NCBI GenBank assembly: GCA_903944345.1
Contig: CAJARJ010000020.1
Coordinates: 18,110 to 82,109, forward strand
Source of the DNA: Candidatus Omnitrophota bacterium
GTDB taxonomy: Bacteria > Omnitrophota > Gorgyraeia > Zapsychrales > Fredricksoniimonadaceae
Length of the DNA stretch: 64,000 bases
Reading direction: 5' to 3'
Shown: in pieces, positions 1 to 64,000 of the stretch
Layout: every line of letters begins with the position of its first letter
How positions within the stretch are numbered: position 1 is the stretch's first letter
The notes under the pieces: model-generated
What the model was told of the DNA's origin: nothing
Database searches by the model: none
What the model saw: only the letters and a program-made list of their open reading frames with translations
Translations under genes and position numbers: made by a program

Positions 1-813
1 CCCCAGTTCATCCGCCGCCCGCTTCAATTCATCCGGCTTCATCGGACGATAATGCCAGATCGGCACATCTTCCATAAAAGAGATCCCTTTACCTTTCACT
101 GTGTGTGCCACGATCAAGGACGGTTTTCCGGACATTAACGGAAGCCGGGCAAACAACGCACTCAGCGCATCAACATCATGCCCATCAACCTCAGTTACCG
201 CCCAGCCAAAGGCCTTCCATTTCTCTGCCATCGGCTCCATCGGGATGATCTTATCCAAATGATCCATCGCCTGAAGCTTGTTATAATCCACAATGACCGT
301 CAAATTATCAAGCCCAACCGAAGGAGCGAATAAGGCCGTTTCCCAAATACTGCCCTCTTGACACTCCCCATCCCCAATCACTACAAAAACTCTGTATAAT
401 TTTCCATCCTTTTTCCCCGCCAACGCGACTCCGGCACCAAAGGGAAGTCCATGGCCCAATGCCCCAGTCGATGCTTCAATCCCGGGAACCTTATGCATAT
501 CCGGATGCCCGCCAAGGATCGTACCCTTACGTCCGAAAGTATCCAAATGCTCCAACGCAAAAAAACCAAGATCCGCAAGGATCGCATATAACGCCACCCC
601 GCCATGACCCTTGCTTAATATGAACCGATCTCGATCAGGTGCCTTAGGATGTTGCGGATCGACCCTGAGAACTCCATAATAAAGAACCGTCAAAACATCC
701 AGCATGGAGAATGAGGTCGGGAGATGCCCTCCGCCCCCATTGCACATGGTTTTAAAAATACTTTGACGCAACTGACGGGCCTTTGCCCCCAACTGCTCAA
801 TTGATAACAGCAT
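1..813 (-). CDS. Transketolase, N-terminal (TPP-binding) subunit of a split transketolase; the 3' end runs off the window
   Basis: Absent from the ORF track because it is open to the window edge. My translation from the ATG at 813..811 reads MLLSIEQLGAKARQLRQSIF...SKGHGGVALYAILADLG...GIEASTGALGHGLPFGAGVALAGK...VVIGDGECQEGSIWE...HTVKGKGISFMED. The SKGH and GDGxxxEG signatures are typical of transketolase N-terminal sections. Confidence 0.85.
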   Translation of the reverse strand, partial: MLLSIEQLGAKARQLRQSIFKTMCNGGGGHLPTSFSMLDVLTVLYYGVLRVDPQHPKAPDRDRFILSKGHGGVALYAILADLGFFALEHLDTFGRKGTILGGHPDMHKVPGIEASTGALGHGLPFGAGVALAGKKDGKLYRVFVVIGDGECQEGSIWETALFAPSVGLDNLTVIVDYNKLQAMDHLDKIIPMEPMAEKWKAFGWAVTEVDGHDVDALSALFARLPLMSGKPSLIVAHTVKGKGISFMEDVPIWHYRPMKPDELKRAADELG

Positions 814-2443
814 GTTTACCTCTCTTCATGAACGCATAAAACCGCCTGATAGGAAGAAAAAACCGGAAAACCCCCGGACTGATCACCATCCAACGGATAA
901 TCCATAGAAAACGCATCTGATACTTGAACATCTCAAGATCAAAAAAGCGCGGATCAGATCTATCGATAAAGGTCCTTTGAAAGCAGTGCTTACAAATAAT
1001 AAATCCGCGCCAGGCAGATGCAGAATGACTCAAATCCAGATAACAATTCTCATTCAGTCCACCGCAAAAACTGCAATGGATGTTCAACACATGCCGACCA
1101 TCTGGTCTTTTGCCCAGCACAAACACCTTGGCATAAAGAGCTCTTGTGCGATATACGCTCTCAAAAATGGCCTTCTTGTACATATAATCATATTCATCTT
1201 CAGAAAGCTTCGTCATATTATAGTGCCTGCTGCTCGGCGACATATGATGTGTCCGACGATCATCAAGCTTTCCGGACCTCACAAGATCATGATAAAGAGT
1301 TGTTCCTGGATAAGGATGGATGGGCGCAAATATAATATCAATCTTGGGGAACTTTCTGGCAAACGCGATCGTCTCTCCCAGCGTCTCCAATGTTTCCGCA
1401 GGATCACCAAAAATAAATCCCCCCTGAATACACAGTTTCGCCTTGATGCAGCCGAGTATCCCCCGCTCGATCTGAGCAGGAGATATCCCTTTCTTCATAC
1501 TCTTGAGGACCGTCGGACTGGCGCTCTCAAAGCCCATGCTCAACAAATAACAACCAGAATCTTTCAACATCGCCAGCAAATCATCATCCAGCGAAGGCAC
1601 TCGCGCCTGACAAAGCCATGGCAGTCCCAGAGTTTTTAGTTCCCTGCACGCTTCTTTAGCCCTCTTCTTGTCCGTAATGAACATTTCATCGGCAATATAA
1701 AGGATATTGACCTTATATGTCTCTACTAAATAACGAATCTCCGCCATAAAATTGGCGATCGATCTGACCCTATAATTACCGCCCGTGATACGGAAACAAA
1801 ACGTACACTGGCTTACACAATCCCGGCTAGACACGGGAAATGCCGGTCTTCTGACAAAATCATTCCCTTGAATGGCACACAGCTCCTGTTCAACATGATT
1901 AACATACTGATCAAGAAAAACACCGTACTCAAATCCCTCGTAATCCGGAAAAGGCAATTCATCTAAAACCTCGATCAACGGGGTCGGCGGCGTCTTTACC
2001 ACCCGTCCATTCTCGAGAAAAGCGATTCCTGTAACACGATGAAAATCCCCTCCGCTGCCAAGTGCCTTTAACAGCAGATCTGTCGTAACCTCTCCCTCTC
2101 CAAGAACAAGAACATCAGGTCTTAATTCAGGTAATATGAAATCAGGGTCTGCTGAAGCGATCGCTCCCCCCAAAAAAATACAGGCTTTAGGGGCTAATTC
2201 ACGAACTGTCTGAATGATCGCTATCATCTGGGGCATATGAATAAAAAGCCCTCCGGTCCCTACTGCATCATAATTGCACGCCAAAAGAACATCTTTAAGC
2301 TTGGATTCCGGATAATGATTTAAATTCAACGCATCAACAGAATATCCCTTCTGTTTCAAATACGCCGATATATACATCACCCCCAAAGGAATGTGTTGAT
2401 AATTCTCCCGGCCATAATTAGGGACTATCAGCAATATTTTCAT
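797..2443 (-). CDS. B12-binding-domain radical SAM enzyme
   Basis: The N-terminus follows the cobalamin-binding pattern (MKILLIVPNYG...IPLGVMYISAYLKQKGY). It is followed by the CxxxCxxC cluster motif (RDCVSQCTFCF). Confidence 0.8.
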   Translation of the reverse strand: MKILLIVPNYGRENYQHIPLGVMYISAYLKQKGYSVDALNLNHYPESKLKDVLLACNYDAVGTGGLFIHMPQMIAIIQTVRELAPKACIFLGGAIASADPDFILPELRPDVLVLGEGEVTTDLLLKALGSGGDFHRVTGIAFLENGRVVKTPPTPLIEVLDELPFPDYEGFEYGVFLDQYVNHVEQELCAIQGNDFVRRPAFPVSSRDCVSQCTFCFRITGGNYRVRSIANFMAEIRYLVETYKVNILYIADEMFITDKKRAKEACRELKTLGLPWLCQARVPSLDDDLLAMLKDSGCYLLSMGFESASPTVLKSMKKGISPAQIERGILGCIKAKLCIQGGFIFGDPAETLETLGETIAFARKFPKIDIIFAPIHPYPGTTLYHDLVRSGKLDDRRTHHMSPSSRHYNMTKLSEDEYDYMYKKAIFESVYRTRALYAKVFVLGKRPDGRHVLNIHCSFCGGLNENCYLDLSHSASAWRGFIICKHCFQRTFIDRSDPRFFDLEMFKYQMRFLWIIRWMVISPGVFRFFLPIRRFYAFMKRGKHAVIN

Positions 2444-2518
2444 ACACTACTGTCTTTCCCTTACTTGAAAGATTCTCAATATCTTCTCCTGTCCTCCGAC
2501 ACAAGCACCCCCAAAACT

Positions 2519-3826
2519 CTATCTATCTACCTCCGATGGGATACAATAAAGAACAGTCTCCCATTTTTCATAAGAATACGTCCTGCAATAAAACCTGTAA
2601 TCCGGACACATGGACATTAAACGAAGTGGCATTTCAAAAAAGTCCCGATTCCTGTGATAAATACTAAATGCTACCTGGGGACGGAACTTCTTGATCAGGA
2701 CATCCATTCCTTCCAGGATCGCATCCTCCCCTCCATCAGTGTCAACCTTAACAAGATCAACCCTTTCAAGGGAAAGAATGCTTACAAGATCCCGCATGCG
2801 GATAGCCCTGAACTTCTTTGCCCCACCATTCCCGAACCCGGAGGAGTCGACCACGGTATCATTCTGCAAGCCATCCCGACACGCCGTATGTACGTCTCCG
2901 ATGCAGGTCAATTCCACTTCTGCTAGCGTTTCCGAAACGGCACGATCGATAAACTCAAGTCTCCCAGGGAAGACCTTTCCCCATTCACGTACATATGGTG
3001 ACAGCTGCTCATCCCCCGTCGGATCGATATTAAATATTTTTTGAACATCAAAAGACAAAAAATATGGAATTTCAAACCCGCGCCCCACACCAAAGTTCAA
3101 AACAACCGAAAGATTATCCAACTTGATATAATCGATATACTGCGGAAGTTCAATAAGACCGCGATAATAATTCTTCCACTGGCTCACAGCATCACCGAAC
3201 ATAACATTATGGTAAAGATCCCTCGAGAGATCATCAGACAACCGCCGGAAAACCTCTGATATCTGTTGCAGATCAGTCTCTCGAAGATCCATGGAATCAT
3301 CAATAAGATAGCTAATGCCCAGCTTGCGTTCCCGGCTTAAATGATAACCGGTTTTTTCGAGAGCTGGAATAAACCGCAATATCCCGTTCTTGCCAGAACG
3401 ACGAATCCGCCAATGGCTAGCGATGAACCTTGAAGCATCTTTAGTCACCCGCCCATGTACCTGAATATACTTACCCCACATCTGTTCATCAAACTGACCA
3501 TAACGCTCTTGAAGCTGATTTTCAACCAGACGAAAAATGGTATCATGCGTTCCCCAGTAATCCTCCGTGTTATAAACATGCAGGATCTTTCGTCCAGTCT
3601 TAACATTCAGGATATCCGGCTTCGTCGACAGAAGAACGCTGTCTGCCATCAAATCAGAGATGCTCTGCCGATACCCCCTGAATCTAGTTTCGGGATACAA
3701 GTACGAAAGAATCCTTATCAGCTTCTGATTCTCTTCCAGCGGATGCAACGGATCATCATAAATATAATATTCACGAAGCTCTTTAAGATCAGAAAGTTTT
3801 CTTGAAATCATAACATCCCTTATCAC
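2519..3826 (-). CDS. FkbM-family methyltransferase-like protein
   Basis: The C-terminal half has a nucleotide-binding-like stretch (VLNFGVGRGFE). It also has the FkbM-type motif LVKVDTDGGEDAILEGM, compare KiDvEGaE. Confidence 0.55.
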   Translation of the reverse strand: MIRDVMISRKLSDLKELREYYIYDDPLHPLEENQKLIRILSYLYPETRFRGYRQSISDLMADSVLLSTKPDILNVKTGRKILHVYNTEDYWGTHDTIFRLVENQLQERYGQFDEQMWGKYIQVHGRVTKDASRFIASHWRIRRSGKNGILRFIPALEKTGYHLSRERKLGISYLIDDSMDLRETDLQQISEVFRRLSDDLSRDLYHNVMFGDAVSQWKNYYRGLIELPQYIDYIKLDNLSVVLNFGVGRGFEIPYFLSFDVQKIFNIDPTGDEQLSPYVREWGKVFPGRLEFIDRAVSETLAEVELTCIGDVHTACRDGLQNDTVVDSSGFGNGGAKKFRAIRMRDLVSILSLERVDLVKVDTDGGEDAILEGMDVLIKKFRPQVAFSIYHRNRDFFEMPLRLMSMCPDYRFYCRTYSYEKWETVLYCIPSEVDR

Positions 3827-3859
3827 TAACGACCACGCCTCTTTTCAACGCACCATTAA

Positions 3860-4927
3860 TCAGATAAAATTCACATGTGCCGGCGGACGTTTAATCTCCC
3901 ACAAATAACGGTTCACCTCATCCATCCGGCAGTTCAATCGGCAGTGCGACGCATCGAAATCCTGCTCGACCCACCGCAGGGAATCCTTGCGCTTTGGCCC
4001 AGTCCAGATCTCTTCAAAGGTATTCTGATAAATATTGCCGTAAGCAAAACGCTCATCGCCCAGATAAACACTGCAGCCCCACACATTCCCGCCGGCATCG
4101 ATATACGACCAGAACGGAAGCGCTATGCAGCGGTTATAAGGCTTGTGCCCTTCATCCCATTTCTTCATGGTGTTCAGACGAAAAATGACCTGAAAGTCTG
4201 ATGCATTCTCTTTCATCAGTTCGTCCTGAAGATACAAATAATCACTGTATTTCACCTGGCTATAAACATTCGTCTGACTTTGGGGATGCTGGGAATACGG
4301 CTTGATCACCAGATAATCCAGTCCAAGGTTCCGGGCCAATCGTGCCAGCGCCACGGCCTCATGATGATTGTCAGGCAAAAGCAGAAGCTGCATGCCGATT
4401 GTGCAGGAATATTTGTTCTCCCGTCGGATCCTCACCGCTTCCTTCAGATTCTCCATCAGACGGGGAAAGTCATTCTCGGTCGTGCGATGAATCTTGGCAT
4501 ACGTGGATGCCGTTGCCCCGTTGATACTGATCTTAATCCATTCCGTAACGCCCAGAATCTTTTCCGAGATTTCCTTCTTCATCAGAACACCATTGGTCGT
4601 GAAAGCCGTATCGATCCCGCTCTTTTTAGTATGCTGCGTAATCTCCACCATATCTTTGTGCAGAAAGGGCTCGCCCTCGCCGGCAAACATCATGCTCCGC
4701 AACCCCAGTCGCCCCAACTCCGACAGTCTTTCTTTCAAAAGCCCTGTTTCCAGAAACCGCCGCTGGTATTCCATGAAATCAAGTGCACAATACACGCACC
4801 GGTGATTACATGCTCCCGCTGGACTTATCTCCATATAAAGCGGATACATCGTCTTCCCCGCCTTCCATTCCGCCAGGCGATCCACATGGTACATCAACTT
4901 GTGGCTGTCGATTTTGTACTTGTCCAT
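3860..4927 (-). CDS. Radical SAM protein with a Cys-rich SPASM/twitch-like C-terminus
   Basis: GACNHRCVYCA is a CxxxCxxC motif. C-terminal cysteines are present (CIALPF...WGCSVY...HCRLNCR). Confidence 0.75.
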   Translation of the reverse strand: MDKYKIDSHKLMYHVDRLAEWKAGKTMYPLYMEISPAGACNHRCVYCALDFMEYQRRFLETGLLKERLSELGRLGLRSMMFAGEGEPFLHKDMVEITQHTKKSGIDTAFTTNGVLMKKEISEKILGVTEWIKISINGATASTYAKIHRTTENDFPRLMENLKEAVRIRRENKYSCTIGMQLLLLPDNHHEAVALARLARNLGLDYLVIKPYSQHPQSQTNVYSQVKYSDYLYLQDELMKENASDFQVIFRLNTMKKWDEGHKPYNRCIALPFWSYIDAGGNVWGCSVYLGDERFAYGNIYQNTFEEIWTGPKRKDSLRWVEQDFDASHCRLNCRMDEVNRYLWEIKRPPAHVNFI

Positions 4928-4935
4928 AACACCTT

Positions 4936-5874
4936 TCAGGAAAGAAGCCTGGTAATATCCTTTAATACCGCCTCAGGCTTGGCCAGTGTGGTGCAGCCAT
5001 CCTTGAAATGAGGACAAATGTTCTCCCGACACGGAAAAAGCTCACAGGAAAAATCCTTGGGATAGAAAGCCACCCCACGTTCATACAAATAGTTTTCCTG
5101 ACAATGCGTTGGTCCGAAAATCACCACAAACGGCTTCTTGAGCGCGATCGCAATATGCATGCCAAAAGAATCGTTGGTCACAAGCAAGCGACATGAATTG
5201 ATCCATTCAAAATAAGCTTCCATATCATTCTGGCCTTGTTGCCAAGATACGGAAAATTTCTTCCCAATCTGCTTCTCGAGTTTTTTCCAATACAACATGG
5301 GCCAGCCCTTTAGCGGCCACTTGTTACCAACAAGATAGTTAAAACCGATATCGAACTTTTCCTTGCCCTTTAGCTGATGCCCGAAAACATATTCCTCACC
5401 CTTCCAATGGGCTCCCACCATGTCAAAAAGGCCTTCCTGCCAATACGCCTTACGGTGACGTTTGCGTTCCAGATCACGACACACATCCAGCACCGCATGT
5501 GTTCCGTCATAGGCTGCCGCCTGACCAGATCGACGATCAAACCGAAAACCATACCGGCGCCAGGCGCTAATAGAATCCGCCAAAGCGCATAATCCCGGAA
5601 CCTTTTCCAGATTGATGACCGTGTCGAACTCCTCCGCCTGCAACTGCAAGACCGAGCTTAAGTCATACCCGAGAATACGATTGATATACGGATTGCCCTT
5701 CAAAATCGGGAAAGCCTTCTCATCGACCAGCCAGGTCACATGAGAATCCTTGTATAGATTAAGAAGAACGGTCGTACGCAACACATCCCCATAGCTCGTG
5801 AAATTGCTAATATCCGCATCCAGAGTCTCGGAATACCCCACCTTGATAATCAAGACCTTATGTTTCTTTTCCAT
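4936..5874 (-). CDS. Glycosyltransferase family 9 (heptosyltransferase-like)
   Basis: KVLIIKVGYSETLD lies at the N-terminus and NDSFGMHIAIALKKPFVVIFGPT near the C-terminus; both are GT9 hallmarks. I trimmed the start to the ATG at 5874 (MEKKHKVLII) to limit overlap with the upstream gene. Confidence 0.7.
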   Translation of the reverse strand: MEKKHKVLIIKVGYSETLDADISNFTSYGDVLRTTVLLNLYKDSHVTWLVDEKAFPILKGNPYINRILGYDLSSVLQLQAEEFDTVINLEKVPGLCALADSISAWRRYGFRFDRRSGQAAAYDGTHAVLDVCRDLERKRHRKAYWQEGLFDMVGAHWKGEEYVFGHQLKGKEKFDIGFNYLVGNKWPLKGWPMLYWKKLEKQIGKKFSVSWQQGQNDMEAYFEWINSCRLLVTNDSFGMHIAIALKKPFVVIFGPTHCQENYLYERGVAFYPKDFSCELFPCRENICPHFKDGCTTLAKPEAVLKDITRLLS

Positions 5875-6763
5875 CAGACCTCGCCTTGTTCTCATCAAAC
5901 CGAATATCAACTGATGTATACCCGAACTGCTGGTAATGGTTATTCTTGATCTTCACATCACACTCGCTGCACAAACCAAAATTCGGACACGGCAGATGCG
6001 TGCTCGGGAACTCAAAATGCGAGGCTGTGATATTCCCTAACGCGCGCTCCCGACGGTTGAAATACAAATCCGAATGACAAAGATAAACCATGCCATCCGG
6101 CGCCACGGGCATAACTGTATTGCGACATGTGACCTCAATGCCCTGCCGCCTTCCATCTACAGATCCCGGATATTTGAGCTGACCATACATCTTGCCGTCA
6201 TAAAGCCCCAAAAAATCCTTAGCGCGCAATTCTACGCCTTTTTCTTTTGCGTAAACCTTCATAAAAGAGATCTCATCCTCAGACAAAGCAGGATGCGTTA
6301 AATAATACAATCCGATACTGAGAATATCATTCAGACCCGCAATGCGATCCACCAGCTCTTTGAAATCATTCTGCCCTTTGTGAAAACTCACCCGAATTGT
6401 CGGGTATGGTGCCGGACGCTTATTCCAGTCCAACGTCTTCAACTTCAGGAAATATTCCCGGTTCAGAAACGGCGGCAACGCGGTCATGATATCGACCTTA
6501 TGCCGCACATTCTCCATAATCTCGGCAATCCCCTTGTAGAGGAACGGTTCCCCGCCCTGAAGCGAAATAGGCACATCTGTGGGAAGTTCGAGCCGGTTCA
6601 ATGCTTTTATCCACTGATCAGGCGACAAATAAGACGCATCCGGCTGTCCAATAAATTTCGATCCATGATGACTCGTGATGCAATACGGACACTTAAGAAA
6701 ACACTTATCCGTCAGATAAATACCAACGTAATCATAATCTGGAGGGAATATTATTTTTTCCAT
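5858..6763 (-). CDS. Radical SAM protein (SPASM-like C-terminus)
   Basis: YLTDKCFLKCPYCI is a CxxxCxxC motif. The C-terminal Cys cluster is LCHSDL...PCPNFGLCSECD. The start is placed at the ATG at 6763 (MEKIIFPP), which has an AGGA-type RBS upstream; the ORF-track start is 6859. Confidence 0.7.
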   Translation of the reverse strand: MEKIIFPPDYDYVGIYLTDKCFLKCPYCITSHHGSKFIGQPDASYLSPDQWIKALNRLELPTDVPISLQGGEPFLYKGIAEIMENVRHKVDIMTALPPFLNREYFLKLKTLDWNKRPAPYPTIRVSFHKGQNDFKELVDRIAGLNDILSIGLYYLTHPALSEDEISFMKVYAKEKGVELRAKDFLGLYDGKMYGQLKYPGSVDGRRQGIEVTCRNTVMPVAPDGMVYLCHSDLYFNRRERALGNITASHFEFPSTHLPCPNFGLCSECDVKIKNNHYQQFGYTSVDIRFDENKARSDGKET

Positions 6764-6901
6764 GATCGAGCCTATCCTGTCCCGTGTGTCCTTATCATCA
6801 AAAAATACTTTACCAGGCCTCAAAATACAAAAACGGCAGTTCCAGCCGCGACCAGACACTTCAGAGGCCGTTTGGCAGAATCTTTGTTATCCTGTTAATC
6901 T

Positions 6902-7465
6902 TCATACACCTGCCACCATCGACTGCCCCACTAGTGCTGAACTTCTGGCCAACTCCTCAATAACATTAACCACACGCAAAACTTCAGACCCATCGGAAAC
7001 AGCTTGCTCACGGCAAACAAGCACAACACCATCCATCATCGTCTTAACCAAGGCTTCTGTCCGCATCATTTCAACACCATCCCCGTACGATTCCCGGGCT
7101 GTCAGCTCAATAAGCCCCGCCAGATCCGAATCGCCCAAAATATAAAATTTCCGCACACCCGTGTCATGCTCAGCTTTAAGAAGCGCCGCAAGACTCTTTT
7201 TAACCAACCCGATAGAATGAACCGTTTTGATCGTATACCGCACCGACTTTTGCATCTTCTCCGCAAAGCCCTTGGGGGTCAACAAATACTCGACTTTCTT
7301 CTTGTTGAGCTGGCGGATACGAATATAGCCCTTGGTGACCAGGCGGCGGATCAAAAGATTGGTCATGCCCAGAGACAAGTTCATCCGCCGCGAAAGAACG
7401 CGTTGATTGGCCCCCAGGTCACCACCAATAATATTGATCAGTTCAAATTCGCGTTCATCCAGCAC
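6902..7465 (-). CDS. Winged-helix (MarR-like) transcriptional regulator with an uncharacterised C-terminal domain
   Basis: The N-terminal 70 aa (FELINIIGGDLGANQRVLSRRMNLSLGMTNLLIRRLVTKGYIRIRQL...YLLTPKG) follow the wHTH recognition-helix plus wing pattern. Confidence 0.55.
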   Translation of the reverse strand: MLDEREFELINIIGGDLGANQRVLSRRMNLSLGMTNLLIRRLVTKGYIRIRQLNKKKVEYLLTPKGFAEKMQKSVRYTIKTVHSIGLVKKSLAALLKAEHDTGVRKFYILGDSDLAGLIELTARESYGDGVEMMRTEALVKTMMDGVVLVCREQAVSDGSEVLRVVNVIEELARSSALVGQSMVAGV

Positions 7466-7508
7466 AGATAAAACCTGTTGAAAGTGTTGAAACTTCTAAA
7501 AAAGACCG

Positions 7509-7529
7509 ATTGTTCATTTACTGAACAAT
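7509..7529. promoter_or_regulatory. Perfect 8-bp inverted repeat (ATTGTTCA-N5-TGAACAAT), a candidate operator upstream of the wHTH regulator gene
   Basis: Read directly from the sequence. It lies 44 nt upstream of the regulator start codon (7465), in the 223-nt intergenic gap. Confidence 0.3.
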
Positions 7530-7688
7530 TATAGGCACTCCCCCAGGAAAGTCAAAGCTTTAGAAATACAAAATTTACAAAGTCAAAACGGCATGATTGA
7601 AATAGCGGGAAAGTAAAGGAATAAATGCCAGAACCGCAATGCGCCCGGAAAGAATCGGTCGCCATGATTACTAAATTATCGCTTAGAG

Positions 7689-9134
7689 TCATAGACAACA
7701 GGAATAATTCCGAGCTTTGGCGTCAAATGTTTTATTGTAAGAGTTATAAAAAGCGACGATCTGCTCGATATCCTCCCCCGTAAACTCATTCGTTCTGTAC
7801 CCTAATGATGGTCCTGTTTGGTGCGCTCTAAGAAAATCCGAAAAATTTCTTCTATCCGTCGTGATGCCATATTCTTCGGCATCAAGATTCCAGGGAGAAC
7901 ACGGTTCCATTTCAATACAACAGGCCTTGATATTGATTTGTTTAAATTGCATCCTGAGCAGCCTGATTAGTTTCAAAGTTTCTTTAATGTCATCCCTGGT
8001 TTCAGAAGCCAACCCGGCCGTGAAGAAAACCCGTACTTTAATATCTCTCAAAAAAACATATTTTAGAGTGTCCAGCAGCTCAGTATTGGAATAATAGTAC
8101 CCTTTATTTTGCCTTCTCACCCTTTGAGAACCGCATTCAGGAGAAATTTCCAGAACAGAAGAACATAAGTCAAATGTCATGGCAAACTCATCTATGAATT
8201 GTCTGGAAGGAAGGGCCCAACATTCGAACCCCAAGTTCAGTTTAAGCCCCTCGGCCCGAATCTTTCTAAACAGCTCAATATAGTAATCACCTTTGGGAAG
8301 CGGGTCAAAGCAAGTATGCCATCTTGTGATCCCATATTCATGGCTAGCCCTCTTCAGTTCTCGGACAACCGCACCTTGACTTATAAAAATAATTTCTGAA
8401 CGATGATTGATTATTTTCTGTGCGACCCTTGAACCTCCGCAAAAAGAACAGTTCACAAGACAGCCGCGGCCGCAGTTGTAATAAAAAGTAGCCGGAACAT
8501 TTGATAATAAACCGTCTGCCTTGTTCAAAGGATCCTCAACTCTTAAATAATAATCATAATTCTTGAGGAATTTAAAGTTGGCGAACTCCATAGCATCGAT
8601 AATTTGCTGAGTCGTATTGTACGTTAACCTACTTGACAGAACGGCTCCCCCCTCGCGAAAGAAAAGATTGGCAACCAGATGAAAATCTTTATTTCCAGAG
8701 AAAATCCGGACGAGCAAATCAAGCAAAGGCTGTTCGGATTCCCCGGTTATAATAAAATCAATTTCAGGGAAGCTGGCCATAATCTCCGCGGCATAATAAG
8801 ATGCGGTAAACCCTCCGAGAATGATTCTTGAGCAAGGAATCGCTTCTTTCAAAAGCCTGCAAAGCTCCATCACTTTTACGGATTGACTATGCCAATGAAG
8901 ATTTAGACAGAATACAGTGCGTTTGTTTTCAATTAAATAAGCAGCCAAATCAAAATCCGGATTTAAAATTCTCTCCAACTCCACATTTAAGATCTCACTC
9001 AAGATATAATTTCTGTCAAGAAAACTTGCCAACCCAACCATGCCGATGGGAATTAACGGCGTATATACTGTTTTATCATCCTCAGCAGATGTATGAATAA
9101 AAGTAACCGTATTATCAGTCCTCATATCAGCCAT
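7689..9134 (-). CDS. B12-binding-domain radical SAM enzyme
   Basis: The N-terminal layout is B12-binding-like. The radical SAM motif is CGRGCLVNCSFCGG. Confidence 0.8.
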   Translation of the reverse strand: MADMRTDNTVTFIHTSAEDDKTVYTPLIPIGMVGLASFLDRNYILSEILNVELERILNPDFDLAAYLIENKRTVFCLNLHWHSQSVKVMELCRLLKEAIPCSRIILGGFTASYYAAEIMASFPEIDFIITGESEQPLLDLLVRIFSGNKDFHLVANLFFREGGAVLSSRLTYNTTQQIIDAMEFANFKFLKNYDYYLRVEDPLNKADGLLSNVPATFYYNCGRGCLVNCSFCGGSRVAQKIINHRSEIIFISQGAVVRELKRASHEYGITRWHTCFDPLPKGDYYIELFRKIRAEGLKLNLGFECWALPSRQFIDEFAMTFDLCSSVLEISPECGSQRVRRQNKGYYYSNTELLDTLKYVFLRDIKVRVFFTAGLASETRDDIKETLKLIRLLRMQFKQINIKACCIEMEPCSPWNLDAEEYGITTDRRNFSDFLRAHQTGPSLGYRTNEFTGEDIEQIVAFYNSYNKTFDAKARNYSCCL

Positions 9135-9299
9135 AAATCCTTAATAAGTCTCAACAGGAAGACGTCAGGGCCCCCTTCTTGCCACGCGGAAAGCAATACA
9201 TATTGAATTAAATTATAACGAAGAAAGTTAAGAACTGATATTATAATCTCATGTAATGTGGCTCTCTCAGACAATTCCGATACCAAAACCTGAAATCCT

Positions 9300-11480
9300 A
9301 TGCCTGCATTAAAAGCCCTTTACCATTATTTGAGTAGCCCGCCCATCAAAACCTGGCCCTGGCTGGGAGTCCTGTTTCTAGCCTGGATTTTTATGTACCG
9401 CGGCTTTCTGGACGGCACCTTCTTTGCCTCGATGGAAACAACCCCCCAGTATTTCTACGCTCTCTATTTTACCGACTGCCTTTCCCAAGGCATCTTTCCT
9501 CTATGGGATCCTTACCACAACTGGGGAGTCGCCGACAATATCGACCCTCTCTGGGTGGGACTCTATAACCCGTTTTATCTCTTAATCCTGCTTTTACGTC
9601 TGGCCGGAGTCTCTGCCGAAACCTCCTATGCCTTCTTCATGCACTTCTATGTTCTTGCAAGCATCCTTGGTTTTTATCTTCTGTGCCGCCAGCTCATGAA
9701 AGACACCACCTCGGCTCTTCTGGCCGCAGCCGCATTGCTGTTCTCTTCTTTGAGCATCATTCCTTTTTTGACCATCTGGCCGCAACTGATCTTTACCCCC
9801 ATAGTCTGGTTTCTGTACTTTCTTGTTATCTTTTGCAAAGCGGCGAACAATAACGGACGTCGAATGGCTGCAATCGGAATAACCTTCTGCTCCATGATCA
9901 TTGTTTCAACCTATATCCCTCTTTTTGCCCTCACATTTTTTTGTTGTCTACTGCTTGGTTTTCTGCTCTGTGCACCGCGCCAGACTTTTTCTTTTCTTGG
10001 AACGATACTCTCTTTTGTCCGCCAGAACGCTCTTGTGTGCGTCTTTCTGCTGGGCAGTTTCCTGCTGGCCTGCGTGCCGATTGTCCGCTGGTATCTGTCT
10101 TCAAAAGATCCGGGTTTTCTTATGGATATTGCCCGGGGAGGCACCTCCGATGGGCCGTCGGGCATTTCCCTGATCGGGCTTAACCTCAACACCATCTGGG
10201 GGGAAGGCTCCTGGATGGAGCTTTTCAGCGATCAGGAAATAGGCGCCCAACTCTATACCCAGGTTTCATTTACAATCTTCTTTTTTCTTTCGCTGGCACT
10301 GCCCGTGGCTGTTCCGGCTTTATGGCGCGCACTGTTTGTCGCGGCCTTCCTTCTTCTGCTGTTTCTTTCGGCCAATGTTTTCCCGCTTCATCGCTGGGCT
10401 TATGAACACATCTTTTTCGTCCGCTTCTTTCGTAATTATTTCTACCTGGCTCCCTGTCTTTTGGGATCGTTGATCATCCTTGCACTGCTCCCGCTGAAAT
10501 CTTTTCTTTTAACTCAAGGCGCCCGGCGCCCGCTACGCCTTATGTGGGTCACCCTCCTCCTTGTTGTCTGGATCATTTTTCTTAAGCAATTTTCCAATGT
10601 CCACCCTATGACTTACTGGACAGCAGGCATCCTCCTGCCAACCTTGTCCCTTATCCTTCTTGACATCCTGCCATTCAACAGCCGGGCCGCCCGATTTCTA
10701 CTGTTGAGCGTGCTGATCGCCCAGCCGGCTGCCGTGTTCTTTCCCGATTTCTTTAACAATTTCTACTCACGCCAACCCCTGAAAGAATTTGTCGGACACA
10801 ACAACCAAATGAGCTACACCCGCCCCGACAGAGATAATGATCCTTACCGCCGCGCCGCCCATGTCACTGAAAAAATGGCCCGGGACGATTCCGGATTCTC
10901 CGAACAAGGTTACATGGGCAGTGCCTATGCCCACGCTCTGCTGACACATATCCCTTACCCCGTTCTTCAGTCTTATGTCAAAAACAAGTTTGTCCTTTAC
11001 GATCGCGTGGAATATTCCGATCCGGACAAACCCGACTGGCAAAAGCTTGCGCACTCACTAACAGGAGAATCCTCAATAGCAATCGCTGGCTCGGCACAAG
11101 GGGCAGGCGGCAACCGGCAACCTGGCGCTCGAGCAGAAATCCTCTCGCAAAATTCCCCCGGATTCGAGGTAACCGCATTCGATGTCAATAAGATCATCGT
11201 GCAAACAGACTTCTCCGCAGACAAATTCCTGGTCTATAACGACAACTACCACCCCGGCTGGCGGGCCTATATTGATGGAAAGAAATTCCCGCTTTACCGT
11301 GCAAACCTGGCGTTTAAAGGCATCTGGATTCCCGGCGGGAAACATACCCTGAAACTCGTTTACGGAGCCTGGTGGGAACCGGCGCTAAACTGGAGCCTGA
11401 TAGGATTATTTCTATTGTTTATGTTATTAACCGCAAGAAATACTGTTTTGATTGAAAGCAAAAATGAAGAAGCTTGCTAA
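9300..11480 (+). CDS. YfhO-like polytopic membrane protein (putative GT-C type glycosyltransferase)
   Basis: It has at least 12 hydrophobic segments. The extracytoplasmic C-terminus carries the YfhO-type motif YNDNYHPGWRAYIDGKKFPLYRANLAFKGIWIPGGKHTLKLVY and a final TM segment. Confidence 0.55.
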   Translation: MPALKALYHYLSSPPIKTWPWLGVLFLAWIFMYRGFLDGTFFASMETTPQYFYALYFTDCLSQGIFPLWDPYHNWGVADNIDPLWVGLYNPFYLLILLLRLAGVSAETSYAFFMHFYVLASILGFYLLCRQLMKDTTSALLAAAALLFSSLSIIPFLTIWPQLIFTPIVWFLYFLVIFCKAANNNGRRMAAIGITFCSMIIVSTYIPLFALTFFCCLLLGFLLCAPRQTFSFLGTILSFVRQNALVCVFLLGSFLLACVPIVRWYLSSKDPGFLMDIARGGTSDGPSGISLIGLNLNTIWGEGSWMELFSDQEIGAQLYTQVSFTIFFFLSLALPVAVPALWRALFVAAFLLLLFLSANVFPLHRWAYEHIFFVRFFRNYFYLAPCLLGSLIILALLPLKSFLLTQGARRPLRLMWVTLLLVVWIIFLKQFSNVHPMTYWTAGILLPTLSLILLDILPFNSRAARFLLLSVLIAQPAAVFFPDFFNNFYSRQPLKEFVGHNNQMSYTRPDRDNDPYRRAAHVTEKMARDDSGFSEQGYMGSAYAHALLTHIPYPVLQSYVKNKFVLYDRVEYSDPDKPDWQKLAHSLTGESSIAIAGSAQGAGGNRQPGARAEILSQNSPGFEVTAFDVNKIIVQTDFSADKFLVYNDNYHPGWRAYIDGKKFPLYRANLAFKGIWIPGGKHTLKLVYGAWWEPALNWSLIGLFLLFMLLTARNTVLIESKNEEAC

Positions 11481-12231
11481 ATACATTTCAGGCTCTGCAG
11501 GTTTTATGCTTCTGTGTGCAGGAATCATCATCTGGCTGACCGGCGACTTCAAAAAAGCCTATATCCGCAGAGCTGACGTGACTACCGCTTGGAGCGAAAA
11601 CTTCATTACCGGGCTGCAATCCGGCTCGGAGATATCCCCCAGAACGCTGAAGCTGGCAGCCTTGTACTATAAAAATCTCTCTGCGGCTCTGCCGTCACTC
11701 CCGGGGCCGTATGAAGCCATTGCTTATTGTTACGCGAAGCTGGGTATGAACCAGGCTGCGGAACGCTATCTGGAACAGGGCCGACAAGCCTGCCCGGATT
11801 GTTTCTGGTTTTCTTATAATTCAGCGGTTCTTGCTCTGCGCAACAAAAACAAGCGGGCCGCCGAGGAGCATCTGTCCAGGGCCTTAACAGTTTCCGGAGA
11901 ACGCCTGCTCAAAAGCGTGATCCGCGCCCCTCTGTCCCGATTACCACAAGAGCAACGACAACTCCTCTACCAGCAAGCCATCCTTTTTGCCCGACAGGTG
12001 CGCGGCGAAGCAATGACTGTCCTGATTGGTCTGCGGCTGGAGCGGAAAGATCCGACAGGCGCACGTACCCTTGCCGAACAGGCGATGGCCGACCCGATGG
12101 TTGATAACAAAACCTTCTTCTTGCGCGTCCTTATTGATCAATCCTCTGCCTCGGTGCAGGACAAACAGCCGGATATTGTGATCCATCCCTGGGCAAAAAC
12201 AATACCGGTCGGCAAAGAAAACCATTTCTAG
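11452..12231 (+). CDS. Membrane-anchored helical-repeat (TPR-like) protein
   Basis: An N-terminal TM segment (FMLLCAGIIIWLTG) is followed by Ala/Leu-rich helical hairpins (AIAYCYAKLGMNQAAERYLEQG). The function is not assignable. Confidence 0.35.
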   Translation: MKAKMKKLAKYISGSAGFMLLCAGIIIWLTGDFKKAYIRRADVTTAWSENFITGLQSGSEISPRTLKLAALYYKNLSAALPSLPGPYEAIAYCYAKLGMNQAAERYLEQGRQACPDCFWFSYNSAVLALRNKNKRAAEEHLSRALTVSGERLLKSVIRAPLSRLPQEQRQLLYQQAILFARQVRGEAMTVLIGLRLERKDPTGARTLAEQAMADPMVDNKTFFLRVLIDQSSASVQDKQPDIVIHPWAKTIPVGKENHF

Positions 12232-12242
12232 GTCTGATGCCT

Positions 12243-13136
12243 TCAACCCTTTTGTTTGCGTACCAGAACCCAAAGCACGTTCCGTGGCAATAGCCAATCC
12301 AGCGGCAGAGACACAGCAGCAATGGCTCCTTTGGGAGCAAACGGACGATACAGCCATTGCGGAGTTTTCCTGATCCTCAAGTGACGATACAGGCTCGGGA
12401 TAACCAGCGGGATCGTGTCAAAACCCGAGTCGACAACCGTCAGTCCAAGCTGGCGGCAGAAAGTTTCGACCGATTTCATATCGAAATGCCACAAATGCCT
12501 GGGAGGATCAAGAAAGAAGTTGCAGGCCCCAAAGAGTTTACTCGCCGAAGATGAAATGTCCGGCAGAACTATATAAAAGCTGTTGGCCCCGTGATCGATC
12601 ATTCTGTTTACAAAGACTTCCGGCTCCCTGATATGCTCCAGAACATGCCGTAACACAACCAGTCCGTCTTTCATCCCGGGAAAACCTTCCAGAGAGTAAT
12701 TATTGTAATCAATAGAATAATACGGGATATCCGCGGTTTCCAGTAAACAGGGCTTCTGCCCACAGGAGTCTGCGGCGGAAACCCTGGCTCCGGAGGCGCG
12801 AATAATCCTGGCGAAATCTCCTGTGCCACAGCCGATATCCAGAAACTCGCCGGGTGAAAAACTCCTCCGGATACGGGCCAATTCCCGGCGCAGAAGAAAA
12901 TTCTTCAGAAACAGGTGCAGATCCGAGGTGGCCTGACGCATCATTCCGCCCATTTCATTCTGATAATACTGCGCCAGATCTTCCGGAAACGGCGCGGTTT
13001 TCTTGACCCCGCAGGAATCGCATTCCAACAGGCTAAAAGGTGTTGCGGTCACCAGATCACACGTCTGCAGAAACACCCGGCTAAACCGGCCCTGACGGCA
13101 GATTGGACAAATGCTGTTATCTGTTGCATCGGCCAT
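12243..13136 (-). CDS. Class I SAM-dependent methyltransferase with an N-terminal zinc ribbon
   Basis: CPICRQ...CDSCG forms a CxxC pair. Motif I is LDIGCGTGDFA. Confidence 0.75.
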   Translation of the reverse strand: MADATDNSICPICRQGRFSRVFLQTCDLVTATPFSLLECDSCGVKKTAPFPEDLAQYYQNEMGGMMRQATSDLHLFLKNFLLRRELARIRRSFSPGEFLDIGCGTGDFARIIRASGARVSAADSCGQKPCLLETADIPYYSIDYNNYSLEGFPGMKDGLVVLRHVLEHIREPEVFVNRMIDHGANSFYIVLPDISSSASKLFGACNFFLDPPRHLWHFDMKSVETFCRQLGLTVVDSGFDTIPLVIPSLYRHLRIRKTPQWLYRPFAPKGAIAAVSLPLDWLLPRNVLWVLVRKQKG

Positions 13137-13163
13137 GACTCATACTCCTTGTGCATATCCCTG

Positions 13164-14039
13164 TTATTTATAAAACACCCAGAAAGAAAACCCGATCCAG
13201 CAAAGCACACTTGTTATCAAAGGAAAATCCGCAAGCAGAATTTCGTCAACATCTTCGGTCTTGCCGACAACGTGAACCAGATACAGATATCGAAACACTC
13301 CATAAACAACAAAAACCAGCGAATAAATCATCCAGTAACCATGCACCCTGGCGACTATGTCCGGAGATATTGTGTACAGCCCGTAAAAAACAATAGCCAG
13401 TGTCGCCGAAATCATGATCAGTTGATCGAGAAAATATATCGTGTAGTGCCGTAAAGCGCCCCGGTGCTCCTCTGCTCTGTCTCCCAGCGTTCTCATCTCC
13501 GATCTTCTTTTGGTGAAACCAAGAAAAAGTGACAGCAGAAAGACACAAAGCTGCAGCCACCCCGAGGGGAGAACCCCAACGACTACCGCGCCTGCCCATA
13601 TCCGTATACAAAAACCAAGCGCGATACAGCCCACATCCAGCAATACCAGTTTCTTCCAAAAGAAAGTGTACATAAAATGCAGTAACAGATACAACCCTGC
13701 CAGACAGAAAAACAGGCCACCAAGAAACAGCGAAAGCAGCAATCCGCCGCACACAAGAACAACCCCTAGCAAAACAGCAATGCGTCGGCTGATCCTGCCG
13801 CTGGCAATAGGCCGTTGACATTTCTTCGGATGGGCCCGGTCCCTGTGCATGTCTTCCAGATCATTGACAACATACACCCCGCTGGAGACAAGGCAGAACG
13901 CAACCAAAGCCAGCAAAGCGGACGAAAAAGATGACAGGCTTACAAAGCGGCCGGAAAAAAGAAGCGGCGCCAGAACAAAAAGGTTCTTGATCCACTGTTT
14001 GGTGCGCATTAGCCTGAAAACATCCATCAAAAAACTCAT
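13164..14039 (-). CDS. UbiA-family prenyltransferase, decaprenyl-phosphate phosphoribosyltransferase-like
   Basis: KQWIKNLFVLAPLLFSG and the Asp-rich motif NDLEDMHRDRAHPKKCQRPIASGRIS (NDxxDxxxD followed by RPIASG) resemble the DPPR synthase subgroup. The start is trimmed to the ATG at 14039, which forms an ATGA overlap with the upstream stop and has an AAGGGGGA RBS. Confidence 0.7.
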   Translation of the reverse strand: MSFLMDVFRLMRTKQWIKNLFVLAPLLFSGRFVSLSSFSSALLALVAFCLVSSGVYVVNDLEDMHRDRAHPKKCQRPIASGRISRRIAVLLGVVLVCGGLLLSLFLGGLFFCLAGLYLLLHFMYTFFWKKLVLLDVGCIALGFCIRIWAGAVVVGVLPSGWLQLCVFLLSLFLGFTKRRSEMRTLGDRAEEHRGALRHYTIYFLDQLIMISATLAIVFYGLYTISPDIVARVHGYWMIYSLVFVVYGVFRYLYLVHVVGKTEDVDEILLADFPLITSVLCWIGFSFWVFYK

Positions 14040-15208
14040 TCGTCCCCCTTTTTTGCTCCGGCAGGAACATTTTGAACATAGGACAATATCTCTTTCACTG
14101 CCTGTAGTAAGCGCACGGTAAGTTCCGGCGATCTCAGGCAGGGATACGTCCCATGACATTGCGGAACAGCATAACCAAAGAAAGTACAAGGTGAGCAAAG
14201 AAGACCGGAATCCACAAAAAATGTCCTGGTGTTTTCCGGAGCCCATTTATTCCTGTTCCCTGGACCAAAGACAGCCACAGAAGGAACCGACAATGCCGCA
14301 GCGATATGTAGCAGCCCCGAATCCTGACCGATAAAACAACGAGCCCCGGCGACCAGGGCCACACTTTGGGCCAGGCTGGTCTTGCCGACAAAACTGACCA
14401 CGCCAGGACTCTTCATCTCATCTAATAGCTTCCCCGCGAATACCTTCATGTCCCCGCCTCCGAGCAAGACGACATTCAGTCCACTGTCAATAATCAGTCG
14501 CCCCATCAATACGAGCTGTTCCGAGGAAAAACGCCTAGCCGCGGAACTTCCTCCCAATGCCAGCGCCGCGTACGGCCGGGACAAAGATGCTTTTGCCCAG
14601 GCAATGTCGGGGGCAGAGACAGCATATGATCCTTCCAGATGCAATCTCCCCCGTAACCCCAAAAGGGAAAAAAGCCGGCTAAAATTATGCAGCTCATAAG
14701 CTTCGTGAGAATATTCAACGGCTGTATAAAAAAGACCCGCCCGTTCAGGACGAGTGCCAAAGCCGATCGTCCTGCGGGAGCGAATCAGGCGACTTAAAAC
14801 AGCACTCAGACAGTGCCATTGCTCGGTATCAACAACCCAGTCATATGAATTCCGGCCAACCGCCGTTAACTCACCTAAAACATCGTAACAAAAAATCTGA
14901 CCGCAAAGTCCGGGCTGCGAACGAAATACAGCCACGTTCCTCTTTTCGCACAAAATGTCAAGTGTGTGTCCCCCACGCTTTAACTCGCGCAGGACTGGCA
15001 ACAGCAAAACCGCATCCCCAATACCGCCAGGCCGAATAATCAGAACTTTCATCGGGCCCGAGGGAAGAACGGAAGAATCCGTCCGACTCCTCCCTAAACA
15101 ACGACAAACAATGGATCCCAGGGTGTGATCAAGCAGCTTGATCCCTTTAAGCGGCCAGCTCCCCTGCGAACGAAAAATATCCCACAGAGTAATCGGCCTC
15201 ATAAACAA
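14036..15208 (-). CDS. Glycosyltransferase family 9 (heptosyltransferase-like)
   Basis: The supporting motifs are KVLIIRPGGIGDAVLLLPVLRELK and GQDSGLLHIAAALSVPSVAVFGPG. Confidence 0.7.
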   Translation of the reverse strand: MFMRPITLWDIFRSQGSWPLKGIKLLDHTLGSIVCRCLGRSRTDSSVLPSGPMKVLIIRPGGIGDAVLLLPVLRELKRGGHTLDILCEKRNVAVFRSQPGLCGQIFCYDVLGELTAVGRNSYDWVVDTEQWHCLSAVLSRLIRSRRTIGFGTRPERAGLFYTAVEYSHEAYELHNFSRLFSLLGLRGRLHLEGSYAVSAPDIAWAKASLSRPYAALALGGSSAARRFSSEQLVLMGRLIIDSGLNVVLLGGGDMKVFAGKLLDEMKSPGVVSFVGKTSLAQSVALVAGARCFIGQDSGLLHIAAALSVPSVAVFGPGNRNKWAPENTRTFFVDSGLLCSPCTFFGYAVPQCHGTYPCLRSPELTVRLLQAVKEILSYVQNVPAGAKKGDE

Positions 15209-15217
15209 GAAACCATC

Positions 15218-16693
15218 TTAATCTCCCAGAAGAACACGGGGCAGTTTATGCGTGAGCAGTCCGCGAACATGGTCAAGGGTTGGCTGGCCAAACTTGCGCA
15301 GAATCATATCCTGATAACGGGAAGAACCAAAATACTGCATAAAAGCATTGTCCCGAAAACGCAGAATCTCGGCGGAAGAAAGATATTTGCTGGGCAGCGG
15401 AACCGTATGCCGGTTAAATTGAGAATAACCCTCCCAGCAGGAGGGCAAAGGCAAAGCGTCGCGCACTGCCGTATCATACAAAGCCGCCCCTGGATAAGCC
15501 ATGGTCACATAAAAATTGGCATATTCGCAGTTAAGTTCAACAGCCAGATCCAGAGTCTCCTGCATGGTCGACATATCATCGTCCGGCAGACCAAACATGT
15601 AATTACCAATCACATGAATGCCCGCCTCGTTGGTTTGACGAATGACCTGAAGAATCTTTTCCCGGTCGAATCTTCCCTTGGCAACCCCTTTACGTACTTC
15701 CGTGTTGGCCCCCTCAATGCCATAGGCAATCCAGCGCACGCCCGCGCGAAAAAGTTTACGGAGAATATTTTCATTAACGGTATCAATACGCGCATACACC
15801 CAGATATTAATATCGTATTTGCGCTCGGCCAGACCCAGGCAAACCTCGTCCATCCGGCGGGGATTGACCACAAAAAGCTCGTCAACAAACTTGAAATTTC
15901 TGACCCCGTATTTCCTAACCAGAAGATCAATCTCCTCGAGAACCTTGCCGGCAGAACGAAAACGAATTCCCCCCCCGCCGTAAAGTGCATGAATATTGCA
16001 GTAACTGCAGTTGTAGGGACATCCCAGGCTTGTGTAAACCATGGCATAGGAAGCCCGATCCTCAAGATGCCCGAAACAATGCCAGTTATGCGCGCGGTAA
16101 CGATCCATCGGCAAAAGATCCCAGGCCGCCAGAGGCAGAACATCCAGATCCTGAAGCTGCCGGGCCCAGCCCCGGTCAACAACCTTATCATTCTGCTTAT
16201 ACCAGAGCCCCTGAATGTTACCCGTATCCCCGCCATTCCTGAAGGCCATGACGAGGTCGGTAATACACAAAAATGTTTCACCCCGGCAAAGAAAATCTAC
16301 CGGCTCTTCCCGTAGGGTGCGTTCGGGAACACCGGAAGGATGAATCCCGAAAATAACCGAACGGACATTAGTGGACTGTTGGCGCAGTTCTTCAAGGACA
16401 GCGCGCACCGCCGGCATTTTGGGTGTCGAGGAAACACTTGGGTTGCCGCCTATGGCCCCCACGGCACACAAAAGCGGTTGAAGTTCCACCGCCCGGCGCA
16501 CAGCTTCCCGCGGCCCGAGTTGTTGGGCATCCGCATCAATAATCGCAACCGTAAGCCCGCGCTCGCGCAAATAGGCAGCCAGCAAAGCCAGCCATAAAGG
16601 TGTCTCAACGGCGGCATACTCATTGGCCAAAGCCCCGTAGATCGGCTCCTTGCCGCCGGGATTGACAAGAACAACATCCAGCGGAGATCCCAT
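15218..16693 (-). CDS. B12-binding-domain radical SAM enzyme
   Basis: VVLVNPGG...PLWLALLAAYLRERGLTVAIIDA is the B12-binding-type N-terminus. The radical SAM motif is LGCPYNCSYCN. Confidence 0.8.
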   Translation of the reverse strand: MGSPLDVVLVNPGGKEPIYGALANEYAAVETPLWLALLAAYLRERGLTVAIIDADAQQLGPREAVRRAVELQPLLCAVGAIGGNPSVSSTPKMPAVRAVLEELRQQSTNVRSVIFGIHPSGVPERTLREEPVDFLCRGETFLCITDLVMAFRNGGDTGNIQGLWYKQNDKVVDRGWARQLQDLDVLPLAAWDLLPMDRYRAHNWHCFGHLEDRASYAMVYTSLGCPYNCSYCNIHALYGGGGIRFRSAGKVLEEIDLLVRKYGVRNFKFVDELFVVNPRRMDEVCLGLAERKYDINIWVYARIDTVNENILRKLFRAGVRWIAYGIEGANTEVRKGVAKGRFDREKILQVIRQTNEAGIHVIGNYMFGLPDDDMSTMQETLDLAVELNCEYANFYVTMAYPGAALYDTAVRDALPLPSCWEGYSQFNRHTVPLPSKYLSSAEILRFRDNAFMQYFGSSRYQDMILRKFGQPTLDHVRGLLTHKLPRVLLGD

Positions 16694-17559
16694 TATAAAG
16701 CCTCCAGAATAGTGCGCACAGGCTCCGCCCGGTTAAGCGTATAGAAATGCAGACCCGGAGCCCCGCCAGCCAGAAGCTCGCGGCACTGCTCGACAGCGAA
16801 ATGAATGCCGGCGGCCAGCGTCTTGTCCTTATCACTGGCAATCGGTGCAAAAATATCATGCACTTTCTGCGGAAGTGATGCGCCGCAACCTTTACAAAAG
16901 TTAACCGCGCTTTCGTAATTGGTCACAGGAAGAATGCCGGGAATAATCCGCGCGGTAACGCCCGATATGCGCAGCCTGCGGACATAATCAAAATAAAGAG
17001 CATTATCAAAAAAAAGCTGGGTCATCACAAAATCTCCGCCGGATGCAATCTTGCGGCACAGAATTTCGGCATCGAACTCCGGTGAGGCGGCCAGCGGATG
17101 CCCCTCGGGAAACCCGGCCACACCAATCGCAAAATGATCGCCATAATGTTTTCGGATAAAGGCCACCAGTTCACTGCTGTAGCGAAAATTCTCCGGCCCA
17201 GGCTTCCAGTCCGGATTATCTTTGGGCGGATCCCCGCGCAACGCCAGCAAATTCCTGACATCCCCGGCCTTAAGCTCATCGAGAATCTGGCGAACCTGGG
17301 CACGGGTATGCAAAACACAGGTAAAATGATGCAGTGCCGGAAGATTATATTCTTTCTGAATCGAGAATACCAAAGAAGAGGTTGTTTCCCGGCTGGAACC
17401 ACCAGCTCCATAAGTCACCGAAACAAAATCGAACGGCAGACGAGTCAGTTCACCCAACGCCAGACCAAGCGCTTGCGCACCCTGAGCTGTTTTAGGAGGG
17501 AATATTTCGAAAGAGAAAGTGCGCGTTTTCGCGGCAAAAATATCGGTCAGTTTTTTCAT
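16693..17559 (-). CDS. metF: 5,10-methylenetetrahydrofolate reductase
   Basis: FSFEIFPPKT, VTYGAGGSSRE, LALRGDPP and FPEGHP are canonical MetF motifs. Confidence 0.9.
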   Translation of the reverse strand: MKKLTDIFAAKTRTFSFEIFPPKTAQGAQALGLALGELTRLPFDFVSVTYGAGGSSRETTSSLVFSIQKEYNLPALHHFTCVLHTRAQVRQILDELKAGDVRNLLALRGDPPKDNPDWKPGPENFRYSSELVAFIRKHYGDHFAIGVAGFPEGHPLAASPEFDAEILCRKIASGGDFVMTQLFFDNALYFDYVRRLRISGVTARIIPGILPVTNYESAVNFCKGCGASLPQKVHDIFAPIASDKDKTLAAGIHFAVEQCRELLAGGAPGLHFYTLNRAEPVRTILEAL

Positions 17560-17597
17560 CGAATGGGGATTATATCACGAAAAACATTCTTGCTGCG

Positions 17598-20500
17598 TCA
17601 TCTTGTTTCTCTTTTAAGAGGCCGCAGGAAAAAGACCCGTTCCCCAAAGACCACCTCAACCGCGTGTGCTGCCTGCACATCCGTCAGAGTAAAAAGCCAC
17701 GTCCCGTTATCGTAGGTCAACGCCACCCCTTTGCCATCCACAAGAACGTATTTGACCGACTGCCCGGCTTCCGGAGTCAGACGAAACGTCACGGATTCTC
17801 CTCTGGGAACATTCTGCACGCCGGAAGGCTCAATGGTTCCAGGACCGCTAACCGTTGGCGTCACCGCGAAAGTGATCGAAACAGTCACTTGCCCGCTGAC
17901 TGTCCCGCCGATTCCGCTGCAAGTCAAAGAATAAACTGTTGTCGATTCTGTGGGCGTCACTTCCTCCGTCCCGGCAACAAGTTTGGCTCCTGACCAGCCA
18001 CCACCAGCTGTGCAAACCGTCGTATTGGTAGATTCCCAGACCAACGATGAAGATTCCCCCGGATCGACATTCACCGGATTGGCTGTAAAACTGAAAGTGG
18101 CCGGAATCGCAGTAAAAACAGCCGTGATAGTCTGATTGGATTGCACGTCACTGAACGTATAAGAACTGTTCGTTCCAACCGAAACTCCGTTAACAAGAAC
18201 GTCTTCTATACGATACCCCTCATCCGGCGTCACTGTAAAGACCTGACTTCCCCCTTCAGCGACCGTTGTCGTATCCGGAGCAATCGTTCCATTTGCCCCC
18301 TGGGTAACAGTCAAGGTAAACATGCGCGGTGTAACCGCGACTTCCAAAGACTCGGTATCCGTACCGCCCGGGCCGGAACAGGCCAGGGTGTAGGTGCTAT
18401 TCTGGGCAACAGTGACCGCCTCGGATCCGGCAATGGCCTTTGCCCCAGACCAGGCACCACCGGCGGTACAAGTCGTTGCAGACGTCGAAGCCCAGCTGAG
18501 AGTGGTCACATCCCCCGTAACTACAGTCAAAGGGTTAGCAGAAAAACTGACAACCGGAGCCGGAATCACAATCGAAGAAAATGACGCCGTAATCTGGTGA
18601 TCTTCTTGAACATTCATAAAAGTAAATAAAGAAATCGCGCCCTGAGATACACTGTCCACCTGAACATCTGTCACCTGGTACCCGGCATCAGGAGTAATCG
18701 TGAACGTCTGATCATTGCCCTCGAGCAGCGCAGTTGTTCCCGGGGCAATCACGCCATTATTTCCCTGGGTAACCGTCAGATTATAAACAGGAATATTAAC
18801 CGTAAGCGCAAACGTCTGCTGACTCGAAGTGCTATACCCCGTGCAGGTCAGCGTGTAATTGGCGGTTCCGGCTGCAGAGGGAGTCACCGTCTGTGTCCCC
18901 GCCGTTGCCTTGCTGCCTGACCAGTCTCCGCTAGCCGTACAACTATTAGCATAAAGGGTGGACCAGGTCAGAATCGAAGATTGCCCGACCGAAATTGTTG
19001 CCGGAGCCCCGGAAATTGTAATGACCGGTGCCGGAACAGGGATCAACGAGAAAGAAGCCGTGATGGCGTGATCGGCCTGAACATTGGTAAAAGTATAGGA
19101 GTCAACGGCTCCGAACGAAACTCCATCCACCAGCACATCCTGCACCTGATAACCAGCCTGCGGAGTCATGGTGAATGTTTTGTCGGTCCCGGCTGTAACA
19201 GCGGTTGTACCCGGAGAAATCACGCCATTAGCCGACTGGGTTACCGTTAAGGTATGCGTTGCCGGCGTAACCGTTACCGTAACCATATCCGCGCCCGCGC
19301 CCCCGTCTCCATTGCAAGTCAACGTATAACTGGCGGTGACAGCAGGGGAAACCACCTGGGTGCCAGATGTGGCTTTTGCTCCCTCCCAGGCCCCGCTGGC
19401 CCCGCAAGCATTGGCGTTCGTCGTGGTCCAGCTCAGTGTGGAGGAACCGCCCCCAATAATCCCCTCCGGAGTTGCCGTCAAAGTAACTGTCGGTGGCAAC
19501 GGGGCAAACGTTGCTGTAAGTGTATGATTGGACTGGACATCGCTAAAAGTATACTGATTGGCCGATCCTTCGGGAATGCCGTCCGCAATCACGCTCCCGA
19601 TCCGGTACAAAGGATCCGGAGTAATCGTAAATATCTGACTGGCTCCGTCTACGACAGTGACCGTACCGGGAGAAATCGTTCCGTTAGATCCTTGCGCAAC
19701 ACTCAAGGTATAATTGACAGTCCCCACTGTTACTCCGGCATTTACAGCTGTTGACCCTCCTGGGCCGTAACAAGTCAAGGTATACTGAGCGGTTGCTGCG
19801 GGGACAACGGGATGAGTTCCTGCTGTCGGTTGGAATCCCGCCCAGTCGCCGCTGGCCACACACAGTGTCGCATAATTCGTGGACCAAGTCAGGACTGAAG
19901 AGCCTCCTTCGAGAATATTGACCGGGCTGGCCGAAAAAGTGAGCTGCGGTGGAATCGGCGCGAAAACCGCGGTAATACTCGAATCCACCCTGACATCGGG
20001 AAAAGTATACGAAGTCAGAGACCCGACCGAAATTCCATTAACCAGAACGTCCTGAACCAGATAATCAGCATCGGGGGTAATGGTAAACGTCTGACTACTG
20101 CCTCCGGATACCAGCACTGTACCAGGAGCAATAGTCCCGTTGTTCCCCTGAACCACCTCGAGAGTGAACGTACGCGGATTAACCGTAACCGTTACCGTTT
20201 CGGTATCCGTGCCTGATGGGCCCGTACAGACCAAAGTATACGTTGCGGATGCAGCCGGAGTCATAATAGCCTCCCCGCCGACATCTTTCGTTCCGGTCCA
20301 GGAACCACTGGCCGTGCAGGCGGTGGCATCCGTAGCCGACCAGGTAAGAGTAGAGGAATCCCCGGCAATAATAGTGGCTGGTGCGGCGGTGAAAGTTAAT
20401 ACCGGTGCCGGCGGCGGGATCAAGGAAAAAGAAACCGCAATGGTATGGTTCGCCTGAACATTAGAGAAAATATAAGTCGGAGATGTCCCGACAGATACCC

Positions 20501-23500
20501 CATCGACCAATACATCTGCAATCTGATAACCGTTGTGCGGTGTCATTGTGAAGGTCTGATCCGTCCCCGCATTGACCGTTATCGTGGCTGGTGAAATATC
20601 TCCGTTAGTCCCCACGGTAGCCGTAAGTAAATATGTTTTGGGCTGAACAGTAACCGAAACGCTGGCATTGTCCGAACCGTCCGGTCCCGTACAGGTCAAA
20701 GTATAGGTTGCAGCAGCCGCAGGAGTGACCGCTTCTGACCCCGCAATATCCCTTGCGCCGGACCAGTCCCCGCTGGCCGTACAAGCCGTAGCGTCCGTCG
20801 TCGACCAGGTCAGGGTGGCAAAGTCCCCGGCGATAATAGTCAAAGGATCAACAGTCAATACGATCTCGGGAGGCGTCAGGGGAATCAGGGAAAAAGAAGC
20901 CGTAATACTACGATTCGCCCGCACGTTGGTGAAAGCATACTCGCTCACAGCCCCGCGGGATACTCCATCCACCAGCACATCCTGAATCTGATAACCGCTA
21001 TCCGGCGTGATTGTAAAGACCTGGTCAGCCCCGGCGTCAAGCGTGAGCGTTCCGGGAGAAATCGTGCCGTTATTTCCCTGGGTTACAGTCAGAGTATACG
21101 TCAACGGCTGAACAGTCACTGTCGTTGAATTCTCCCCGCTGCCGCCGGCACCGGTACAAGTCAATGTGTACGTTTCTGTTTGCGCCGGTGTAAGCGTAGC
21201 CGTTCCTGTTGTCGCTCTGGATCCGGTCCATCCTCCGCTGGCCGTACAGGCCGTAGCATCAGTAGCCGACCAGGTCAGGGTGGTTGATTCTCCGGTATAA
21301 ATCGTGGACGGACTGGCTGAAATGCTAACAACCGGCGGCACAACCGGGATCAGGGAGAAAGAAGCCGAAAGCGTATGATCAGCAGAAATATTCGGGAATG
21401 TATACGAAGTTATCGAGCCTTGGGAATTACCGTCCACCAGAACCGCCTGCACCTGATAACCGCTATTGGGTGTTATGGCAAACGTGGGAGAACTGCCGGC
21501 CGCCACGGTCGTCGTTCCGGGTGAAACACTGCCATTGGAGCCCGCACTCACGGTCACGGTATACTCAACAATTTCTTCGGCAACTGTCACCGGAATGGCC
21601 GCAGAAGTGGTCTGTGCTCCATTATTATCAGTCACCTTCAGCCGGGCCACGTAATTACCCAAAGCCGCGTAGGTATGCTGGACAATAGGATTAGTAGCAT
21701 GCGCTGACCCGTCGCCAAAGTCCCAATCATAAGAGGCGATGTTACCATCGGGATCATACGAGTCGGTTCCCACAAAATCGACCACCAAAGGTGGCTCGCC
21801 CGAGGAAGGGAGCGCCGTACCTCTTGCTATCGGAGGAGTATTGGTTCCGGCAAACGTATACGTGATCTTGCTGTAATTGCTGTTGTTATCGATGCTCAGC
21901 GGTAAACCCGTGGCTGAAGACAAAACCGCCATACTTTCCGGATTCAGAAGTGCAAAACTGCTTACTTGAAGAGGACTCGCCGAAGTGTTGTCTACCAAAA
22001 CAAGATAATAATCTTTGGACGTTGTTGTTGCCGGCAGTAGATCGGTAAAATCAAAAAGGAAATCGCCGCTCATCGCAGTCGTCGTTCCGTTAAAAGCATA
22101 ATCCCCACCCTGATAATACAGCGCCCCCGGATACCATTCGGTACGAGTGGAATACGCTGCCCCGGCATCGGCAATCGCCAGTGCCACTTCAATCTGCTGG
22201 CGCTTGGCATGATTCAATGTAAATTTCCCGACCAGCTTGGGCACATAAGTTCCCCCTGATCTGACCGTCATGGCAAAAATTTGCTGTCCTGTAAACATGG
22301 GTTGTCTTCCGGAAGAAGGGCCTCCGCTCACCTGTGTAATCGGCCGAAGCGCATCATAGGACACCCACACAAACCCGCTGTTGCCCCAACTGGTGCCCCA
22401 GGAATTGGCAATTTTGAAAGCTCCCAGTTCATTGGCATCCAGAGTCGAATTGCCATTGACATCAATCCATAAATTATCATTGTATCCGACTATAGTAATG
22501 AAATGACCGCCATCCTGACCATTCTGCCAGGAAATCGCTTCCTGACCAATATAGCTGTTGTCATCCGTCGTAGCCGGATTATCGCGCACTGTGGTCATCA
22601 CCCAGGAATAGGCATAAGTGCCCCCTGTAAGAACATAACCATTATTCAAAAGTTTCTTGACCAGCAACATGCCTTCGTTTGTGCCGACATTATCCACATA
22701 AACAGCCGTATTTGCCCGGGCTTTAAGCGCTTCCCGCCAGGTGGCAGCATCGGTCACCCAGGGAAGATAACTGCTGTCATAAGGAACCAGCGACCAGACA
22801 GGCGCCCCGTGCTGAAGCATCAAAATATAGGCATGAACCGCATAACTTCCGCCATCCGCGCCACCATTGATCATATTGTAAATAAATTTGGGAGAATACT
22901 TGGTCGAATTATCCGCGTTATTGATCGCAATATTTTTTTCGCGGGCGATCATGTAAGACAACTGATAATAGCCGGCGGCAAAAGCCACACAGGAACCAAG
23001 CAAGCCTTGATCCCTGATCGGAGGGAACCATTGCAAAAGACTGTTGTCGGCAGAAAGAGGAAGCGAGGCCCCGACAAGATCGGAGACGGAAGCCGCATTA
23101 TAATTTAAAATACCGGTTGAAGCAGGCGAACTCACAATATCGTCAGCGGTGCTCTCAATCTCCTGGCCAGAAGTAATTGCCAACGCCGAGGGCAAAAGGG
23201 GACGGCGTTGCTGCTGCAAATGAGCATTGACACGCTGCAGTCCAAACGCATTAAGCCTGACATTGGTGACCCGATTGAAACTTTTACGTATGCGGGCTTC
23301 TTCCTCTATTGAATACTTCATCCCGGTCTTGAGGTTCGGATGTGTCTTTGGAGTGTATTTATTGCGGACTGTATTAAGTGTGACAACCTGTGCGCAAGCT
23401 AGCTCGGAGGAACCGCCACCTCCCAAACGCGCCAGCGGAAAACCAGCCGTGAGCAGACAAGAAAAGATCAGCAAACAACGTAATATAGCACCGGGTTTCA

Positions 23501-23540
23501 GCATAATCTTTCTTTCTGCTCCCCAAGAGTTTATAAACAC
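17598..23540 (-). CDS. Giant secreted multidomain protein with a papain-like (C1) cysteine peptidase, a beta-sandwich, a PKD domain and about 8.4 copies of an (InlB-B-repeat-like plus two-Cys Ig-like) unit
   Basis: A signal-like segment is present (LRCLLIFSCLLTAGF). The catalytic residues are in context: Gln/Cys in RDQGLLGSCVAF (Cys184), His in GGHFITIVGY (His346) and Asn in ANSWGTSWGNSGFVWVSY. The PKD motif is DPDGNIASYDWDFGDGS. The ORF-track start is a GTG at 23540; an ATG at 23504 (MLKPGAIL) is an alternative. Confidence 0.85.
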   Translation of the reverse strand: MFINSWGAERKIMLKPGAILRCLLIFSCLLTAGFPLARLGGGGSSELACAQVVTLNTVRNKYTPKTHPNLKTGMKYSIEEEARIRKSFNRVTNVRLNAFGLQRVNAHLQQQRRPLLPSALAITSGQEIESTADDIVSSPASTGILNYNAASVSDLVGASLPLSADNSLLQWFPPIRDQGLLGSCVAFAAGYYQLSYMIAREKNIAINNADNSTKYSPKFIYNMINGGADGGSYAVHAYILMLQHGAPVWSLVPYDSSYLPWVTDAATWREALKARANTAVYVDNVGTNEGMLLVKKLLNNGYVLTGGTYAYSWVMTTVRDNPATTDDNSYIGQEAISWQNGQDGGHFITIVGYNDNLWIDVNGNSTLDANELGAFKIANSWGTSWGNSGFVWVSYDALRPITQVSGGPSSGRQPMFTGQQIFAMTVRSGGTYVPKLVGKFTLNHAKRQQIEVALAIADAGAAYSTRTEWYPGALYYQGGDYAFNGTTTAMSGDFLFDFTDLLPATTTSKDYYLVLVDNTSASPLQVSSFALLNPESMAVLSSATGLPLSIDNNSNYSKITYTFAGTNTPPIARGTALPSSGEPPLVVDFVGTDSYDPDGNIASYDWDFGDGSAHATNPIVQHTYAALGNYVARLKVTDNNGAQTTSAAIPVTVAEEIVEYTVTVSAGSNGSVSPGTTTVAAGSSPTFAITPNSGYQVQAVLVDGNSQGSITSYTFPNISADHTLSASFSLIPVVPPVVSISASPSTIYTGESTTLTWSATDATACTASGGWTGSRATTGTATLTPAQTETYTLTCTGAGGSGENSTTVTVQPLTYTLTVTQGNNGTISPGTLTLDAGADQVFTITPDSGYQIQDVLVDGVSRGAVSEYAFTNVRANRSITASFSLIPLTPPEIVLTVDPLTIIAGDFATLTWSTTDATACTASGDWSGARDIAGSEAVTPAAAATYTLTCTGPDGSDNASVSVTVQPKTYLLTATVGTNGDISPATITVNAGTDQTFTMTPHNGYQIADVLVDGVSVGTSPTYIFSNVQANHTIAVSFSLIPPPAPVLTFTAAPATIIAGDSSTLTWSATDATACTASGSWTGTKDVGGEAIMTPAASATYTLVCTGPSGTDTETVTVTVNPRTFTLEVVQGNNGTIAPGTVLVSGGSSQTFTITPDADYLVQDVLVNGISVGSLTSYTFPDVRVDSSITAVFAPIPPQLTFSASPVNILEGGSSVLTWSTNYATLCVASGDWAGFQPTAGTHPVVPAATAQYTLTCYGPGGSTAVNAGVTVGTVNYTLSVAQGSNGTISPGTVTVVDGASQIFTITPDPLYRIGSVIADGIPEGSANQYTFSDVQSNHTLTATFAPLPPTVTLTATPEGIIGGGSSTLSWTTTNANACGASGAWEGAKATSGTQVVSPAVTASYTLTCNGDGGAGADMVTVTVTPATHTLTVTQSANGVISPGTTAVTAGTDKTFTMTPQAGYQVQDVLVDGVSFGAVDSYTFTNVQADHAITASFSLIPVPAPVITISGAPATISVGQSSILTWSTLYANSCTASGDWSGSKATAGTQTVTPSAAGTANYTLTCTGYSTSSQQTFALTVNIPVYNLTVTQGNNGVIAPGTTALLEGNDQTFTITPDAGYQVTDVQVDSVSQGAISLFTFMNVQEDHQITASFSSIVIPAPVVSFSANPLTVVTGDVTTLSWASTSATTCTAGGAWSGAKAIAGSEAVTVAQNSTYTLACSGPGGTDTESLEVAVTPRMFTLTVTQGANGTIAPDTTTVAEGGSQVFTVTPDEGYRIEDVLVNGVSVGTNSSYTFSDVQSNQTITAVFTAIPATFSFTANPVNVDPGESSSLVWESTNTTVCTAGGGWSGAKLVAGTEEVTPTESTTVYSLTCSGIGGTVSGQVTVSITFAVTPTVSGPGTIEPSGVQNVPRGESVTFRLTPEAGQSVKYVLVDGKGVALTYDNGTWLFTLTDVQAAHAVEVVFGERVFFLRPLKRETR
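17650..21566 (-). repeat. In-frame tandem coding repeat, with a period of about 465 nt (about 155 aa) and about 8.4 copies
   Basis: Nine copies of the A module (YTLTVTQGNNGTISPG...ITASF) alternate with eight copies of the B module (TLTWS.TDATACTASG.W.G...YTLTCTG). Nucleotide strings such as cgaccaggtcagggtgg recur at about 460-nt spacing (for example about 20800 and 21260). Confidence 0.8.
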
Positions 23541-23642
23541 TTAACACCTGCCTGATCCAGGACTTTGCATCCCGGGGCCTCAGACAGACTGACTCGTGAA
23601 AAGCATAGCATAATGGGAAGAGAGGGTACAAGCAGGTATTGT

Positions 23643-23696
23643 AAAAAAATAAACACCGCCTCTGCCTGACGCTTTTACGCCAAACAGAAGCGGTGT
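23643..23696 (-). terminator. Rho-independent terminator downstream of gap
   Basis: On the minus strand an 11-bp stem (CACCGCTTCTG / CAGAGGCGGTG, one mismatch) is followed by TTTATTTTTTT. It lies 54 nt after the gap stop. Confidence 0.55.
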
Positions 23697-23749
23697 CTGA
23701 TCTTTGCCAACTGAAAGGAAATTACATCACAGGAACAAAACCTGCGAAT

Positions 23750-24856
<1,107 letters not shown>

Positions 24857-24992
24857 TCACACAGCCGCGCTCTCCTGGACAAAAGGAATGCGGTACGAAA
24901 TCCTGAAACTGTCCGGCGATTATAGCAAAAACCAGGATTTGGGCAACTGAATTTACATCTTGCCTGTCTTTGAATGTCGGCTGTCTATAGAC

Positions 24993-26270
24993 TCAGAAAT
25001 TAATCAGCAAGCCCGTGCTTTCGCTCAAAGGCTGCTCAAAATAACTCCCGCGATTTTCTTTGTACGAGTTTTCTGCCAGCAGACGAGCCCGGACAACGTC
25101 GGCAGAGCCTGACAGACGGCCCAGCATGTCCTTGTAAACAGCAGGGAAATACTCTTCTTCCCGGGCTGCAACAAGCACGGCGCGCAAAACCTCCCGCTTG
25201 TTTTCAATAATCGATCGATAGGCTTGCGGTAACCGCGGCAACAACAAACAATGCTCCAGGTAATTAATGGCCCGGATATAGACCTGCCGGGCCTCTGCCA
25301 GAGCCAGATGCGAAGAAAGCACCAAAACACGTGCTTCGCGAACAGAATCGGGCAGCATGTCCAACTGCGCCAGGATCCTGTCAGTAACCGGCACCCCGGG
25401 CAGAGACAAACGGATCAGCTTGCCCTCCGAGACCCGCCCGTCGAGCGAAAAATCTTCTGCCGCCTTCTGCCAGAGGGCGACAAACTCCTGCCGCGCCTCC
25501 GCGACAACAGAGGCAAAGGAACGTTTAGGAAAAACTTCGCTGATATCATTGGCTGTGATCACCACTTCCCCGCTGAGCGCGGCGACCTTGTCACCCTCAT
25601 TAAGCTGTGGAAGTCCCAGCAGTCCCACCGCATCACGCACAACATGCACTGACCTACGCCCGTCTTCAAGCGTCCCGGCATCCTGAATGCAGGGCAGAAA
25701 TGAAAACGGCGCTTTGACCTTGCGACAATCGCCAAGCGCCCGCATCAATCCGTTATCCTGCCTGGCCAGCAGACATTCCCGGACTGAAAGCTTGCGCAAG
25801 CGTTCGTTCAGGTTATCAGAGGGTAAATCCAGCCTTAATAGTCCCAGCTCTTCCAGCAACAAGCTCTGCATGGACTGTGTCCGGTAATGTTTAACAATAT
25901 CTGCCAGCGCGGGACTGGAATACGACAAACGCAACAGGTCATACGCACTGACCGGAACCTTATCCAGCAGGCGTCGGGATAAAAGAGGCCGCAGCCCCTC
26001 CTCAATTTCCTGCCGGAACGCCAGCTCACGATCGTCCAGGCGTACCGGCCGCAGCAGCGGGCCAGTCGAAGCCTTGTCCAGCTCGCTCACTTTGGCTTGG
26101 TGCTGTGCGCGGTCAAGGCCCGGTGTCCGATAATAACAAAACCCCCGGTCGTCAATAACCGCCTTGCGTAAACGGGTATCCGCAGGCGCGTCCGGTGCAA
26201 AAATATCAGCGGCCGCCGGCACTCCCACCAAAAGCAGAACCAGAGGGAACCATCTTAGAACAAACAGCAT
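24993..26270 (-). CDS. Secreted protein of unknown function, last gene of the Tra/Pil operon
   Basis: The signal peptide is MLFVLRWFPLVLLLVGVPAAADIF. The start at the ATG at 26270 has a GGAG RBS and overlaps the traU stop by 16 nt. I recognise no motif. Its size and position next to the TraU-like gene recall the PFL_4711-type partner in ICE T4SS, but this is unverified. Confidence 0.5.
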   Translation of the reverse strand: MLFVLRWFPLVLLLVGVPAAADIFAPDAPADTRLRKAVIDDRGFCYYRTPGLDRAQHQAKVSELDKASTGPLLRPVRLDDRELAFRQEIEEGLRPLLSRRLLDKVPVSAYDLLRLSYSSPALADIVKHYRTQSMQSLLLEELGLLRLDLPSDNLNERLRKLSVRECLLARQDNGLMRALGDCRKVKAPFSFLPCIQDAGTLEDGRRSVHVVRDAVGLLGLPQLNEGDKVAALSGEVVITANDISEVFPKRSFASVVAEARQEFVALWQKAAEDFSLDGRVSEGKLIRLSLPGVPVTDRILAQLDMLPDSVREARVLVLSSHLALAEARQVYIRAINYLEHCLLLPRLPQAYRSIIENKREVLRAVLVAAREEEYFPAVYKDMLGRLSGSADVVRARLLAENSYKENRGSYFEQPLSESTGLLINF

Positions 26271-27157
26271 TCTTTCTGTCTCCAATAAATCCAGACATAA
26301 CTGCCGTCCGCCGAACGCCGGCCGTTCTCCCACAGATCCGCCTGCTCTCCGACGCGCAAGCAACGGCTCTTTGACGGAAAGACCATCTGCAACCGATCCC
26401 TCAATTTGTCTGGCGAGAACATGGCCGGCACAATAATCCGATGCGGAACCAGCATGTTCAACGAAGCAATATCCACCGCCCGGTAGGCTGCCACGGCCGA
26501 GCCGACGGCCTCGCTATAATGAACCAGCTGTCCGGTCCGCGGAAACAACGGCCCCCAGCTGCCCAGACATGCCACAGCCGACAAAGGATGCAGGAAGTTC
26601 TCACACACCGGCCCGGCTGCGGCCAGAAGACGCGCCAGAGGATGCCCTGCTTCCCCGCGACCAACGCGCCACTCGGCAGCGTCAATCTCACTTAAATAGG
26701 ACAATGGCCCCGCAAGATCCGGGGGCCCCTCGCACGGCGCCAGAATAAGAGCAGACACCTGATCAGATAAAGGAAAACCGTAAACATGAACATCGTTCAT
26801 TTGCAAGGCCGTGGTGTCGGAGGCGTACGCGCTCCCGCTGTCGGGAGCGGCCTGACATTCCGCCGCCGCAGTAATGGTCTTGTTCCCCAATGACTGCAAA
26901 AACTTTCCCGCCAACGGACGCAATTCGTCAATCATGACCCGGCCCGGCATCTTGACGGTCTCAACAAGCAAGACCGGTTGACGGTAACGCACTCGCACCC
27001 CCACAAAAGGAGGAGTCGACCGCCGACAAACACCGATCACACGAAAATCCACACAATCCAGATCAGCGCGTAATGCCAGCGTGGACAGACTCTCAGCGCA
27101 GACAGGTACGGACAGCACAAGCCATATCAGCACAGAAACATTTATTACCCGGAACAT
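26255..27157 (-). CDS. traU: TraU-like conjugative T4SS periplasmic protein
   Basis: It has a signal peptide. YLSEIDAAEW compares with F TraU YLSEIDPTW. The C-terminal YVWIYWRQKECCLF compares with F TraU GYLMWRKRNCVFL. An AGGAGAG RBS is present. Confidence 0.75.
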   Translation of the reverse strand: MFRVINVSVLIWLVLSVPVCAESLSTLALRADLDCVDFRVIGVCRRSTPPFVGVRVRYRQPVLLVETVKMPGRVMIDELRPLAGKFLQSLGNKTITAAAECQAAPDSGSAYASDTTALQMNDVHVYGFPLSDQVSALILAPCEGPPDLAGPLSYLSEIDAAEWRVGRGEAGHPLARLLAAAGPVCENFLHPLSAVACLGSWGPLFPRTGQLVHYSEAVGSAVAAYRAVDIASLNMLVPHRIIVPAMFSPDKLRDRLQMVFPSKSRCLRVGEQADLWENGRRSADGSYVWIYWRQKECCLF

Positions 27158-27178
27158 AAGAGCTCTCCTGCCGGAACA

Positions 27179-28102
27179 TCAGCCGCAACGAATGATCCAG
27201 AACATGGCCAAAGACGGCTGCATATTATTGTGCGCCTGGCCGCCCCCAGCGTTTTCTGTCGGATGAAGATATGGCACCGCCGGAATATTGTCATAATCCA
27301 GCGACTCCGCGTTCCCTTGCGCTGACCCGCCCCACCCCTGATTCTCGCTGAAAGTGTAATCATACATATTATGCTTGTGAGCGGGCATTTCCGGGATCGT
27401 CAACACATGCATCTCTGCCCCCAGCCGGCCACCTAGTACCGATGCTGACGGATGACTAACCACATTCGCCGCACTGCCCGTCATATTGTCCATTCCAATG
27501 GGCACGCGTCCCCGAAGGTCAGGCAAGGCAAACGTACTTGTTCCGTCTCCAGCACCATAAACTGTACCGATCAACGCAAACAAAAGAGTGTACTGCTCAC
27601 GTGAAATCGTCCGGCCGTCGCAAGGCAACCAACCCTCAGGTATTGTCGTGCCGGGCCAGGGGATCATGCTGCCAATCGGAAGGGCGGCATCAGGATCCTG
27701 GGCAAAACCGATATCCGACTGCACCCGGCCGTCTTGAACAACGCTTATTGGTGTCATACGCGCAACAAAGGCGGACAGCTGCGCAGGAACTTCTGTCTCA
27801 AGCATCATCCCGGCCCCCGATGAAGATAAAACATACTGACCTCCAAAAGGGTTTTTGCCCTCCCACGCCGCAGGCATATAGCCACCCTCCCTTAAATTTT
27901 GCCAATTCTGCGGCCAGACATGCTCTTTACGCTGAAATGCCCTGACAGCCTCGGTGATCCGCCCTATCTCCGCGACCGTGATGCGGGCAGCCTCAAGCTG
28001 GACACCGCGCAGAACACCGGGCACAACAATACTGACCAGAAGCCCCGCAATCAGCAGAGAAATCGACAGCTCAATCAGAGAAAATCCCTTGTCCGACCCC
28101 AT
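27179..28102 (-). CDS. Minor type IV pilin fused to a phage tail-collar (MdpB-like) domain; putative tip adhesin
   Basis: The class III signal is MGSDKG|FSLIELSISLLIAGLL. The C-terminal half reads GWLPCDGRTISREQYTLLFALIGTVYGAGDGTSTFALPDLRGRVPIG...MPAHKH...GGGQAHNNMQPSLAMFWII, which is the Collar/MdpB signature. A GGAGGTGG RBS is present. Confidence 0.8.
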   Translation of the reverse strand: MGSDKGFSLIELSISLLIAGLLVSIVVPGVLRGVQLEAARITVAEIGRITEAVRAFQRKEHVWPQNWQNLREGGYMPAAWEGKNPFGGQYVLSSSGAGMMLETEVPAQLSAFVARMTPISVVQDGRVQSDIGFAQDPDAALPIGSMIPWPGTTIPEGWLPCDGRTISREQYTLLFALIGTVYGAGDGTSTFALPDLRGRVPIGMDNMTGSAANVVSHPSASVLGGRLGAEMHVLTIPEMPAHKHNMYDYTFSENQGWGGSAQGNAESLDYDNIPAVPYLHPTENAGGGQAHNNMQPSLAMFWIIRCG

Positions 28103-28110
28103 ACCACCTC

Positions 28111-28551
28111 CTAGAAAGTCGCCAGCCAGGTTTTGGCCCCTGCGTCATAGGAAAGTGTTTCCGCTTTCCCCCGAAACAATCTGGAAAGACCAGCCGCAGC
28201 ATTATCCGGCACACTCGAAAGCGCAATGTCCACCCGGGTGCGATCCGCTGTATTTGCGTTCACCCGATAATCACCGCCATAACTGTTTGCCCCCGTCGGG
28301 TCAAACGTAGCGGGCAAATACCCGGAACTCTTCATGGCTTCGATACTAATACCTTCATACGTCAGACTCATCACCGACAGATAGTTTTGCGCTGCCAGAC
28401 GCAGGTTATCAACCGACTGGGCCTCTCTTTGCAGACGTGCCTGCGCAGCCATCCCCCCTCCAGCACTAATCATGCCGACGAGCATGGCAATAAGTCCCAA
28501 TGCAATCGAAAGTTCAACAAGAGAAAAACCATCATTTTTGTTTACTCGCAT
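28111..28551 (-). CDS. Type IV pilin (probable major subunit)
   Basis: It has the prepilin leader and N-methylation motif MRVNKNDG|FSLVELSIALGLIAMLVG. It also has the strongest RBS of the operon (AAGGAGGAGCGG-ATG). Confidence 0.8.
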   Translation of the reverse strand: MRVNKNDGFSLVELSIALGLIAMLVGMISAGGGMAAQARLQREAQSVDNLRLAAQNYLSVMSLTYEGISIEAMKSSGYLPATFDPTGANSYGGDYRVNANTADRTRVDIALSSVPDNAAAGLSRLFRGKAETLSYDAGAKTWLATF

Positions 28552-28582
28552 CCGCTCCTCCTTTTTTATTTTAAAACACCCC

Positions 28583-29662
28583 TCATGGGTGCATCATCCC
28601 TATATTTGCCAGATTCCCATACAGCGGCCTGAAAAAGGCAAAAACCAGCAACGCCATCACCCCCGCACACAGAAGGATCAACGCCGGCTGCAAAAAATCA
28701 ACAACCCGCTTGACCCGGGACTCCAGAGAACGCCGGCATAGCTGGTAACCCCGGAAGAAATACTCGTCAAGGCATCCGGATAACTCCCCGACTCTAAGAG
28801 TCTCGCCAACCCAGGAAGGGAAATACGCATCCTGCAAAAACGCGGACGACAGCATCTGCCCGCTGACCAGTCTGGTCCGGCAAGAATTCATGTGATAACG
28901 AGTCCGGCCTCCCGACGCGACAGCTGCCTCCGCCAGAGATTCATCCAGAGTAATTCCGCTTTTAAGCATCAACGACAACAGAAAAAATCCCATGGCCAGC
29001 TCCCGATCCCGAATCAGTCGCCCCACAAAAGGACACCGGGCCTGCCAGCCCGAGAACACAAGCGGCTCGGTTCTTTGCACCAGCCAAAGTCCGCCAACGA
29101 TAAGTAAGACAATTCCCAGCCAAAACGGCCACTGCATCCTCACTGTGCAAGCCAGACGCAACATGCCCCCGGTCAAAGGCCCGGAAAAAGTGCTCTGCGG
29201 CAAAAGGCTGCCCAGCCGCGGAACAATCTCGAACGAAATATAACCGGCAACCAAAAGCAGAATGACCAGCACAAACAAAGGATATCCCATAGCTCCAGCC
29301 AGCTGATGTCCTACCTCGTCGCTGGCATGGTAATATTCCGCCAAAGCCCGGGCTGAACGGGAAATTTGTCCTGCCTTGCCGGCAGCGTTGAGTGCGCGCA
29401 AGGCACATTCTTCGAAAATACCGCACTCCCCCATGGCCTGCCCAAGAGACAAGCCCCGGTCAAGGGAACGAAGCATATGCGCACAGGCCCGCGCCAGCGT
29501 CCGGCTTCCGGAAGCCCCTTCGAGGCAGCGCAGCGCGGCACCAAGCGAGAGTCCGGCAGAAAGCATGTTGGAAAGATCTTCGAAAAAGAACGCGGCCTCA
29601 GCCGCCGACAGCTTCTGCCCGGAATAGAATATCCTTAACCAAGAACCCTGACCGCTTCGCAT
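28583..29662 (-). CDS. Type II secretion / type IV pilus platform protein (GspF/PilC family)
   Basis: It has two repeats of the T2SSF pattern (FFFEDLSNMLSAGLSLGAAL; FFLLSLMLKSGITLDESL) and three TM blocks. The start is set at the ATG at 29662, which has a GGAAGGAG RBS; the ORF-track start at 29854 would overlap the ATPase gene by 220 nt. Confidence 0.8.
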   Translation of the reverse strand: MRSGQGSWLRIFYSGQKLSAAEAAFFFEDLSNMLSAGLSLGAALRCLEGASGSRTLARACAHMLRSLDRGLSLGQAMGECGIFEECALRALNAAGKAGQISRSARALAEYYHASDEVGHQLAGAMGYPLFVLVILLLVAGYISFEIVPRLGSLLPQSTFSGPLTGGMLRLACTVRMQWPFWLGIVLLIVGGLWLVQRTEPLVFSGWQARCPFVGRLIRDRELAMGFFLLSLMLKSGITLDESLAEAAVASGGRTRYHMNSCRTRLVSGQMLSSAFLQDAYFPSWVGETLRVGELSGCLDEYFFRGYQLCRRSLESRVKRVVDFLQPALILLCAGVMALLVFAFFRPLYGNLANIGMMHP

Positions 29663-31245
29663 AACGACAACACTCCTTCCCTGACCAAACGACATGCATC
29701 TGCACGCATAGAAACAAACCCCGCGCGGGCGGCCTGCCGGGGCACAAGTTCGCTCATTAACCCCTGCTCGATAAGAAACCGGTCTTCTTCCTCTATACAG
29801 AAAATCTCGGCCACCACTGTCCTCCCGCTGAAGCCACCCCGGCAAGCGGAGCACCCAGCGGGGACAAAAAATTTCCGGTCACTGTGCAAAAGATATGCCT
29901 CGGCACCCGAAGGGATGCCACGGATATCCCCTTCCTTACGGCATTCCGGGCACAATTTACGCACCAGACGCTGGGCTATCACACAATTTAAAGTTGCGGC
30001 CAGATGCGCCCAATCCACGCCAAGGTCTCGCAGACGAAGAAAAGCTCCGGTCGCACTATTGGTATGCAGAGTAGAAAAAACCCGATGTCCGGTCTCTGCC
30101 GCCCGGACAGCCTCGCGAGCGGTTTTCTCGTCGCGAATCTCTCCGACCAGTACAATATCCGGATCATGCCGCAACAAGGCTCTGGTCACATCCGGAAAAT
30201 CGTATCCCTTGGCGCTGTCAACACTGACCTGGGTGACACATGAAGCCCGTACTTCAACCGGATCTTCCACAGATACGATCTTGATCTCGCTATCTTTTAC
30301 CCGACCGATCATGGCATGCAGTCCAGTGGTCTTACCGCAACCGGTCGGACCGGTGATTAAAACCAGTCCATGCGGACGCCGCAAGACGCGCTCCAGCACC
30401 TTCTGGTGTTCCGGCGAATATCCAAGCGGTTCCAGGGACATGGCTTCCCGCCCGCGTTCCAAAAGACGCAAAACCAGCGCAGAACCATTTAAAGACGGCA
30501 AATGGGAAACACGCACATCGACGACCCGTCCCCTGGCCTCAAATTCGAAACGGGCATCATGGAAACGCAAAAAGTCCCCCGCGCTGATCCCGGCACGCCG
30601 AAAAACCCGATTGACAAAAAATGGATGCTCTCCCAGCGGCCAGGAACGGTGAAAATGCAAAACACCGTCGATACGCAACCGGCTCTCGAAAGAAGACGAC
30701 GAAGGCTCGATATGAATATCTGTTGCTCCGGCAACTACAGCCTCGACCAGAATCCGGGCAACAGGATCATCGTCACCGGAATCCGCCCCTTCCGGTTCAG
30801 GACTGACACCACCGCCTGAAGAAGGCCTCAACAACTGCAAGGCCCGGTCAAGAGCACGCGGGGCGGCAACCATAAAAAAGATCTGCGAACCAAAAAGAGC
30901 CCTTAACTCATCGGTCAGTCCGGTCTGCAGGGTATCAGCCAGCACAAAAAATCGGCGTACGGCGCTCCGGGCCGGAAAAATCTTGCGCTTCCTGAAAAAG
31001 TCTTCCCCCAAAGCAGACAAAGCCTCCTGATCCACGCTCCAGTCTCCGTCATAATACGGCCACCCCGACTGCTCTGCTACAGCCCGCGCCACATCTTCTT
31101 CCCGACTCAAATGCTGTTCGACCAGTATCCGTCCCAGACGCCGGCCGCCGCCCTGCGCTTTTTGCACGGCCAGACACATGCTCAAATCTCCTGGACGCAA
31201 CTTATTGCGGCGTATAAGTATAGATCCAAGCCTTTCAGCACTCAT
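29635..31245 (-). CDS. Type IV pilus / T2SS assembly ATPase (PilB/GspE family) with an MshEN-like N-terminal domain
   Basis: The Walker A motif is GPTGCGKTT. The Asp box and Walker B lie at IVSVEDPVE...VLVGEIRD. The His box is TGHRVFSTLHTN. The tetracysteine motif is CPEC...CSAC. Confidence 0.9.
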   Translation of the reverse strand: MSAERLGSILIRRNKLRPGDLSMCLAVQKAQGGGRRLGRILVEQHLSREEDVARAVAEQSGWPYYDGDWSVDQEALSALGEDFFRKRKIFPARSAVRRFFVLADTLQTGLTDELRALFGSQIFFMVAAPRALDRALQLLRPSSGGGVSPEPEGADSGDDDPVARILVEAVVAGATDIHIEPSSSSFESRLRIDGVLHFHRSWPLGEHPFFVNRVFRRAGISAGDFLRFHDARFEFEARGRVVDVRVSHLPSLNGSALVLRLLERGREAMSLEPLGYSPEHQKVLERVLRRPHGLVLITGPTGCGKTTGLHAMIGRVKDSEIKIVSVEDPVEVRASCVTQVSVDSAKGYDFPDVTRALLRHDPDIVLVGEIRDEKTAREAVRAAETGHRVFSTLHTNSATGAFLRLRDLGVDWAHLAATLNCVIAQRLVRKLCPECRKEGDIRGIPSGAEAYLLHSDRKFFVPAGCSACRGGFSGRTVVAEIFCIEEEDRFLIEQGLMSELVPRQAARAGFVSMRADACRLVREGVLSLCEAVRVLG

Positions 31246-31697
31246 AACTCCACCCTCAGGACAATAGTTTCCCCCTGCGCACCTGTCAGAATTGCACCAT
31301 TTTCATCAAGCGAACTGACTTCAAAACCGCCAACACGCTCTTTTTCCCTTGCCCAAACTTGCTGGGCATCAAACTGAAAACAGCCCCGCCAAATCCCCGC
31401 GATAGAAACAACCGAACGCAAGGATAGCGTCAGCGACTGCGCCCGGGAAACCCCGTCCTTCGCTATATCACTGACCTGCAATGGGATATCCGTCCCTATT
31501 TTTTTTAACTCGTGCTCTACTCTGGCTTTTTCCAGATCAAGCTGCAACAGACGCAAGGATTGCTCTTTATCCTGCACACTGGAAGAATATGCTCTTAAGC
31601 GCGACAAAGATTCCTTCATATCCTCTTCTCCTGCTCTGACCGGACCTGACTGCAGCAAAAATGCTGCCACAATTACGGCTATTCCTGTTTTGATCAT
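31242..31697 (-). CDS. Periplasmic coiled-coil protein, PilP-like by position
   Basis: It has a signal peptide (IAVIVAAFLLQSGPVRAGE), a coiled coil and a short beta-rich C-terminus. It has ATGA overlaps at both ends. The assignment is positional only. Confidence 0.35.
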   Translation of the reverse strand: MIKTGIAVIVAAFLLQSGPVRAGEEDMKESLSRLRAYSSSVQDKEQSLRLLQLDLEKARVEHELKKIGTDIPLQVSDIAKDGVSRAQSLTLSLRSVVSIAGIWRGCFQFDAQQVWAREKERVGGFEVSSLDENGAILTGAQGETIVLRVEL

Positions 31698-32188
31698 CCT
31701 TTCACCTGCTCCCCTTTCACAACAATGACCAGCGTTAATACATCTTTTGTTTGTTTAAACTCTTCGAGCTCGAACAATCCTGAACGCATCCCCCCCGAGA
31801 TCACCGCCAACACCCGGCCCAGCATGGCCCGGTCACGGACAGACCCCAGCGATACCTGCAGGCGCGAAGAGTCCAACCCGTCGGCAGCCTCTGGCGAATC
31901 TGTGGAGGTCTGCCCCAAAGAGATTGTTTGCAGAAACACCGAAACTCCTTCCGCCCGGGTCAGATCCTGCAAAAATAGCGTCAGTCGTTCATGCGCCCCT
32001 GAAAGATCATCCGGTCGGCTGTGCGGTAAACTTTGCAAATTCTTTAAACGGCCCCCATCTTGCTGTAACCGGACACGAATCTCCTGCAAGGAAGTCTCCA
32101 CTGCGCGGACAGACTGGTAAACCCCAAGACCATTGTATAAACAGGACACAACCAATCCGCCGGCAAACAGCACAAGAAACAAGCGCAT
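31694..32188 (-). CDS. Bitopic inner-membrane protein, PilO/GspM-like by topology
   Basis: It has a single N-terminal TM (LFLVLFAGGLVVSCLY), a coiled coil and a small periplasmic domain. The assignment is positional. Confidence 0.35.
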   Translation of the reverse strand: MRLFLVLFAGGLVVSCLYNGLGVYQSVRAVETSLQEIRVRLQQDGGRLKNLQSLPHSRPDDLSGAHERLTLFLQDLTRAEGVSVFLQTISLGQTSTDSPEAADGLDSSRLQVSLGSVRDRAMLGRVLAVISGGMRSGLFELEEFKQTKDVLTLVIVVKGEQVKG

Positions 32189-32210
32189 ACCTTCCCTCTC
32201 TCAACAGACA

Positions 32211-33338
32211 TTAAAATCGCGGCTCAACCCGTACAGAGACCTCGACTGCCGGCCGTCCACCCTGAAAAATGCGGTTCAGCTTTCTTTGATGAAAAAGACC
32301 CTCCCGACCAAAACTTCCTTCTCCGCGCACAACAAGAACCGCACCAAAATGCCCTCCGCCTTGCGCATCAGCCCGCCATTGCAGGCTCGCCACAGTCCAT
32401 TCGGGCGGCATATTCCAGATCAATTGATAGAACAACTCATCAAGATTCACTGCCTGCCGGCGGCGCAAGCGTTCCTGATAGGTCTGCGCCAATGCCGAAC
32501 GCAGCAACACATACTGACTGTCCACCTCACGGCTCAACTCCGCACGTAAACTTTCCAACCGGCCAAGATGCTGACGCATAAAAAGATTACCGACGACAAG
32601 CAGACAACCAGTCCCCGCTACCAGTGCCCCTATAACCCAGGATCTTCGGCGACGCACAGAGGTTTCACGGCGTGAAAGCTCCTCAGGGGGCAGGAACCCG
32701 GTTGCAGGATTCCAGAAGCCCGCCGCCAGAAGCCCCGGCGACCCGGCGTCCATCCGCCGGGTCCGCCATCCGGTCTGTGCGGATATTTGCTCAAGACAGG
32801 GATGATTCGAAATTATGCACCGTTTATCCACAGCTGTGCACAACCTGGCACTGCGATGCAGTTCTTCCACTAACGCAGCAGTCTCCAAAGAAGGAAATTC
32901 ACGCGTCTCAACCACCCTGCCGTCCTCGATCACTGTAAGCAAGACCAAACCGCAGATTTCTTCAAGCACCATAACGACTCCGTCAGGAATACCCTGCTCG
33001 TGCCTGACAAAATATTGAGCGACCGCAAGCCCATACGGCGCGCAGCAGGCAATATTGTTCCCGGGGAACAGAGAAAAAATTTCACGGATCCGTTCAACCG
33101 GCATGGCCGCCAAAGAGAATCCCCCACCAGGCAGGCTTTGCTCCATATAAACATTGCTCTGCCCGGATGAAGTCTTGCTGTATGTCTTTTTATCCTCAAA
33201 AACAACCCCGGTCACCAGAACCTGTACCGGCTCCCGGAGAAATGAAAATTCGTCCTTAACGGCATTTCTGGGTATACGACGCAATTGTCCTTGCGTTTCA
33301 TAAATCACGCTGTCAAAAGTAAATACAAGTGTCATCAC
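32211..33338 (-). CDS. Bitopic assembly protein, GspL / PilM-PilN-fusion-like (R64 PilO position)
   Basis: It has a cytoplasmic domain of about 225 aa, one TM (SWVIGALVAGTGCLLVVGNLF), a periplasmic coiled coil and an alpha/beta domain. It has an ATGA overlap with the secretin gene. Confidence 0.4.
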   Translation of the reverse strand: MMTLVFTFDSVIYETQGQLRRIPRNAVKDEFSFLREPVQVLVTGVVFEDKKTYSKTSSGQSNVYMEQSLPGGGFSLAAMPVERIREIFSLFPGNNIACCAPYGLAVAQYFVRHEQGIPDGVVMVLEEICGLVLLTVIEDGRVVETREFPSLETAALVEELHRSARLCTAVDKRCIISNHPCLEQISAQTGWRTRRMDAGSPGLLAAGFWNPATGFLPPEELSRRETSVRRRRSWVIGALVAGTGCLLVVGNLFMRQHLGRLESLRAELSREVDSQYVLLRSALAQTYQERLRRRQAVNLDELFYQLIWNMPPEWTVASLQWRADAQGGGHFGAVLVVRGEGSFGREGLFHQRKLNRIFQGGRPAVEVSVRVEPRF

Positions 33339-34792
33339 AAGCCCTCCCTTGCGGGCGTCAGCATAATGACCAGTTCACTTCGGACACTCCGGCGGGTATC
33401 ATAAGAAAAGATACGCCCCAGAAACGGCAGACGGCCAAGAACCGGAACCCCGTGATGTCTGACCAGCGTATTGCGGGTAATAAGCCCACCAATAACTGCG
33501 GTCTGGCCAAAACGCAAACGCACCATGCTGCTCATCGATTTGACTGATGTTTCCGGAGCCTCAACCCGCGCGCCCTGGCCTAGCTCAACCGAACGGATAT
33601 CGTCAATCATGCTGACCACCGGAGTCACATTGATAAAAACCTCATCTCCAACAATATTCCCCATTAACTGCAGGGTCACTCCTCCATGCACATCCCCCAG
33701 GGTGACCGCGCTGATGGTCTGCCCCGTCTGGCTCATTGTGATGCCGCTCGAATCAATATAAGACCGGGTTTGCCCGACCTGGATACCGGCCAGGGTATTG
33801 TTCAGCATCGTAACCCGCGGCTGGGACACCACCTCAACCCGGCCAAAAACCTCCAGCGCGCGGATCAAGGATGTCACCCCTCCCTGGATTGCCCCTTGCC
33901 CATCTTCTGCTGACAGTTTCAAATAACCTCCGCCAGCAACATTCTCCCCGGAAAAATCCACCACGGCATTCAGGCTGTCCCGGCCTTTACGCTGAAGTAA
34001 TACGTTCCAGTCAATCCCCAGCTTGTGTTCGTTGGAAAGTTCGACTTCAACCAACTTGATATCGGCAAAGATCTGCCGCGACACCCGGGCATTGATTTCA
34101 TCCATAAATGAAGCCACCCGGCTCAACGCCACCGGCGCATCGGTAACCACCGCCAGTCCTCCGCTGCGATTCAGCGAGAGTGTCCCTGCCGGGGTCAACA
34201 AAGAACGGATATTGCGTTCAATATCATCCCAATACGACAACTCGCCGCTTTTGTTCTCCAGAAAAAGACCCGCCCCCACACGCACTCGTCCGGAGGCGCT
34301 ATTCTCTCCCGTCTGCACGCCTCCAGCCCGGCTTTCATTTGATGTCAGGCTTTCCCCTTTCTGCACAACCGGAGGAAGAAATACAGAGAAAATCCTGGTC
34401 TCGCTGGCCAGGACAACAAGATCTTCGCCCTGCTGCCGGACACCATAACCATCAGCATAAACAACGGCTTCCAATGCCCGTTCGACCGTAACCCCGGACA
34501 ACCGCAGATTGATCTCTTTGTCCCGAACACCCGGGCCGATAATCAGATTCTTACCCGCCGCATCGGCCATCAGCTGTAACACTTCATACAAACGAAAACG
34601 GCCGTTGAGCTTGACCGGCAGCGTCGGGGTTTGCTCCGGCATCTGCGCTATGGATTGACGTTCTTCCTGAATAGCCGCCGGACGGGCAGCAACACGTGCC
34701 CATTCTTCGGCCACAACCTTGTTTTCCTGCATCTCGGCCTTGGCCGGAACACTCAACAACATAAGACCCAAAAGCACCCACCCTGTTTTCAT
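33335..34792 (-). CDS. Secretin (type II/IV pilus secretin family, PilN/PilQ-like)
   Basis: The signal peptide is MKTGWVLLGLMLLSVPAKA. The C-terminal secretin signature is VVSQPRVTMLNNTLAGIQVGQ...TAVIGGLI...VPVLGRLPFLGRIFS...ELVIMLTP. The start at the ATG at 34792 has an ATGA overlap and an AAGGAGAG RBS. Confidence 0.85.
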   Translation of the reverse strand: MKTGWVLLGLMLLSVPAKAEMQENKVVAEEWARVAARPAAIQEERQSIAQMPEQTPTLPVKLNGRFRLYEVLQLMADAAGKNLIIGPGVRDKEINLRLSGVTVERALEAVVYADGYGVRQQGEDLVVLASETRIFSVFLPPVVQKGESLTSNESRAGGVQTGENSASGRVRVGAGLFLENKSGELSYWDDIERNIRSLLTPAGTLSLNRSGGLAVVTDAPVALSRVASFMDEINARVSRQIFADIKLVEVELSNEHKLGIDWNVLLQRKGRDSLNAVVDFSGENVAGGGYLKLSAEDGQGAIQGGVTSLIRALEVFGRVEVVSQPRVTMLNNTLAGIQVGQTRSYIDSSGITMSQTGQTISAVTLGDVHGGVTLQLMGNIVGDEVFINVTPVVSMIDDIRSVELGQGARVEAPETSVKSMSSMVRLRFGQTAVIGGLITRNTLVRHHGVPVLGRLPFLGRIFSYDTRRSVRSELVIMLTPAREGL

Positions 34793-35220
34793 TCGAGCTC
34801 TCCTTGCGTAATTTTCTGCCCCGATCCCGGCATCGGGGTTATGTCTGCGACAATAAACGCCCCGGAATGCGTCGGCGATTGCACCACTGGTACTGACAAA
34901 GGGAAAGCTCCGCTTTTCTTCCATTCCCCCGGGGTGATAATGACCGGCTCGGCATGCCGGGGATAAAAAACACCATCGGCAATATGCGCCGGAATGATCA
35001 CATCCTGAACCAGAGGAGCGCTCCAGCTGCCGTCAAGATACGGGAAATCATTACCGTTTAACCCTTCAACCACGTCTCCTATCTGTGCCGACACACCGGC
35101 TCGATACCCCTGCAAATACGTACCGCGTTCCCTGCGGCTGAAGTTCTTCTGCCCCACGCAACCGGCAGAGGCCAGCAGAACAACCACCAATCCCACCCAA
35201 CATCCCCTAACGTAACCCAT
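34789..35220 (-). CDS. Small putative lipoprotein at the T4SS/T4P junction (PilM or pilotin position)
   Basis: The start is trimmed to the ATG at 35220. The N-terminus is MGYVRGCWVGLVVVLLASAGCVGQ, with a lipobox-like SAGC. No motif is recognised. Confidence 0.4.
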   Translation of the reverse strand: MGYVRGCWVGLVVVLLASAGCVGQKNFSRRERGTYLQGYRAGVSAQIGDVVEGLNGNDFPYLDGSWSAPLVQDVIIPAHIADGVFYPRHAEPVIITPGEWKKSGAFPLSVPVVQSPTHSGAFIVADITPMPGSGQKITQGELE

Positions 35221-37723
35221 GTGGCATCTTTCCGGCGCACACCATAAGCGCCCTGGTGAGGTTCCCATCCTGTTGACGACGAATTTCATCCAGAAATTCG
35301 TTCTCCCTGGCATCGCTGGTTGCCGCCCAATACAAAAAAGGATCAGGAGCCAGACGAATGACCCCGCCGCCTGTACCGGCAAGCAGCAAAGCTTCTGAAT
35401 AGCGCCCCCGCACCGTAACCAGAGAACGCAAAAGTTCCCCGGTCTGCGGACTAAAGGCCAGCTCCCGGCACAACCGTTCAATAATCCCGCTTTCCTGACG
35501 TAAAAATATCTTGTGCGCGCTATTCGCCAGGATGGCCAATCCTGCCGGCTGCTGCAACAAGTCAGCGGTTTCCTGGGTCACCGCCACAGCCGCACAGCGA
35601 TATTTCCGAAACGTTTTGAAAGCCGCCGAAATGAAATCCGCTGTCGATGACGTTTTTAACAACTGCCAGGCCTCATCAATAATCAGAAACTTGTTTTTAC
35701 CGCGCAATTCCTCGGCCGAAACAAAGCCGGTTATCAAAAACATGATATTAAGCAAGGCCACCAGTTGCAGATCCGGGTAACGGGAGATTTGTGCCAGTTC
35801 AAAGACCGTAAAACGTCCTCCGGGTGCAAATTGATTCTGCCCGTCAAAGAAAGCCCCATACTGTCCCCTGCGGGTATAGGGCATAAGTCGCAGGGCCAGG
35901 CGAAACGCCATATCTGCTCCGCTGACCCCGGCGAAACAAACCGAAGGATCTTCCAGAACGGATACCACATCGCTTAGAACCAGCTCCCGACTACTGTTTT
36001 GATCATGCCGGGCATACGCCTCCAGCACAGCCAGATGCAGAACCCCTTTCTCTTCCCGCGAAAGGCGGTCACGTTCGTCCCCTCCGCTGGCCATTAATGC
36101 CAGCATATCTACCAGAAAAGCCAGCCCCTCGGACTGAAGCGTCCTGGCAAAAGGATTTATCAACACCGGGGAAGACATATCGAGTGAAACATAGCTGCCA
36201 CCCAGCACCTCGCAGGTCTTCCGGTAAGAGTGCCCCTTGTCGAGCACAAAGAAATGCGCTCCGGTCCGGTAGTTCTGATGAATAAAATCATTGGTAAAAA
36301 ATGATTTCCCTGCTCCTGAAGCGCCAATAATCACCGCATGCGGATTGGTGTCGGAATCAAACAGATCGAAGAACACCGGCTCCCCCCTGCGGTTAAGATA
36401 AACCGCCGCCGGCGTGCCAGTTCCCTGGAAGGCCCCATATAAAGGAAGCATATCCGCAAGATTGTCCGATAACATTCGCCTTTTACGTCGGATAAAAGGT
36501 TCGCGGCGATGATCATAATTCAATGGCAGGCAAGTCAGAAACAATGACGACCCGATAGCATCTTCCCGCACAGCCTGCATTCCACTGCGGCCCAGAAGAT
36601 GAATAATATGATCGGCCTGTCGCAACGACTCCTGCTCGTCAACACTGCCGCAGACAAAATGAATCCTGGCCTCAAGAACCGACTGTCCTCCCTGAAAAAG
36701 CCGGCTAATGACCGCACTAAGCTCTTCTTTCTTGCCTACGGCCTCCTCGCTGACATCTCCCAGCGAGGAAGACCGACGGATGAAAGCAAAAGCTTTCTGT
36801 GCCTTGAGCTTGGCGAGCGCCCGGCTCTGATCAGGCACAATAAAGTTGAAGACCATAGCCATATCGCCCAGCTCATCCCAGAAGCTTCCTCTGTGCCCGG
36901 CCAGCAACATCCCGGCGAAAGTCTGTGCGGGAAGCTCTTTAATGGTGACCATCCGCAGGGTCGTGCCGTCAAGTTTCAGCCCTTCGGAAGATATTTTCAC
37001 CGGACTATACAAAAGCTGATCCCGAATAAAACCCTGATCCCGAACGGGAGGCGGAACATGCTGCGAACGGCGGGGATTGAGCATTTTATACAAAAGAGCA
37101 GTTATGTCCTTTCCATCCAGGCAGACACAGGCAAGCCCCAGTGAACGCAGACCATTCTCGATCTGGCGAACCTGCCGCAAAAATTTCTCTTTATGTTCCT
37201 GCCATTGAAGAGAAATGACGCGTGACACCTGACGAGTATCACAAAAGAAAGCCTCTGCCCTGACCCCGCCAGGCACATTCCGCCAGGAAGGAAAGACGCG
37301 CACCGAGAAAATCAGCCTGATCCGCCTGACTTTCACTCGGTCCATCGTTTGTCCGTTTCGCGCCAGTGCGACCATGGAGGTCAAACGGCTGTCAAGCGCT
37401 GCGGCCACCACTTCCGAATTCTGCGCGCAACCAAACAAGCGATAACGCTCCAGCAAAGGCTCAATATCATCACTCCCCCATAGAATCACCTGCGCGTGTA
37501 CATCCGACGGAAGAGTTCCGATAAAAGCGGCCAATCCCAAAGAAAATTTTTCCCGCTCCTCGTCACAGGCCAGCTCCACATCACGGCTGACGATTTGCCA
37601 GACCCGACCCAGGCTGCCATCAACATTCAGTAATACGCCCTCAACCTCTTCTGCATAGGGCAAGTAATCAGCCAAAGATGGGCCATCGGCAAAAAGCTTG
37701 TTTATATCCTGGTCTTTCAACAT
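35207..37723 (-). CDS. traC: TraC/VirB4-family T4SS ATPase
   Basis: It is 838 aa. The N-terminus is F-TraC-like (LPYAEEVEGVLLNVDGSLGRVWQI). Walker A is IIGASGAGKSFF and Walker B is FLIIDEAWQLL. Confidence 0.9.
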   Translation of the reverse strand: MLKDQDINKLFADGPSLADYLPYAEEVEGVLLNVDGSLGRVWQIVSRDVELACDEEREKFSLGLAAFIGTLPSDVHAQVILWGSDDIEPLLERYRLFGCAQNSEVVAAALDSRLTSMVALARNGQTMDRVKVRRIRLIFSVRVFPSWRNVPGGVRAEAFFCDTRQVSRVISLQWQEHKEKFLRQVRQIENGLRSLGLACVCLDGKDITALLYKMLNPRRSQHVPPPVRDQGFIRDQLLYSPVKISSEGLKLDGTTLRMVTIKELPAQTFAGMLLAGHRGSFWDELGDMAMVFNFIVPDQSRALAKLKAQKAFAFIRRSSSLGDVSEEAVGKKEELSAVISRLFQGGQSVLEARIHFVCGSVDEQESLRQADHIIHLLGRSGMQAVREDAIGSSLFLTCLPLNYDHRREPFIRRKRRMLSDNLADMLPLYGAFQGTGTPAAVYLNRRGEPVFFDLFDSDTNPHAVIIGASGAGKSFFTNDFIHQNYRTGAHFFVLDKGHSYRKTCEVLGGSYVSLDMSSPVLINPFARTLQSEGLAFLVDMLALMASGGDERDRLSREEKGVLHLAVLEAYARHDQNSSRELVLSDVVSVLEDPSVCFAGVSGADMAFRLALRLMPYTRRGQYGAFFDGQNQFAPGGRFTVFELAQISRYPDLQLVALLNIMFLITGFVSAEELRGKNKFLIIDEAWQLLKTSSTADFISAAFKTFRKYRCAAVAVTQETADLLQQPAGLAILANSAHKIFLRQESGIIERLCRELAFSPQTGELLRSLVTVRGRYSEALLLAGTGGGVIRLAPDPFLYWAATSDARENEFLDEIRRQQDGNLTRALMVCAGKMPHGLR

Positions 37724-37725
37724 CT

Positions 37726-38133
37726 CTATGGCTCCTTGGCCGTATCCGGAACTTGCGGAATAATGACGGACATCTCCTGATCCATTCCCTGTTGTCGATC
37801 AATAAACCATTCGGCCGGGCGCAACATCACAAATGCCCAGTGCCCGCCAACCATTACCTCCCGCTCTCCTCCGGAAACATGCGCGGGCACCCAGACTTTG
37901 ATAACCTTGGGAGGAAGAACAACGGGGACATACGGCTTCACATGCCCTGTATCGACTCCCCAAACCACCGTTTGTGACTCTTTCTCTGCCCCCGAAGACC
38001 GGGCAGCAGCACGATACGTTCCTCCCAAGGTCACAGCGTCTTTCCTGACGACACTCACCGGACCTCGTGCAGACAAAGAGCAGCCGCTAGTCAACAGAAC
38101 GATAAAAATCAACCGAATCCCGAGCCATCCCAT
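37726..38133 (-). CDS. TraV-like outer-membrane lipoprotein (VirB7 analogue)
   Basis: It has a lipobox-like N-terminus (LIFIVLLTSGCSL) and is small. It sits in the position between traB and traC, as in F-type operons. Confidence 0.5.
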   Translation of the reverse strand: MGWLGIRLIFIVLLTSGCSLSARGPVSVVRKDAVTLGGTYRAAARSSGAEKESQTVVWGVDTGHVKPYVPVVLPPKVIKVWVPAHVSGGEREVMVGGHWAFVMLRPAEWFIDRQQGMDQEMSVIIPQVPDTAKEP

Positions 38134-39241
38134 GGATACGAAATCCTTTCTGTACGATCACATACACACGTACTCCCGGTTGAACCATCACTGCCGGAAC
38201 AATCATGTCCAGTTGCTGCTGGTAGTACCGCGACAACTGTGCGGTGCTCTGGGCCATCCCCGAAAAAAGCGCATGTTTGGCCGCATTGCCGGTCAATGTC
38301 CGTGACTCTTTCCCGTCTTGCGTAACGGCAGAGACTTCCCCGTCGGCGACAGCCTGCGAAGCTCCGCCCATAAACCCACTCATAAACGATGCCGCCAGAC
38401 GCCCTGCGGTATTGCGCACAACCACACCTTTAAGCCCCAGCTGCCCCGAACGATCCGTCAAATACCCGAAAACTCCCGACTGTTCAAAACTTGCTCCTGT
38501 CGGAAAAACAGCCGCCAGTTTTTCCGCTTCAATCAAAGCCCGCTCGCTGTTAAGATCGCCCGTCGCCTTGCCCAGAACAAAAGCTCCTTCAAGTGCAATC
38601 GCCGAAGCATTCGGACCGGTAAAGGCTTCATCAAGCCTGATCAGGACGGGCAAAGAATTGTTCCCGTCCGCCGGAGCGTACACTCCGGTCAACAGTGTCC
38701 CCGACACAAAGCTGCCCGCCGGCAGATACACATCCATGGACTCCTGATCGGGTTCCTGCACGGCTACTATGTCAAGCTGCTGGCGTGATTCTGCCCCATT
38801 CTTGTCTGCTGGTTCGCTCCCTTCCCTACGTAACCGTTTGGCAACCGCCTGCAGGCTCAGCACAGCAGTTTTTGTTTTCTTTATCGATTCACGCATCTCC
38901 TCGAACCTGGTGTTAAGTTTTGTAACCTTGCGGGACATTTCGTCATTCTTGCGTGCGACACTGTCATATTGTTTTTCCAGGCGTTCGACATAAGCCTTGC
39001 GATCCACCTCTTCTCCCAGAAACATTCCTCTGCCCGTATCTTTAAGTTGCCCTGTCGAAGAAACAGCCTGTACGACACCATGAGACTCCTGCCCTTTGCC
39101 TCTCTCCTGTTTTGACGAAAAGACAAACATCAGGACAAAAAAAAGAGCCGCTCCCGCCGCAATAATCAGCAGACCGCTCTTCTCACTTCCGGACCCAACC
39201 CTTTCAAACAAACCGCGCAAGCGGGCTAACAAATCTTTCAT
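38087..39241 (-). CDS. traB: TraB/VirB10-family T4SS core protein
   Basis: It has an N-terminal TM, a coiled coil and then the TrbI/VirB10-type barrel region LPAGSFVSGTLLTGVYAP...LPVLIRLDEAFTGPN...GDLNSERALIE...GYLTDRSGQLGLKGVVV, which resembles F TraB. Confidence 0.75.
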   Translation of the reverse strand: MKDLLARLRGLFERVGSGSEKSGLLIIAAGAALFFVLMFVFSSKQERGKGQESHGVVQAVSSTGQLKDTGRGMFLGEEVDRKAYVERLEKQYDSVARKNDEMSRKVTKLNTRFEEMRESIKKTKTAVLSLQAVAKRLRREGSEPADKNGAESRQQLDIVAVQEPDQESMDVYLPAGSFVSGTLLTGVYAPADGNNSLPVLIRLDEAFTGPNASAIALEGAFVLGKATGDLNSERALIEAEKLAAVFPTGASFEQSGVFGYLTDRSGQLGLKGVVVRNTAGRLAASFMSGFMGGASQAVADGEVSAVTQDGKESRTLTGNAAKHALFSGMAQSTAQLSRYYQQQLDMIVPAVMVQPGVRVYVIVQKGFRIHGMARDSVDFYRSVD

Positions 39242-39957
39242 CGCCTTAACACCAGATACAGGGTTGTAGAATCACTCTTACGTCCGCGTGCCTGCAAGAT
39301 GTCTCGCTCAACCGTGCCAAGCAGCAGTCCCGGCAAACTCAACCTTTGCAGAGGAATCACCAATGCCCGACCAAGCAGATTCTCAGCCCGCACCACCCAT
39401 CCTTTAAGTTGGGCTGTCGTATAACTCCTGATCACAGTCAGACGCATGGTCTTATCCTGCCAGAGCAGCTCCGAATCGCTTGACTCCGTCGCGCCAGAAG
39501 GCTTTTGCCCTAAAACCATGGCCTTGAGCATGCCCAAAGCATGATCTTGCCTGAAGGAAACAGCGGCCGTATCTCTGGAGATATAAATACGTTCCCCCGA
39601 AAAAACCTGTTGCTCAAGAGAAAGCTCCGAGGAGGAAAACCTGATCCTGAAAGAACGACCTCCACGATCAATAATCACCAATTCAGAATTATCACAACGC
39701 CGTGGCGTAACAAAAACCCGGCCGGGCGCATGTTCTACCTCGAGCGCTTCGGAACTTCCTGAACGAACCAGGTGCGACACTCCGCCCTCGACAACTATCT
39801 CGGTCATGTGCCCCGGAGTGCACGCAATCAGGCTGCTTCCCTCTTGCTCAATACGTAGCGGCACCTGCGCCTCGGCCAAAGTACAGACAAAACATAATCC
39901 AAGAACAAAACCCAAGACCCTAAAGCGCATCCTCATCTGCCTCCTTTGACCAGACAT
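39238..39957 (-). CDS. TraK-like (VirB9 analogue) periplasmic / outer-membrane core protein
   Basis: It has a signal peptide (VLGFVLGLCFVCTLAEAQ) and is about 240 aa and beta-rich. It lies between the traE-like gene and traB, with an ATGA overlap to traB. The assignment is mainly positional. Confidence 0.55.
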   Translation of the reverse strand: MSGQRRQMRMRFRVLGFVLGLCFVCTLAEAQVPLRIEQEGSSLIACTPGHMTEIVVEGGVSHLVRSGSSEALEVEHAPGRVFVTPRRCDNSELVIIDRGGRSFRIRFSSSELSLEQQVFSGERIYISRDTAAVSFRQDHALGMLKAMVLGQKPSGATESSDSELLWQDKTMRLTVIRSYTTAQLKGWVVRAENLLGRALVIPLQRLSLPGLLLGTVERDILQARGRKSDSTTLYLVLRR

Positions 39958-40507
39958 CCTCTACAACAAGACCATAAATATTCTCTCCAGCCGCCGGGAC
40001 TCGCCGCACAACAACAACATAACGCACATCTTTCATTGCAATTTCTTCCTTGCCCATATAAACCCCGCGCTTGCCGTCGATTTCTACCCGGAATGAGCGC
40101 CCTTCGGAAGCAACCCGTGCGTCATCTGTAAGCGTAAATATCGATGAAAGCCGGTCAGAAAGAATCTTTCCGCGTTCCTCCTGCGAACGGGCGCGGACTT
40201 TGGAAAGCAGCTGTGGTCCCATAAACCGGAAAGCCCGCGAATAAACTCCGTCAATCGTCTCTGGAGTATAATTCATCCAGTCCATTAACCAGGCCGAAGC
40301 GAAAGAAAGAACCGAACTTTCTGGTATCCGGTCGGGATAAGCCAGGCCCGCTTGTGCTGCCCCCGGAATATAATAGATCGGACGGGGCCGAAACGCTGTC
40401 ACCGCCAGCAATACAGCGAATATCACGCTTAAGCTTCCCAAAAGATAAAGAACATAATGCAGTTTTACATTCTCGAATTCCGCTCCGGCATAACGTTCAA
40501 AAAACAT
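39920..40507 (-). CDS. TraE-like (VirB8 analogue) bitopic T4SS protein
   Basis: The start is trimmed to the ATG at 40507, which has an AAGGAAGG RBS. It has a single N-terminal TM (YVLYLLGSLSVIFAVLLAVTAF) followed by a periplasmic domain of about 150 aa. It follows traL. Confidence 0.5.
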   Translation of the reverse strand: MFFERYAGAEFENVKLHYVLYLLGSLSVIFAVLLAVTAFRPRPIYYIPGAAQAGLAYPDRIPESSVLSFASAWLMDWMNYTPETIDGVYSRAFRFMGPQLLSKVRARSQEERGKILSDRLSSIFTLTDDARVASEGRSFRVEIDGKRGVYMGKEEIAMKDVRYVVVVRRVPAAGENIYGLVVEDVWSKEADEDAL

Positions 40508-40793
40508 CCTGGCCTTCCTTGCTATAAATGCTGTAAAAACGCTCGGGCCCCGGCGGCAGCAATCCTCTGAAGCCAACTCCCTGCCGGTACAGCCAATGAA
40601 TCAGATATCCTTCCGGTTTCCCGCGCTTGAACGCGGCCAGACATGGCCAGATGAAAAACAACGCGATCAACGGAACTGCCGGAGAAAACACAATTGCCGG
40701 TACCCCGCACAATAAAAGAATCACAGCGACATCTTCACCCTCAAGGCCCAGAATAAGAAGAGGCCGGTCAATTGTTCTTGGACACGGTTTCAT
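40497..40793 (-). CDS. traL: TraL-like (VirB3 analogue) small membrane protein
   Basis: It is 98 aa. The pattern IDRPLLILGLEGEDVAVILLLCG fits the TraL pattern (xxD.P..ilG...de followed by a TM). It lies directly after the pilin gene. Confidence 0.6.
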   Translation of the reverse strand: MKPCPRTIDRPLLILGLEGEDVAVILLLCGVPAIVFSPAVPLIALFFIWPCLAAFKRGKPEGYLIHWLYRQGVGFRGLLPPGPERFYSIYSKEGQDVF

Positions 40794-40794
40794 T

Positions 40795-41082
40795 TTATCC
40801 TCCGAATATCCCCAGAAAATTGGGCAGAAATACCAGCGCCAGCAAGGCTAAAACACAACCCACCGCGGCCCCGTACTCCTGATGAATAATTTTCCAGACC
40901 CCAATAAGTAAAAATACCAGCGCCAGAACCTTGGAAGCCGGTCCGGTCATAACCTTGACCATAAAATCCGCCAGACCGTTAAATTCCGTCACCGCCCGTT
41001 CCTGTGATCCCGACTGGGCAAAAGCAACCTGGCTCCACAAACTTAAGATCATCCCCGCCAAAACAGGCAACACCTTCTTCAT
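40795..41082 (-). CDS. VirB2/TraA/TrbC-type conjugative pilin
   Basis: It is 95 aa. The signal peptide ends AFA|Q, and two hydrophobic helices follow (VLALVFLLIGVW; VGCVLALLALVFLPNFLGIF). An AAAGGAG RBS is present. Confidence 0.6.
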   Translation of the reverse strand: MKKVLPVLAGMILSLWSQVAFAQSGSQERAVTEFNGLADFMVKVMTGPASKVLALVFLLIGVWKIIHQEYGAAVGCVLALLALVFLPNFLGIFGG

Positions 41083-42344
41083 ACGGCTCCTTTAACTGTC
41101 GGTTGAAAAATCATCTTTGCTCTCGTGAAAAATAAAAGCGCGCTCACCAGGACACACCCAAGAATAACGACAATCCCGACAGCCACTCCCACAGCCACTC
41201 CCAGAGATTCACGAAAGCCCTGCAGATCACTCCGCAGCAAAATAACCCGGCTGCAACTATCCAGAACCGTCAGACAAAACGGGCAAAGTTTGAGTACTAA
41301 CAACCCGCGAAAATACCCCAACAGAATATCCAGATTGCCTTTGAGCATAACAGCCAAAAGAAACACAGGAAAAAAGACATACCAACCGGCAAGCATTCCT
41401 CCCAGAACATAGGGCCAGCCACTCAAGACCATACGAGCCGCCGCAAGAAATTTGTCGAAAAGCTCATATGCCGGAATAACCCCGTCCTGACAAAACTTGT
41501 CCTGACAGGTAAAAACACCATATTCCCCCGGTCTGCGCTGCGTTTCCAGAATCAGAAAATCCCTGACCGAAAGCTCTACAACCGGACTTTGCAGACCAAA
41601 CAGCCTGTGAGCCTTCTCTAATAAGTGATTCTTGCCATCAAGATACTTATATAAAGACTCCTGCAATTCCCCCCAGCGACGCCCATCCTGCGCGGAATAT
41701 CGTGCAACCACCCTGGAATCTCCCGGCCATAATCCGGACGGCATAAGGCTGTTATTTTCCGACACAAGTCTTTTCAGAACAGGAAGATATGTTTCCGAAT
41801 AGAATACTTTCACCTGCTCCTTAAGACCGCCATCAGCAATGCCCTGTGAAAAAAGACGCGCCACCAGAACCGAAAGATTGATTGGCAGAAACGGACTCTT
41901 CAGAAAACCCTCTCCGGCAACCTCTTGAACTTCCATAATATTGATGAGATTATTGGAGAACCCATTCAATAGCTGCACTGTCGTCAAGAAAACCGGATTA
42001 ATCGTCAGCCTGCCCAACCCATGTTTTTCCAACAAGCCCGTTGTTGAAACCTCCCTGAAACCTCGTTCTTCCATAACCGACGGATATCCCGCAAGCTCAG
42101 TCGAGGGCAAAACAAATAACATCCATACACTAAAAAAAATCAAACAAAACATCATAAAAGGACGAATACTCCCCGCGCGGACAGATCGCCACAATGCCAG
42201 AATAAACCCCAGACCAAAAAGACTTTTGCCAAACGCACTTTGCAGAAAAAGAAATTCAATAAGAGCGTGTGAGCGATCCAGGCCTATTAATTCAAAAGCA
42301 TTCTCAACGGGCGTTATGGCTGACAACATCATTAGATTGTCCAA
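41079..42344 (-). CDS. Polytopic inner-membrane protein, first gene of the operon; possible VirB6 / TraG-N analogue
   Basis: It has several TM segments at both ends flanking a soluble loop of about 200 aa. The ORF-track start is a TTG at 42344; ATGs at 42332 and 42329 are alternatives. The functional guess is positional only. Confidence 0.4.
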   Translation of the reverse strand: MDNLMMLSAITPVENAFELIGLDRSHALIEFLFLQSAFGKSLFGLGFILALWRSVRAGSIRPFMMFCLIFFSVWMLFVLPSTELAGYPSVMEERGFREVSTTGLLEKHGLGRLTINPVFLTTVQLLNGFSNNLINIMEVQEVAGEGFLKSPFLPINLSVLVARLFSQGIADGGLKEQVKVFYSETYLPVLKRLVSENNSLMPSGLWPGDSRVVARYSAQDGRRWGELQESLYKYLDGKNHLLEKAHRLFGLQSPVVELSVRDFLILETQRRPGEYGVFTCQDKFCQDGVIPAYELFDKFLAAARMVLSGWPYVLGGMLAGWYVFFPVFLLAVMLKGNLDILLGYFRGLLVLKLCPFCLTVLDSCSRVILLRSDLQGFRESLGVAVGVAVGIVVILGCVLVSALLFFTRAKMIFQPTVKGAV

Positions 42345-42373
42345 TGGTCAATTTAGTTGACAATTACTCAACA

Positions 42374-42401
42374 AATATAGCATAAATTGACATCATGTCA
42401 A
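42374..42401 (-). promoter_or_regulatory. Sigma70-like promoter of the Tra/Pil operon (-35 TTGACA, 16-nt spacer, -10 TATATT)
   Basis: Read on the minus strand. TTGACA is the complement of 42396-42401 and TATATT is the complement of 42374-42379. The -35 element is embedded in the perfect palindrome ATTGACAT-C-ATGTCAAT (42386-42402). Confidence 0.45.
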
Positions 42402-42449
42402 TGATAATTTTGATTGTTTATCAAATAAAAAGACTTCGGAAGGAGTAAA

Positions 42450-43427
42450 TCAGCTCAAACGATGCTGCAGATGCGCAATCCATTCAGGGTGGGCAAGATA
42501 CCACTCAATCGTATTTTTAATGCCCTGCTCAAAAGGCACCGTTGGCTGCCAGCCCAGTTCCGTGCGAATTCGGGCGGCATCAATGGCATAACGACGATCA
42601 TGCCCCTGGCGGTCTTCTACATAAGAAATAAGACTTTCAGATTTTCCAAGAATATTAAGAATCAGACGGACAATATCAATATTCTTCCATTCATTATTCC
42701 CGCCGATATTATAGACTCGGCCCGGCACCCCCTCATGTAAAACCACGTCGATCGCCGCACAATGATCGCCTACATAAAGCCAATCCCGGACATTAAGTCC
42801 ATCGCCGTAAACCGGCAGAGGCTTGTTCTGCAAGGCATTATTAATCATCAACGGAATCAATTTCTCGGGATATTGATACGGCCCGTAGTTATTGGAACAA
42901 CGGGTTATGATGACCGGGAAACGAAATGTTTCATGATAAGCCCGCGCCAAAAGATCACTGCCGGCCTTGCTGGCCGAATACGGACTATTGGGGGCAAGAG
43001 GAGTTTCTTCGGTAAAATATCCTTGCGGCCCCAAAGACCCGTAAACCTCGTCAGTTGAAACGTGAATAAAACGCTGGATAGAGCAGCCCCGGGCACATTC
43101 CAGAAGAACTTGCGTCCCAAGAACATTCGTGCGAACAAAAACCTCCGGCCCCTCAATGCTGCGATCCACATGAGATTCTGCAGCAAAGTGGATGACCTGG
43201 TCAGCTTGCGACATAACCTGCTGCACGGCCACCCGGTCGGCTATATCGCCCTGAACAAAGGTGTAACGAGGATCGGCAGCCACCGCAACCAGGTTATCGG
43301 GGTTCCCCGCATAAGTCAGCAAGTCAAAATTGATCAACCTGTAGTCCGGATAACGCTCAAGCATGTAGCGAATAAAATTGGAGCCGATAAAACCACATCC
43401 GCCGGTAATAAGCAGTGTCTTTTTCAT
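42450..43427 (-). CDS. rfbB: dTDP-glucose 4,6-dehydratase
   Basis: The supporting motifs are MKKTLLITGGCGFIGSNF, YSASKAGSD and HVSTDEVYG. Confidence 0.95.
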   Translation of the reverse strand: MKKTLLITGGCGFIGSNFIRYMLERYPDYRLINFDLLTYAGNPDNLVAVAADPRYTFVQGDIADRVAVQQVMSQADQVIHFAAESHVDRSIEGPEVFVRTNVLGTQVLLECARGCSIQRFIHVSTDEVYGSLGPQGYFTEETPLAPNSPYSASKAGSDLLARAYHETFRFPVIITRCSNNYGPYQYPEKLIPLMINNALQNKPLPVYGDGLNVRDWLYVGDHCAAIDVVLHEGVPGRVYNIGGNNEWKNIDIVRLILNILGKSESLISYVEDRQGHDRRYAIDAARIRTELGWQPTVPFEQGIKNTIEWYLAHPEWIAHLQHRLS

Positions 43428-43430
43428 TCT

Positions 43431-44294
43431 CTACCTCAAGTCTGCCGGGCAAACGCGGCTATTTTGAATATCTGCCAGATACCGGTCAATCGCCGCCTGC
43501 CACGACGGCAGGCCACAGCCCAGCACTCCGGACAATTTACGATTGGAAAGCGGAGAAAACAACGGGCGCCTGGCCATAACAGGAAAAGAACTCATTGGCA
43601 CCGGAACGATTTCGACCTGTAAGCGACGTGCCGCCAGATAATATTTCGCCCATTCATAGCGGGAACAACAGCCGGTACTGGCCAAATGATACAACCCGCC
43701 GACCCTTTTGGCCGCGGCCGCGAGAATCGCATCCGCGACATCCCCGGTATAAGTAGGAATGGAGACTTCATCCTCTGATATGCGCAAAGTTTTCTGACGA
43801 GTCGCCCAATCTTCAAGCTTGTAAAGAAAATTCTGCCTGCCCTCGCCAAAAAGCCAGCTCAAGCGAAACACGGCGGCAAAGTCGCCTCCGGCAGCCAGGA
43901 CATCGCACTCGCCTTGATACTTGCTCGCCCCGTACACACCCAGCGGATTAGGACAATCAGCCTCCGTGTAATAATCGCCCTTTGTCCCGTCAAAAACATA
44001 ATCTGTGCTGAAATGAAACAACATCGCCCTCTGCCGGCGGCACATTTCCGCCAGTTGCGCCGGAGCCTGAGCATTCACACAAAAAGCACGCTCGTTTTCC
44101 TGCTCAGCTCGCTCGACATCATTATAAGCCGCACAATTGATCACAAAATCCGGAAAGAACGACTTCAGCAGAGCATTGAGCTTGTCGGTATCAGTCACAT
44201 CCGCTTGTAATCTGCCGGGCGCGGTAAAAGGCAGCCCGTTACGAAGCAAAACCTGTTGAACGGCCTTCCCCAACTGCCCCTGCGCTCCCAACAC
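43431..44294 (-). CDS. rfbD: dTDP-4-dehydrorhamnose reductase
   Basis: The supporting motifs are GAQGQLG, YGASKYQGE and the RmlD-type C-terminus. The listed start is a GTG. In-frame codons just upstream encode ARFLV (the expected beta-1 strand), so the true start may lie further upstream on a non-canonical codon. Confidence 0.85.
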   Translation of the reverse strand: MLGAQGQLGKAVQQVLLRNGLPFTAPGRLQADVTDTDKLNALLKSFFPDFVINCAAYNDVERAEQENERAFCVNAQAPAQLAEMCRRQRAMLFHFSTDYVFDGTKGDYYTEADCPNPLGVYGASKYQGECDVLAAGGDFAAVFRLSWLFGEGRQNFLYKLEDWATRQKTLRISEDEVSIPTYTGDVADAILAAAAKRVGGLYHLASTGCCSRYEWAKYYLAARRLQVEIVPVPMSSFPVMARRPLFSPLSNRKLSGVLGCGLPSWQAAIDRYLADIQNSRVCPADLR

Positions 44295-44325
44295 AAGGAA
44301 TCTTGCACCACCTGCAACAGCCCCT

Positions 44326-44916
44326 TTACTCTGCAGTCTGGCCTCCTTCTGTCAAAACAGGAGCATACCTGAAATTATTCTCCGCATCTCTCAAGCGTGG
44401 ATAAAGCGCATCTTTCCCGGACAAAACAGGCAGACGCACCGGCCAATCAATGGCCAGCTCAGGATCATTCCATATAATACCGCGCTCCAGAGCCGGAACG
44501 TAGGGTGCTGTGCAGCAATAAATCACCTCAGCCTCACTGGAAAGGACACAAAAACCGTGAGCAAAACCTTCCGGAACATAAAGCATCCGCCCCTGCCGCG
44601 CGTCCAGGCTGACCGACAACCAGCGCCCATACGACGGAGATCCCTGACGAATATCCACCACAACGTCACATATCTCCCCCTTGACAACCATCACCAGTTT
44701 CCCTTGAGCTGAAGGCAAAAGCTGATAATGCAAGCCGCGCAAAACATCCTGACGGCTCACCGAACGGTTAATCTGGGAGAAATGACCGGGGATCCCTTGT
44801 TCCTGAAAAAGCGCTGATTTAAACAGCTCGCAGAAAGAGCCGCGAGCATCTTCATACATCTGCGGCGCAATGCTTATCACTCCGGGCAAAACCATTGCTT
44901 CAAACTGAAAAGCCAT
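44326..44916 (-). CDS. rfbC: dTDP-4-dehydrorhamnose 3,5-epimerase
   Basis: DARGSFCELFK, RGLHYQ and GFAHGF are cupin RmlC motifs. Confidence 0.9.
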   Translation of the reverse strand: MAFQFEAMVLPGVISIAPQMYEDARGSFCELFKSALFQEQGIPGHFSQINRSVSRQDVLRGLHYQLLPSAQGKLVMVVKGEICDVVVDIRQGSPSYGRWLSVSLDARQGRMLYVPEGFAHGFCVLSSEAEVIYCCTAPYVPALERGIIWNDPELAIDWPVRLPVLSGKDALYPRLRDAENNFRYAPVLTEGGQTAE

Positions 44917-45788
44917 TAGCGCTCCTCTGCTATATTCCGCAAATAAATCGCATACTCGCTATGAAAGCTGTCAGCCAGAGACAAAAGTTTTTCTTTGTCG
45001 ATAAAACCCTTGCGGAAAGCCACCTCTTCGATACAGCCAATCTTGAGCCCCTGGCGGTCTTCGATGGTTTTAATAAAAACCGAAGCATCCAGAAAAGAGT
45101 CATAAGTCCCCGTATCCAGCCAAGCATACCCTCGCCCCAAAAGATGGACTTTAAGCCGGCCTCGACGTAAATATTCATTATTGATATCCGTTATCTCTAT
45201 CTCGCCGCGTGCAGACGGACGAATCTGCCTGGCAATGCGAACAACATCGGAATCATAAAAATATAAACCGGTGACCGCCCAGTTGGAACGCGGACGCTGC
45301 GGCTTTTCTTCAATGGAAATGACATTGCGCTCGGCATCAAACTCAACAACGCCATACCGGGCGGGATCCTTGACATAATAGCCAAAAACCGTTGCATCCT
45401 GACAAGCCGCCGCGCGGGACAATAAATCGATAAGGCCATGGCCAAAAAAAACATTGTCTCCCAAGATAAGACAGACACGGGAATCCCCGATAAAATCCGC
45501 CCCGACAATAAAAGCATCCGCCAAACCACGCGGCTGTGCTTGCTGAGCATACTCCAGACGGATACCGTAATCTGCACCATTTCCCAACAAGGCTCTGAAT
45601 TGCGGCAGGGCTTCCGGGGTCGAAATAAGCAGAATATCTTTAATCCCCGCCATCATAAGAACCGAAAGTGGGTAATAGACCATCGGCTTGTCATAAAGAG
45701 GCAACAGTTGTTTGCTGACCACTCTGGTTGCCGGATAAAGCCGGGTAGCCTTCCCTCCGGCCAGAATTATTCCTTTTGTCTGTATCAT
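44916..45788 (-). CDS. rfbA: Glucose-1-phosphate thymidylyltransferase
   Basis: The supporting motifs are KGIILAGGKATRLYPAT, KQLLPLYDKPMVYYPLS and LGDNVFFG. The start is at the ATG at 45788, which has an AAGAGGTGG RBS. Confidence 0.95.
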   Translation of the reverse strand: MIQTKGIILAGGKATRLYPATRVVSKQLLPLYDKPMVYYPLSVLMMAGIKDILLISTPEALPQFRALLGNGADYGIRLEYAQQAQPRGLADAFIVGADFIGDSRVCLILGDNVFFGHGLIDLLSRAAACQDATVFGYYVKDPARYGVVEFDAERNVISIEEKPQRPRSNWAVTGLYFYDSDVVRIARQIRPSARGEIEITDINNEYLRRGRLKVHLLGRGYAWLDTGTYDSFLDASVFIKTIEDRQGLKIGCIEEVAFRKGFIDKEKLLSLADSFHSEYAIYLRNIAEER

Positions 45789-45796
45789 GCCACCTC

Positions 45797-46774
45797 TTAA
45801 CGTCTGCGCTGCCATTCCGTCTCAAGAATACTGCGAAGATCATGCTCCGGCGTCCAGCCCAGCATTTCCCGGGCTTTCAGCGAAGATGCCACCAAAGTCT
45901 CGACATCTCCCGGCCGACGGGAGCCAAGCGTATGCGGAACCTGTCGCCCCGACACCTGTTGCGCCATCTTGATAACGTCCATAACCGAAAAACCGCAGCC
46001 ATTGCCCAGATTAAAAGTCTCGTTCTTAATCCCCCGGTCAAAAGCACGCAAGGCCAGCAAATGCGCCCGGCACAAGTCCTGAACATGAATAAAATCACGA
46101 ACCCCGGTACCATCCGGCGTCTGATAATCTGTTCCGCACACCGTCAGTTCACCGCCTCCCAAAAGAGCACGCATAGCGTTCGAAATAAGATGGGTCGGAA
46201 CCGGACGGCCCTTGGCCGGCCATGCCCTGCGGATATCCCAGCCAGCCACGTTAAAATAACGCAGTACAACAAAATCAAGCAACCCCGCCGCGGCGGAATC
46301 CCGCAAACATCGCTCAACCATGAGTTTGGACATGCCATAAGGATTCTGCGGATCAACCGGCGCCTGCTCGGCAACCGGCAAAACAGCAGGATTCCCGTAA
46401 ACCGCCGCCGTCGACGAGAAAACAATCCGGCGAACCCCGCACTCGGCCATAACTGACAAAAGATTCAACGTTCCCCCGACATTATTCCTGTAATAAAGCA
46501 AAGGACGGGAGACCGACTCGGGAACCACAATGCGGGCGGCAAAATGCATCACCGCAGAAAATTTCCACTTTTTAAAAACACGCAGACAATCCGTCGGGCG
46601 GCACAAATCGCCCTTGACAAACTCCGCTCCGCGCGGCAACCAGCCTCTGACTCCGGTCGAAAGATTGTCCATAATCACAACCGGATACCCCTCTTCCAGC
46701 AGCATTCCGGCCATATGCGAAGCAATGTATCCTGCCCCGCCCGTAACAAGTATTGGATTATTTTCTAGTTTCAT
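45797..46774 (-). CDS. galE: UDP-glucose 4-epimerase
   Basis: ILVTGGAGYIASH and YGMSKLMVE form the SDR YxxxK motif. The protein is of GalE length. Confidence 0.85.
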   Translation of the reverse strand: MKLENNPILVTGGAGYIASHMAGMLLEEGYPVVIMDNLSTGVRGWLPRGAEFVKGDLCRPTDCLRVFKKWKFSAVMHFAARIVVPESVSRPLLYYRNNVGGTLNLLSVMAECGVRRIVFSSTAAVYGNPAVLPVAEQAPVDPQNPYGMSKLMVERCLRDSAAAGLLDFVVLRYFNVAGWDIRRAWPAKGRPVPTHLISNAMRALLGGGELTVCGTDYQTPDGTGVRDFIHVQDLCRAHLLALRAFDRGIKNETFNLGNGCGFSVMDVIKMAQQVSGRQVPHTLGSRRPGDVETLVASSLKAREMLGWTPEHDLRSILETEWQRRR

Positions 46775-46841
46775 AGAACAAATCTAGCATAGAAAAGACT
46801 GATCAACCCGATTTTTTTAACCGTTTGCCCCTGCTGAAACA

Positions 46842-48536
46842 TCATTCAAACTGCCTTAAACGCAACCCGCTCTTGTGCAATACAAACTTGAACAGTGTTT
46901 TAAGAATATTAAGTCCGTAAACAACCGAAGGCCACAGTCTGATAGAAGAGGCTTCATCAAAATAACGAGTCCGAATCGGGACCTCCTCGAAACGCATGTA
47001 TTTAAGCACTCCCTGCACAATAATCTCCGTATCAAACACAAAACCGTCAGAATTGGACTCAAAATTGACGTTGGTAAGATACTTGCGGCTATAGGCACGA
47101 AACCCGGAATGGTACTCGGTCAAATAAATCCCCAACACGACATTTTCCAGCGCGGTCAGCAGGATATTGGCATTATATTTCCAGATCGGCATGCCTCCCC
47201 TCAAAGCCCCGCCCTTCATCATGCGTGAACCAAAAACCGCATCAGCCCGCCCGGCAAGGATAGGTTCGATCAACTGGGGAATTGCGGTTGGATCGTACTG
47301 ATAATCAGGATGAACCATAACCACCACATCCGCTCCGGCTTCCAGCGCCTTGCGATAACAGGTCTTCTGATTTCCGCCATACCCACGGTTGCGGTCATGC
47401 CTGATGACCCTGATGCCCAGCTGACGAGCAACCTCGGACGTATTATCCCGACTGGCATCATCGACCAGAATAATATCCTGAACAATATCTTTGGGAATAT
47501 CCCCATAAGTCACGGCAAGGGTCTTGGCCGCATTGTAAGCCGGCAAAACCACCGCCACCTTGTGCGACGAAGGCGCCTCCGTTTGCTCCGCCCCCTCCTC
47601 GATCTCTTTCAAATACTTGAGTTGACGGCTTTTGCGGGCAAAGGCCACAAGCTGATCTCCCAGGTCCAGACAAATGGCAAAACTGGCCAACCCCGGACGG
47701 TTCCGGACAAAATCCGATAAAGTCTTGAAAGCCGGCTTGTAAACTGCCAGATTCGAGAACCAGTAGCCCAGCGAAAAGGTGCGAGCATGTGAATGTGTGG
47801 CCAGAGAATGAAACCCGGTAGCTGCGAAGAGCTTGCCCAATGTGCGGCGGTTATAATAAAACAAATGCGCCCGCTTGATACCCCACCACCTGGCCTTGAG
47901 CATGCGGCTGACCGTGCTGTCAATGTCCGGCGTCGTGCAACAAAAAACCCCGTCCGGCTTGAGCGCCCGGCGAACGATATAAAGAACTGCCTTGGGATCA
48001 ACCAGATGTTCAATCACGTCCGTCATAACCACAGCGTCAAAAAAGTTGTTAGGAAACGTGCCTTCCTGAAGCACGCCCTGCACAACCCCGTGAAGGCCAA
48101 GAGTCTCCCGGGCATAGCGCACCGCCCACTGGGATAATTCAATCCCGTGAACTTCCCAGCCCAGGCGCCTGGCCTCATCCAGAAGAAACCCGGTGGCACA
48201 GCCTATATCCAACAGGCGTCCGCCTTTTTTATATTTCGCCAGCTGCCGCAGAATCAACCGGGCAGCCTGACGGCGCCCCGCTTCCTCGGCATTATACTGC
48301 TCGTCATTCATCTCCGCATAATCATCATGAATCAACTTGCGATCCAGGCGCGGATTAAGAAACGAAACGCCACAGCGACGACAAGAGACCACGCGTAACC
48401 CCTCTTCCACTTCATGGCCGGTAATCCGGTAGCCACCTGCGGGCTGAGCGGCGGCTTTGGCAGAAACAGCAGGTTCATAAACCACACGAAAACTATCACT
48501 GCCGCATAAATGACACTTGTCCAGATCATCCATCAT
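46842..48536 (-). CDS. Bifunctional zinc-ribbon class I methyltransferase / GT2 glycosyltransferase fusion
   Basis: The N-terminus has CHLCGS...CRRCG and LLDIGCATGFLL. The C-terminus has KVAVVLPAYNAAKTL...ILVDDASRDNT...NRGYGGNQK, which is a GT2 signature. Confidence 0.75.
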   Translation of the reverse strand: MMDDLDKCHLCGSDSFRVVYEPAVSAKAAAQPAGGYRITGHEVEEGLRVVSCRRCGVSFLNPRLDRKLIHDDYAEMNDEQYNAEEAGRRQAARLILRQLAKYKKGGRLLDIGCATGFLLDEARRLGWEVHGIELSQWAVRYARETLGLHGVVQGVLQEGTFPNNFFDAVVMTDVIEHLVDPKAVLYIVRRALKPDGVFCCTTPDIDSTVSRMLKARWWGIKRAHLFYYNRRTLGKLFAATGFHSLATHSHARTFSLGYWFSNLAVYKPAFKTLSDFVRNRPGLASFAICLDLGDQLVAFARKSRQLKYLKEIEEGAEQTEAPSSHKVAVVLPAYNAAKTLAVTYGDIPKDIVQDIILVDDASRDNTSEVARQLGIRVIRHDRNRGYGGNQKTCYRKALEAGADVVVMVHPDYQYDPTAIPQLIEPILAGRADAVFGSRMMKGGALRGGMPIWKYNANILLTALENVVLGIYLTEYHSGFRAYSRKYLTNVNFESNSDGFVFDTEIIVQGVLKYMRFEEVPIRTRYFDEASSIRLWPSVVYGLNILKTLFKFVLHKSGLRLRQFE

Positions 48537-50434
48537 GGATTACTTCTCCTTTGAACCCCGACTGCCTCCGGGGTGATAAAGATTGTACCTATCAACCCCA
48601 GTGTTTCTCGGACTCCCTCATCGTAAATCCCTACCCGCAGGCTAAACGGCTTTCCTGTCATCTCAACAGGAATAGTCAAATATCTATGCTCAACAACCAT
48701 CATTCCCGGCTTCCACTCTGTTGTCGGGAAAAGACGATAACAGGCGGGAAGAACCAACCCGGAAACTCTCTTCCCGTCTTTGTTCAAAAAAGCCAGCGAA
48801 AGCGACAAATCCCTTGAAACTTTTTCCAAGACCCGCCAAACCAGGCGCAAATAAAGCACATCCCCTCGATAATGATAGTCAATTTGATCAAGCGCCAACT
48901 TGCCATCAGAGAAAAATACATCCTGTTCACTCCCGGCCACCGTCCCCTGCCAGACCTCAAACAACCCCTGGGTAAATGAAGACGGAGAATCCTTTGCTCG
49001 ACTAAACAGAACCAGATTATCCCGCACAGCAACAGGCTCCAAAACATTATCTGCAAGAAACTTCCGCAATCGAAAGCTGCCATCCCTGTTATAAAAGGAA
49101 CCAAAAGTCAGGCCGTCGTTAATATTTAAAAGGGCATGGTCCACTGGCTCCGGAAGAAGATAGGCCTTGCTGGACAACGTGAAGTGCCCCGAATAAATAT
49201 GGTGAAAAGAATACAGACTTGGCCGATCGGAAAGTCTGGGCATAAACTCAAAAGTTGTTACCACAGCGCCTGTCGGCGGCAGAAGAGCCAGCATGCGCTC
49301 CATCAAGCAGCAGGCATCTTTCTGCAACAACAAGAATTTGGCGGACAACTCTCCGTACGGCCCCTCTATAGCAAAAAGCAGCACCGTCACCGATAACAAT
49401 ACCGGCAGGATCGCCCGTCGGCTGTTCTGGTTCATCAGACGACGCAAACCAAAAACAAGGGCAACAAAAATAAACGGTATCAACTCGGCCGTATAATGGA
49501 AGTAAAGATTGATCTCCTGCTGACGGTTAGACAAAAGATGCTGCAAGAACAAAGGCAATGACGGCAAAAAATGTAGAGGACCGAACCAGGGGATAAATGC
49601 GAGCGGCGCAAACAACTGATACAACCACCAGAGACGGGAAGACTCAGTCATATACCGCAAGACCTCCCACGGACGTGCCAGCACATTGGCAATAATCTGC
49701 CCGTGACTGTCTCCCAGATGAGAATAGATAGACACAAAATTAATGGTATCCGGATTAAGCGCTGGCACGACTATCCGGATATACCACAAAGCATAAACCG
49801 TCCCTGCAACAATAAGGGGAGACCACCACTGCCACCCGCGCCGGAGCGCCATCGCATAAAAGCCGAATGCCACCAGAACAAGTGACATGTTCTCCTGACA
49901 AAGCAAAACCAGCGCCATTGCCACAAGAAAACAACGAAAACGTTCCGTAAAGAAAAAATAAAACCCCCACATCAAAAAAAACGTGGCGAAAACCGTAAAA
50001 TGGAATTCATAAGCGTTTAAAAAGGCAACCGCAGGATACAGAAAATACGCTGCCGCTACCAAGAACCCCATCTTGGGAGTCAAAAAGCGCGCTGCTGTCA
50101 AATAAAGAGGCCATGCGGTCAGTCCAATCGCAAGAGTTTGCAAAGCAAGCAAAGTTAACGGATGTGGAACAAGTTTGTAAAGTAGCGCCACTGGGTACGC
50201 CAGAAAATGAGCATGGTGTCCGAGAAAGTCTACTCCCAATATGGAACTAAACCGGGTTCCACGATTAATATTGCGAATAATCTGATCATACGCCGCAAGA
50301 TCCATATCCTTGAAATCAAACGAAAAATACCGGACAACAGAAAGAGAAAAGAAATAAAGGATATAAACGGTTATCATCGTCCAGAGAAGGACAACCGGAT
50401 CAAACCCGAAGATTTTATTTTTGCTATTATCCAT
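48533..50434 (-). CDS. Polytopic membrane protein, DUF2079-like (putative GT-C glycosyltransferase)
   Basis: It has about 12 TM segments, an early loop motif DMDLAAYDQIIRNI and a large extracytoplasmic C-terminal domain. It has an ATGA overlap with the downstream MT-GT2 gene. Confidence 0.5.
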   Translation of the reverse strand: MDNSKNKIFGFDPVVLLWTMITVYILYFFSLSVVRYFSFDFKDMDLAAYDQIIRNINRGTRFSSILGVDFLGHHAHFLAYPVALLYKLVPHPLTLLALQTLAIGLTAWPLYLTAARFLTPKMGFLVAAAYFLYPAVAFLNAYEFHFTVFATFFLMWGFYFFFTERFRCFLVAMALVLLCQENMSLVLVAFGFYAMALRRGWQWWSPLIVAGTVYALWYIRIVVPALNPDTINFVSIYSHLGDSHGQIIANVLARPWEVLRYMTESSRLWWLYQLFAPLAFIPWFGPLHFLPSLPLFLQHLLSNRQQEINLYFHYTAELIPFIFVALVFGLRRLMNQNSRRAILPVLLSVTVLLFAIEGPYGELSAKFLLLQKDACCLMERMLALLPPTGAVVTTFEFMPRLSDRPSLYSFHHIYSGHFTLSSKAYLLPEPVDHALLNINDGLTFGSFYNRDGSFRLRKFLADNVLEPVAVRDNLVLFSRAKDSPSSFTQGLFEVWQGTVAGSEQDVFFSDGKLALDQIDYHYRGDVLYLRLVWRVLEKVSRDLSLSLAFLNKDGKRVSGLVLPACYRLFPTTEWKPGMMVVEHRYLTIPVEMTGKPFSLRVGIYDEGVRETLGLIGTIFITPEAVGVQRRSNP

Positions 50435-50449
50435 AAGGAACCCCTGGCG

Positions 50450-52285
50450 TCACTCCTTGTCCGAAACCTTATCCCCGGGAAGAACCACCGTAAACGTAGA
50501 CCCCTCTCCGGGCAGCGAGCGCACCAGGATGTCTCCTCCCTGCTTCTTCACGATCTCCAGACTGATACTCAGACCCAACCCCGTGCCTTGCCCAACGGGC
50601 TTGGTAGTAAAAAACGGGTCGAAAATCCTGCCCAGATCCTCGGCAGATATACCATTGCCGGTGTCCCGTATCTCTACATGCACATTATCTTCCAGCAAAA
50701 ACGTACGAATATAAATTATGCCTTTGTCTTTAATTGCCTGCCCCGCGTTAATCAGAAGATTGACAAACACCTGGGTTACTTTCTGTACATTACAGACCAC
50801 CAGCGGCGTCTGGGCATAGTCCAGAACAAGCTCTATCCGGTGGAGAAACGAATTACGGGTCAATGCCAGGGCATGATCAACCAAAGACTCCACCTTAACC
50901 GGCTCCTGGGTCTGATTGGCATCATCCCGGGCGAATGTGCGCAAATCCATAATAATCTTCTTGATCCGGTCAACCCCGTTACGGGACTGGGACAAAAGAT
51001 CTGTCACATCACCGCGTATAAATTCAATTCCCACGCTGCGCTGGAAGGCCCGCAAGTCATCAACGAAAGCGGATACCTGCTCTTTGCTGCCCTGCTGTGC
51101 CAGTTCTGCAAGCTGATCAGACTTCTCCAGAACACTTGTATATGCGGCGACATATTCCTTGAGCACTTCCAGGTTACTTCCGATAAACCCAATCGGATTG
51201 TTGATCTCATGAGCCACCCCCGCAGCCAGCTGACCGATGGCCACCAGCTTCTCGGAACGAACCAGCTTGTCCCTGGCATTACGCAAATCCTCCAGGGCCT
51301 TGAGCAGCTTGTCCTCATTGGCTTTCTGCCCGGAAATGTCCTTGAGAATATGCACTGCTCCGGAAAAACGCCCGTTCTCCATAATCGGCGCGACTGTCAC
51401 AACAAAAGGCGTGTTGCCTAAAGCGGTCATCTCCACTGAATGCGGCCTATTATCAGAACGCATCTGATCAAAAGGACAACGTTCGTGGCGCTGGACACCA
51501 TCATGCAAAAGATCACAACTCCTGCGACCACGCAAATCATCCAGGCCAAGACCAAAAGCGTCGCAAGCCGCCTTGTTGCAGCGCAGAATACGAGAATCGC
51601 CGTCAGTAACAAGAATCAGATCCGAAATGCTGTCGAAAGTCCGGCTCCATTCTGCTGCCGCTTGCTGTAACCGTTCCTGAGCCTGTCTGACTCCGGTCAG
51701 ATCACGAAAAAAAACAACAACAAATTTCCGTCCGGAAACACTCTTATGCAGGGTTCTTTTGATCAAAACCGGCCTGAGCCCGCCACCAGGCTCCGGCAAA
51801 AGCTCTTCCCCGACACTTTCCTGCCCGGTCAGCAACACCTGCTCATCCTTAATACGCCAGGATTCTGCCTGCTCGACCCCCAAGAGATTTCGTTCATTTT
51901 TTTGAACCAATTCTCCTGCCGAATAACCCATAAAATCACAAAAGACACGATTGAAATACACCCAGCGTAATTCATGATCCTTGACCAGAAAAGGATCCGG
52001 CAACGCGTCCAGAAGGGCCAAAGGAAGCTCTCCGTCGATCAGCCCCTCTCTTTTCTGCTCGACTCTCTCTGAAAAGAACCTCACTGGAATAAGCAGCGCC
52101 AGAAGAAAACCAGACACCAGAAGGAACCAAAAGACACGAACAAAATCCTGTCCCGAAGAAAGTACTGAAGAACCTGCGGAAGAAAAAACATTTAAAGCGG
52201 CACCCGCCAACAAAAGAAACCAAAGCGTGAAAGGAATATAAAACCGAAACAGAAAGGATCGAACTTTCGAACCAGACAGCATCAA
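50450..52285 (-). CDS. Membrane-bound PAS-domain sensor histidine kinase
   Basis: It has two N-terminal TM segments and PAS-like repeats. The H-box is AAGVAHEINNPIG, and N/G boxes are present (NLLINAGQA; DTGNGI; GTGLGLS). Confidence 0.85.
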   Translation of the reverse strand: MMLSGSKVRSFLFRFYIPFTLWFLLLAGAALNVFSSAGSSVLSSGQDFVRVFWFLLVSGFLLALLIPVRFFSERVEQKREGLIDGELPLALLDALPDPFLVKDHELRWVYFNRVFCDFMGYSAGELVQKNERNLLGVEQAESWRIKDEQVLLTGQESVGEELLPEPGGGLRPVLIKRTLHKSVSGRKFVVVFFRDLTGVRQAQERLQQAAAEWSRTFDSISDLILVTDGDSRILRCNKAACDAFGLGLDDLRGRRSCDLLHDGVQRHERCPFDQMRSDNRPHSVEMTALGNTPFVVTVAPIMENGRFSGAVHILKDISGQKANEDKLLKALEDLRNARDKLVRSEKLVAIGQLAAGVAHEINNPIGFIGSNLEVLKEYVAAYTSVLEKSDQLAELAQQGSKEQVSAFVDDLRAFQRSVGIEFIRGDVTDLLSQSRNGVDRIKKIIMDLRTFARDDANQTQEPVKVESLVDHALALTRNSFLHRIELVLDYAQTPLVVCNVQKVTQVFVNLLINAGQAIKDKGIIYIRTFLLEDNVHVEIRDTGNGISAEDLGRIFDPFFTTKPVGQGTGLGLSISLEIVKKQGGDILVRSLPGEGSTFTVVLPGDKVSDKE

Positions 52286-53076
52286 CCCTCGATCATGTTT
52301 TGCAAATCATTCAGAAACGTCATCTGATTGAAATGCCCCAGATGATGAGTCGCGCCCGCTGCCCTGCACTCGGCAATACGAACCTCCAGCGACCGACCGC
52401 CTTTATCCTCGGCATCAAGTCCGGCATCCGCGGACGTCACATACGTCACAAAAATCGTGTTCTTGAGCCGGGCAAAACATCTCATCGCGCCCAACATTTC
52501 ATTTGTCATAATGTCGCCTTCCATCATGACATCAATCAACAACAGATGAGGAACCATCAACAAAGCCTTGGAAACAATATCCAAAGGCGAACTGACAACC
52601 GTCGTCAAACAATCTTCTTTCTGCAACAAGGCCGCCTGCATCTGGGCATTAACATCCTTGTTGGTTCCACAAATCAGCACCTTGCGAAAAAGCCTCGACT
52701 TCTCCACAACATTGGAAACTTCCTCGATCTTGGCCAGGAGCAGTTCGACATCCGACATCTTGGGCACAAAATGATTTACCCCAAGCGACATAAAAGAATC
52801 CTGAAACATCTGTTTGTCGGTAGCAATAATAATCGGAATTTTCGCAGTAAGAGGGTTATCCTTGAGCGCAAGATACAAATCAACACCGTCCATCTCCGGC
52901 ATAACTACGTCAGTAACAAGCAAATCTACCGGCATCGAACCGATAATATTCAAAGCCTCCAGCCCGTTGGCCGCCGTCATAACGACATACCCGTTTTGTT
53001 CCAACTGTTTCTTGATCAAGAACGATGTCACACGATCATCTTCAGCCAGCAATATTCTCTTGATCTTCCCCTTCAT
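52282..53076 (-). CDS. Response regulator with an N-terminal CheY-like receiver, a second degenerate receiver-like domain and no recognisable output domain
   Basis: The receiver motifs are KRILLAEDD, DLLVTDVVMPEMDG and a conserved K. The start at the ATG at 53076 has a GGGAGG RBS. It has an ATGA overlap with the kinase gene. Confidence 0.75.
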   Translation of the reverse strand: MKGKIKRILLAEDDRVTSFLIKKQLEQNGYVVMTAANGLEALNIIGSMPVDLLVTDVVMPEMDGVDLYLALKDNPLTAKIPIIIATDKQMFQDSFMSLGVNHFVPKMSDVELLLAKIEEVSNVVEKSRLFRKVLICGTNKDVNAQMQAALLQKEDCLTTVVSSPLDIVSKALLMVPHLLLIDVMMEGDIMTNEMLGAMRCFARLKNTIFVTYVTSADAGLDAEDKGGRSLEVRIAECRAAGATHHLGHFNQMTFLNDLQNMIEG

Positions 53077-53238
53077 CTGCGCCTCCCTGTCCCCCGATGA
53101 ACTGCATAATACCGTAACTGAACCGGCAAACAACAACCTTGTTTATATCTTACCCTGAACTATCTGCGGAGTCAAACCGTGACTGGAATAATTAACAGCC
53201 ATCTCCCGCAAGGACAAAATGGGCCGGAACCGGAAAAT

Positions 53239-53270
53239 AAAAAAAAGCTCGCCGGAATCTCCGACGAGCT
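53239..53270 (-). terminator. Rho-independent terminator downstream of tRNA-Gln
   Basis: On the minus strand a 10-bp stem (GCTCGTCGGA / TCCGGCGAGC, one mismatch) with a 3-nt loop is followed by T8. Confidence 0.6.
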
Positions 53271-53298
53271 GATATAAACAGACCTGTGCTAGGAATTA

Positions 53299-53369
53299 CT
53301 GCCCCGCATGGATTCGAACCATGGCCCACGCCTCCAAAGGGCGGTGTGCTACCATTACACCACAGGGCA
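53299..53369 (-). tRNA. tRNA-Gln (anticodon UUG), with no encoded CCA
   Basis: I folded it by hand as TGCCCTG TG GTGT AATGGTA GCAC A CCGCC CTTTGGA GGCGT GGGC CATGG TTCGAAT CCATG CGGGGCA G. It has a 7-bp acceptor stem with the U1-A72 pair typical of bacterial tRNA-Gln, a TTCGAAT T-loop and anticodon TTG. Confidence 0.85.
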
Positions 53370-53393
53370 ATCAAATTGACACAACAAAAAAAC

Positions 53394-54254
53394 TTAAAAA
53401 GTGGAAACCGCAAATACCTGCGAATAGGAACCGCGAAACATGGACGCTATCCGCTCGGCCTCAGACTGATCCTTGACCAGGGCAAAGACCGAAGGCCCGC
53501 TACCTGAGAAACAGACTCCGCCGGATGCTGCCTTGTCCATACGGGAGAACAGCGACGACAACTCCGGACGCAAATACCGGATTGGCTTCTCCAGATCATT
53601 AAAGAGCTGCTGGCGCGCCAAAGAAATATTGTTTTTCCGCAAAGAACTGACGAGCATGGTAACAGCGGAACTTTCCTTTGTCAACGAAGCATCCCATGCC
53701 GCATAAACATCTTTGGTCAACAAAGGCGCCTTGGGCGTAACCAGCACATGCCAGAACTTGTGCCGGACAGAAAAAGAGCGAATTTTTTCTCCCCGCCCCG
53801 TCCCCAGTCCAAAAGGCGTCTCATATAAAAAAAAAGCCACATCACTGCCCAACTTGCGGGCCATAGCCAGAAGCTGCGGACGTGACAAGCCGAGTTTCCA
53901 GAAAACATTGAGCCCCGACAAAGCCGCTGCCGCGTTGGAAGACCCTCCGGCCAAACCTGCCGCCACCGGTATTCTTTTTGTCAGAACAAAACGCACACCG
54001 TAATTAACACGGCAGCATTCGCGAACCAACGCCGCCGCCCTGAAAATCAGATTACTCCCGTCGACAGGAACCCCGGGATGATCACATTCAATTACAGTCT
54101 GACCTTCAGACGCCGCGCTCAAAGCCAGGTCATCATGCAAACTTATCCGTTCGAAAAGAGTCTCCAGTTCGTGAAAACCATCCGGCCGCTTGCCAATAAT
54201 GCGTAAAGCCAGATTAAGTTTCGCGTAGGAAGCAATGACCAATGGTGATGACAT
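53394..54254 (-). CDS. ispE: 4-diphosphocytidyl-2-C-methyl-D-erythritol kinase
   Basis: YAKLNLALRIIGKRPDGFHELETLF and KRIPVAAGLAGGSSNAAA are GHMP kinase motifs. Confidence 0.9.
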   Translation of the reverse strand: MSSPLVIASYAKLNLALRIIGKRPDGFHELETLFERISLHDDLALSAASEGQTVIECDHPGVPVDGSNLIFRAAALVRECCRVNYGVRFVLTKRIPVAAGLAGGSSNAAAALSGLNVFWKLGLSRPQLLAMARKLGSDVAFFLYETPFGLGTGRGEKIRSFSVRHKFWHVLVTPKAPLLTKDVYAAWDASLTKESSAVTMLVSSLRKNNISLARQQLFNDLEKPIRYLRPELSSLFSRMDKAASGGVCFSGSGPSVFALVKDQSEAERIASMFRGSYSQVFAVSTF

Positions 54255-55261
54255 CAGGGGCTATCCTGCCGGGCAGGAACCAGCTCCTGCAATTTTTTAA
54301 TAAGCACATCTTGTCCGGGCTCGAGTAAGATCGAGGTCTCCCACGCTTTACGCGCCATATCCGTCTGACCAATTTTCAAATACACATCCCCCAGATGCTC
54401 CAGGATAACCGGATCCTGTTCAATAACGGACGCAGCAGTCAGATGCCGCAACGCCTCTTTATAATCACCTTTTTTATAATAAGCCCAGCCAAGGCTATCC
54501 ATGTAAGCGGCGTTTTTAGGCTCCAGAGACAACGCTTTTTCAATAAAGCTTACTGCTTCATCCAATTGCTGTCCTGCCTCGACCTGGGCGTAACCCAGAG
54601 CATTGAGGCAATCAGCATGCAAAGGATCTGTATTGATACATCCTCTAAAGACCCCGAGCGCCTCGTCCCGACGCCCCGCCTCGATATACAATTCGCCCAA
54701 AGCATACGCCAGATCAAGATTTTCGGGCTCCAGCTGCCAAGCTTTCTCAAACTGCTCAAGAGCGCGCAACGTTTCTCCGCGGGAGTAATAAAGCTGACCT
54801 AAAAAAACATGAACATCCGGCTTGCCCACTGCAGAGCCTGCCAGTTGTTTAAAAAGTATTTCATATTCCCGTGAAGCCTGATCGTATTCTTTTCGGGCGG
54901 AATAAATTAAAGCCAACAAATAATGCGGCTCAGACTCCTCCGGGGCCATCTGCACCGACAATGAGAGTTCCTGGACAGCGCGCTCAATGTTTCCAAGACG
55001 CAGAAAAGCCGCCCCCAGGCGGAAATGCGAGGCATAAACAGAAGAATCCACTCCGACCGCGGATTGGTATTCCCGAACAGCTTGAGCCGTCTGACCAAGC
55101 AAATCGTGCGAGAAAGCAGTCATGAAATGGGCAACTGCCCGGACTTTTTCAGATGGAATCGCAGCTGCCCGAGATTTTGCGGCCTGTGCCGTGCCCAAAA
55201 ACAGGAACAAGAAACAAAGCCCAGCACAAGCACCAGTTCTATAAACCGCGCTCTGTCGCAT
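54254..55261 (-). CDS. Secreted TPR-repeat protein
   Basis: It has a signal peptide (LCFLFLFLGTAQA). Repeated TPR units follow (ALGYAQVEAGQQLDEAVSFIEKALSLEPKNA and others). Confidence 0.75.
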   Translation of the reverse strand: MRQSAVYRTGACAGLCFLFLFLGTAQAAKSRAAAIPSEKVRAVAHFMTAFSHDLLGQTAQAVREYQSAVGVDSSVYASHFRLGAAFLRLGNIERAVQELSLSVQMAPEESEPHYLLALIYSARKEYDQASREYEILFKQLAGSAVGKPDVHVFLGQLYYSRGETLRALEQFEKAWQLEPENLDLAYALGELYIEAGRRDEALGVFRGCINTDPLHADCLNALGYAQVEAGQQLDEAVSFIEKALSLEPKNAAYMDSLGWAYYKKGDYKEALRHLTAASVIEQDPVILEHLGDVYLKIGQTDMARKAWETSILLEPGQDVLIKKLQELVPARQDSP

Positions 55262-55290
55262 CTTATTGTCTCCCGTTACTGTTGCCGGGT

Positions 55291-55392
55291 CTAGCGGGTC
55301 TCGCGCTTCTTGAGGTGACGCAGGGACTTGCGCAGCTTCTTGCGCTTGTGAGTCTTGATTTTTCTTAATTTACGTTTTCTTCCGCAAGGCAT
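55291..55392 (-). CDS. 33-aa highly basic protein, AURKAIP1/COX24-like (bS22-type small ribosomal protein candidate)
   Basis: It is not in the ORF track because it is too short. My translation is MPCGRKRKLRKIKTHKRKKLRKSLRHLKKRETR. The K-T-H-K-R-K-K-L-R-K core resembles the KHKxRK motif of bS22-like peptides. Confidence 0.5.
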   Translation of the reverse strand: MPCGRKRKLRKIKTHKRKKLRKSLRHLKKRETR

Positions 55393-55410
55393 AATGACTT
55401 CCTCTGGTTA

Positions 55411-56286
55411 TTACACAATAAGCTTGTTGATCGAATACTCTATGATCCCCTGCGCCCCGGCATCCTTAAGGGCAGGAATAATGGTCCTGACCACATTCTC
55501 TTCAATGATGGTTTCAACCGCAACCCAACCCGGCTGCGCAAGAGGCGCAACAGTCGGATTCTTGAGCGCCGGCAGCTGAGCGATCACCGACAAAAGATTC
55601 TTTTCCTCGATATTCATCTTGAGTCCGACCATGTTGTTGGCCGCCAGAGCCCCACGCAGCAGCATAACAATCTGATCCATCTTGCGCAATTTCCAGGGAT
55701 CCTGACGAGTCTGCCGATTAGCGATAAAACGGGTCGAGGACTCGCACAACGTCTCAACAATGCGCAGCTTGTTGGCCCGCAGACTGCTTCCGGTTTCGGT
55801 CAGCTCGACAATCGCATCGACCAGACCGGAGGTAACCTTGGCCTCCGTGGCTCCCCAGCTGAATTCAACATGCGCCTTAACCTTGTGCTTGGCCAAATAC
55901 TTTCTTGTAATCCCGACAACTTCTGTGGCGATCTTTTTGCCGGCAAGATCCTGGACAGAATGAATCTTGGAAGCTTCCGGGACAGCCAAAACCCAACGCA
56001 CCTTGCTGGCCGTAGCCTTGGAATAAACAAGTTCCGAGATTACATCAACCTTTGATCCATTCTCCGTAATCCAATCCAGACCCGTGATCCCGCAATCCAA
56101 TGTACCATCCTCTACATAGCGCGACATTTCCTGGGCACGCAACAAGACCGGAGAAATCTCCGGATCATCGATCTGCGGAAAATAAGACCGGCTGGATACC
56201 GTCATGCGGAATCCCGCCCTTGCAAACAACGCCACTGTTGCATCCTGCAGGCTGCCCTTGGGAACTCCCAGCTTCAGTTGCTTCAT
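55411..56286 (-). CDS. hisG: ATP phosphoribosyltransferase (long form)
   Basis: [10 protein letters not shown] and [12 protein letters not shown] are present, with the C-terminal regulatory domain. The start is at the ATG at 56286 (MKQLKLG). Confidence 0.9.
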
Positions 56287-56509
56287 AAAAACTTCTCCAA
56301 TCACCGTTTATCACGAAGTTTTTCCAAAAAGGAAAATTCGAGTTCATCGTTGTCAGACCAGACACGGCTTTCCACCTGTCGTTCAAAGGGCGCTATTATA
56401 ACCAATGAGCACTTCTTCGTAAAGGAAAAAAACTTGTCATCATGATTGAGCACAGGTATAATCCCGTTTCAGCAAAGTTTCCTTCCCAATCAGTCAATGA
56501 GAGGTTTTT

Positions 56510-57988
56510 ATGCTTAAAGTGTTTCGTCAGAAAGGCGTTGCCAAAAAAGTCCTCTGGGTCGTCTCCGGAATCATCATCATTTCATTCGGTTTCGGCTTCG
56601 GCATGTCTCAACTCTCCGACAAGAACAGCGACCTTGCCCCGGCCGGAAAACTTTTCGGTAAAACGGTTTCTCTTAAGGAGTTCCGACGCTACAACGCCGA
56701 CGTCCATAACCAGATGCTGCTTTCCCATGGCGCGGAGATCGAAAGACTTCTTCCCTATATGGATATGAATAACGAAACCTGGACCCGCATCATGCTGGTC
56801 AAAGAAGCTGACCGCCGGAAAATCAAGGTCGATGATCGCGAAGTCATTGCCCTGATCGCCAATCAACCGGTCTTTCAAAAAAATGGCAGTCTCGACAAAA
56901 ATCTTTACAACAAGATCGTAGGCCAAATTTTCCACCGTGATGCACGATCCTTCGAAGAAGGACTCCGCGATGGACTCAAGATCATGAAACTGCTCAAGCC
57001 AGCCACACCTTCCACCGCAATCACGCAGGAAGAAGCCCGCAAGGAATACGAACGCCGCAACCGCAAGATCCAGGTCAGCTATGCCTTAATTGACCCAACA
57101 GAATTCGCCAAGAACATCACTCCCACGGAGCAGGAACTAAAAGATTACTACCAGCAGAATCGCGATGACTTCCTGGTACCAGACTCAATCAATGTCCAGT
57201 ATGTTGCTTTCAAGTTGTCCGACAAAACCTCCCAGTCGCAAAAAGAAAGCTTGCGCGAACAAGCCAACACTTTCTTTGATCAGGCTTCAACCACTGCAGA
57301 CTTTGCCACCGCCGCAAAAGACTCCGGACTTAAAGTTCAGGAAACGGGCTTCTTTAATATGGAACAACTTGGTCCCGTTTCCGAATGGCCACTCGAATTT
57401 GTAAGCCAGCTTTTCTCCGCCAAAGAAGGCCTGCTGCTGGCACCGGTTCCAACACCTGAAGGCTTTCTGGTGGCTAGGCCCCTGAGCCATGCCAAAGCCT
57501 ACATACCGGACTTCACCCAGGCGCAAACCATAGCTCAAACAAAGTTTATTGAAGAAAAGGCTTTAGAACTCGCCGAGGAGAAAGCTCGCTCCCTGCAGGC
57601 TGACATCAAAAAAACTATCTCCGGAGGACTGGCTTTTCCTGAAGCCGCGCAGCAGTCCGGACTTGACGTCAAGAAAACAGCCTTTTTTGCCTTGGGCGAT
57701 TATGTGCCTGAAATCGGTCTTTCGGAAGACTTTACCACCGCCTCATTCCTGTTAACAAACGAGAATAACTTGAGTGATGTGGTCCTGACAAGCAAGGGGC
57801 CGGTTATTATCGCCTTCGAAGCGGAGCAGCCTGCTGACGAAAAGAAATTCTCCGAGGTTCAGGAAGACTTCCTGAAAACGCTGGAAAAGGAACGCACATC
57901 TGAAGCAATAACAACCGTTATTCGGGATTTACGAAACCGGGCAGGACTGGAAAGTTATCTTTCCAAAGAAAAACCAAACACCAGGTAA
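56510..57988 (+). CDS. PpiD/SurA-N-like periplasmic chaperone (membrane-anchored)
   Basis: MLKVFRQKGVAKKVLWVVSGIIIISF is the typical PpiD N-terminal anchor. A long helical chaperone region follows. No clear parvulin catalytic motif is seen. Confidence 0.65.
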   Translation: MLKVFRQKGVAKKVLWVVSGIIIISFGFGFGMSQLSDKNSDLAPAGKLFGKTVSLKEFRRYNADVHNQMLLSHGAEIERLLPYMDMNNETWTRIMLVKEADRRKIKVDDREVIALIANQPVFQKNGSLDKNLYNKIVGQIFHRDARSFEEGLRDGLKIMKLLKPATPSTAITQEEARKEYERRNRKIQVSYALIDPTEFAKNITPTEQELKDYYQQNRDDFLVPDSINVQYVAFKLSDKTSQSQKESLREQANTFFDQASTTADFATAAKDSGLKVQETGFFNMEQLGPVSEWPLEFVSQLFSAKEGLLLAPVPTPEGFLVARPLSHAKAYIPDFTQAQTIAQTKFIEEKALELAEEKARSLQADIKKTISGGLAFPEAAQQSGLDVKKTAFFALGDYVPEIGLSEDFTTASFLLTNENNLSDVVLTSKGPVIIAFEAEQPADEKKFSEVQEDFLKTLEKERTSEAITTVIRDLRNRAGLESYLSKEKPNTR

Positions 57989-57995
57989 GTACTGA

Positions 57996-58316
57996 TCATT
58001 CTGTTGCAGTCGAATCCTGCAACCAAAGTCGATAAGACTCACTTAATGCTTCAATCGGCAAAGCAACGATTTCGGGAACAGAATAGCTATGCAGCCGAGT
58101 CACTTCAACCTGCAATGCTGAGAAACACTCCCGCCTGGTCTTGACCACAAGCAAAACCTCAATGGCATCCTCAACCCGTTCCTGCCAGCGATAAATGGAA
58201 CGAACTCCGCCCAGAAGGTTGCAGCACGCCGCCAGCCTGCGCTCAACCAGGGAACGGGCAATGCGCAGAGCCTCCTCTTCGCCGGAAACAGTAATAAAGA
58301 CCGCAATAAAAGACAT
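57996..58316 (-). CDS. cutA: Divalent-cation tolerance protein CutA
   Basis: The supporting motifs are LAACCNLLGGVRSIYRWQERVEDAIEVLLVVKT and HSYSVPEIVALPI. Confidence 0.85.
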   Translation of the reverse strand: MSFIAVFITVSGEEEALRIARSLVERRLAACCNLLGGVRSIYRWQERVEDAIEVLLVVKTRRECFSALQVEVTRLHSYSVPEIVALPIEALSESYRLWLQDSTATE

Positions 58317-58335
58317 CTTTGCTTTATTCCCGGGA

Positions 58336-59073
58336 TTATCTCACAGCAATGGCATGCAGCAAACGTCCAGCCTGATCGCCCTGACGCCGATAAGAAAAGA
58401 AAAATTCTTTCTCCGCAAAGGTGCAGCGGCCACAATCGGTAATGTTTTCCTGAAAGAATCCGGCTGAGAGTAACTGCCGAGTATTGGCTCCTGCCAAATC
58501 GAAATGCCAGCCATCCGACATTATGAAGACATCTTCGGGAAAGAAGTTGCAGAAATCCTGGCTTACCTGATAATTATTCATGCGGATACAGGGCCCGATA
58601 ACGGCCCGGATGTCGTGGAATTCGCAGTGATAGTCCCTCAACAGAATTTCCAGCGTCCGCAAAGCAATTTGCGCCTTTGTTCCGCGCCATCCGGCATGCA
58701 CCGCTGCAACAACGCCCCTGCGAACATCACATAACAAAAGTGGCAGGCAGTCTGCAGTACGGATCGCAACCGGAAGCCCTTTGACATCTGTAACCACGGC
58801 ATCCGCCTCAACCATTCCGCACTGTCCCGCCTGTTCCCGGGTCACTTGCCAGACTGAATTCCCATGCACCTGGCGGGGAAAAACCATAGACGAAGCCGCG
58901 CCAGGACCTAAAAGAGAAACCAGGGCTTCCCTCTGTAAAACAGAAAAGTCCTGTCCTCCAGAACATGCCTGCTGTGAGGAGAAATCCATGCCACAGTCCG
59001 TAGAAAAAGCTGTCACCGCAGGGCCAAAATCATAACAAATAGCAGGCAAGACTGGTCTCCTCGGCAGAAACAA
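58336..59073 (-). CDS. pgeF: Peptidoglycan editing factor PgeF / YfiH-family laccase-domain protein
   Basis: QVHGNSV, EADAVVT, RTADCLPLLL and HAGWRGT are YfiH motifs. Confidence 0.8.
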   Translation of the reverse strand: MFLPRRPVLPAICYDFGPAVTAFSTDCGMDFSSQQACSGGQDFSVLQREALVSLLGPGAASSMVFPRQVHGNSVWQVTREQAGQCGMVEADAVVTDVKGLPVAIRTADCLPLLLCDVRRGVVAAVHAGWRGTKAQIALRTLEILLRDYHCEFHDIRAVIGPCIRMNNYQVSQDFCNFFPEDVFIMSDGWHFDLAGANTRQLLSAGFFQENITDCGRCTFAEKEFFFSYRRQGDQAGRLLHAIAVR

Positions 59074-59145
59074 CGAATTTCGAGTCCGGATATAAACAAG
59101 CCGCTGTTTAACGCAGCCTCGCTGAAAAAAGGCAAAACCTGCCCG

Positions 59146-59508
59146 CTATTCTCCGATTAATTCCTTCATGTGAGCAAAAAGATCATCAAAATTGACCGGC
59201 TTGACCAGATAATGCATTATTCCTTTACGACGAAAAATTGGCTTATTCTCTTCATGCGAGGTCAAAACAATCACCGGAATACTGGAAATAGAAGAGTCCT
59301 GCTTCATCTCCAGAATAAAGACATAACCATTCATGGTCGGCATTTCGATATCCAGAATAATCAGATCCGGATGATACTCCCGGGCAGCTTCCAGTCCGTG
59401 CATCCCGTCAATTGCGGTCAAAACCTCGAATCCTGCACCGGACAAGCGCGCCTTCATAAGCGTACTGCCAACCGGATCATCGTCCACGACCAGAATCTTT
59501 TTGGCCAT
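59146..59508 (-). CDS. Stand-alone CheY-like response regulator receiver
   Basis: The receiver motifs are KKILVVDDD, DLIILDIEMPTMNG and PVIVLTS...K. The start at the ATG at 59508 has a GGGGAGG RBS. Confidence 0.85.
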   Translation of the reverse strand: MAKKILVVDDDPVGSTLMKARLSGAGFEVLTAIDGMHGLEAAREYHPDLIILDIEMPTMNGYVFILEMKQDSSISSIPVIVLTSHEENKPIFRRKGIMHYLVKPVNFDDLFAHMKELIGE

Positions 59509-59524
59509 ATTGCCTCCCCAGGAA

Positions 59525-59857
59525 TTATTTCTGCTCCGCCTTGCCCAGCAAGGCGTCTGTGATCTTTTGTTCAAAACGACCGATTCTACCGGACACCAGA
59601 CCATCCAGCTCGGCAGGACTCACTCCTGCCGCTTGTAATAATAAATGACAATGGATCAGAATGTCCACCGTTTCTGCTTTCCAATGAGAATCCTTGCGCT
59701 CGATTAAACGACACACCTCGACCACATGTTCCGCCATGGAGCCCAGCGTGAAGATCGCATGCGCGCGGGAAGTCCCATGAAGACGAAGCGCCATTGTTTT
59801 GAGCTTACGCAAACGCAAATTCTGCGAAACAGCGGATTTCATGGCATCTTTCTGCAA
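59525..59857 (-). CDS. Hypothetical all-helical protein (possibly MazG-like fold)
   Basis: It gives only weak resemblance (LGSMAEHVVEVCRLIER...). The coding call rests on operon packing. Confidence 0.3.
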   Translation of the reverse strand: MQKDAMKSAVSQNLRLRKLKTMALRLHGTSRAHAIFTLGSMAEHVVEVCRLIERKDSHWKAETVDILIHCHLLLQAAGVSPAELDGLVSGRIGRFEQKITDALLGKAEQK

Positions 59858-60219
59858 ACCACTTTTTCGAACTTACCATCGGCATCAAAAAAAACATAAA
59901 TCTTGGAACCCCCAAAATACTGAGTAGCCTTGCGATAAAGCCAACGCTCGCCTTCTTCCTGGTCAGATACTAACACCAGGGCCGGACGACCAAAGGTCTC
60001 CTCGAATTCAATTTTTCCGGGGATGTTCTCAACAGAACCACCCTGGCATGCCGCCTGATAAAGAGCCTCAAAGGCTTGATCCTGATCGGCAACCTGCGCT
60101 GACTGGGCATCTTTCTCCCTCGCATATGCCTGAAGGACCAGAGCCTCCTTCATATACTCAAGCTTAACACACGAGGAGCAAAGCAACACAAAAAACAGCA
60201 GAAAAACAGGCATGGACAT
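59839..60219 (-). CDS. Small secreted / lipoprotein-like protein
   Basis: I trimmed the 215-aa track ORF to MSMPVFLLFFVLLCSSCVKLE, a signal-like N-terminus. The longer version overlaps the Smr gene. Confidence 0.35.
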   Translation of the reverse strand: MSMPVFLLFFVLLCSSCVKLEYMKEALVLQAYAREKDAQSAQVADQDQAFEALYQAACQGGSVENIPGKIEFEETFGRPALVLVSDQEEGERWLYRKATQYFGGSKIYVFFDADGKFEKVVCRKMP

Positions 60220-60247
60220 ATTATAGCGTCCAAAAAAAGAAAGGAAA

Positions 60248-60499
60248 CTATTTCCAGCGAAAATGCACAAACAATCGGCCAAAATTTTTATCGTCCTTTT
60301 CAATGCGTTGATAACGGCCTTTGTAATTCTTTTCCAGAAAACGCAGAACCGATTTTTTGAGCTGTCCGCTTCCTTTGCCTGGTATAATCTCGACATATTC
60401 AGCGCGCTTGAGCAAGGCTTCGTCCATAATGTCACGCAACGAAGACTCGATGGCATTGCCGTTGGAAAAAACATCGTGCAAATCAAGCTTGAGCTTCAT
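60248..60499 (-). CDS. Smr-domain protein
   Basis: KLDLHD...VEIIPGKGSGQLKKSVLRFL matches the Smr pattern (LDLHG...iIhGkG...L+..v). Confidence 0.6.
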   Translation of the reverse strand: MKLKLDLHDVFSNGNAIESSLRDIMDEALLKRAEYVEIIPGKGSGQLKKSVLRFLEKNYKGRYQRIEKDDKNFGRLFVHFRWK

Positions 60500-60500
60500 A

Positions 60501-62450
60501 TCATCCGATCCGTTGGCGCTCCTCGAGCAAACGCCTGCGCTCCGTTTCTATATCACGCATGCGCAGCTGAATTTCTTTCAGCCTCCGGGCACATTCAATC
60601 TTTTGCGCCTGATCACGCCCGGTGAATGCGGTGTTCATCACCCGGGATTTGATATAAGTTTCTGTTTCCAGGTCTTTCTCTTCTCTTTCGAGCGCCTTAA
60701 GGTCATTCTTGATCTTCTGCAGGCGCGCCAGGGCGGATTCATGCTGTTCCCGTACCAGGCGAAGATTCTCAGGCTCCTGGGGTTCCTTGCGCGACTTCTT
60801 TTGCTGCTCGTAAGAATCCCGTCCGGCAGCTTTTCCTGCCGAAGCCGTTGCCGAATCCGGAATACGACCCTGCTTTTTGTCCAGATAATAATCCAGGCCG
60901 CCGGAATACTGACGCAACACCCCGTTGTCGACCTCAACAATATGATCTGCTATCTCGCGAATAAAAAAAAGATCATGGCTGATGAAGCAAAGCGTCCCGC
61001 GATAATTACGAAACGCCTGCGTTAACGCCTCAACACCGGAAACATCCAGATGAGTAGTCGGCTCGTCAAGAAGAATAAAGTTCGGCGGGTTAATCAGCAA
61101 CTTAGCCAGAATCAGCCGGCTTTTCTCCCCTCCCGAAAGAATCGCAACAGTCTTGAAAACATCGTCCCCATGAAAATTGAACATCCCCAATAAATTACGC
61201 GCCTGGGTCTGGGGAAAACTGCCCCCGACAGCGCTGACCAACTCTTCAAAAACCGTCCGCCCGGGGTTAAGCACGTCCAACCGTGTCTGGGAAAAATAGC
61301 CCATCTTGACCCCGTGTCCCAGCCGTCGGACTCCGCCATCAGCGGGAATCGCGTCCGCCAGAATTTTCAACAAAGTGGATTTACCCGCCCCGTTGGAACC
61401 AACCAAACAGACCTTCTGCCCCTTGGTGATCTCAAAGTTCAAGTCACTGTAAACATTCTTATCCGGGTAAGCTTTGCGTATATGCTCGAGCGTAATCACG
61501 TTATAACCGCTCTCGACAGTCACAGGAAACTGAAACTCCCGGATGCTCTGCCGCGACCGCGGAAGAACAGCGCTCTCGTCGTCAAGCCGCTCAAGCATTT
61601 TCATCTTGTTCTGAACCGCGGAAGCCCGGTTGGGCTGGGCATGAAAACGCTGAGCAAACCGCTCCAGCTGATCTTTCTTCTTGTCCACAACCTTCATGCG
61701 CTTTTCAAGGGTACGATACTCGACATCTTTCTGTGCTTCGTAGGTTTCATAATTCCCCTTGACCTTGACCATCCTTCCATCTTCCAGAACAATCGTATAA
61801 TTTGTAACATCATTAAGAAAAATCTTGTCGTGCGAGATCATGACAAAAGACCCGGGATACCCGGAAAGAAAGTCCTTGAGCCAAAGCGTCGCCGAAAGAT
61901 CAAGATAATTTGTCGGTTCATCCAGCAGCAGCAGATCAAAATGATATGTCAAAAGCTTGGCCAGCAGCGTACGCATCTGCCATCCACCTGAAAGCTGAAC
62001 AATCGGCTTATGAAATTCCGCCTCGCGAAAACCCAGTCCGGTAAGAATTTTCTCGGCTTTATGCTCCAGATCGTAAATCCCCAGCAGCTCGAGTTTCTCA
62101 AGAACATCGCCATAACGGTTCTCGGCACACAAAGCCGCCTCTTCCATCCGATGTTTCTCGTCAAGCAACAAACGAATCTCGTCATCGCCCGAGGTCACTT
62201 CTTCCATCACGGTACGTGCCGAATCAAAATGCGCTTCCTGGGGAAGATAGCCGATCTTGATGCCTTTCTGGATCGACACCGTCCCGCCGGATGTCTCCAT
62301 GTCACCAAGAATAATATGAAACAACGTCGTCTTGCCCGCGCCGTTGGGACCGGTAAGACCAATTCGCTCGCCGGGAAAAATGCTCAGTGAAACCCGGTCC
62401 ATCAGCATGCGCTGATCAAAATTCTTTGAAACATTGCTAAGTGTAATCAT
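60501..62450 (-). CDS. ABC-F family ATPase (two ABC domains, no TM, C-terminal coiled coil)
   Basis: Walker A occurs twice (GPNGAGKTT; GSNGAGKST). The signature occurs twice (LSGGWQMR; LSGGEKSR). Walker B occurs as LLLLDEPTN and ILLDEPTT. Confidence 0.9.
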   Translation of the reverse strand: MITLSNVSKNFDQRMLMDRVSLSIFPGERIGLTGPNGAGKTTLFHIILGDMETSGGTVSIQKGIKIGYLPQEAHFDSARTVMEEVTSGDDEIRLLLDEKHRMEEAALCAENRYGDVLEKLELLGIYDLEHKAEKILTGLGFREAEFHKPIVQLSGGWQMRTLLAKLLTYHFDLLLLDEPTNYLDLSATLWLKDFLSGYPGSFVMISHDKIFLNDVTNYTIVLEDGRMVKVKGNYETYEAQKDVEYRTLEKRMKVVDKKKDQLERFAQRFHAQPNRASAVQNKMKMLERLDDESAVLPRSRQSIREFQFPVTVESGYNVITLEHIRKAYPDKNVYSDLNFEITKGQKVCLVGSNGAGKSTLLKILADAIPADGGVRRLGHGVKMGYFSQTRLDVLNPGRTVFEELVSAVGGSFPQTQARNLLGMFNFHGDDVFKTVAILSGGEKSRLILAKLLINPPNFILLDEPTTHLDVSGVEALTQAFRNYRGTLCFISHDLFFIREIADHIVEVDNGVLRQYSGGLDYYLDKKQGRIPDSATASAGKAAGRDSYEQQKKSRKEPQEPENLRLVREQHESALARLQKIKNDLKALEREEKDLETETYIKSRVMNTAFTGRDQAQKIECARRLKEIQLRMRDIETERRRLLEERQRIG

Positions 62451-62472
62451 CAGCTCAAACCAGCCCTGTTAG

Positions 62473-63633
62473 TCAGGGCCGCCTCCGACGATCTGCAGGT
62501 GCCGCCGGCCTGCTTCCCGAAGAACGCGGACGCCGGACACCACTTGGGACTCCGGCAGAACGCGGACGAACTGAAGACCGGGCTGAGGGCCCGTGCACGT
62601 CCGAATCACTGTGCCATTCCCGGGTGGCAGCGTTACGCACAACCTGCGTCCGGGAAGAAAAAGCCGGACGTGGCAAAGCTGTTGCGGTCCTTCTCTGCTC
62701 TCGCCCGGGGACTTTCCGCTCAGGACGGGATGGAGCCTTGGTACGGGAGTCAACAGAATAAGGCCTGCGTTCGGAAGAAACCGGATGTGCGCCCCTCACA
62801 GGACGCTCGGCCTGCGGCTTGCGCCCGGAGAAAGCAGGACGTTCCGCTCGCCCGGAACGCTCCACCTGCAACGGCCTGCGAGGTAGGTTACGTACAACAA
62901 GCGGACGCGAAACAGTGTCCGGCTGCGGACGAATTTCGCGCAAACGGGCAATCTCGGCATCACTCAGCCGGCGCCAGGCGGAAGATTCAAGAGCTCCGAG
63001 AGTAACCGGCCCCTGACGCAAACGACTCAAATACACCACCGGATGCCCGACTGTGTCCATCATCAGCCGCACTTGTCGCTTGCGTCCCTCATGAATCGTG
63101 ATCTCCAGTTCACTTTCCTTGTCCCCGCTATGTAAAATCCTGACCGTCGCCGGAGCGGTCTTGAGTCCGCCAATCATGACTCCCTGTTCCAGTCGAGCGG
63201 CAGTCACTGGCGTTAAATGCCAGCGCACGCGGACCAGATAAGTTTTATCAACGTCAAAAGACGGGTGCATCAACTTGTTGGCCATAACCCCGTCATTCGT
63301 CAGAAATAAAAGACCTTCGGTGTCTTTGTCCAATCGCCCGACCGGCCGCAGATGCTGCAAATCCGCCGGAAGCAGATCAAGGACTGTCTTCTGCCCGAAC
63401 TGCCCCTCGCAAGTGGTTATATAGCCCTGCGGCTTGTTCAAAACAACATATTCAAAACGCTTTGAAGCAATCAACCGACCGGAACATAAAACCTCGTCCC
63501 GAACGGGATCGACCTCCGTGGAAGGCTCTGCTTCGACCTTCCCGTTAACCATCACCGCCCCACGCCGAATGGCATCAAACGCCTTGCGCCGCGAAAACGC
63601 CCCGCTGTGAGAAATCATCAATAATAATTTCAT
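62473..63633 (-). CDS. rluB: 23S rRNA pseudouridine synthase, RsuA/RluB family, with an S4 domain and an Arg/Pro-rich tail
   Basis: An S4 domain is present (SRRKAFDAIRRGAVMVNGK). The catalytic motif is GRLDKDTEGLLFLTNDG. It also has a basic low-complexity C-terminus of about 150 aa. Confidence 0.85.
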   Translation of the reverse strand: MKLLLMISHSGAFSRRKAFDAIRRGAVMVNGKVEAEPSTEVDPVRDEVLCSGRLIASKRFEYVVLNKPQGYITTCEGQFGQKTVLDLLPADLQHLRPVGRLDKDTEGLLFLTNDGVMANKLMHPSFDVDKTYLVRVRWHLTPVTAARLEQGVMIGGLKTAPATVRILHSGDKESELEITIHEGRKRQVRLMMDTVGHPVVYLSRLRQGPVTLGALESSAWRRLSDAEIARLREIRPQPDTVSRPLVVRNLPRRPLQVERSGRAERPAFSGRKPQAERPVRGAHPVSSERRPYSVDSRTKAPSRPERKVPGREQRRTATALPRPAFSSRTQVVRNAATREWHSDSDVHGPSARSSVRPRSAGVPSGVRRPRSSGSRPAAPADRRRRP

Positions 63634-64000
63634 TTTGCACGCTGCCTTACAGCTTCATAGATCATGAGTGCCGCCGCAACAGAAACGTTCAGGGAATCGA
63701 TCTTGCCAAGCATCGGAATACAAACACTTTCGTCGGTATTCCGGCGCCAGAATTCGCCTAACCCATCCTGTTCACTGCCCAGAACAACCGCCGCCGGGCC
63801 TCTCATGTCACTGTTAAAATACTTGTCCGTTGCCTGAACAACAGCGGCAAAAGTACGGATACCTTTCGCACGCAAAAAAGCAAGAGCTTCTCCGGCCGAA
63901 CAAGTGACCGTCGGGACTGTAAAAACCGCCCCCAGACTGGCCCTCACCGTATTCGGATTATAAATATCCGTTTTGTCATCGCAGACCAAAAGAGCGTCTG
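63630..64000 (-). CDS. TrmH/SpoU-family RNA 2'-O-methyltransferase; the 5' end lies beyond the window
   Basis: The supporting motifs are YNPNTVRASLGA, VVLGSEQDGL and CIPMLGKIDSLNVSVAAALMIYE. The reading frame stays open to position 64000. Confidence 0.7.
   Translation of the reverse strand, partial: DALLVCDDKTDIYNPNTVRASLGAVFTVPTVTCSAGEALAFLRAKGIRTFAAVVQATDKYFNSDMRGPAAVVLGSEQDGLGEFWRRNTDESVCIPMLGKIDSLNVSVAAALMIYEAVRQRAK

Follow-up and report, generated by a model that had tools for sequence, protein, structure and literature searches.

The window analysed here, a 64,000-nucleotide stretch of a Candidatus Omnitrophota bacterium contig, holds five radical SAM (rSAM) genes in its first 16.7 kb. 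By its best-named homologues, at 47–66% identity, the source is probably an uncultivated, Omnitrophota-like bacterium. These genes, two GT9 glycosyltransferase genes and the remaining genes of the region were verified at the following coordinates by open reading frame and domain checks.

1–812, minus strand: N-terminal subunit (280 aa) of a split transketolase-like ThDP enzyme, cut at base 1; NCBIfam transketolase models under cutoff
797–2443, minus strand: B12-rSAM-A, 548 aa; Pfam B12-binding 54 bits, Radical_SAM 58 bits; C-terminal four-Cys motif and hydrophobic C-terminal helices
2519–3811, minus strand: FkbM-like methyltransferase, 430 aa; weak match to Pfam Methyltransf_21 (27.7 bits, cutoff 22.7), C-terminal part only
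3860–4927, minus strand: rSAM/SPASM protein (twitch-like), 355 aa; Pfam Radical_SAM and SPASM (31.8 bits, cutoff 21.5); anchor of the heptose-linked module
4936–5874, minus strand: GT9-like glycosyltransferase (GT9_a), 312 aa; Pfam Glyco_transf_9 40.5 bits, weak and partial
5858–6763, minus strand (the frame may start at 6859): small rSAM E, 301 aa; Pfam Radical_SAM 40 bits; CxxxCxxC at residues 53–60
6902–7465, minus strand: wHTH regulator, MarR-EPS-like, 187 aa; HTH_24 29 bits; TIGR04176 MarR_EPS 48.6 bits (cutoff 88)
Left of about 7200: unit two, a low-GC cassette starting inside the wHTH gene
7689–9134, minus strand: B12-rSAM-B, 478–481 aa; Pfam B12-binding 38 bits, Radical_SAM 44 bits; separates the wHTH gene from the conserved operon
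9300–11480, plus strand: YfhO-like polytopic membrane protein; Pfam YfhO 29.8 bits (cutoff 28.5), C-terminal 68 residues only
11464–12231, plus strand: membrane-anchored TPR protein; TPR_14 24 bits; one N-terminal hydrophobic segment; its start lies within the last codons of the GT-C gene
12243–13136, minus strand: class I SAM methyltransferase with an N-terminal zinc ribbon (CxxC at residues 10–13 and 39–42); Methyltransf_23 56 bits
13164–14039, minus strand: UbiA polyprenyl-phosphate phosphoribosyltransferase of the DPPR-synthase type, 291 aa; NF008977 250 bits (cutoff 234)
14036–15208, minus strand: GT9_b glycosyltransferase, 381–390 aa; Glyco_transf_9 95 bits, a full match (230 of 247 profile positions)
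15218–16693, minus strand: B12-rSAM-C, 491 aa; Pfam B12-binding 54 bits, Radical_SAM 67.5 bits; conserved flank gene of the island
16693–17559, minus strand: methylenetetrahydrofolate reductase (MTHFR); Pfam MTHFR 294 bits; first gene of the conserved operon
9300–17559: unit one, MTHFR, B12-rSAM, GT9, DPPR-type UbiA and methyltransferase in that order, with the convergent GT-C/TPR pair

The window start cuts the locus, which continues to the left for at least 9.2 kb on the source scaffold (identical over 12,443 bp). This extension of about 9 kb holds a sixth rSAM gene, the fourth with a B12-binding domain, together with the C-terminal transketolase-like subunit just outside the window, two reductases and, at the far left, a TIGR04372 glycosyltransferase, a PglK-like flippase and the CDP-glucose gene for glucose-1-phosphate cytidylyltransferase (RfbF). 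All five rSAM proteins of the window carry CxxxCxxC, and phmmer searches with the six as queries detected no rSAM in the remaining 47 kb of the window. An initial annotation had named most of these families. Both Pfam domains lie above gathering scores in its three B12-binding-domain rSAMs, and its two GT9 genes, its FkbM-type and zinc-ribbon methyltransferases, its wHTH regulator, its UbiA-type phosphoribosyltransferase and its YfhO-like GT-C were recovered, some through weak or marginal matches. Of the two rSAMs that it called SPASM-like, the 355-aa protein has a SPASM match, whereas small rSAM E has none in Pfam; the label is plausible for the latter because of five C-terminal Cys residues.

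The region is a strain-variable island of cell-surface sugar genes, and the 16.7 kb presented initially as one cluster consist of two units, a conserved operon and a strain-variable cassette. Synteny is strong for the sub-modules and not for the whole, the operon being kept and the cassette swapped in two close relatives (L176 and L177), which is the pattern expected for a hypervariable glycan island. The operon is defined by overlapping stop and start codons. MTHFR is translationally coupled to B12-rSAM-C by a TAATG overlap at the start of the latter, and the two are also adjacent in L174 (68% identity) and in L176/L177 (93%). An ATGA overlap with the GT9_b stop places the true UbiA start at 14039, and the protein is also called as 291 aa in relatives; it clears the NCBIfam equivalog cutoff for decaprenyl-phosphate phosphoribosyltransferase and also passes NF008978 (215 bits, cutoff 207). 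The YfhO-like protein, with about 13 hydrophobic segments, is a putative GT-C glycosyltransferase using a polyprenyl-phosphate sugar donor. Its gene is kept in L176/L177, there too beside the TPR gene, and in L132 a homologue follows transketolase-like genes. All that the UbiA/GT-C pair suggests is a sugar donor carried on polyprenyl phosphate.

The cassette junction lies inside the wHTH gene, at about 7196–7241: positions 7196–7495 match L176/L177 at 85–93%, and everything further left differs. The best promoter-like site (7555–7528) is just upstream of the same gene. L176 and L177 have other cassettes at this junction, so that three close relatives carry three different cassettes, while the conserved flanks show 84% nucleotide identity among relatives. 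The cassette is lower in GC, and we propose that it was exchanged horizontally. B12-rSAM-B (GC 0.41) is missing in the close relatives, where L176/L177 have AAA_14/DUF4143 and DUF1016 genes instead; its best NCBIfam match is TIGR04190 (186 bits, cutoff 500), and a sequence search of the PDB gave no match. The fixed site, conserved flanks and lower-GC variable cassette resemble hypervariable O-antigen and capsule loci such as the enterobacterial rfb locus between galF and gnd, although here the junction falls within a regulator gene and the cassette is exceptionally rich in rSAMs.

Within the cassette, the rSAM/SPASM protein belongs to a family with 4,968 matches at E ≤ 1e-10, of which the best 120 are 64–74% identical and 355–382 aa long, most of them exactly 355. 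Its nearest solved sequences are BlsE and DesII, and DesII is also the top fold match (TM 0.62–0.66). Among 43 metagenome loci its neighbours include HldE (34), the transketolase domains TK_C (29) and TK_N (26), GmhA (25) and an HldD-like epimerase (18), with GmhA and HldE directly preceding the module's rSAM in 25–34 of the 43. Neither is visible in the 26 kb read of the present genome, so the heptose link of this locus is by homology to the other loci only. The order rSAM, GT9, rSAM/SPASM recurs in L132 and on the P0016 contig; L119 and L105 have a GT9 gene upstream of rSAM/SPASM, but no small rSAM flanking it. The family of small rSAM E is rare, with 380 representative clusters at E ≤ 1e-3 among 1.84 billion. 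Of the split transketolase annotated initially, only the N-terminal subunit lies in the window; its partner lies outside, and the pocket is altered: the C-terminal subunit is without the equivalents of S385, H461, D469 and R520. Judged from sequence, this "transketolase" appears not to be an ordinary one and, with the 355-aa rSAM, is probably a conserved extension of the heptose pathway.

Taken as a whole, the locus is probably a surface-glycan island in which a conserved operon for a polyprenyl-linked donor accompanies an exchanged cassette for an unusual, heptose-pathway-derived nucleotide sugar. The operon and the GT-C/TPR pair would produce a pentose-type donor linked to polyprenyl phosphate, modify it and transfer it on the outer side of the cytoplasmic membrane. 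The cassette would build the unusual nucleotide sugar out of the heptose pathway, the DesII/BlsE-like 355-aa rSAM taking a hydrogen atom from a sugar carbon to give a carbonyl or an otherwise activated sugar. The transketolase-like enzyme might then extend a non-canonical acceptor, bound unlike an ordinary sugar phosphate, by a two-carbon ketol unit, and a short-chain dehydrogenase (SDR) and a zinc alcohol dehydrogenase (Zn-ADH) would reduce its product. Decoration of the sugar, most likely C- and O-methylation, would fall to the B12-rSAMs and SAM methyltransferases; GT9_a and the TIGR04372 glycosyltransferase would attach the finished sugar, and the PglK-like ABC transporter would export the lipid-linked glycan.

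Compatible with this proposal is the possibility, which we raise tentatively, that the acceptor is protein (a 1,980-aa surface protein, pilins or an S-layer protein) and not an LPS core. The giant surface protein is encoded immediately upstream of the operon, an adjacency kept in relatives; secretion genes and one for a pilin-like protein are found within 10–20 kb; and the window is without lipid A or core genes. In Pseudomonas aeruginosa, pilin arabinosylation follows the logic of a DPPR-type UbiA with a GT-C, which the UbiA and GT-C here match. However, the GT9 family is known above all from LPS cores, and no oligosaccharyltransferase family of the PglB, PglL or TfpW type was detected.

A simpler chemistry for the same island seems unlikely. 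It would have the split transketolase only feed sedoheptulose-7-phosphate to GmhA/HldE, with the rSAMs carrying out isolated methylation, epimerisation or deoxygenation of an ordinary heptose or hexose, and neither chain extension nor branching. GmhA and HldE, which the transketolase-like genes adjoin in the related loci, do consume that sugar phosphate. The subunits share about 50% similarity with the active split transketolase of Carboxydothermus (6yak) and keep the GDG/Asn ThDP motif and the catalytic His/Glu residues; moreover, the nearest structural relatives of B12-rSAM-A are mostly methylases. Against this, the four phosphate-binding and stereo-determining residues are gone in 34 of 35 linked homologues, many of which are truncated to about 165 aa, and the sole canonical transketolase (L115) sits elsewhere in its own locus. 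SDR and Zn-ADH genes directly follow the transketolase-like genes in the present genome, which fits a keto product in need of reduction.

None of the rSAMs scores up to the NCBIfam cutoff for a housekeeping or other named family, HemN, MiaB, BchE, HpnJ and HpnR among them, so that the grouping with housekeeping families by which the initial annotation would have been refuted did not appear. B12-rSAM-A, whose residues C209/C213/C216 and C457/C460/C484/C487 do not vary among 23 homologues, matches HpnJ best (171 bits, cutoff 578), and its AF2 model (pLDDT 90.7) has TsrM, AprD4, MgmA, OxsB, CysS and TokK as top folds. B12-rSAM-C, from a family with 6,508 matches at E ≤ 1e-30, scores 145 bits with BchE and 143 bits with HpnJ, both far under the family cutoffs. 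The nearest solved relatives of the B12-rSAMs include the methylases TsrM, MgmA, CysS and TokK, but AprD4 is also among them, a diol-dehydratase of sugars without cobalamin binding (PMC12931638), and the best-scoring HMMs, HpnJ and BchE, are non-methylases. The C-methylation proposed initially is plausible as a majority expectation only, and we infer that the B12-rSAMs use cobalamin.

Their genomic company supports the initial assignment of these rSAMs to surface glycans, since three of them have homologues in other lineages that again sit in loci for nucleotide sugars, O-antigen-like glycans or nonulosonic acids. Homologues of B12-rSAM-A and -C lie in nucleotide-sugar, Wzy/Wzt/Wzx or NeuB loci, and for B12-rSAM-C, L171, L172, L174 and L175 are O-antigen-like or nonulosonic-acid loci of this kind, with E1-alpha/beta ThDP pairs in L171 and L172. 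One B12-rSAM-C homologue (L170) is outside any glycan context, and distant B12-rSAM-A relatives (≤37% identity) have no neighbours in common with it. That the genes form a secondary-metabolite cluster, making an antibiotic of the aminoglycoside, nucleoside or sugar type, is very improbable. The nearest characterised rSAM relatives (AprD4, DesII, BlsE, TsrM, CysS, TokK) all come from antibiotic pathways, but the locus contains two GT9 genes, a GT-C, a DPPR synthase, a PglK-like flippase, an EPS-type MarR and RfbF, its homologues contain Wzy, Wzt/Wzm, Wzx and NeuB, the cassette is swapped at a fixed chromosomal site, and resistance, PKS/NRPS and aminocyclitol genes are absent from the locus. Least credible is the tailoring of membrane lipids (hopanoid-, ladderane- or ether-lipid-type), also considered initially, for although the best NCBIfam matches include HpnJ, HpnR and a ladderane-type lipid B12-rSAM, a UbiA-family enzyme is present and the C-terminal tail of B12-rSAM-A is hydrophobic, those scores lie 3–10 fold under the family cutoffs. 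The UbiA is of the phosphoribosyltransferase type rather than one that prenylates lipids, genes for squalene, hopene, fatty acids or ether lipids are absent from the 26 kb, and sugar genes are the neighbours in every homologous locus apart from L170.

The proposed glycan island shares elements with several known systems. The ADP-/GDP-heptose pathway (GmhA, HldE/HddA, GmhB and HldD, with WaaC/WaaF, for LPS cores, capsules and S-layer glycans) likewise uses GT9-fold transferases, but it involves no rSAM or ThDP enzyme; neither GT9 here reaches an NCBIfam heptosyltransferase equivalog cutoff (I, II and III all under cutoff for GT9_b), and GmhA/HldE are not visible in the window. Among the rSAMs of antibiotic sugars, DesII is a TDP-sugar deaminase/dehydrogenase, BlsE a cytosylglucuronate decarboxylase and AprD4 a diol dehydratase. 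Together with GenK/Fom3-type B12 methylases these are nearest in sequence and fold, but at only 15–20% identity, with scores far under family cutoffs, and they belong to antibiotic clusters, not to a chromosomal surface-glycan island. The logic of AprD4/AprD3, a radical step on the sugar ring followed by a reductase, resembles that of the present locus. The C8 sugar of lincosamides is made by the transaldolase LmbR and then GmhA/HddA/GmhB/HddC-like steps, and YerE (yersiniose) and AviB1/AviB2 are ThDP enzymes of sugar chain extension or C2-branching. Common to these and the present module are a C–C bond-forming enzyme beside heptose-type activation genes and a ThDP enzyme followed by reductases; theirs, however, are of the transaldolase, acetolactate-synthase or E1 type, whereas the enzyme here is transketolase-derived and paired with an rSAM. 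The mycobacterial decaprenyl-phosphoribose/arabinose route combines the UbiA Rv3806c with the GT-C enzymes Emb/Aft. A DPPR-type UbiA is likewise found here, and 2 kb from it the conserved part encodes a GT-C-like polytopic protein, but the DprE1/DprE2 epimerase pair and the phosphatase are not seen; the UbiA gene is instead translationally coupled to genes for a B12-rSAM, a GT9 and a methyltransferase.

The module of the 355-aa rSAM/SPASM protein is also carried, alongside pseB, pseF and NeuB-family genes, by plasmid pDCAR1 of Solidesulfovibrio carbinolicus DSM 3852, so that a cultured carrier exists. The pairing of an rSAM with a remodelled transketolase-like enzyme, which forms the core of the island, is widespread yet unstudied.

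The gene content given for positions 1-16693 in the initial annotation was borne out by ORF listing and profile scans, with the exception that the split transketolase lies only partly within the window: its N-terminal subunit (TK_N) is cut at base 1, and its C-terminal subunit (TK_C) is found on L001, a 335-kb ENA metagenome scaffold (BUCK21-1_SAMEA6872937_METAG-scaffold_4) that matches the window with identity over 12,443 bp and extends to its left. The genes of the island that fall in the window are as follows (rSAM, radical SAM).

Genes of the island within the window
1-812, reverse strand: transketolase N-terminal subunit (TK_N), cut at base 1
797-2443, reverse strand: B12-binding-domain rSAM A (PF02310 and PF04055)
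2519-3811, reverse strand: FkbM-like methyltransferase
3860-4927, reverse strand: 355-aa rSAM/SPASM enzyme (PF04055 and PF13186)
4936-5874, reverse strand: GT9_a (PF01075, partial)
5858-6763, reverse strand: small rSAM E (PF04055)
6902-7465, reverse strand: winged-helix regulator (wHTH)
7689-9134, reverse strand: B12-rSAM B (PF02310 and PF04055)
9300-11480, forward strand: YfhO-like polytopic protein (PF09586, partial)
11464-12231, forward strand: membrane-anchored TPR protein
12243-13136, reverse strand: zinc-ribbon class I methyltransferase
13164-14039, reverse strand: UbiA protein of the decaprenyl-phosphate phosphoribosyltransferase type (NCBIfam equivalog)
14036-15208, reverse strand: GT9_b (PF01075, full length)
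15218-16693, reverse strand: B12-rSAM C (PF02310 and PF04055)
16693-17559, reverse strand: MTHFR

Left of the window, the scaffold carries TK_C; two reductases (an SDR and a Zn-dependent alcohol dehydrogenase); B12-rSAM D, the fourth of its type; a glycosyltransferase that scores above the TIGR04372 cutoff; an ABC flippase resembling PglK/MsbA; and a glucose-1-phosphate cytidylyltransferase. On the right the island ends with MTHFR, after which come a surface protein of 1980 aa, GAPDH and genes resembling those for conjugation or pili. With the six rSAMs as queries, no additional rSAM was detected in the remaining 47 kb of the window, and a search of the window found neither GmhA nor HldE. What looks like a conjugation- or pilus-like apparatus occupies 24993-39241 (reverse strand), where TraU, a TraC/TraG-like ATPase and TrbI are intermixed with T2SS/T4P E and F proteins, a secretin and a pilin-like protein with a phage-tail-collar domain (27179-28102). 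At 42450-50434 (reverse strand) lies a second glycan locus. Besides the full dTDP-rhamnose set (rmlB, rmlD, rmlC, rmlA) it encodes an NAD-dependent epimerase, a fusion of a methyltransferase with GT2, and a membrane protein with DUF2079; next come a PAS histidine kinase with a response regulator (50450-53136) and then a tRNA (53299-53369).

All six rSAM proteins, five in the window and D on the scaffold, contain the CxxxCxxC motif. The five window proteins match PF04055 at 40-67 bits (cutoff 29.5), and A, B and C match PF02310 at 54.4, 38.0 and 54.2 bits (cutoff 32.1); D has precomputed matches to both profiles. Pairwise scores among the four B12-type proteins are only 32-82 bits, a divergence so deep that they are not recent duplicates. 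In NCBIfam scans no rSAM reached a curated cutoff, whether for a housekeeping or a specialised family. The best-scoring models were HpnJ for A (171 versus a cutoff of 578), TIGR04190 for B (186 versus 500), BchE for C (145 versus 481), a ladderane-type family for D (101 versus 360) and a tungsten-cofactor maturase for the 355-aa enzyme (86 versus 380), and the named B12-rSAM equivalogs HpnR, PhpK, MCR Gln methylase and AprD4 likewise stayed below their cutoffs. Among housekeeping families, HemN scored 23.5 (cutoff 325), MiaB/RimO 27 (251) and MoaA 54 (284), with BchE below as well, so that the enzymes do not group with the HemN-, MiaB- or BchE-type families, a grouping that the initial annotation had named as counting against its claim. 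Because no equivalog cutoff was reached and the linkage of these genes is conserved, a chance juxtaposition of housekeeping rSAMs was rejected.

The B12-type label holds at the domain level, both by PF02310 and by the fold of A. Among solved structures, A, C and D best match AprD4 and MgmA (9ccb) in the rSAM core only, and over the N-terminal domains they align with CysS and TsrM, which are true cobalamin enzymes; B returned zero matches. TsrM gives the best superposition on the AlphaFold model of A (pLDDT 90.7), followed by AprD4, MgmA, OxsB, CysS and TokK. AprD4, which does not bind cobalamin (PMC12931638), is equally close to the B12-rSAMs in rSAM-core sequence, and the best-scoring HMMs, HpnJ and BchE, describe non-methylases. 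Judged from sequence, methylation is a plausible majority expectation for these enzymes. A also ends in an invariant CxxC...CxxC beta-ribbon (C457, C460, C484, C487) followed by poorly conserved hydrophobic or amphipathic helices (residues 503-547), which together hint at an extra metal site and at membrane association, perhaps with a lipid-linked substrate. The small rSAM E has no PF13186 match and carries five C-terminal cysteines, including CxxxxxCxxC. Its family is rare (of 1.84 billion representative clusters, 380 match at E<=1e-3 and 43 at E<=1e-30), in contrast to the thousands of relatives of the adjoining 355-aa rSAM.

The island consists of one conserved and one variable unit. Synteny of the cluster, which the initial annotation had expected, is kept in two close relatives (loci L176 and L177) for the operon through the GT-C/TPR genes, whereas the cassette and B12-rSAM B differ. 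Both relatives share 83-84% nucleotide identity with window positions 9350-26692 before diverging, with B12-rSAM C 93% identical, and have in common with the window the order giant protein, operon, TPR and YfhO-like genes. In place of B12-rSAM B, which has a GC content of 0.41 in the window, they carry two genes, one for an AAA_14/DUF4143 ATPase and one for a nuclease-like protein of the DUF1016/YhcG type (their positions 17600-20021); the stretch that separates the conserved operon from the cassette is a second hotspot for indels. Window positions 7196-7495, covering the 5' half of wHTH, still match the relatives at 85-93%, and beyond it one relative encodes GmhA and an epimerase and the other a Wzm-type ABC permease. 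Between the two relatives themselves, identity is 99.8% as far as a point inside wHTH, past which their sequences are unrelated. The recombination junction of the cassette lies inside the wHTH gene (6902-7465), and the locus combines conserved flanks with different cassettes at one site in close relatives, the pattern by which hypervariable surface-polysaccharide loci are recognised. Cassette genes have a GC content of 39-47%, except rSAM/SPASM (49.7%), wHTH (49.8%) and TK_N (50.6%), against about 52% in the remaining window. The best promoter-like site of the region, a single 11/12 site, is just upstream of wHTH; overall counts in the promoter and terminator scan were not above shuffled expectation.

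In the conserved unit, MTHFR ends in a stop codon shared in part with the B12-rSAM C start (TAATG, 16691-16695), and an ATGA overlap joins the GT9_b stop to the UbiA start, which defines an operon running from MTHFR through B12-rSAM C, GT9_b and UbiA to the methyltransferase. UbiA passes two DPPR synthase equivalogs (NF008977, 250.1 versus 234; NF008978, 214.7 versus 207). The YfhO-like protein has about 13 hydrophobic segments and matches PF09586 at 29.8 bits (cutoff 28.5) over only the last 68 of 835 profile positions. GT9_b matches PF01075 at 95 bits over its full length and GT9_a at 40.5 bits in part, while both remain below the NCBIfam cutoffs of the heptosyltransferase equivalogs WaaC, WaaF and WaaQ (for example 80 versus 185). 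Each GT9 ends in a four-cysteine cluster reminiscent of a metal-binding finger (289/294/299/306 in GT9_a, 338/341/351/357 in GT9_b). These C-terminal clusters led us to consider autotransporter-type protein heptosyltransferases (TibC/Aah), a family that is absent from the NCBIfam scan matches and was set aside. Directly upstream of the operon, in an adjacency kept in the close relatives, lies the 1980-aa surface protein (17598-23540, reverse strand), which combines six InlB-type B-repeats with PKD domains and a papain-like C1 peptidase domain and might be a target of glycosylation.

Homologues of the B12-rSAMs are found in comparable surroundings. Those of A at 45-70% identity always lie amid nucleotide-sugar genes, with HldE, GmhA, DegT, TylC3-type C-methyltransferases and NeuB/NeuC as neighbours; 80 genome loci scanned for whole-cluster synteny, all with distant relatives of A (<=37% identity), had no neighbours in common with it. 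MTHFR stands beside the homologue of C in L176 and L177 (93% identity) and in a further locus at 68% identity (L174), where an epimerase, wHTH and legionaminic/pseudaminic-type genes come next; at 58% identity it is three genes away. This coupling may reflect methyl-group supply to a methylation-heavy locus, or coincidence. Other homologues of C adjoin genes for E1-type ThDP enzymes, DegT, Wzt/Wzy or Wzx, and sulfotransferases, and one (L170) is outside any glycan context.

The family of the 355-aa enzyme is very large (4968 matches at E<=1e-10) and conserved to an unusual degree: the best 120 share 64-74% identity, are nearly all exactly 355 aa long and include carriers from Omnitrophota, Planctomycetota and Scalindua. 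The window's enzyme matches PF13186 at 31.8 bits (cutoff 21.5), and the presence of only four C-terminal cysteines (267, 285, 329, 333) suggests one auxiliary Fe-S cluster, in a twitch-like arrangement. Its nearest relatives in sequence are BlsE and DesII; in fold, DesII is nearest to the model (pLDDT 83.5), with BlsE also scoring high. Both of these relatives act on nucleotide-linked sugars.

The surroundings of this family tie it to the heptose pathway. We retrieved 80 metagenome loci and counted neighbours within 8 kb of the rSAM in the 43 loci of at least 8 kb: HldE occurs in 34 of these 43, the transketolase C-subunit in 29, the N-subunit in 26, GmhA in 25, an HldD-like epimerase in 18 and a small methyltransferase in 14. 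Most of the loci also hold a second SPASM-like rSAM, and the commonest order is epimerase-HldE-GmhA-rSAM-TK_N-TK_C. The window's own order, rSAM E, GT9_a, rSAM/SPASM and then the transketolase-like genes, recurs in one metagenome locus (L132) with a YfhO-like gene next; the first three also occur in this order on the contig of a 45%-identical homologue of A. In two others (L119, L105) GT9 lies upstream of rSAM/SPASM in a looser order. The module is also present in a cultured sulfate reducer, Solidesulfovibrio carbinolicus DSM 3852, on the 133-kb plasmid pDCAR1 (NZ_CP026539.1, 67846-96907). There, genes for a NeuB-family protein, an HldE-like kinase, a hypothetical protein, SIS/GmhA, the rSAM (C3Y92_RS20620, 55% identical) and two B12-rSAMs face a divergent operon of the transketolase subunits (RS20665 and RS20670), FabG, methyltransferases, pseF and pseB; the plasmid carries one further B12-rSAM.

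Each transketolase subunit has about 50% similarity to its counterpart in Carboxydothermus, whose split transketolase is active, and alignment to 6yak/6yaj and human transketolase shows that the ThDP GDG...N motif and the catalytic His residues are kept, as is the cofactor-activating Glu, which is present in 35 of 35 rSAM-linked homologues. The substrate pocket is altered: TK_C (12470-13393 on the scaffold) has V, G, L and T at the positions of E. coli S385, H461, D469 and R520, the residues that bind the phosphate and the C2-hydroxyl, and these residues are also lost in 34 of the 35 homologues (loci L091-L169), while R358 and H473 are retained. The sole canonical copy (L115) occupies a different place in its locus, and about half of the 35 are shortened to about 165 aa (the Pyr domain). 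With these residues gone, the enzyme is not to be filed as an ordinary transketolase. The altered pocket argues against a simple role in supplying sedoheptulose-7-phosphate and for ketol transfer to a putative non-standard acceptor. The natural substitutions, at D469, H461, R520 and S385, fall on sites that protein engineers mutate so that transketolase accepts non-phosphorylated or non-hydroxylated aldehydes.

Gene content, family placement, linkage counts, the changed transketolase pocket and the structure of the cassette are observations; the mechanism that we infer has two parts. The product of the variable cassette would be a tailored nucleotide sugar of heptose origin: the DesII/BlsE-like rSAM would oxidise or otherwise activate a sugar carbon, the transketolase-like enzyme would add a C2 ketol unit that extends or branches the chain, and the SDR and Zn-dependent alcohol dehydrogenase would reduce the product. 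Decoration of the sugar would then fall to B12-rSAMs A and D together with the FkbM-type methyltransferase, its transfer to GT9_a and the TIGR04372 glycosyltransferase, and flipping of the lipid-linked product to the PglK-like transporter. In lincosamide C8-sugar biosynthesis, carbon-carbon extension at the sugar-phosphate stage precedes GmhA-type isomerisation, and the same order could alternatively apply here. In the conserved operon, the DPPR-type UbiA would provide a polyprenyl-phosphate pentose donor, to be modified by B12-rSAM C, GT9_b and the methyltransferase and used outside the membrane by the GT-C/TPR pair. Candidate acceptors are the LPS core, a different polymer, or a protein, for which the giant surface protein next to the operon is one option. 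Within this scheme we advance, as a tentative proposal that we ourselves consider rather unlikely, that the 355-aa rSAM/SPASM enzyme and the transketolase-like pair without a phosphate site act on the heptose pathway as an undescribed route to C9-or-longer or C2-branched heptose-derived sugars, which cobalamin-dependent rSAMs would then C-methylate.

The frame of the island is a familiar one, a hypervariable surface-polysaccharide island with nucleotide-sugar tailoring and GT9/GT-C/flippase assembly. In the literature that we found, neither the island's rSAM content (six genes of five unrelated types) nor the conserved association of an rSAM with a remodelled transketolase and the heptose pathway is described. 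No paper that turned up in full-text searches connects rSAM enzymes to loci for heptose, transketolase, nonulosonic acid or O-antigen, and a paper on the S-layer glycan of Kuenenia and a preprint on Omnitrophota genomes offered nothing specific; as far as we found, rSAM sugar chemistry is known almost only from antibiotic pathways. Here, rSAM enzymes are part of an ordinary strain-variable surface-glycan island in an environmental bacterium, probably of the Omnitrophota to judge by its best-named homologues at 47-66% identity, and one very large cross-phylum rSAM family is tied to GmhA/HldE and to a transketolase with a rebuilt substrate pocket. From this we predict that abundant uncultivated anaerobes have new sugar chemistry on their surfaces; it also supplies rSAM and ThDP enzymology with a concrete hypothesis on substrates, which is testable now because the cultured S. 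carbinolicus carries the module. If the proposed route to C9-or-longer or C2-branched sugars is real, a whole class of radically tailored envelope sugars would be widespread, and chemically unseen, in anaerobic phyla including Omnitrophota, Planctomycetota (anammox) and Desulfobacterota.

Follow-up and report, generated by a model that had tools for sequence, protein, structure and literature searches.

A predicted secreted papain-family protease carrying a long array of alternating beta domains in an Omnitrophota bacterium

Protease gene and its neighborhood

The window, a stretch of 64,000 nucleotides from a Candidatus Omnitrophota bacterium, carries on its minus strand a large open reading frame at positions 17598 to 23540, which has the 1,980 codons claimed in the first-pass annotation when counted from a GTG; the plus-strand reading of this interval is full of stops, which places the gene on the minus strand. 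The likely product is shorter, with 1,968 aa counted from an ATG at position 23504, and initiation at the upstream GTG (23540) is improbable: the Met encoded at 23504 is common to an 86%-identical ortholog and to public gene calls, and coding conservation does not reach into the upstream extension. Two residue numberings are therefore in use, one from the GTG (Q178, C184, H346, and N379 for the catalytic residues) and one from the Met (Q166, C172, H334, and N367). JGI's name for exactly this protein is "C1A family cysteine protease/PKD repeat protein". The gene and its neighbors are as follows.

17560..17597, minus strand: spacer of 38 nt to the MTHFR gene, containing GTGATATAAT
17598..23504, minus strand: protease gene, 1,968 aa from the ATG start in the gene calls of public assemblies, stop codon at 17598-17600
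23652..23697, minus strand: predicted intrinsic terminator after gap, with a 20-bp stem and a T-run (-42.5 kcal/mol, z = -7.4)
23750-24811, minus strand: gap, between the protease gene and the Tra/Pil cluster
from 24993, minus strand: Tra/Pil cluster, ~1.45 kb from the protease gene

This layout, with gap intervening and all genes on the same strand, agrees with the first description of the locus. The terminator is predicted to insulate the protease gene from gap and the Tra/Pil cluster. No match to a sigma-70-type promoter was found upstream of the protease gene, and a weak, conserved promoter-like element, TTGTAC-N18-TATGCT, was recognized by eye only. On the other side of the gene, the GTGATATAAT extended -10 element also precedes MTHFR in relatives without the protease gene. 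In two relatives (L104 and L100), gap directly adjoins MTHFR, with no protease gene between them, so that the protease gene was probably inserted at this site as an accessory gene specific to the lineage. An NCBI Omnitrophota metagenome-assembled genome (MAG) encodes a GAPDH with 94% identity to the one here, a protein too conserved for firm taxonomic placement; the same MAG also has the rmlACDB...gap gene order, which adds support for a probable Omnitrophota lineage.

Protease head and its family

The domain order of the protein is a signal peptide, a folded pro-region, a papain-fold domain, a beta-sandwich, a PKD domain, and nine A modules alternating with eight B modules. Residues in the list below are in Met numbering, except for the catalytic residues, which are numbered from the GTG.

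23391..23504, minus strand: Sec-type signal region, with a basic n-region, a hydrophobic core (residues 4-25), and the conserved motif LACA↓Q (residues 35-39)
23088..23357, minus strand: pro-region, with a small folded alpha/beta unit (residues 50-122) and a disordered linker (residues 123-139)
22305..23087, minus strand: papain-fold catalytic domain (Peptidase_C1), from Pfam, alignment, and fold
23007-23009, 22989-22991, 22503-22505, and 22404-22406, minus strand: codons of Q178, C184, H346, and N379, respectively
21852..22298, minus strand: family-specific beta-sandwich directly after the catalytic domain (NHAKRNQ...GGxYAFNGTTT...DFTD)
21582..21842, minus strand: PKD domain, from Pfam and fold search
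17868..21569, minus strand: stalk A1-B1-A2-...-A8-B8, 16 alternating beta domains
17643..17867, minus strand: A9, a divergent terminal A module
17601..17642, minus strand: C-terminal tail ERVFFLRPLKRETR, identical in the 86%-identical ortholog and matching no known sorting signal

The N-terminal segment is the sole hydrophobic segment of the protein, and typical signal peptides are present in family members. Where the signal peptide is cleaved is ambiguous, since use of LACA↓Q would imply an unusually long c-region. Judging from the sequence, the protein is predicted to be exported beyond the cytoplasm. Its Cys residues comprise two in each B module, the catalytic C184, which is the only Cys of the head, and three within the N-terminal 37 residues; an extracytoplasmic location fits because each B module carries one Cys pair, which is expected in oxidizing surroundings. 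A pro-region had been suspected in residues 50 to 165, and this segment contains the small folded alpha/beta unit and the disordered linker. The unit is specific to the protease family, across which its motif TGL...NxLGxxRxN is conserved, and it is not a Pfam I29 propeptide, as no match was found to the cathepsin propeptide inhibitor I29 (PF08246) or, in residues 1 to 160, to any Pfam family even at an E value of ≤10.

The catalytic domain matches Peptidase_C1 (PF00112) over residues 172 to 395 with 24.9 bits against a gathering cutoff of 20.7, and it has the two-lobe papain fold. A complete C1 catalytic set had been proposed for this domain, and the four residues indeed align at the numbers given, with Q178 and C184 in DQGLLGSCVAF, H346 in GGHFITIVGY, and N379 in ANSWGTSWGNSGF. 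DQGLLGSCVAF, which has the Q-x5-C context, aligns with RQQGSCGSCWAF of Blo t 1, DQGYHGSCVTFA of Lpg2622, and KDQALCGSCWAF of falcipain-3; GGHFITIVGY aligns with AGHELVITGY and NHAVILVGY at the position of papain His159; and ANSWGTSWGNSGF aligns with RNSWGTGWGNGGY, covering papain Asn175 and the following Ser-Trp. Among 41 aligned family members, H334 and N367 are invariant and Q166 and C172 are conserved in at least 90%. The 86%-identical ortholog retains every catalytic residue, and the ratio of nonsynonymous to synonymous substitution (dN/dS, omega) is 0.07 in the protease domain. The intact Gln/Cys/His/Asn set predicts an active thiol-dependent peptidase.

The beta-sandwich always follows the catalytic domain in the protease family. 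It has no Pfam model and no sequence relative in the PDB, and a PDB profile search gave chance matches only. The resemblance to a proprotein-convertase P domain noted in the first-pass annotation was not borne out, since neither a profile nor a structural match to this domain (PF01483) was obtained. The PKD domain, in contrast to the P domain, was recovered as claimed: PKD_4 scores 69.8 bits, above the Pfam threshold (69.8 and 48.5 bits for the PKD models PF18911 and PF00801), and in the fold search the domain matches the PKD domain of collagenase ColG with 40% identity and a TM score of 0.9.

The family to which the head belongs is large, with no fewer than 558 loci among the GTDB species genomes, spread over many phyla, and with ~40% identity (36% to 45% over ~88% of the first 554 residues, the best GTDB representative having 45%). 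Its taxa include Omnitrophota, Planctomycetota, Desulfobacterales, Bdellovibrio, Aminicenantes, and Myxococcota. To our knowledge, no member of this head family has been studied so far. The 1,968-aa protein is the longest seen, as the 72 complete members checked range from 553 to 1,294 aa. None of these 72 has B modules, and a single one (L009, from Planctomycetales) has A modules, in five copies; C-terminal PKD, FN3, Big_7, malectin, or PPC domains are usual, with no anchor, and most members resemble soluble secreted enzymes that end in FN3/PKD-type domains. The signal peptide, the pro-region with the TGL motif, the papain domain, the beta-sandwich, and often the PKD domain are shared with uncharacterized bacterial and archaeal C1A peptidases annotated as "C1 family peptidase / PKD domain-containing protein", to which the protein described here adds the (A-B)x8-A array. 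It is thus a member of a widespread, uncharacterized bacterial protease family that carries an unusually long rod here and not a new kind of system.

Alternating array and C-terminus

The nine A and eight B modules described in the first-pass annotation could all be delimited by motif and alignment, including the two invariant Cys of each B module. The A module (~71 aa) is Flg_new_2/InlB B-repeat-like, and the B module (~82 aa) is Ig-like. The whole array, (A-B)x8-A, has 17 domains and 1,309 residues, so that about two-thirds of the protein consists of an Ig-like rod. The Pfam search that had been suggested recovered all of Peptidase_C1, PKD_4, and Flg_new_2 (PF18998), the last with 86.8 bits and six stretches above the threshold, and a profile built from the nine A copies recovers all nine. 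The predicted structure of an A-B-A unit is all-beta with a pLDDT of 96.7, and it matches the strings of Ig-like domains in Dscam, titin, and the GhpA grappling hook. Calling this array a stalk is our reading of the sequence, by which an extended rod of ~65 nm (17 × about 4 nm) would be formed.

Single B modules, the beta-sandwich, and the pro-region gave only faint PKD-, invasin D3-, or DUF-type noise against Pfam at an E value of ≤10, and NCBIfam gave nothing on the whole protein or on its termini. Pfam matches of the full protein to MlaC, ThiI, and DLEC1 had no passing stretch or fell below the cutoff, and they were taken as spurious because the same matches recur on unrelated A-array proteins. 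A literature search for Flg_new_2 by name found nothing. Neither Pfam nor NCBIfam has a curated model for the very large Ig-like family, with some 24,000 representative proteins, to which the B module belongs. A-only and B-only arrays are common elsewhere and exist as stand-alone secreted proteins, and a metagenome scan with the single protein found A arrays only. Among the proteins searched, strict A-B alternation occurs only in this protein and its ortholog; the A-B arrays in hundreds of proteins suggested by a first stalk homology search were A-only arrays aligned across B.

Constraint is strongest in the last 89 residues, which comprise A9 and the tail (dN/dS, 0.033). The basic C-terminal tail is present as had been described (ERVFFLRPLKRETR), and the absence of an anchor or sorting signal is upheld: no Pfam or NCBIfam match to LPXTG, PEP-CTERM or other x-CTERM, the T9SS CTD, SLH, CWB2, or an autotransporter barrel was found in the whole protein, and the last 29 or 89 residues match no anchor or sorting signal at an E value of ≤10. 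There is no C-terminal transmembrane helix, with no hydrophobic segment beyond the N terminus, and no lipobox, as Cys 16 and Cys 37 lack the canonical L-[AS]-[GA]-C context and FF precedes position 16 in the ortholog. Many A-only array proteins end in an A module, so a terminal position alone does not make such a module an anchor.

Proposed function and alternative explanations

We propose, with a probability of about 0.55, that the protein is an exported latent (zymogen) endopeptidase of the papain family, the head of which is held far from the envelope on a long spacer by A9 and the tail. The pro-region would keep the enzyme inactive until the linker is cut, and the 17 domains would form an extended titin-like rod. 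Misfolding between repeats would be limited because the alternation of two unrelated folds keeps neighboring domains dissimilar. The conserved last module and the basic tail would hold the C terminus on the envelope non-covalently; no known anchor or sorting signal is present, and this tethering is suggested by conservation. The head would thereby be presented far from the cell and may cut proteins on particles or on neighboring or prey cells. The top Foldseek match is Cwp84 of Clostridioides difficile (PDB 4ci7 and 4d59), a cell-surface C1 protease in which a propeptide and a papain domain are followed by a "lectin-like" beta-sandwich and C-terminal surface-attachment repeats; the C1 domain matches and the beta-sandwich may be equivalent, whereas the CWB2 wall-binding repeats are absent here. 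The SasG/Aap G5-E, Rib-domain, GhpA, and titin strings of small beta domains form long extended rods, as proposed here, and the G5-E array of SasG is also an alternation of two module types. Unlike the SasG/Aap, Rib, and GhpA stalks, the present array consists of other module families (Flg_new_2 and the unmodeled two-Cys Ig-like domain), lacks an LPXTG or T9SS signal, and carries a protease instead of an adhesive tip as its functional head.

Multidomain C1A peptidases are common in bacteria, and none found in this analysis is more extended than the one encoded here. A survey of the papain family in 2023 explicitly set such peptidases aside (PMC10380794). With a well-understood catalytic head and a rod that can be dissected domain by domain, the protein offers a convenient case in which to study how uncultivated, possibly host-dependent bacteria may place degradative enzymes away from the cell, and it flags two reusable parts, the abundant two-Cys Ig-like repeat without a Pfam or NCBIfam model and the family-specific beta-sandwich after the protease. 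Its value lies in annotation and as a biochemical candidate, and current understanding is not overturned.

Less probable, but to be taken seriously, is a freely released soluble protease in which the 17-domain array would be a multivalent module for binding to insoluble material (for example, detrital protein, S-layers, or surfaces coated with glycans). In collagenases and chitinases, PKD and CBM-type domains play a substrate-binding role, and the PKD domain here is closest to those of collagenases. Xylellain and Lpg2622 are both soluble enzymes, the latter a substrate of type II secretion. These two proteins, from Xylella fastidiosa (PDB 3ois) and Legionella pneumophila (PDB 6a0n), are the closest solved bacterial relatives and fit a soluble enzyme, as do the missing anchor and the anchorless C-terminal domains of family members; unlike the present protein, they are small and single-domain, without a beta-sandwich, PKD domain, or stalk. 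However, 17 domains are far beyond the other members checked, no carbohydrate-binding family was detected in the A or B modules, and the very strong conservation of the final 89 residues speaks for a specific role of the terminus, not for a generic binding array.

A bolder version of the tethered-protease reading seems doubtful to us as a whole: a "protease on a pole" at the surface of an Omnitrophota cell, probably ultra-small and possibly predatory or epibiotic, in which A9 and ERVFFLRPLKRETR would be a novel short C-terminal retention module, the active head would use its ~65-nm reach to attack the surface proteins or S-layer of neighboring or prey cells, and the A-B alternation would be a newly evolved misfolding-resistant rod.

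It is unlikely that the protein is primarily a surface fibril or adhesin whose protease serves only for self-processing or release or is catalytically dead. The large share of the Ig-like rod and the stand-alone secreted A-only and B-only arrays point in this direction, but at least 558 genomes encode the head as a conserved unit of its own, its catalytic residues are intact and identical in the ortholog, and the protease domain is under strong constraint.

Still less likely is a role of the protease as cargo or an accessory of the Tra/Pil (type IV pilus/conjugation-like) cluster, exported by or mounted on it. The cluster lies close by on the same strand, an arrangement kept in the 86%-identical strain, and, according to a preprint, Omnitrophota have T2SS-like loci upstream of giant extracellular proteins (bioRxiv 10.1101/2023.11.21.568195). 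The proximity nevertheless does not point to a functional link: the housekeeping gene gap and a strong terminator intervene, the signal region is an ordinary N-terminal one, and the relatives with gap beside MTHFR have neither the protease nor the cluster. Moreover, a T2SS/Tra homolog (a T2SSE homolog) lies within 8 kb in only 1 of 79 family loci, and TraU, TraC, TrbI, a secretin, or T2SSF lies within this distance in none.

An assembly artefact, in which the assembler expanded or misjoined the repeats of a shorter gene, might be suspected in a repeat-rich gene from a metagenome and is effectively refuted: the A and B copies are only 49% to 67% identical in DNA (about 58%), with a longest exact repeated word of 23 nt and a divergence too great for Tandem Repeats Finder, which reported no arrays; five assemblies recorded separately (in ENA and Logan) carry the same 5,907-nt gene without a difference; and the ortholog is collinear with zero indels. 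Against this ortholog, the overall dN/dS is 0.11, with purifying selection over the whole length.

Gene model and protease head

The protease gene is a single uninterrupted ORF of 1,980 codons:
17598-23540, minus strand, predicted exported papain-type (C1) protease with a PKD domain and a putative repeat stalk

Plus-strand coding in this interval was ruled out, since the frame is full of stops. In public records of the identical sequence, the gene is called from ATG 23504, and an 86%-identical ortholog shares this Met but differs in the extension upstream of it; the 1,968-aa form is therefore likely the product. The catalytic motifs and numbering in the first-pass annotation were exact (Q178, C184, H346, and N379 in the 1,980-aa numbering). 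It had also allowed that these residues might not align with the C1 triad; in a PDB sequence search, the Gln/Cys, His, and Asn-Ser-Trp motifs align with those of Blo t 1, Legionella Lpg2622, and falcipains. Across a 41-member family alignment, the His and Asn never vary, and conservation of the Cys and Gln is 90% or more. Three Pfam families score above the cut-off, and they are the ones expected at first pass.

Pfam families in the protease protein (score; cut-off)
Peptidase_C1: 24.9 bits; 20.7 bits
PKD_4: 69.8 bits; 27 bits
Flg_new_2: 86.8 bits; 23.6 bits

An AlphaFold2 model of the head region, built from the 41-member alignment, has a mean pLDDT of 88.5.

Regions of the AlphaFold2 model (Met numbering, 12 lower than the 1,980-aa numbering)
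Signal region: helix
19-48: disordered stretch
50-122: folded alpha/beta unit
123-139: disordered linker
Up to about 400: catalytic domain
About 420-552: beta-sandwich
After the beta-sandwich: PKD domain

All of the sequence and fold criteria tested place the predicted protein in peptidase family C1. Searching with its first 554 residues identified 227 relatives at an E value of ≤0.001, the best 120 of which are about 36 to 44% identical, most over >80% of the query, and mostly 600 to 950 aa long. Among the matches listed, relatives are annotated as "C1 family peptidase" or "PKD domain-containing protein" and come from Planctomycetota, Desulfobacterales, Bdellovibrio, Prosthecobacter, and Bacillota. 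The GTDB species genomes contain no close copy, the best match being 45% identical, and 72 complete family members from these genomes range from 553 to 1,294 aa, which makes the protease protein the longest seen by about 50%. The C1-head family is also found in archaea of the Thermoproteota at 39 to 42% identity (loci L029, L020, L025, and L064), including the complete chromosome of "Ca. Methanosuratincola verstraetei" (L029; CP186953.1, 8001-9863), and this distribution suggests transfer between bacteria and archaea. The protein falls within a large clade of secreted, multidomain C1A peptidases of bacteria that has gone unstudied; JGI already labels the protein "C1A family cysteine protease/PKD repeat protein," and a 2023 survey found multidomain C1A forms to be numerous and left them unanalysed (PMC10380794). 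The C1A family itself is known; the new features are the predicted rod of 1,309 residues, (A-B)x8-A, the conserved cap at its end, and the insertion site.

An alternating array with a constrained end

Nine A modules (about 71 aa) and eight B modules (about 82 aa) alternate strictly as first annotated, and the array ends with a divergent A9 followed by a 14-residue tail. An assembly expansion of fewer repeats, the other doubt raised at first pass, is contradicted by the divergence of the copies, which average 47 to 49% identity in protein and 58 to 59% in DNA (maximum, 67%). The longest exact repeated DNA word within the gene is 23 nt, and Tandem Repeats Finder reported no tandem arrays in it. 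Five assemblies recorded separately in ENA and Logan carry the 5,907-nt gene in identical form (0 mismatches), and the ortholog from a related strain is collinear, with no indel across 1,968 residues and the same layout. One assembly (ERZ18659389 scaffold_2882; L005, 1-300) ceases to match the window at about 25297, inside ORF 24993-26363, reflecting either a strain variant at the Tra/Pil cluster edge or a chimeric contig end.

The model of A2-B2-A3 is all beta (pLDDT, 96.7) and matches strings of Ig-like domains, including Dscam, titin I-band fragments, and the GhpA grappling hook. The A modules correspond to Pfam Flg_new_2, and no Pfam or NCBIfam model matches the B modules:
17868-21353, minus strand, B modules, consensus L.W....A..C.ASG.W.G...G.....P....YTL.C.G, about 82 aa

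A profile of the eight B copies matches 23,874 representative proteins (2,529 at an E value of ≤1e-30), in which B arrays reach 47 copies per protein; several of these proteins have no other recognisable domain. Modules were counted with profiles built from the protease protein in four sets, namely, 240 proteins listed by two homology searches, the best 149 B-containing representatives with the protein's own cluster left out, 79 family loci, and 11 metagenome loci. Among these sets, strict A-B alternation is restricted to the protease protein and its ortholog. The idea that A-B arrays are common elsewhere was rejected, as alignment shows that the matching proteins carry A-only arrays. In the 79 family loci, the B profile found no B modules in other members, and a single member, a 1,214-aa Planctomycetales protein (L009), joins a C1 head to five A modules. 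Two ERZ1370068 contigs (L090 and L096) carry dozens of Flg_new_2 modules over three forward frames and >10 kb, a pattern resembling one giant A-array gene that frameshift errors in a long-read assembly have disrupted.

The only hydrophobic segment of the protein is N-terminal, and family members have ordinary signal peptides. Beyond residue 37, the protein has only the catalytic Cys and eight conserved Cys pairs, one per B module, a pattern that fits an oxidising extracytoplasmic location. As noted at first pass, no anchor or C-terminal sorting signal is evident: Pfam, NCBIfam, and sequence inspection revealed no LPXTG, x-CTERM, T9SS, SLH, CWB2, barrel, or canonical lipobox. The dN/dS ratio relative to the 86%-identical ortholog is 0.11 overall, 0.07 in the protease domain, 0.04 in PKD, 0.12 in the stalk, and 0.033 in A9 plus the tail. 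Because no known anchor was found, the ortholog has exactly the same tail, ERVFFLRPLKRETR, and the strongest constraint falls on the segment of A9 plus the tail, we tentatively favour a C-terminus that would retain the protein on the cell non-covalently. Other A-array proteins mostly stop right after an A module and lack this tail. The chief alternative is that the enzyme is released freely and uses the array to bind substrates. We infer export, zymogen activation, rod geometry, and tethering alike.

Probable insertion site and the Tra/Pil cluster

Upstream of the protease gene, gap (23750-24811) comes first, followed by a cluster encoding TraU, pilins, T2SSF, T2SSE, secretin, TraC, TrbI, and TraE; the downstream genes are those for MTHFR, a B12-radical SAM enzyme, a GT9 heptosyltransferase, UbiA, and a methyltransferase. 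A terminator follows gap (20-bp stem plus T-run; -42.5 kcal/mol; z, -7.4). In two relatives (L100 and L104), one with 96% and the other with 94% identical GAPDH, gap is directly followed by MTHFR (69 to 70% identical), preceded by the extended -10 element GTGATATAAT in L100 and TGCTATAAT in L104; here, GTGATATAAT lies within the 38-nt spacer 3' of the protease stop codon. The simplest reading of this arrangement is that the protease gene is a lineage-specific insertion between the gap terminator and the MTHFR promoter, the alternative being its deletion in the relatives. Other relatives have integrase or resolvase remnants after gap. In L102 (11219-13325) and in L105 and L106 (11870-14510), such fragments and a Laminin_G_3 protein replace the protease 3' of gap, and this flank of gap is apparently a hot spot for accessory DNA. 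Among named relatives, the best GAPDH match (94%) is from an NCBI Omnitrophota MAG, in which the gene order rmlA-C-D-B ... gap is the same as in the window; the source organism is accordingly probably a member of Omnitrophota, with moderate support. The source records carry the label BUCK21-1, which probably denotes the Buck et al. 2021 dataset from stratified lakes.

A possible cluster for modifying envelope lipids or glycans lies in two parts of the window:
12243-16693 and 7689-9134, minus strand, possible envelope modification cluster

Its genes encode two B12-binding radical SAM enzymes, a GT9 heptosyltransferase, a UbiA prenyltransferase, a methyltransferase, and a YfhO-like membrane protein. 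Between this strain and the related one, the GT9 is just 65% identical, whereas its neighbours are 85 to 95% identical. Together with the secretin, the GT9 heptosyltransferase points to a diderm envelope.

The cluster beyond gap is a hybrid of F-type conjugation-like and type IV pilus/T2SS components:
about 24993-42344, minus strand, Tra/Pil cluster (TraU, TraC, TrbI, and TraE with secretin, T2SSE, T2SSF, and pilins), flanked by gap and rmlACDB
27179-28102, minus strand, pilin-like protein within the cluster

A functional tie between protease and cluster is unsupported: in 1.08 Mb searched, a T2SSE homolog lies near 1 of the 79 family loci, and the other components lie near none. A preprint on Omnitrophota reports that giant extracellular proteins have T2SS-like loci upstream of them (bioRxiv 10.1101/2023.11.21.568195), which is a lead only. 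Because the cluster is absent upstream of gap in L100, it probably represents a second lineage-specific insertion. The ORFs scanned included no relaxase. The pilin-like protein carries an N-terminal prepilin methylation motif fused to phage tail Collar and Gp10 C-terminal-like domains, which makes it a type IV pilin whose tip is of the phage tail-fibre type.

Follow-up and report, generated by a model that had tools for sequence, protein, structure and literature searches.

The window analyzed here, a 64-kb stretch of DNA, contains 19 co-directional minus-strand ORFs (g01 – g19) running from 42344 to 24993. These had originally been predicted as 19 tightly packed genes; the ORFs were confirmed, with gaps of no more than 31 nt. 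With each gene read from its most plausible start, the spacing at the 18 junctions ranges from -80 to +31 nt, 11 of them are overlaps, and the majority of start codons in the block have upstream GGAG/AGGAG-like motifs. Four of five proposed ATGA overlaps (at 41079, 39238, 34789 and 31242) were recovered; the fifth (33335-33338) is a GTGA followed directly by an ATG (GTGATG), and an ATGA overlap absent from the earlier list was located at 31694-31697. A sigma70-like promoter candidate (42374..42401, minus strand) with the arrangement TTGACA-16 nt-TATATT and an extended TG lies directly upstream of g01. It matches the consensus at 11 of 12 positions and is the top match in the region 24000-43500, in agreement with the single promoter proposed before; it remains a consensus match, in a phylum whose promoters are uncharacterised. 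Co-expression of the block is plausible, and we infer that the 19 genes are co-transcribed, although additional promoters may lie inside the block.

The first eight and the last two genes of the operon were assigned to a type IV secretion system (T4SS). The polytopic membrane protein encoded by g01 (41079..42344) is TraG N-terminal/VirB6-like, with at least four TM segments and a loop of ~230 aa. A Pfam scan of the window protein yielded no match; its orthologs at L022, L032 and L062 matched Pfam TraG_N with 53.4, 52.8 and 40.5 bits (cutoff 36.1), and the family HMM gave a weak match to a TraH-TraG_N fusion protein, located in its TraG_N half. We assigned g02 (40795..41082) as a VirB2/TraA-type pilin from weak matches to Pfam TrbC/VirB2 (E 4.4e-4, below cutoff) and NCBIfam TraA_gammapb (E 3.6e-4) and from its topology, a signal peptide followed by two hydrophobic helices. 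TraL (VirB3-like) is encoded by g03 (40497..40793; Pfam TraL 28.7 bits, cutoff 24.4; TIGR02762 31.7 bits, cutoff 30.95) and TraE (VirB8-like) by g04 (39920..40576; Pfam TraE 31.2 bits, cutoff 24.8). The likely start of g04 is at 40507, giving 195 aa, the length of the TraE gene call at the sister locus L087. A direct Pfam scan of g05 (39238..39957) was without a match and TIGR03749 matched weakly (E 0.0055); its assignment as a TraK/VirB9-like periplasmic protein comes from its position between TraE and TraB and from a family HMM that matches the TraK-position ORFs of Bdellovibrionota loci, which are Pfam CagX/VirB9 above cutoff. TraB (VirB10) is encoded by g06 (38087..39241; Pfam TrbI 82 bits), with F-type TraB as the top NCBIfam match and 137 bits for the family HMM against IncC TraB. 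The TraV lipoprotein (VirB7-like), g07 (37726..38133), scored 19.1 bits with Pfam TraV, slightly under the cutoff of 21; its family HMM matched IncC TraV (E 2e-5), and the family consensus contains a lipobox. The VirB4 ATPase TraC, g08 (35207..37723), carries Pfam TraC_F_IV and P-loop_TraG; its top NCBIfam match was F-type TraC (TIGR02746, 392 bits; equivalog cutoff 567). TraU is encoded by g18 (26255..27157; Pfam TraU 99.5 bits), with the ICE-type TIGR03756 as top NCBIfam match (63 bits, compared to 27 for F TraU). The last gene, g19 (24993..26270), encodes a secreted, all-alpha protein of 425 aa that had no match in direct Pfam and NCBIfam scans. A profile from seven homologs found 148 clusters among 1.84 billion representatives, and Pfam TraH was matched by 22 of the 83 family members scanned (best E 1.9e-11), identifying g19 as a divergent TraH; at L032, TraH comes after TraU-Trx-TraF, as in F-type systems. 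The predicted Tra identities were thus confirmed by Pfam for TraL, TraE, TrbI/TraB, TraC_F_IV and TraU, and weakly for VirB2/TrbC and TraV.

Eight genes upstream of traU (g10 – g17) make up a type IV filament module. The secretin, g10 (33335..34792; Pfam Secretin 99.8 bits), scored 184 with NCBIfam MshL, 153 with PilN (T4b), 110 with PilQ and 99 with GspD, each under its own cutoff, and its closest plasmid relatives are PilN-family secretins. The bitopic protein g11 (32211..33338) consists of a cytoplasmic domain, one TM segment (235-253), a coiled coil and a periplasmic alpha/beta domain, and was invariably found with the secretin at the loci mapped. No sequence match was obtained in Pfam, NCBIfam or PDB, and a single-sequence AF2 model was poor (pLDDT 40), with a C-terminus that is generic ferredoxin-like only. 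Its topology suggests a GspL/PilM-PilN-like protein. Position and topology likewise suggest a GspM/PilO-like protein for g12 (31694..32188), which has a single N-terminal hydrophobic segment anchoring a periplasmic domain, occupies a conserved position across loci and found no match in Pfam/NCBIfam profile scans. The secreted coiled-coil and beta-domain protein g13 (31242..31697) is a putative GspC-HR/PilP/GspB-like secretin binder on weak but concordant evidence: its family profile found the GspC HR domain 7OIO_A (E 0.054) and then GspB 4WFW as top PDB matches, and ORFs at the g11 – g13 positions matched Pfam T2SSB in four members and T2SSC in two.

The assembly ATPase, g14 (29635..31245; Pfam T2SSE 326 bits), is of the GspE/PilB type (NCBIfam GspE 334 bits, PilB 330 bits). 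An N-terminal MshEN-like c-di-GMP motif (NF053729, 37.9 bits, cutoff 38) at residues 5-59 supports the ATGA-coupled start that yields 536 aa. The GspF/PilC platform protein, g15 (28583..29854), has two Pfam T2SSF domains and GspF as its top NCBIfam match; its likely start is at 29662 (359 aa, in agreement with gene calls of 359 aa). Two pilins with Pfam N_methyl follow. The major pilin, g16 (28111..28551), has an 8-aa leader of the T4a/T2SS type (MRVNKNDG/FSLVEL, with Phe+1 and Glu5), and g17 (27179..28102; leader MGSDKG/FSLIEL) ends in a phage-tail-collar/Gp10_C-like adhesin domain (Pfam Collar, 90 bits, and Gp10_C). Neither a retraction ATPase nor a prepilin peptidase was found at the locus, nor were PilL, PilT, PilU or a shufflon. 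Pfam Secretin, T2SSE, T2SSF, N_methyl and Collar were all confirmed, and these profile identities bear out a pilus block nested within a T4SS gene set: the nested operon is real. The block had been labeled type IVb and R64/PAPI-1-like, which agrees with its gene order and nearest plasmid secretins and not with its pilins, ATPase and platform. It is the pilins that defeat the type IVb label, as their leaders of 6-8 aa, G/F cleavage site and E5 are of the T4a/T2SS type; the ATPase and platform have GspE/PilB and GspF as their top matches.

The gene between traC and the secretin, g09 (34789..35220), had been predicted as a lipoprotein of the pilus block. It is a lipoprotein, but it belongs to the T4SS as a second TraV-like protein (TraV2): family-to-family hhalign against g07 gave a probability of 97.4% (E 1.6e-11). 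Since TraV2 is a TraV paralog and also occurs at L032, a locus with T4SS genes only, the pilus insertion lies between traV2 and traU, and the borders originally placed at traC and traU are corrected accordingly. In three species (L010, L011 and L012) TraV2 and the secretin form a single in-frame fusion; the L011 fusion matches g09 residues 66-117 at 50% identity (E 3e-13) and then the secretin body at 46% (E 8e-142). The fusions argue for a physical linkage of the two halves, lending some support to the earlier suggestion that the T4SS and pilus machines may be physically coupled, and make TraV2 a candidate adaptor that would connect the T4SS core with the secretin. The solved structure of the F-type core complex shows TraK held by a belt that the C-terminal domain of TraV forms, and TraH, TraF and TraW are described as partners of TraV in its role of interaction hub (PMC8617172).

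Related genomes were searched for the same interleaved synteny, and the same gene order was recovered from independent assemblies of the same organism in several samples and from some 40 Omnitrophota species, among them Ca. Velamenicoccus archaeovorus with its complete genome (operon at 602710-625241 of CP019384, one locus among the matches listed). The window itself most likely comes from an Omnitrophota bacterium, judging by the labels of homologs with 50-55% identity. The order is partly kept in Nitrospirota MAGs. Of the 41 loci whose sequence runs on for 3 kb or more beyond TraC, 38 have the secretin within 2.6 kb, and the TraC-TraV2-secretin junction is the most conserved feature. Variants of the operon have an additional coupling protein or lack the ATPase-to-TraU block or the pilus module, and some species have three pilins at the locus. 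Several MAGs have more than one TraC contig each and flanking genes vary by species, a pattern that would fit mobility too. Toxin-antitoxin pairs occur inside or next to some loci.

The locus is chromosomal, and neither a plasmid nor a recognizable ICE. Housekeeping genes (GAPDH, MTHFR, rmlABCD, HisG, RluD and ABC-F) lie on both flanks, and contigs of up to 630 kb hold TraC together with housekeeping genes. No coupling protein (T4CP), relaxase, including homologs of MobH, or integrase was found in the 64-kb window, nor any homolog of PilT, prepilin peptidase or the p153kb lytic transglycosylase. The lack of a coupling protein, relaxase and integrase indicates that the locus of this lineage is not a self-transmissible element. 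Classical substrate export is not an obvious possibility for a window without a coupling protein, unless another part of the genome supplies one. In a sister strain (TraC 92% identical), the operon occupies the same rml-flanked site. All 18 genes compared are under purifying selection (dN/dS 0.04-0.25; flanking rml genes similar, 0.05-0.14), and their lengths equal those of the sister strain except for TraB (384 compared to 385 aa).

No earlier description of a nested Tra and pilus operon was found in the literature. The core order L-E-K-B-V-C is shared with F-type (MPF_F) systems, including F/pED208, IncC and the Desulfosarcina BuS5 plasmid (traL-E-K-B-V-C-H-G), and the MPF_F parts in the window comprise TraL, TraE, TraK, TraB, TraV, TraC, TraU, TraH, TraG_N and the VirB2/TraA-type pilin. 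Unlike MPF_F systems, however, the window proteins score under NCBIfam equivalog cutoffs, TraL excepted; TraN, TraW/TrbC, TraF, TrhF, DsbC, T4CP and relaxase are all missing from the window; TraG_N stands alone and heads the operon; TraV is duplicated; and eight pilus genes are nested.

A conjugation-type T4SS is likewise genetically linked to a type IV pilus in R64 (pilI-V; IncI1, I-type T4SS) and in PAPI-1/ICEclc-class ICEs (MPF_G with pilL-V). The thin pili of conjugation, for which we used the Y. pseudotuberculosis p153kb cluster as reference, share the pilus gene order of secretin, accessory proteins, ATPase, platform, pilin and tip adhesin, and the nearest plasmid counterparts of the window secretin, ATPase, platform and pilin are of the PilN, PilQ, PilR and PilS types. 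In those systems, the pilus operon is separate and located on a mobile element with a relaxase and T4CP, the pilins are type IVb, and the gene set includes PilL, PilT, PilU and a shufflon (partly from the p153kb cluster). In contrast, the window has a single chromosomal operon with a T4SS of the F/G lineage, pilins with short leaders and Phe+1, a secretin without a lipobox and a TraV paralog joining both halves; the Pfam scan of the 19 ORFs detected no shufflon-type recombinase gene. Likeness to MSHA, T2SS and T4aP systems is seen in the MshL top match of the secretin, the GspE or PilB ATPase with an MshEN-like N-terminus, the GspF platform, the GspC/GspB-like domain of g13 and the T4a/T2SS-type leaders. 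All of these score under family cutoffs, however, and the gene order differs from msh, gsp and pilMNOPQ; the window has two pilins (three in some species), one with a tail-collar adhesin domain, and lacks PilT and PilD. In Omnitrophota, T4aP and Tad clusters (PMC10066038) and a GspD/E/F-RcpC cluster adjoining giant genes (bioRxiv 10.1101/2023.11.21.568195) have already been reported. These share the phylum, a secretin, ATPase and platform, and a proposed role in host/prey contact with our locus; Tra/VirB4 genes and nesting are not mentioned in either report, and the window locus adjoins GAPDH and rml genes, unlike the reported giant-gene/F-type ATPase neighborhood.

On balance, we think that the locus is probably a phylum-conserved chromosomal operon for a composite envelope apparatus that combines an F/G-lineage T4SS with a type IV filament module. 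Among the alternatives, it is possible, if rather unlikely, that the operon serves an integrated conjugative element as its mating apparatus, the window copy being domesticated or decaying after the loss of its T4CP, relaxase and integrase, and that the pilus stabilizes mating in liquid like the thin pili of R64 and PAPI-1. In the Velamenicoccus clade, the operon does include a T4CP and a Replic_Relax-like ORF, placing DNA or protein export within the family repertoire, and L032 has both as well; the conjugative PilN types of the nearest plasmid secretins, the multiple TraC contigs of some MAGs, the differing flanks of different species and the toxin-antitoxin pairs also favor this reading. 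The original view of the locus as part of a conjugative element is corrected, however, by its chromosomal site between housekeeping genes and by a 64-kb window that contains no integrase, relaxase or T4CP. Purifying selection on 18 of 18 genes with conserved lengths (TraB excepted), the identical chromosomal site in the sister strain, and the one V. archaeovorus locus among the matches listed also speak against it, as do the lack of detectable plasmid DNA similarity and the identity of at most 28% to plasmid TraC proteins.

We give somewhat less credence to the idea that two machines, each working on its own, are simply encoded by one operon, with a T4P/T2SS-like system for adhesion or secretion and a T4SS uncoupled from it. 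The modules are separable: the pilus genes lie together without interruption, and L032 has T4SS genes with TraU, TraF and TraH and neither secretin nor pilus block. At nine loci no PilB-like ATPase gene occurs in the at least 6 kb sequenced downstream of the secretin, and at the five of variant 3 mapped in detail (L005, L006, L007, L015 and L049) the platform, pilin and TraU genes are absent as well; the ATPase, platform and pilins also resemble ordinary GspE/F/G-type parts. Yet at those nine loci the secretin, g11 and g12 remain next to the T4SS genes, and the junction kept in 38 of 41 loci, the fusion of a T4SS-derived TraV paralog to the secretin in three species, and the persistence of nesting across Omnitrophota and into Nitrospirota MAGs all argue against independence.

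It is improbable that the operon is an uptake apparatus, in which a T4SS without a coupling protein would cooperate with the secretin and pilus, bringing in DNA or other macromolecules from cells that are lysed or attached. Helicobacter ComB, a T4SS without a coupling protein, offers a parallel, a secretin and pilus are the usual front end for DNA uptake, and T4CP and relaxase are absent in this lineage. Omnitrophota genomes are also reduced, with host dependence thought likely (PMC10066038). Against uptake, the Pfam scan found no ComEA, ComEC or DprA at the locus, and in the Velamenicoccus clade a T4CP is part of this operon. TraU and TraH are F-pilus assembly/mating factors and are not known to act in uptake. 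An assembly artefact joining two unrelated loci can be practically dismissed: nothing in its favor was found, and both junctions recur across samples and assemblers and extend to the sister strain, a closed genome and about 40 species, which excludes a chimera.

If the composite apparatus is the correct reading, one promoter and translational coupling would allow the 19 products to be made together. A filament tipped with the collar adhesin and assembled through the secretin would catch another cell, TraV2 would anchor the secretin at the outer-membrane core of TraK, TraB and TraV, and the TraC-powered T4SS channel would then transfer macromolecules between the cells. The physical docking, the substrate, the direction of transport and a role in host/prey attachment or attack are parts of this proposal that we infer from sequence. 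Omnitrophota have been proposed to be predators or parasites (PMC10066038), and the detection of predator RNA in dead prey cells (PMC13153191) suggests a transfer of molecules. The operon could be the contact machine of these tiny predators or parasites toward other cells.

We evaluated the prediction that a type IV pilus-like gene block is nested within a type IV secretion (T4SS) operon, beginning with the layout of the operon. The window contains 19 consecutive minus-strand open reading frames, g01 to g19, running from 42344 down to 24993. With the most plausible start used for each frame, the 18 junctions span -80 to +31 nt, 11 of them overlapping, and GGAG-like motifs precede most starts. 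Start/stop overlaps of 4 nt occur at six junctions. Four of the five ATGA overlaps listed in the original prediction were correct, but the one at 33335-33338 is GTGA, immediately followed by an ATG; an additional ATGA overlap, absent from that list, was found at 31694-31697. The sigma70-like promoter proposed ahead of g01 is the best regional match (TTGACA-16-TATATT with an extended TG, 42401-42374, minus strand), although a consensus match of this kind is not proof of a promoter. Public gene calls for the g14 ATPase (29635-31245, minus strand) are split between starts giving 514 and 536 aa, and we favored the 536-aa, ATGA-coupled start because an MshEN-like (MshE-type) c-di-GMP motif occupies residues 5-59 of the long form.

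The Tra assignments were supported by Pfam for TraL, TraE, TrbI/TraB, TraC (TraC_F_IV and P-loop_TraG) and TraU, the VirB2/TrbC and TraV matches being weak; TraL, TraE and TrbI exceeded their Pfam cutoffs and TraV fell slightly under its own. The g08 protein is a VirB4 of the TraC type, as in MPF_F systems, scoring 88 bits against Pfam TraC_F_IV (cutoff 28) and matching best in NCBIfam the F-type family TIGR02746 (392 bits, under the equivalog cutoff of 567). TraL, TraE, TraK, TraB and TraV stand in the MPF_F core order. From the F-specific periplasmic set, TraU and a divergent TraH are present in the window and TraF in a related locus, L032 (L numbers denote TraC-bearing loci of other genomes); no homolog of TraF, TraW/TrbC or TraN was found in the 64-kb window. 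The nearest NCBIfam family to TraU is of the ICE type, and all matches to the TIGR0374x-0375x families of MPF_G (the ICEHin1056/PFGI-1/ICEclc class) were below cutoff, with scores of 63 for TIGR03756 (cutoff 188), 40 for TIGR03752 (241), 22 for TIGR03750 (71), 16 for TIGR03749 (139) and 114 for TIGR03744 (521). Since TraL was the sole operon protein to pass its NCBIfam cutoff, we regard the T4SS set as a distant relative of the F/G lineage that lies outside the catalogued families.

Seven proteins (g01, g05, g09, g11, g12, g13 and g19) gave no direct match, and word-indexed homolog searches recovered only six proteins with g19 and only two with g01. Orthologs of g01 from three related loci exceed the Pfam TraG_N cutoff, and we therefore consider g01 a VirB6-like channel component. 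A profile made from seven g19 homologs recovered 148 clusters from the 1.84 billion representatives searched; 22 of 83 scanned family members matched Pfam TraH (best E 1.9e-11), and in L032 g19 comes after TraU, a thioredoxin-like protein and TraF, the same placement as TraH in F-type systems. The g05 family HMM matched ORFs in the TraK position of Bdellovibrionota loci that are themselves Pfam CagX/VirB9, and this transitive homology, together with its own position, supports g05 as a putative TraK. Comparisons of the Omnitrophota families with single IncC TraH, TraG, TraK and TraA sequences by hhalign were negative, single templates being too weak.

The assignments within the pilus block were confirmed by Pfam, which recognized Secretin, T2SSE, T2SSF, N_methyl twice, and Collar with Gp10_C. 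The type IVb, R64/PAPI-1-like label attached to the block held for its gene order and for the nearest plasmid secretins, which are PilN-type, but not for its pilins, secretin, ATPase or platform. The window block runs from secretin through accessory proteins, ATPase, platform and pilin to adhesin, an order that resembles the R64/PAPI-1 thin-pilus clusters; the succession of secretin, ATPase, platform, pilin and adhesin also agrees with the reference p153kb cluster. The two pilins have leaders of 8 aa (g16) and 6 aa (g17), G|F cleavage and Glu5, all of the T4a/T2SS type, and neither has the long leader and non-Phe first residue of a type IVb prepilin. The g10 secretin has no lipobox; its top NCBIfam match was MshL (184 bits, cutoff 250), with 153 bits (cutoff 288) against TIGR02520 (PilN). 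The ATPase scored alike on GspE (334, cutoff 630) and PilB (330, cutoff 676), and the top match of the g15 platform was GspF (127, cutoff 424). The T2SS, MSHA and T4aP equivalogs (GspD/E/F, MshL/E, PilB/C/Q) were thus the best matches, all of them below cutoff.

The PilN-type lipoprotein secretin, PilO, PilP and PilL of the thin pilus were not recognized among the module proteins compared. Family HMMs of g09 and g11 found no match to PilM, PilO2 or PilP in the p153kb cluster, and g09 gave no hhalign match to PilL/TcpQ or PilM. Nor did hhalign match the Omnitrophota families to single p153 PilO2, PilM and PilL sequences, again templates too weak when taken singly. Homologs of an A24 prepilin peptidase, an SLT lytic transglycosylase and a retraction ATPase were absent from the window, and no recombinase of the shufflon type was found in the locus. 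Because of the T4a/T2SS-type pilins, the MshL-best secretin, the GspF-best platform and the missing accessories, we describe the block as an unclassified type IV filament module and see no support for placing it in the type IVb family. The C-terminal beta domain of g13 has the GspC HR domain as its best PDB match, and Pfam T2SSB and T2SSC match ORFs taken from the g11-g13 positions. By topology and position only, g11 would be GspL/PilMN-like and g12 GspM/PilO-like. The g11 profile had no match among PDB sequences, and its single-sequence AF2 model was poor (pLDDT 40), with generic ferredoxin-like domains as Foldseek matches, so that its assignment goes by topology.

The original prediction had counted the lipoprotein g09 as part of the pilus block. 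It proved to be a TraV paralog (family-versus-family hhalign, probability 97.4%, E 1.6e-11), here termed TraV2, and the motif common to TraV and TraV2 lies within the C-terminal part of TraV. In the solved pED208 core complex, the belt around the C-terminal domains of TraK is made of this part, and TraV has been described as a hub for TraH, TraF and TraW (PMC8617172). In loci from three different MAGs (L010, L011 and L012; the fusion ORFs are on CAIOPG010000008, PEAF01000008 and CAILQW010000039), a single in-frame ORF comprises a signal/lipoprotein leader, the conserved TraV2 motif and the whole secretin. The L011 fusion matches g09 residues 66-117 at 50% identity (E 3e-13), and its remainder matches the window secretin at 46% identity (E 8e-142). 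Given the fusion and the belt role of TraV, TraV2 is a specific candidate for an adaptor that would join the secretin to the outer-membrane core of the T4SS, and we infer that it may dock the one onto the other.

We analyzed the conservation of the arrangement by scanning one genome per GTDB species, which yielded 79 loci that were mapped with the 19 window proteins and the family HMMs. The synteny expected in related genomes was recovered, with the window order in about 40 Omnitrophota species and the secretin at most 2.6 kb from TraC in 38 of the 41 loci whose sequence continues for 3 kb or more beyond TraC. The TraC homologs with 42-55% identity were nearly all from MAGs that carry an Omnitrophota or Omnitrophica label, and one belongs to Ca. 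Velamenicoccus archaeovorus, in whose closed genome (CP019384) the operon lies at 602710-625241. The window also matches a 335-kb metagenome scaffold, with identical gene order in independent samples. In a sister strain whose TraC is 92% identical, the operon occupies the identical rml-flanked site, and all 18 comparable genes gave dN/dS ratios of 0.04-0.25 (dS 0.35-0.8), against 0.05-0.14 for the neighboring rml genes in the same comparison. The operon genes are, by these ratios, under purifying selection. The shared rml-flanked site and the low dN/dS indicate that the locus is functional and stably chromosomal at the sister-strain timescale; in more distant species the flanks of the operon differ. 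Some MAGs carry two to four different TraC contigs (L017, L021, L023 and L039 in CAYOMI01; L005 and L045 in JADFWS01; L053 and L055 in JAYVSG01), which may represent paralogous systems, mixed strains or mobility. One contig with TraL-TraE-TraB-TraV-TraC-secretin (L046, JAVZXS010000008) is binned as 'Candidatus Micrarchaeia archaeon', probably in error.

Five variants of the locus were distinguished. The window type has the full T4SS and pilus set and no coupling protein. The Velamenicoccus clade adds three ORFs to the full set, placed after TraG_N and before the VirB2 pilin and encoding proteins of about 90 aa, about 255 aa with a weak Replic_Relax match, and a coupling protein of about 760-790 aa. 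The 255-aa ORF (2113-2877 in L022, the V. archaeovorus locus; orthologs in L016, L020, L024, L025, L032 and L033) lies just upstream of the coupling protein, with a best Replic_Relax E of 3e-6 and a PD-(D/E)xK-like motif, and may encode a small relaxase or nuclease. An NYN-domain (RNase-like) ORF between TraL and TraE (L022, 6133-6807) occurs only in V. archaeovorus. In the third variant, comprising nine loci, the secretin is present, but the 6 kb or more that follow it hold no PilB-like ATPase gene; five of these (L005, L006, L007, L015 and L049), close relatives of the window, have the order TraC-TraV2-secretin-g11-g12-TraH and lack g13, the ATPase, platform, pilins and TraU. A MazF-type toxin-antitoxin pair sits exactly at the site of the missing ATPase-to-TraU block in L005 and L015. 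Toxin-antitoxin pairs in or beside the operon (L005, 13867-14446; L015, 15963-16536; L012, 4490-5090) are of two kinds, one pairing a MazF/PemK-like protein with an RHH protein and the other RelE with an HTH protein. A large conserved, Pfam-negative protein of 774-1290 aa (L012, 2029-4353; L006, 17274-20471; L049, 17759-20653; L009, 12195-16067) adjoins the operon, on its upstream side in one species and on its downstream side in others, and has no homolog in the window.

The fourth variant, L032, has TraG_N, a coupling protein, the core genes, TraV2, TraU, TraF and TraH, with no secretin or pilus genes. The fifth, from Nitrospirota MAGs, runs from TraE through TraB-TraV-TraC to a transglycosylase, TraF, a TraV2-like lipoprotein, secretin, pilins and ATPase. 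In L055 (JAYVSG010000040, 4-6616), TraC-TraV2-secretin-g11 is followed directly by VirB2-TraL-TraE-TraK-TraB, a circular permutation of the usual order, with a g11 of 515 aa that is longer than usual. The Bdellovibrionota TraC loci were rejected as hybrid relatives, since their layout is ordinary, including a T4CP and lacking a secretin. In a neighbor-joining tree of TraC, which is crude and carries no support values, all secretin-linked loci form one clade, with the Bdellovibrionota conjugative-type loci outside it and L032 inside. L032 was therefore rejected as the ancestral, pre-insertion state; from the tree topology, the nesting looks old and L032 probably reflects secondary loss.

Housekeeping genes lie on both flanks of the window operon (among them GAPDH, MTHFR, rmlABCD, HisG, ABC-F and RluD, glycosyltransferases, radical SAM enzymes, a two-component system and a SurA-like PPIase), and contigs of up to 630 kb carry both TraC and housekeeping proteins. 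No sharp island boundary is visible in GC content, which is 0.53-0.57 across the locus and 0.48-0.54 on either side. No integrase or relaxase was found in the window, and judged by these two genes and by composition it does not look like an ICE. No homolog of a coupling protein (T4CP) or MobH relaxase was detected in the 64-kb window, and no Pfam relaxase among the flanking ORFs. Conjugative function calls for both a coupling protein and a relaxase, and their absence from the 64 kb argues that the window operon is not a self-transmissible element. A DNA search of the locus against plasmids gave no similarity; the best plasmid TraC is 28% identical to that of the window, and the closest plasmid TraCs belong to ordinary F-type layouts with no nested genes. 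Downstream of the operon, with the GAPDH gene between, lies the gene for a 1980-aa protein (17598-23540, minus strand) that has a papain-like C1 peptidase domain, PKD domains, five InlB B-repeat domains and long repeats within the chain that share about 49% identity; this protein could be an effector, either at the surface or secreted. The stretches 797-9134 and 15218-16693 (minus strand) encode four B12-binding radical SAM proteins, further radical SAM proteins including SPASM ones, heptosyltransferases, methyltransferases and a UbiA prenyltransferase; together these look like a large envelope glycan/lipid modification region around the operon.

An association of conjugative T4SS with type IV pili is already known from R64 and PAPI-1. 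Our literature search, the V. archaeovorus description paper aside, found no Tra genes or T4SS-pilus hybrid described in Omnitrophota or elsewhere, and the clusters reported in the major Omnitrophota papers are limited to T4aP, Tad and GspD/E/F-RcpC. We consider as new the nesting in a single operon, the chromosomal non-mobile state, the duplication of TraV and its fusion to the secretin, and the phylum-wide conservation in uncultivated nanobacteria.

We propose that all 19 genes would be co-expressed, that an adhesin-tipped filament built through the secretin would capture cells, that TraV2 would tether the secretin to the TraK-TraB-TraV core, and that TraC would power macromolecule transfer. 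In the window lineage, a coupling protein would either be encoded elsewhere or not be used, the system then serving in uptake, adhesion or the biogenesis of pili. Judging from the Velamenicoccus variant, the family may also be capable of exporting DNA or protein. Omnitrophota are thought to be predators or parasites (PMC10066038), and transfer of predator RNA into prey has been reported (PMC13153191); a possible link of the operon to predation or parasitism draws on these published views of the phylum and on the reported RNA transfer. We offer only tentatively, as a possibility that we would bet against, that the operon encodes one integrated trans-envelope nanomachine of a new hybrid class, with a lipoprotein of TraV descent holding the secretin to the F-lineage T4SS core, the adhesin-tipped filament as a grappling hook and the T4SS injecting or withdrawing nucleic acids or proteins, and that it is a weapon of contact or a device for feeding in the ultra-small predators and parasites of the Omnitrophota.

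For the Omnitrophota, a widespread group of uncultivated bacteria of ultra-small size, the operon, which is also present in Ca. Velamenicoccus archaeovorus, the one enrichment-cultured predator, is a concrete host-contact candidate that is testable with existing transcriptomes, proteomes and cells. It would be the first case found that joins a single-operon T4SS and type IV pilus, a fusion of a T4SS lipoprotein to a secretin, and a chromosomal non-mobile F-lineage system, and it bears on the domestication of conjugation machines and on the combining of two great families of envelope machines.
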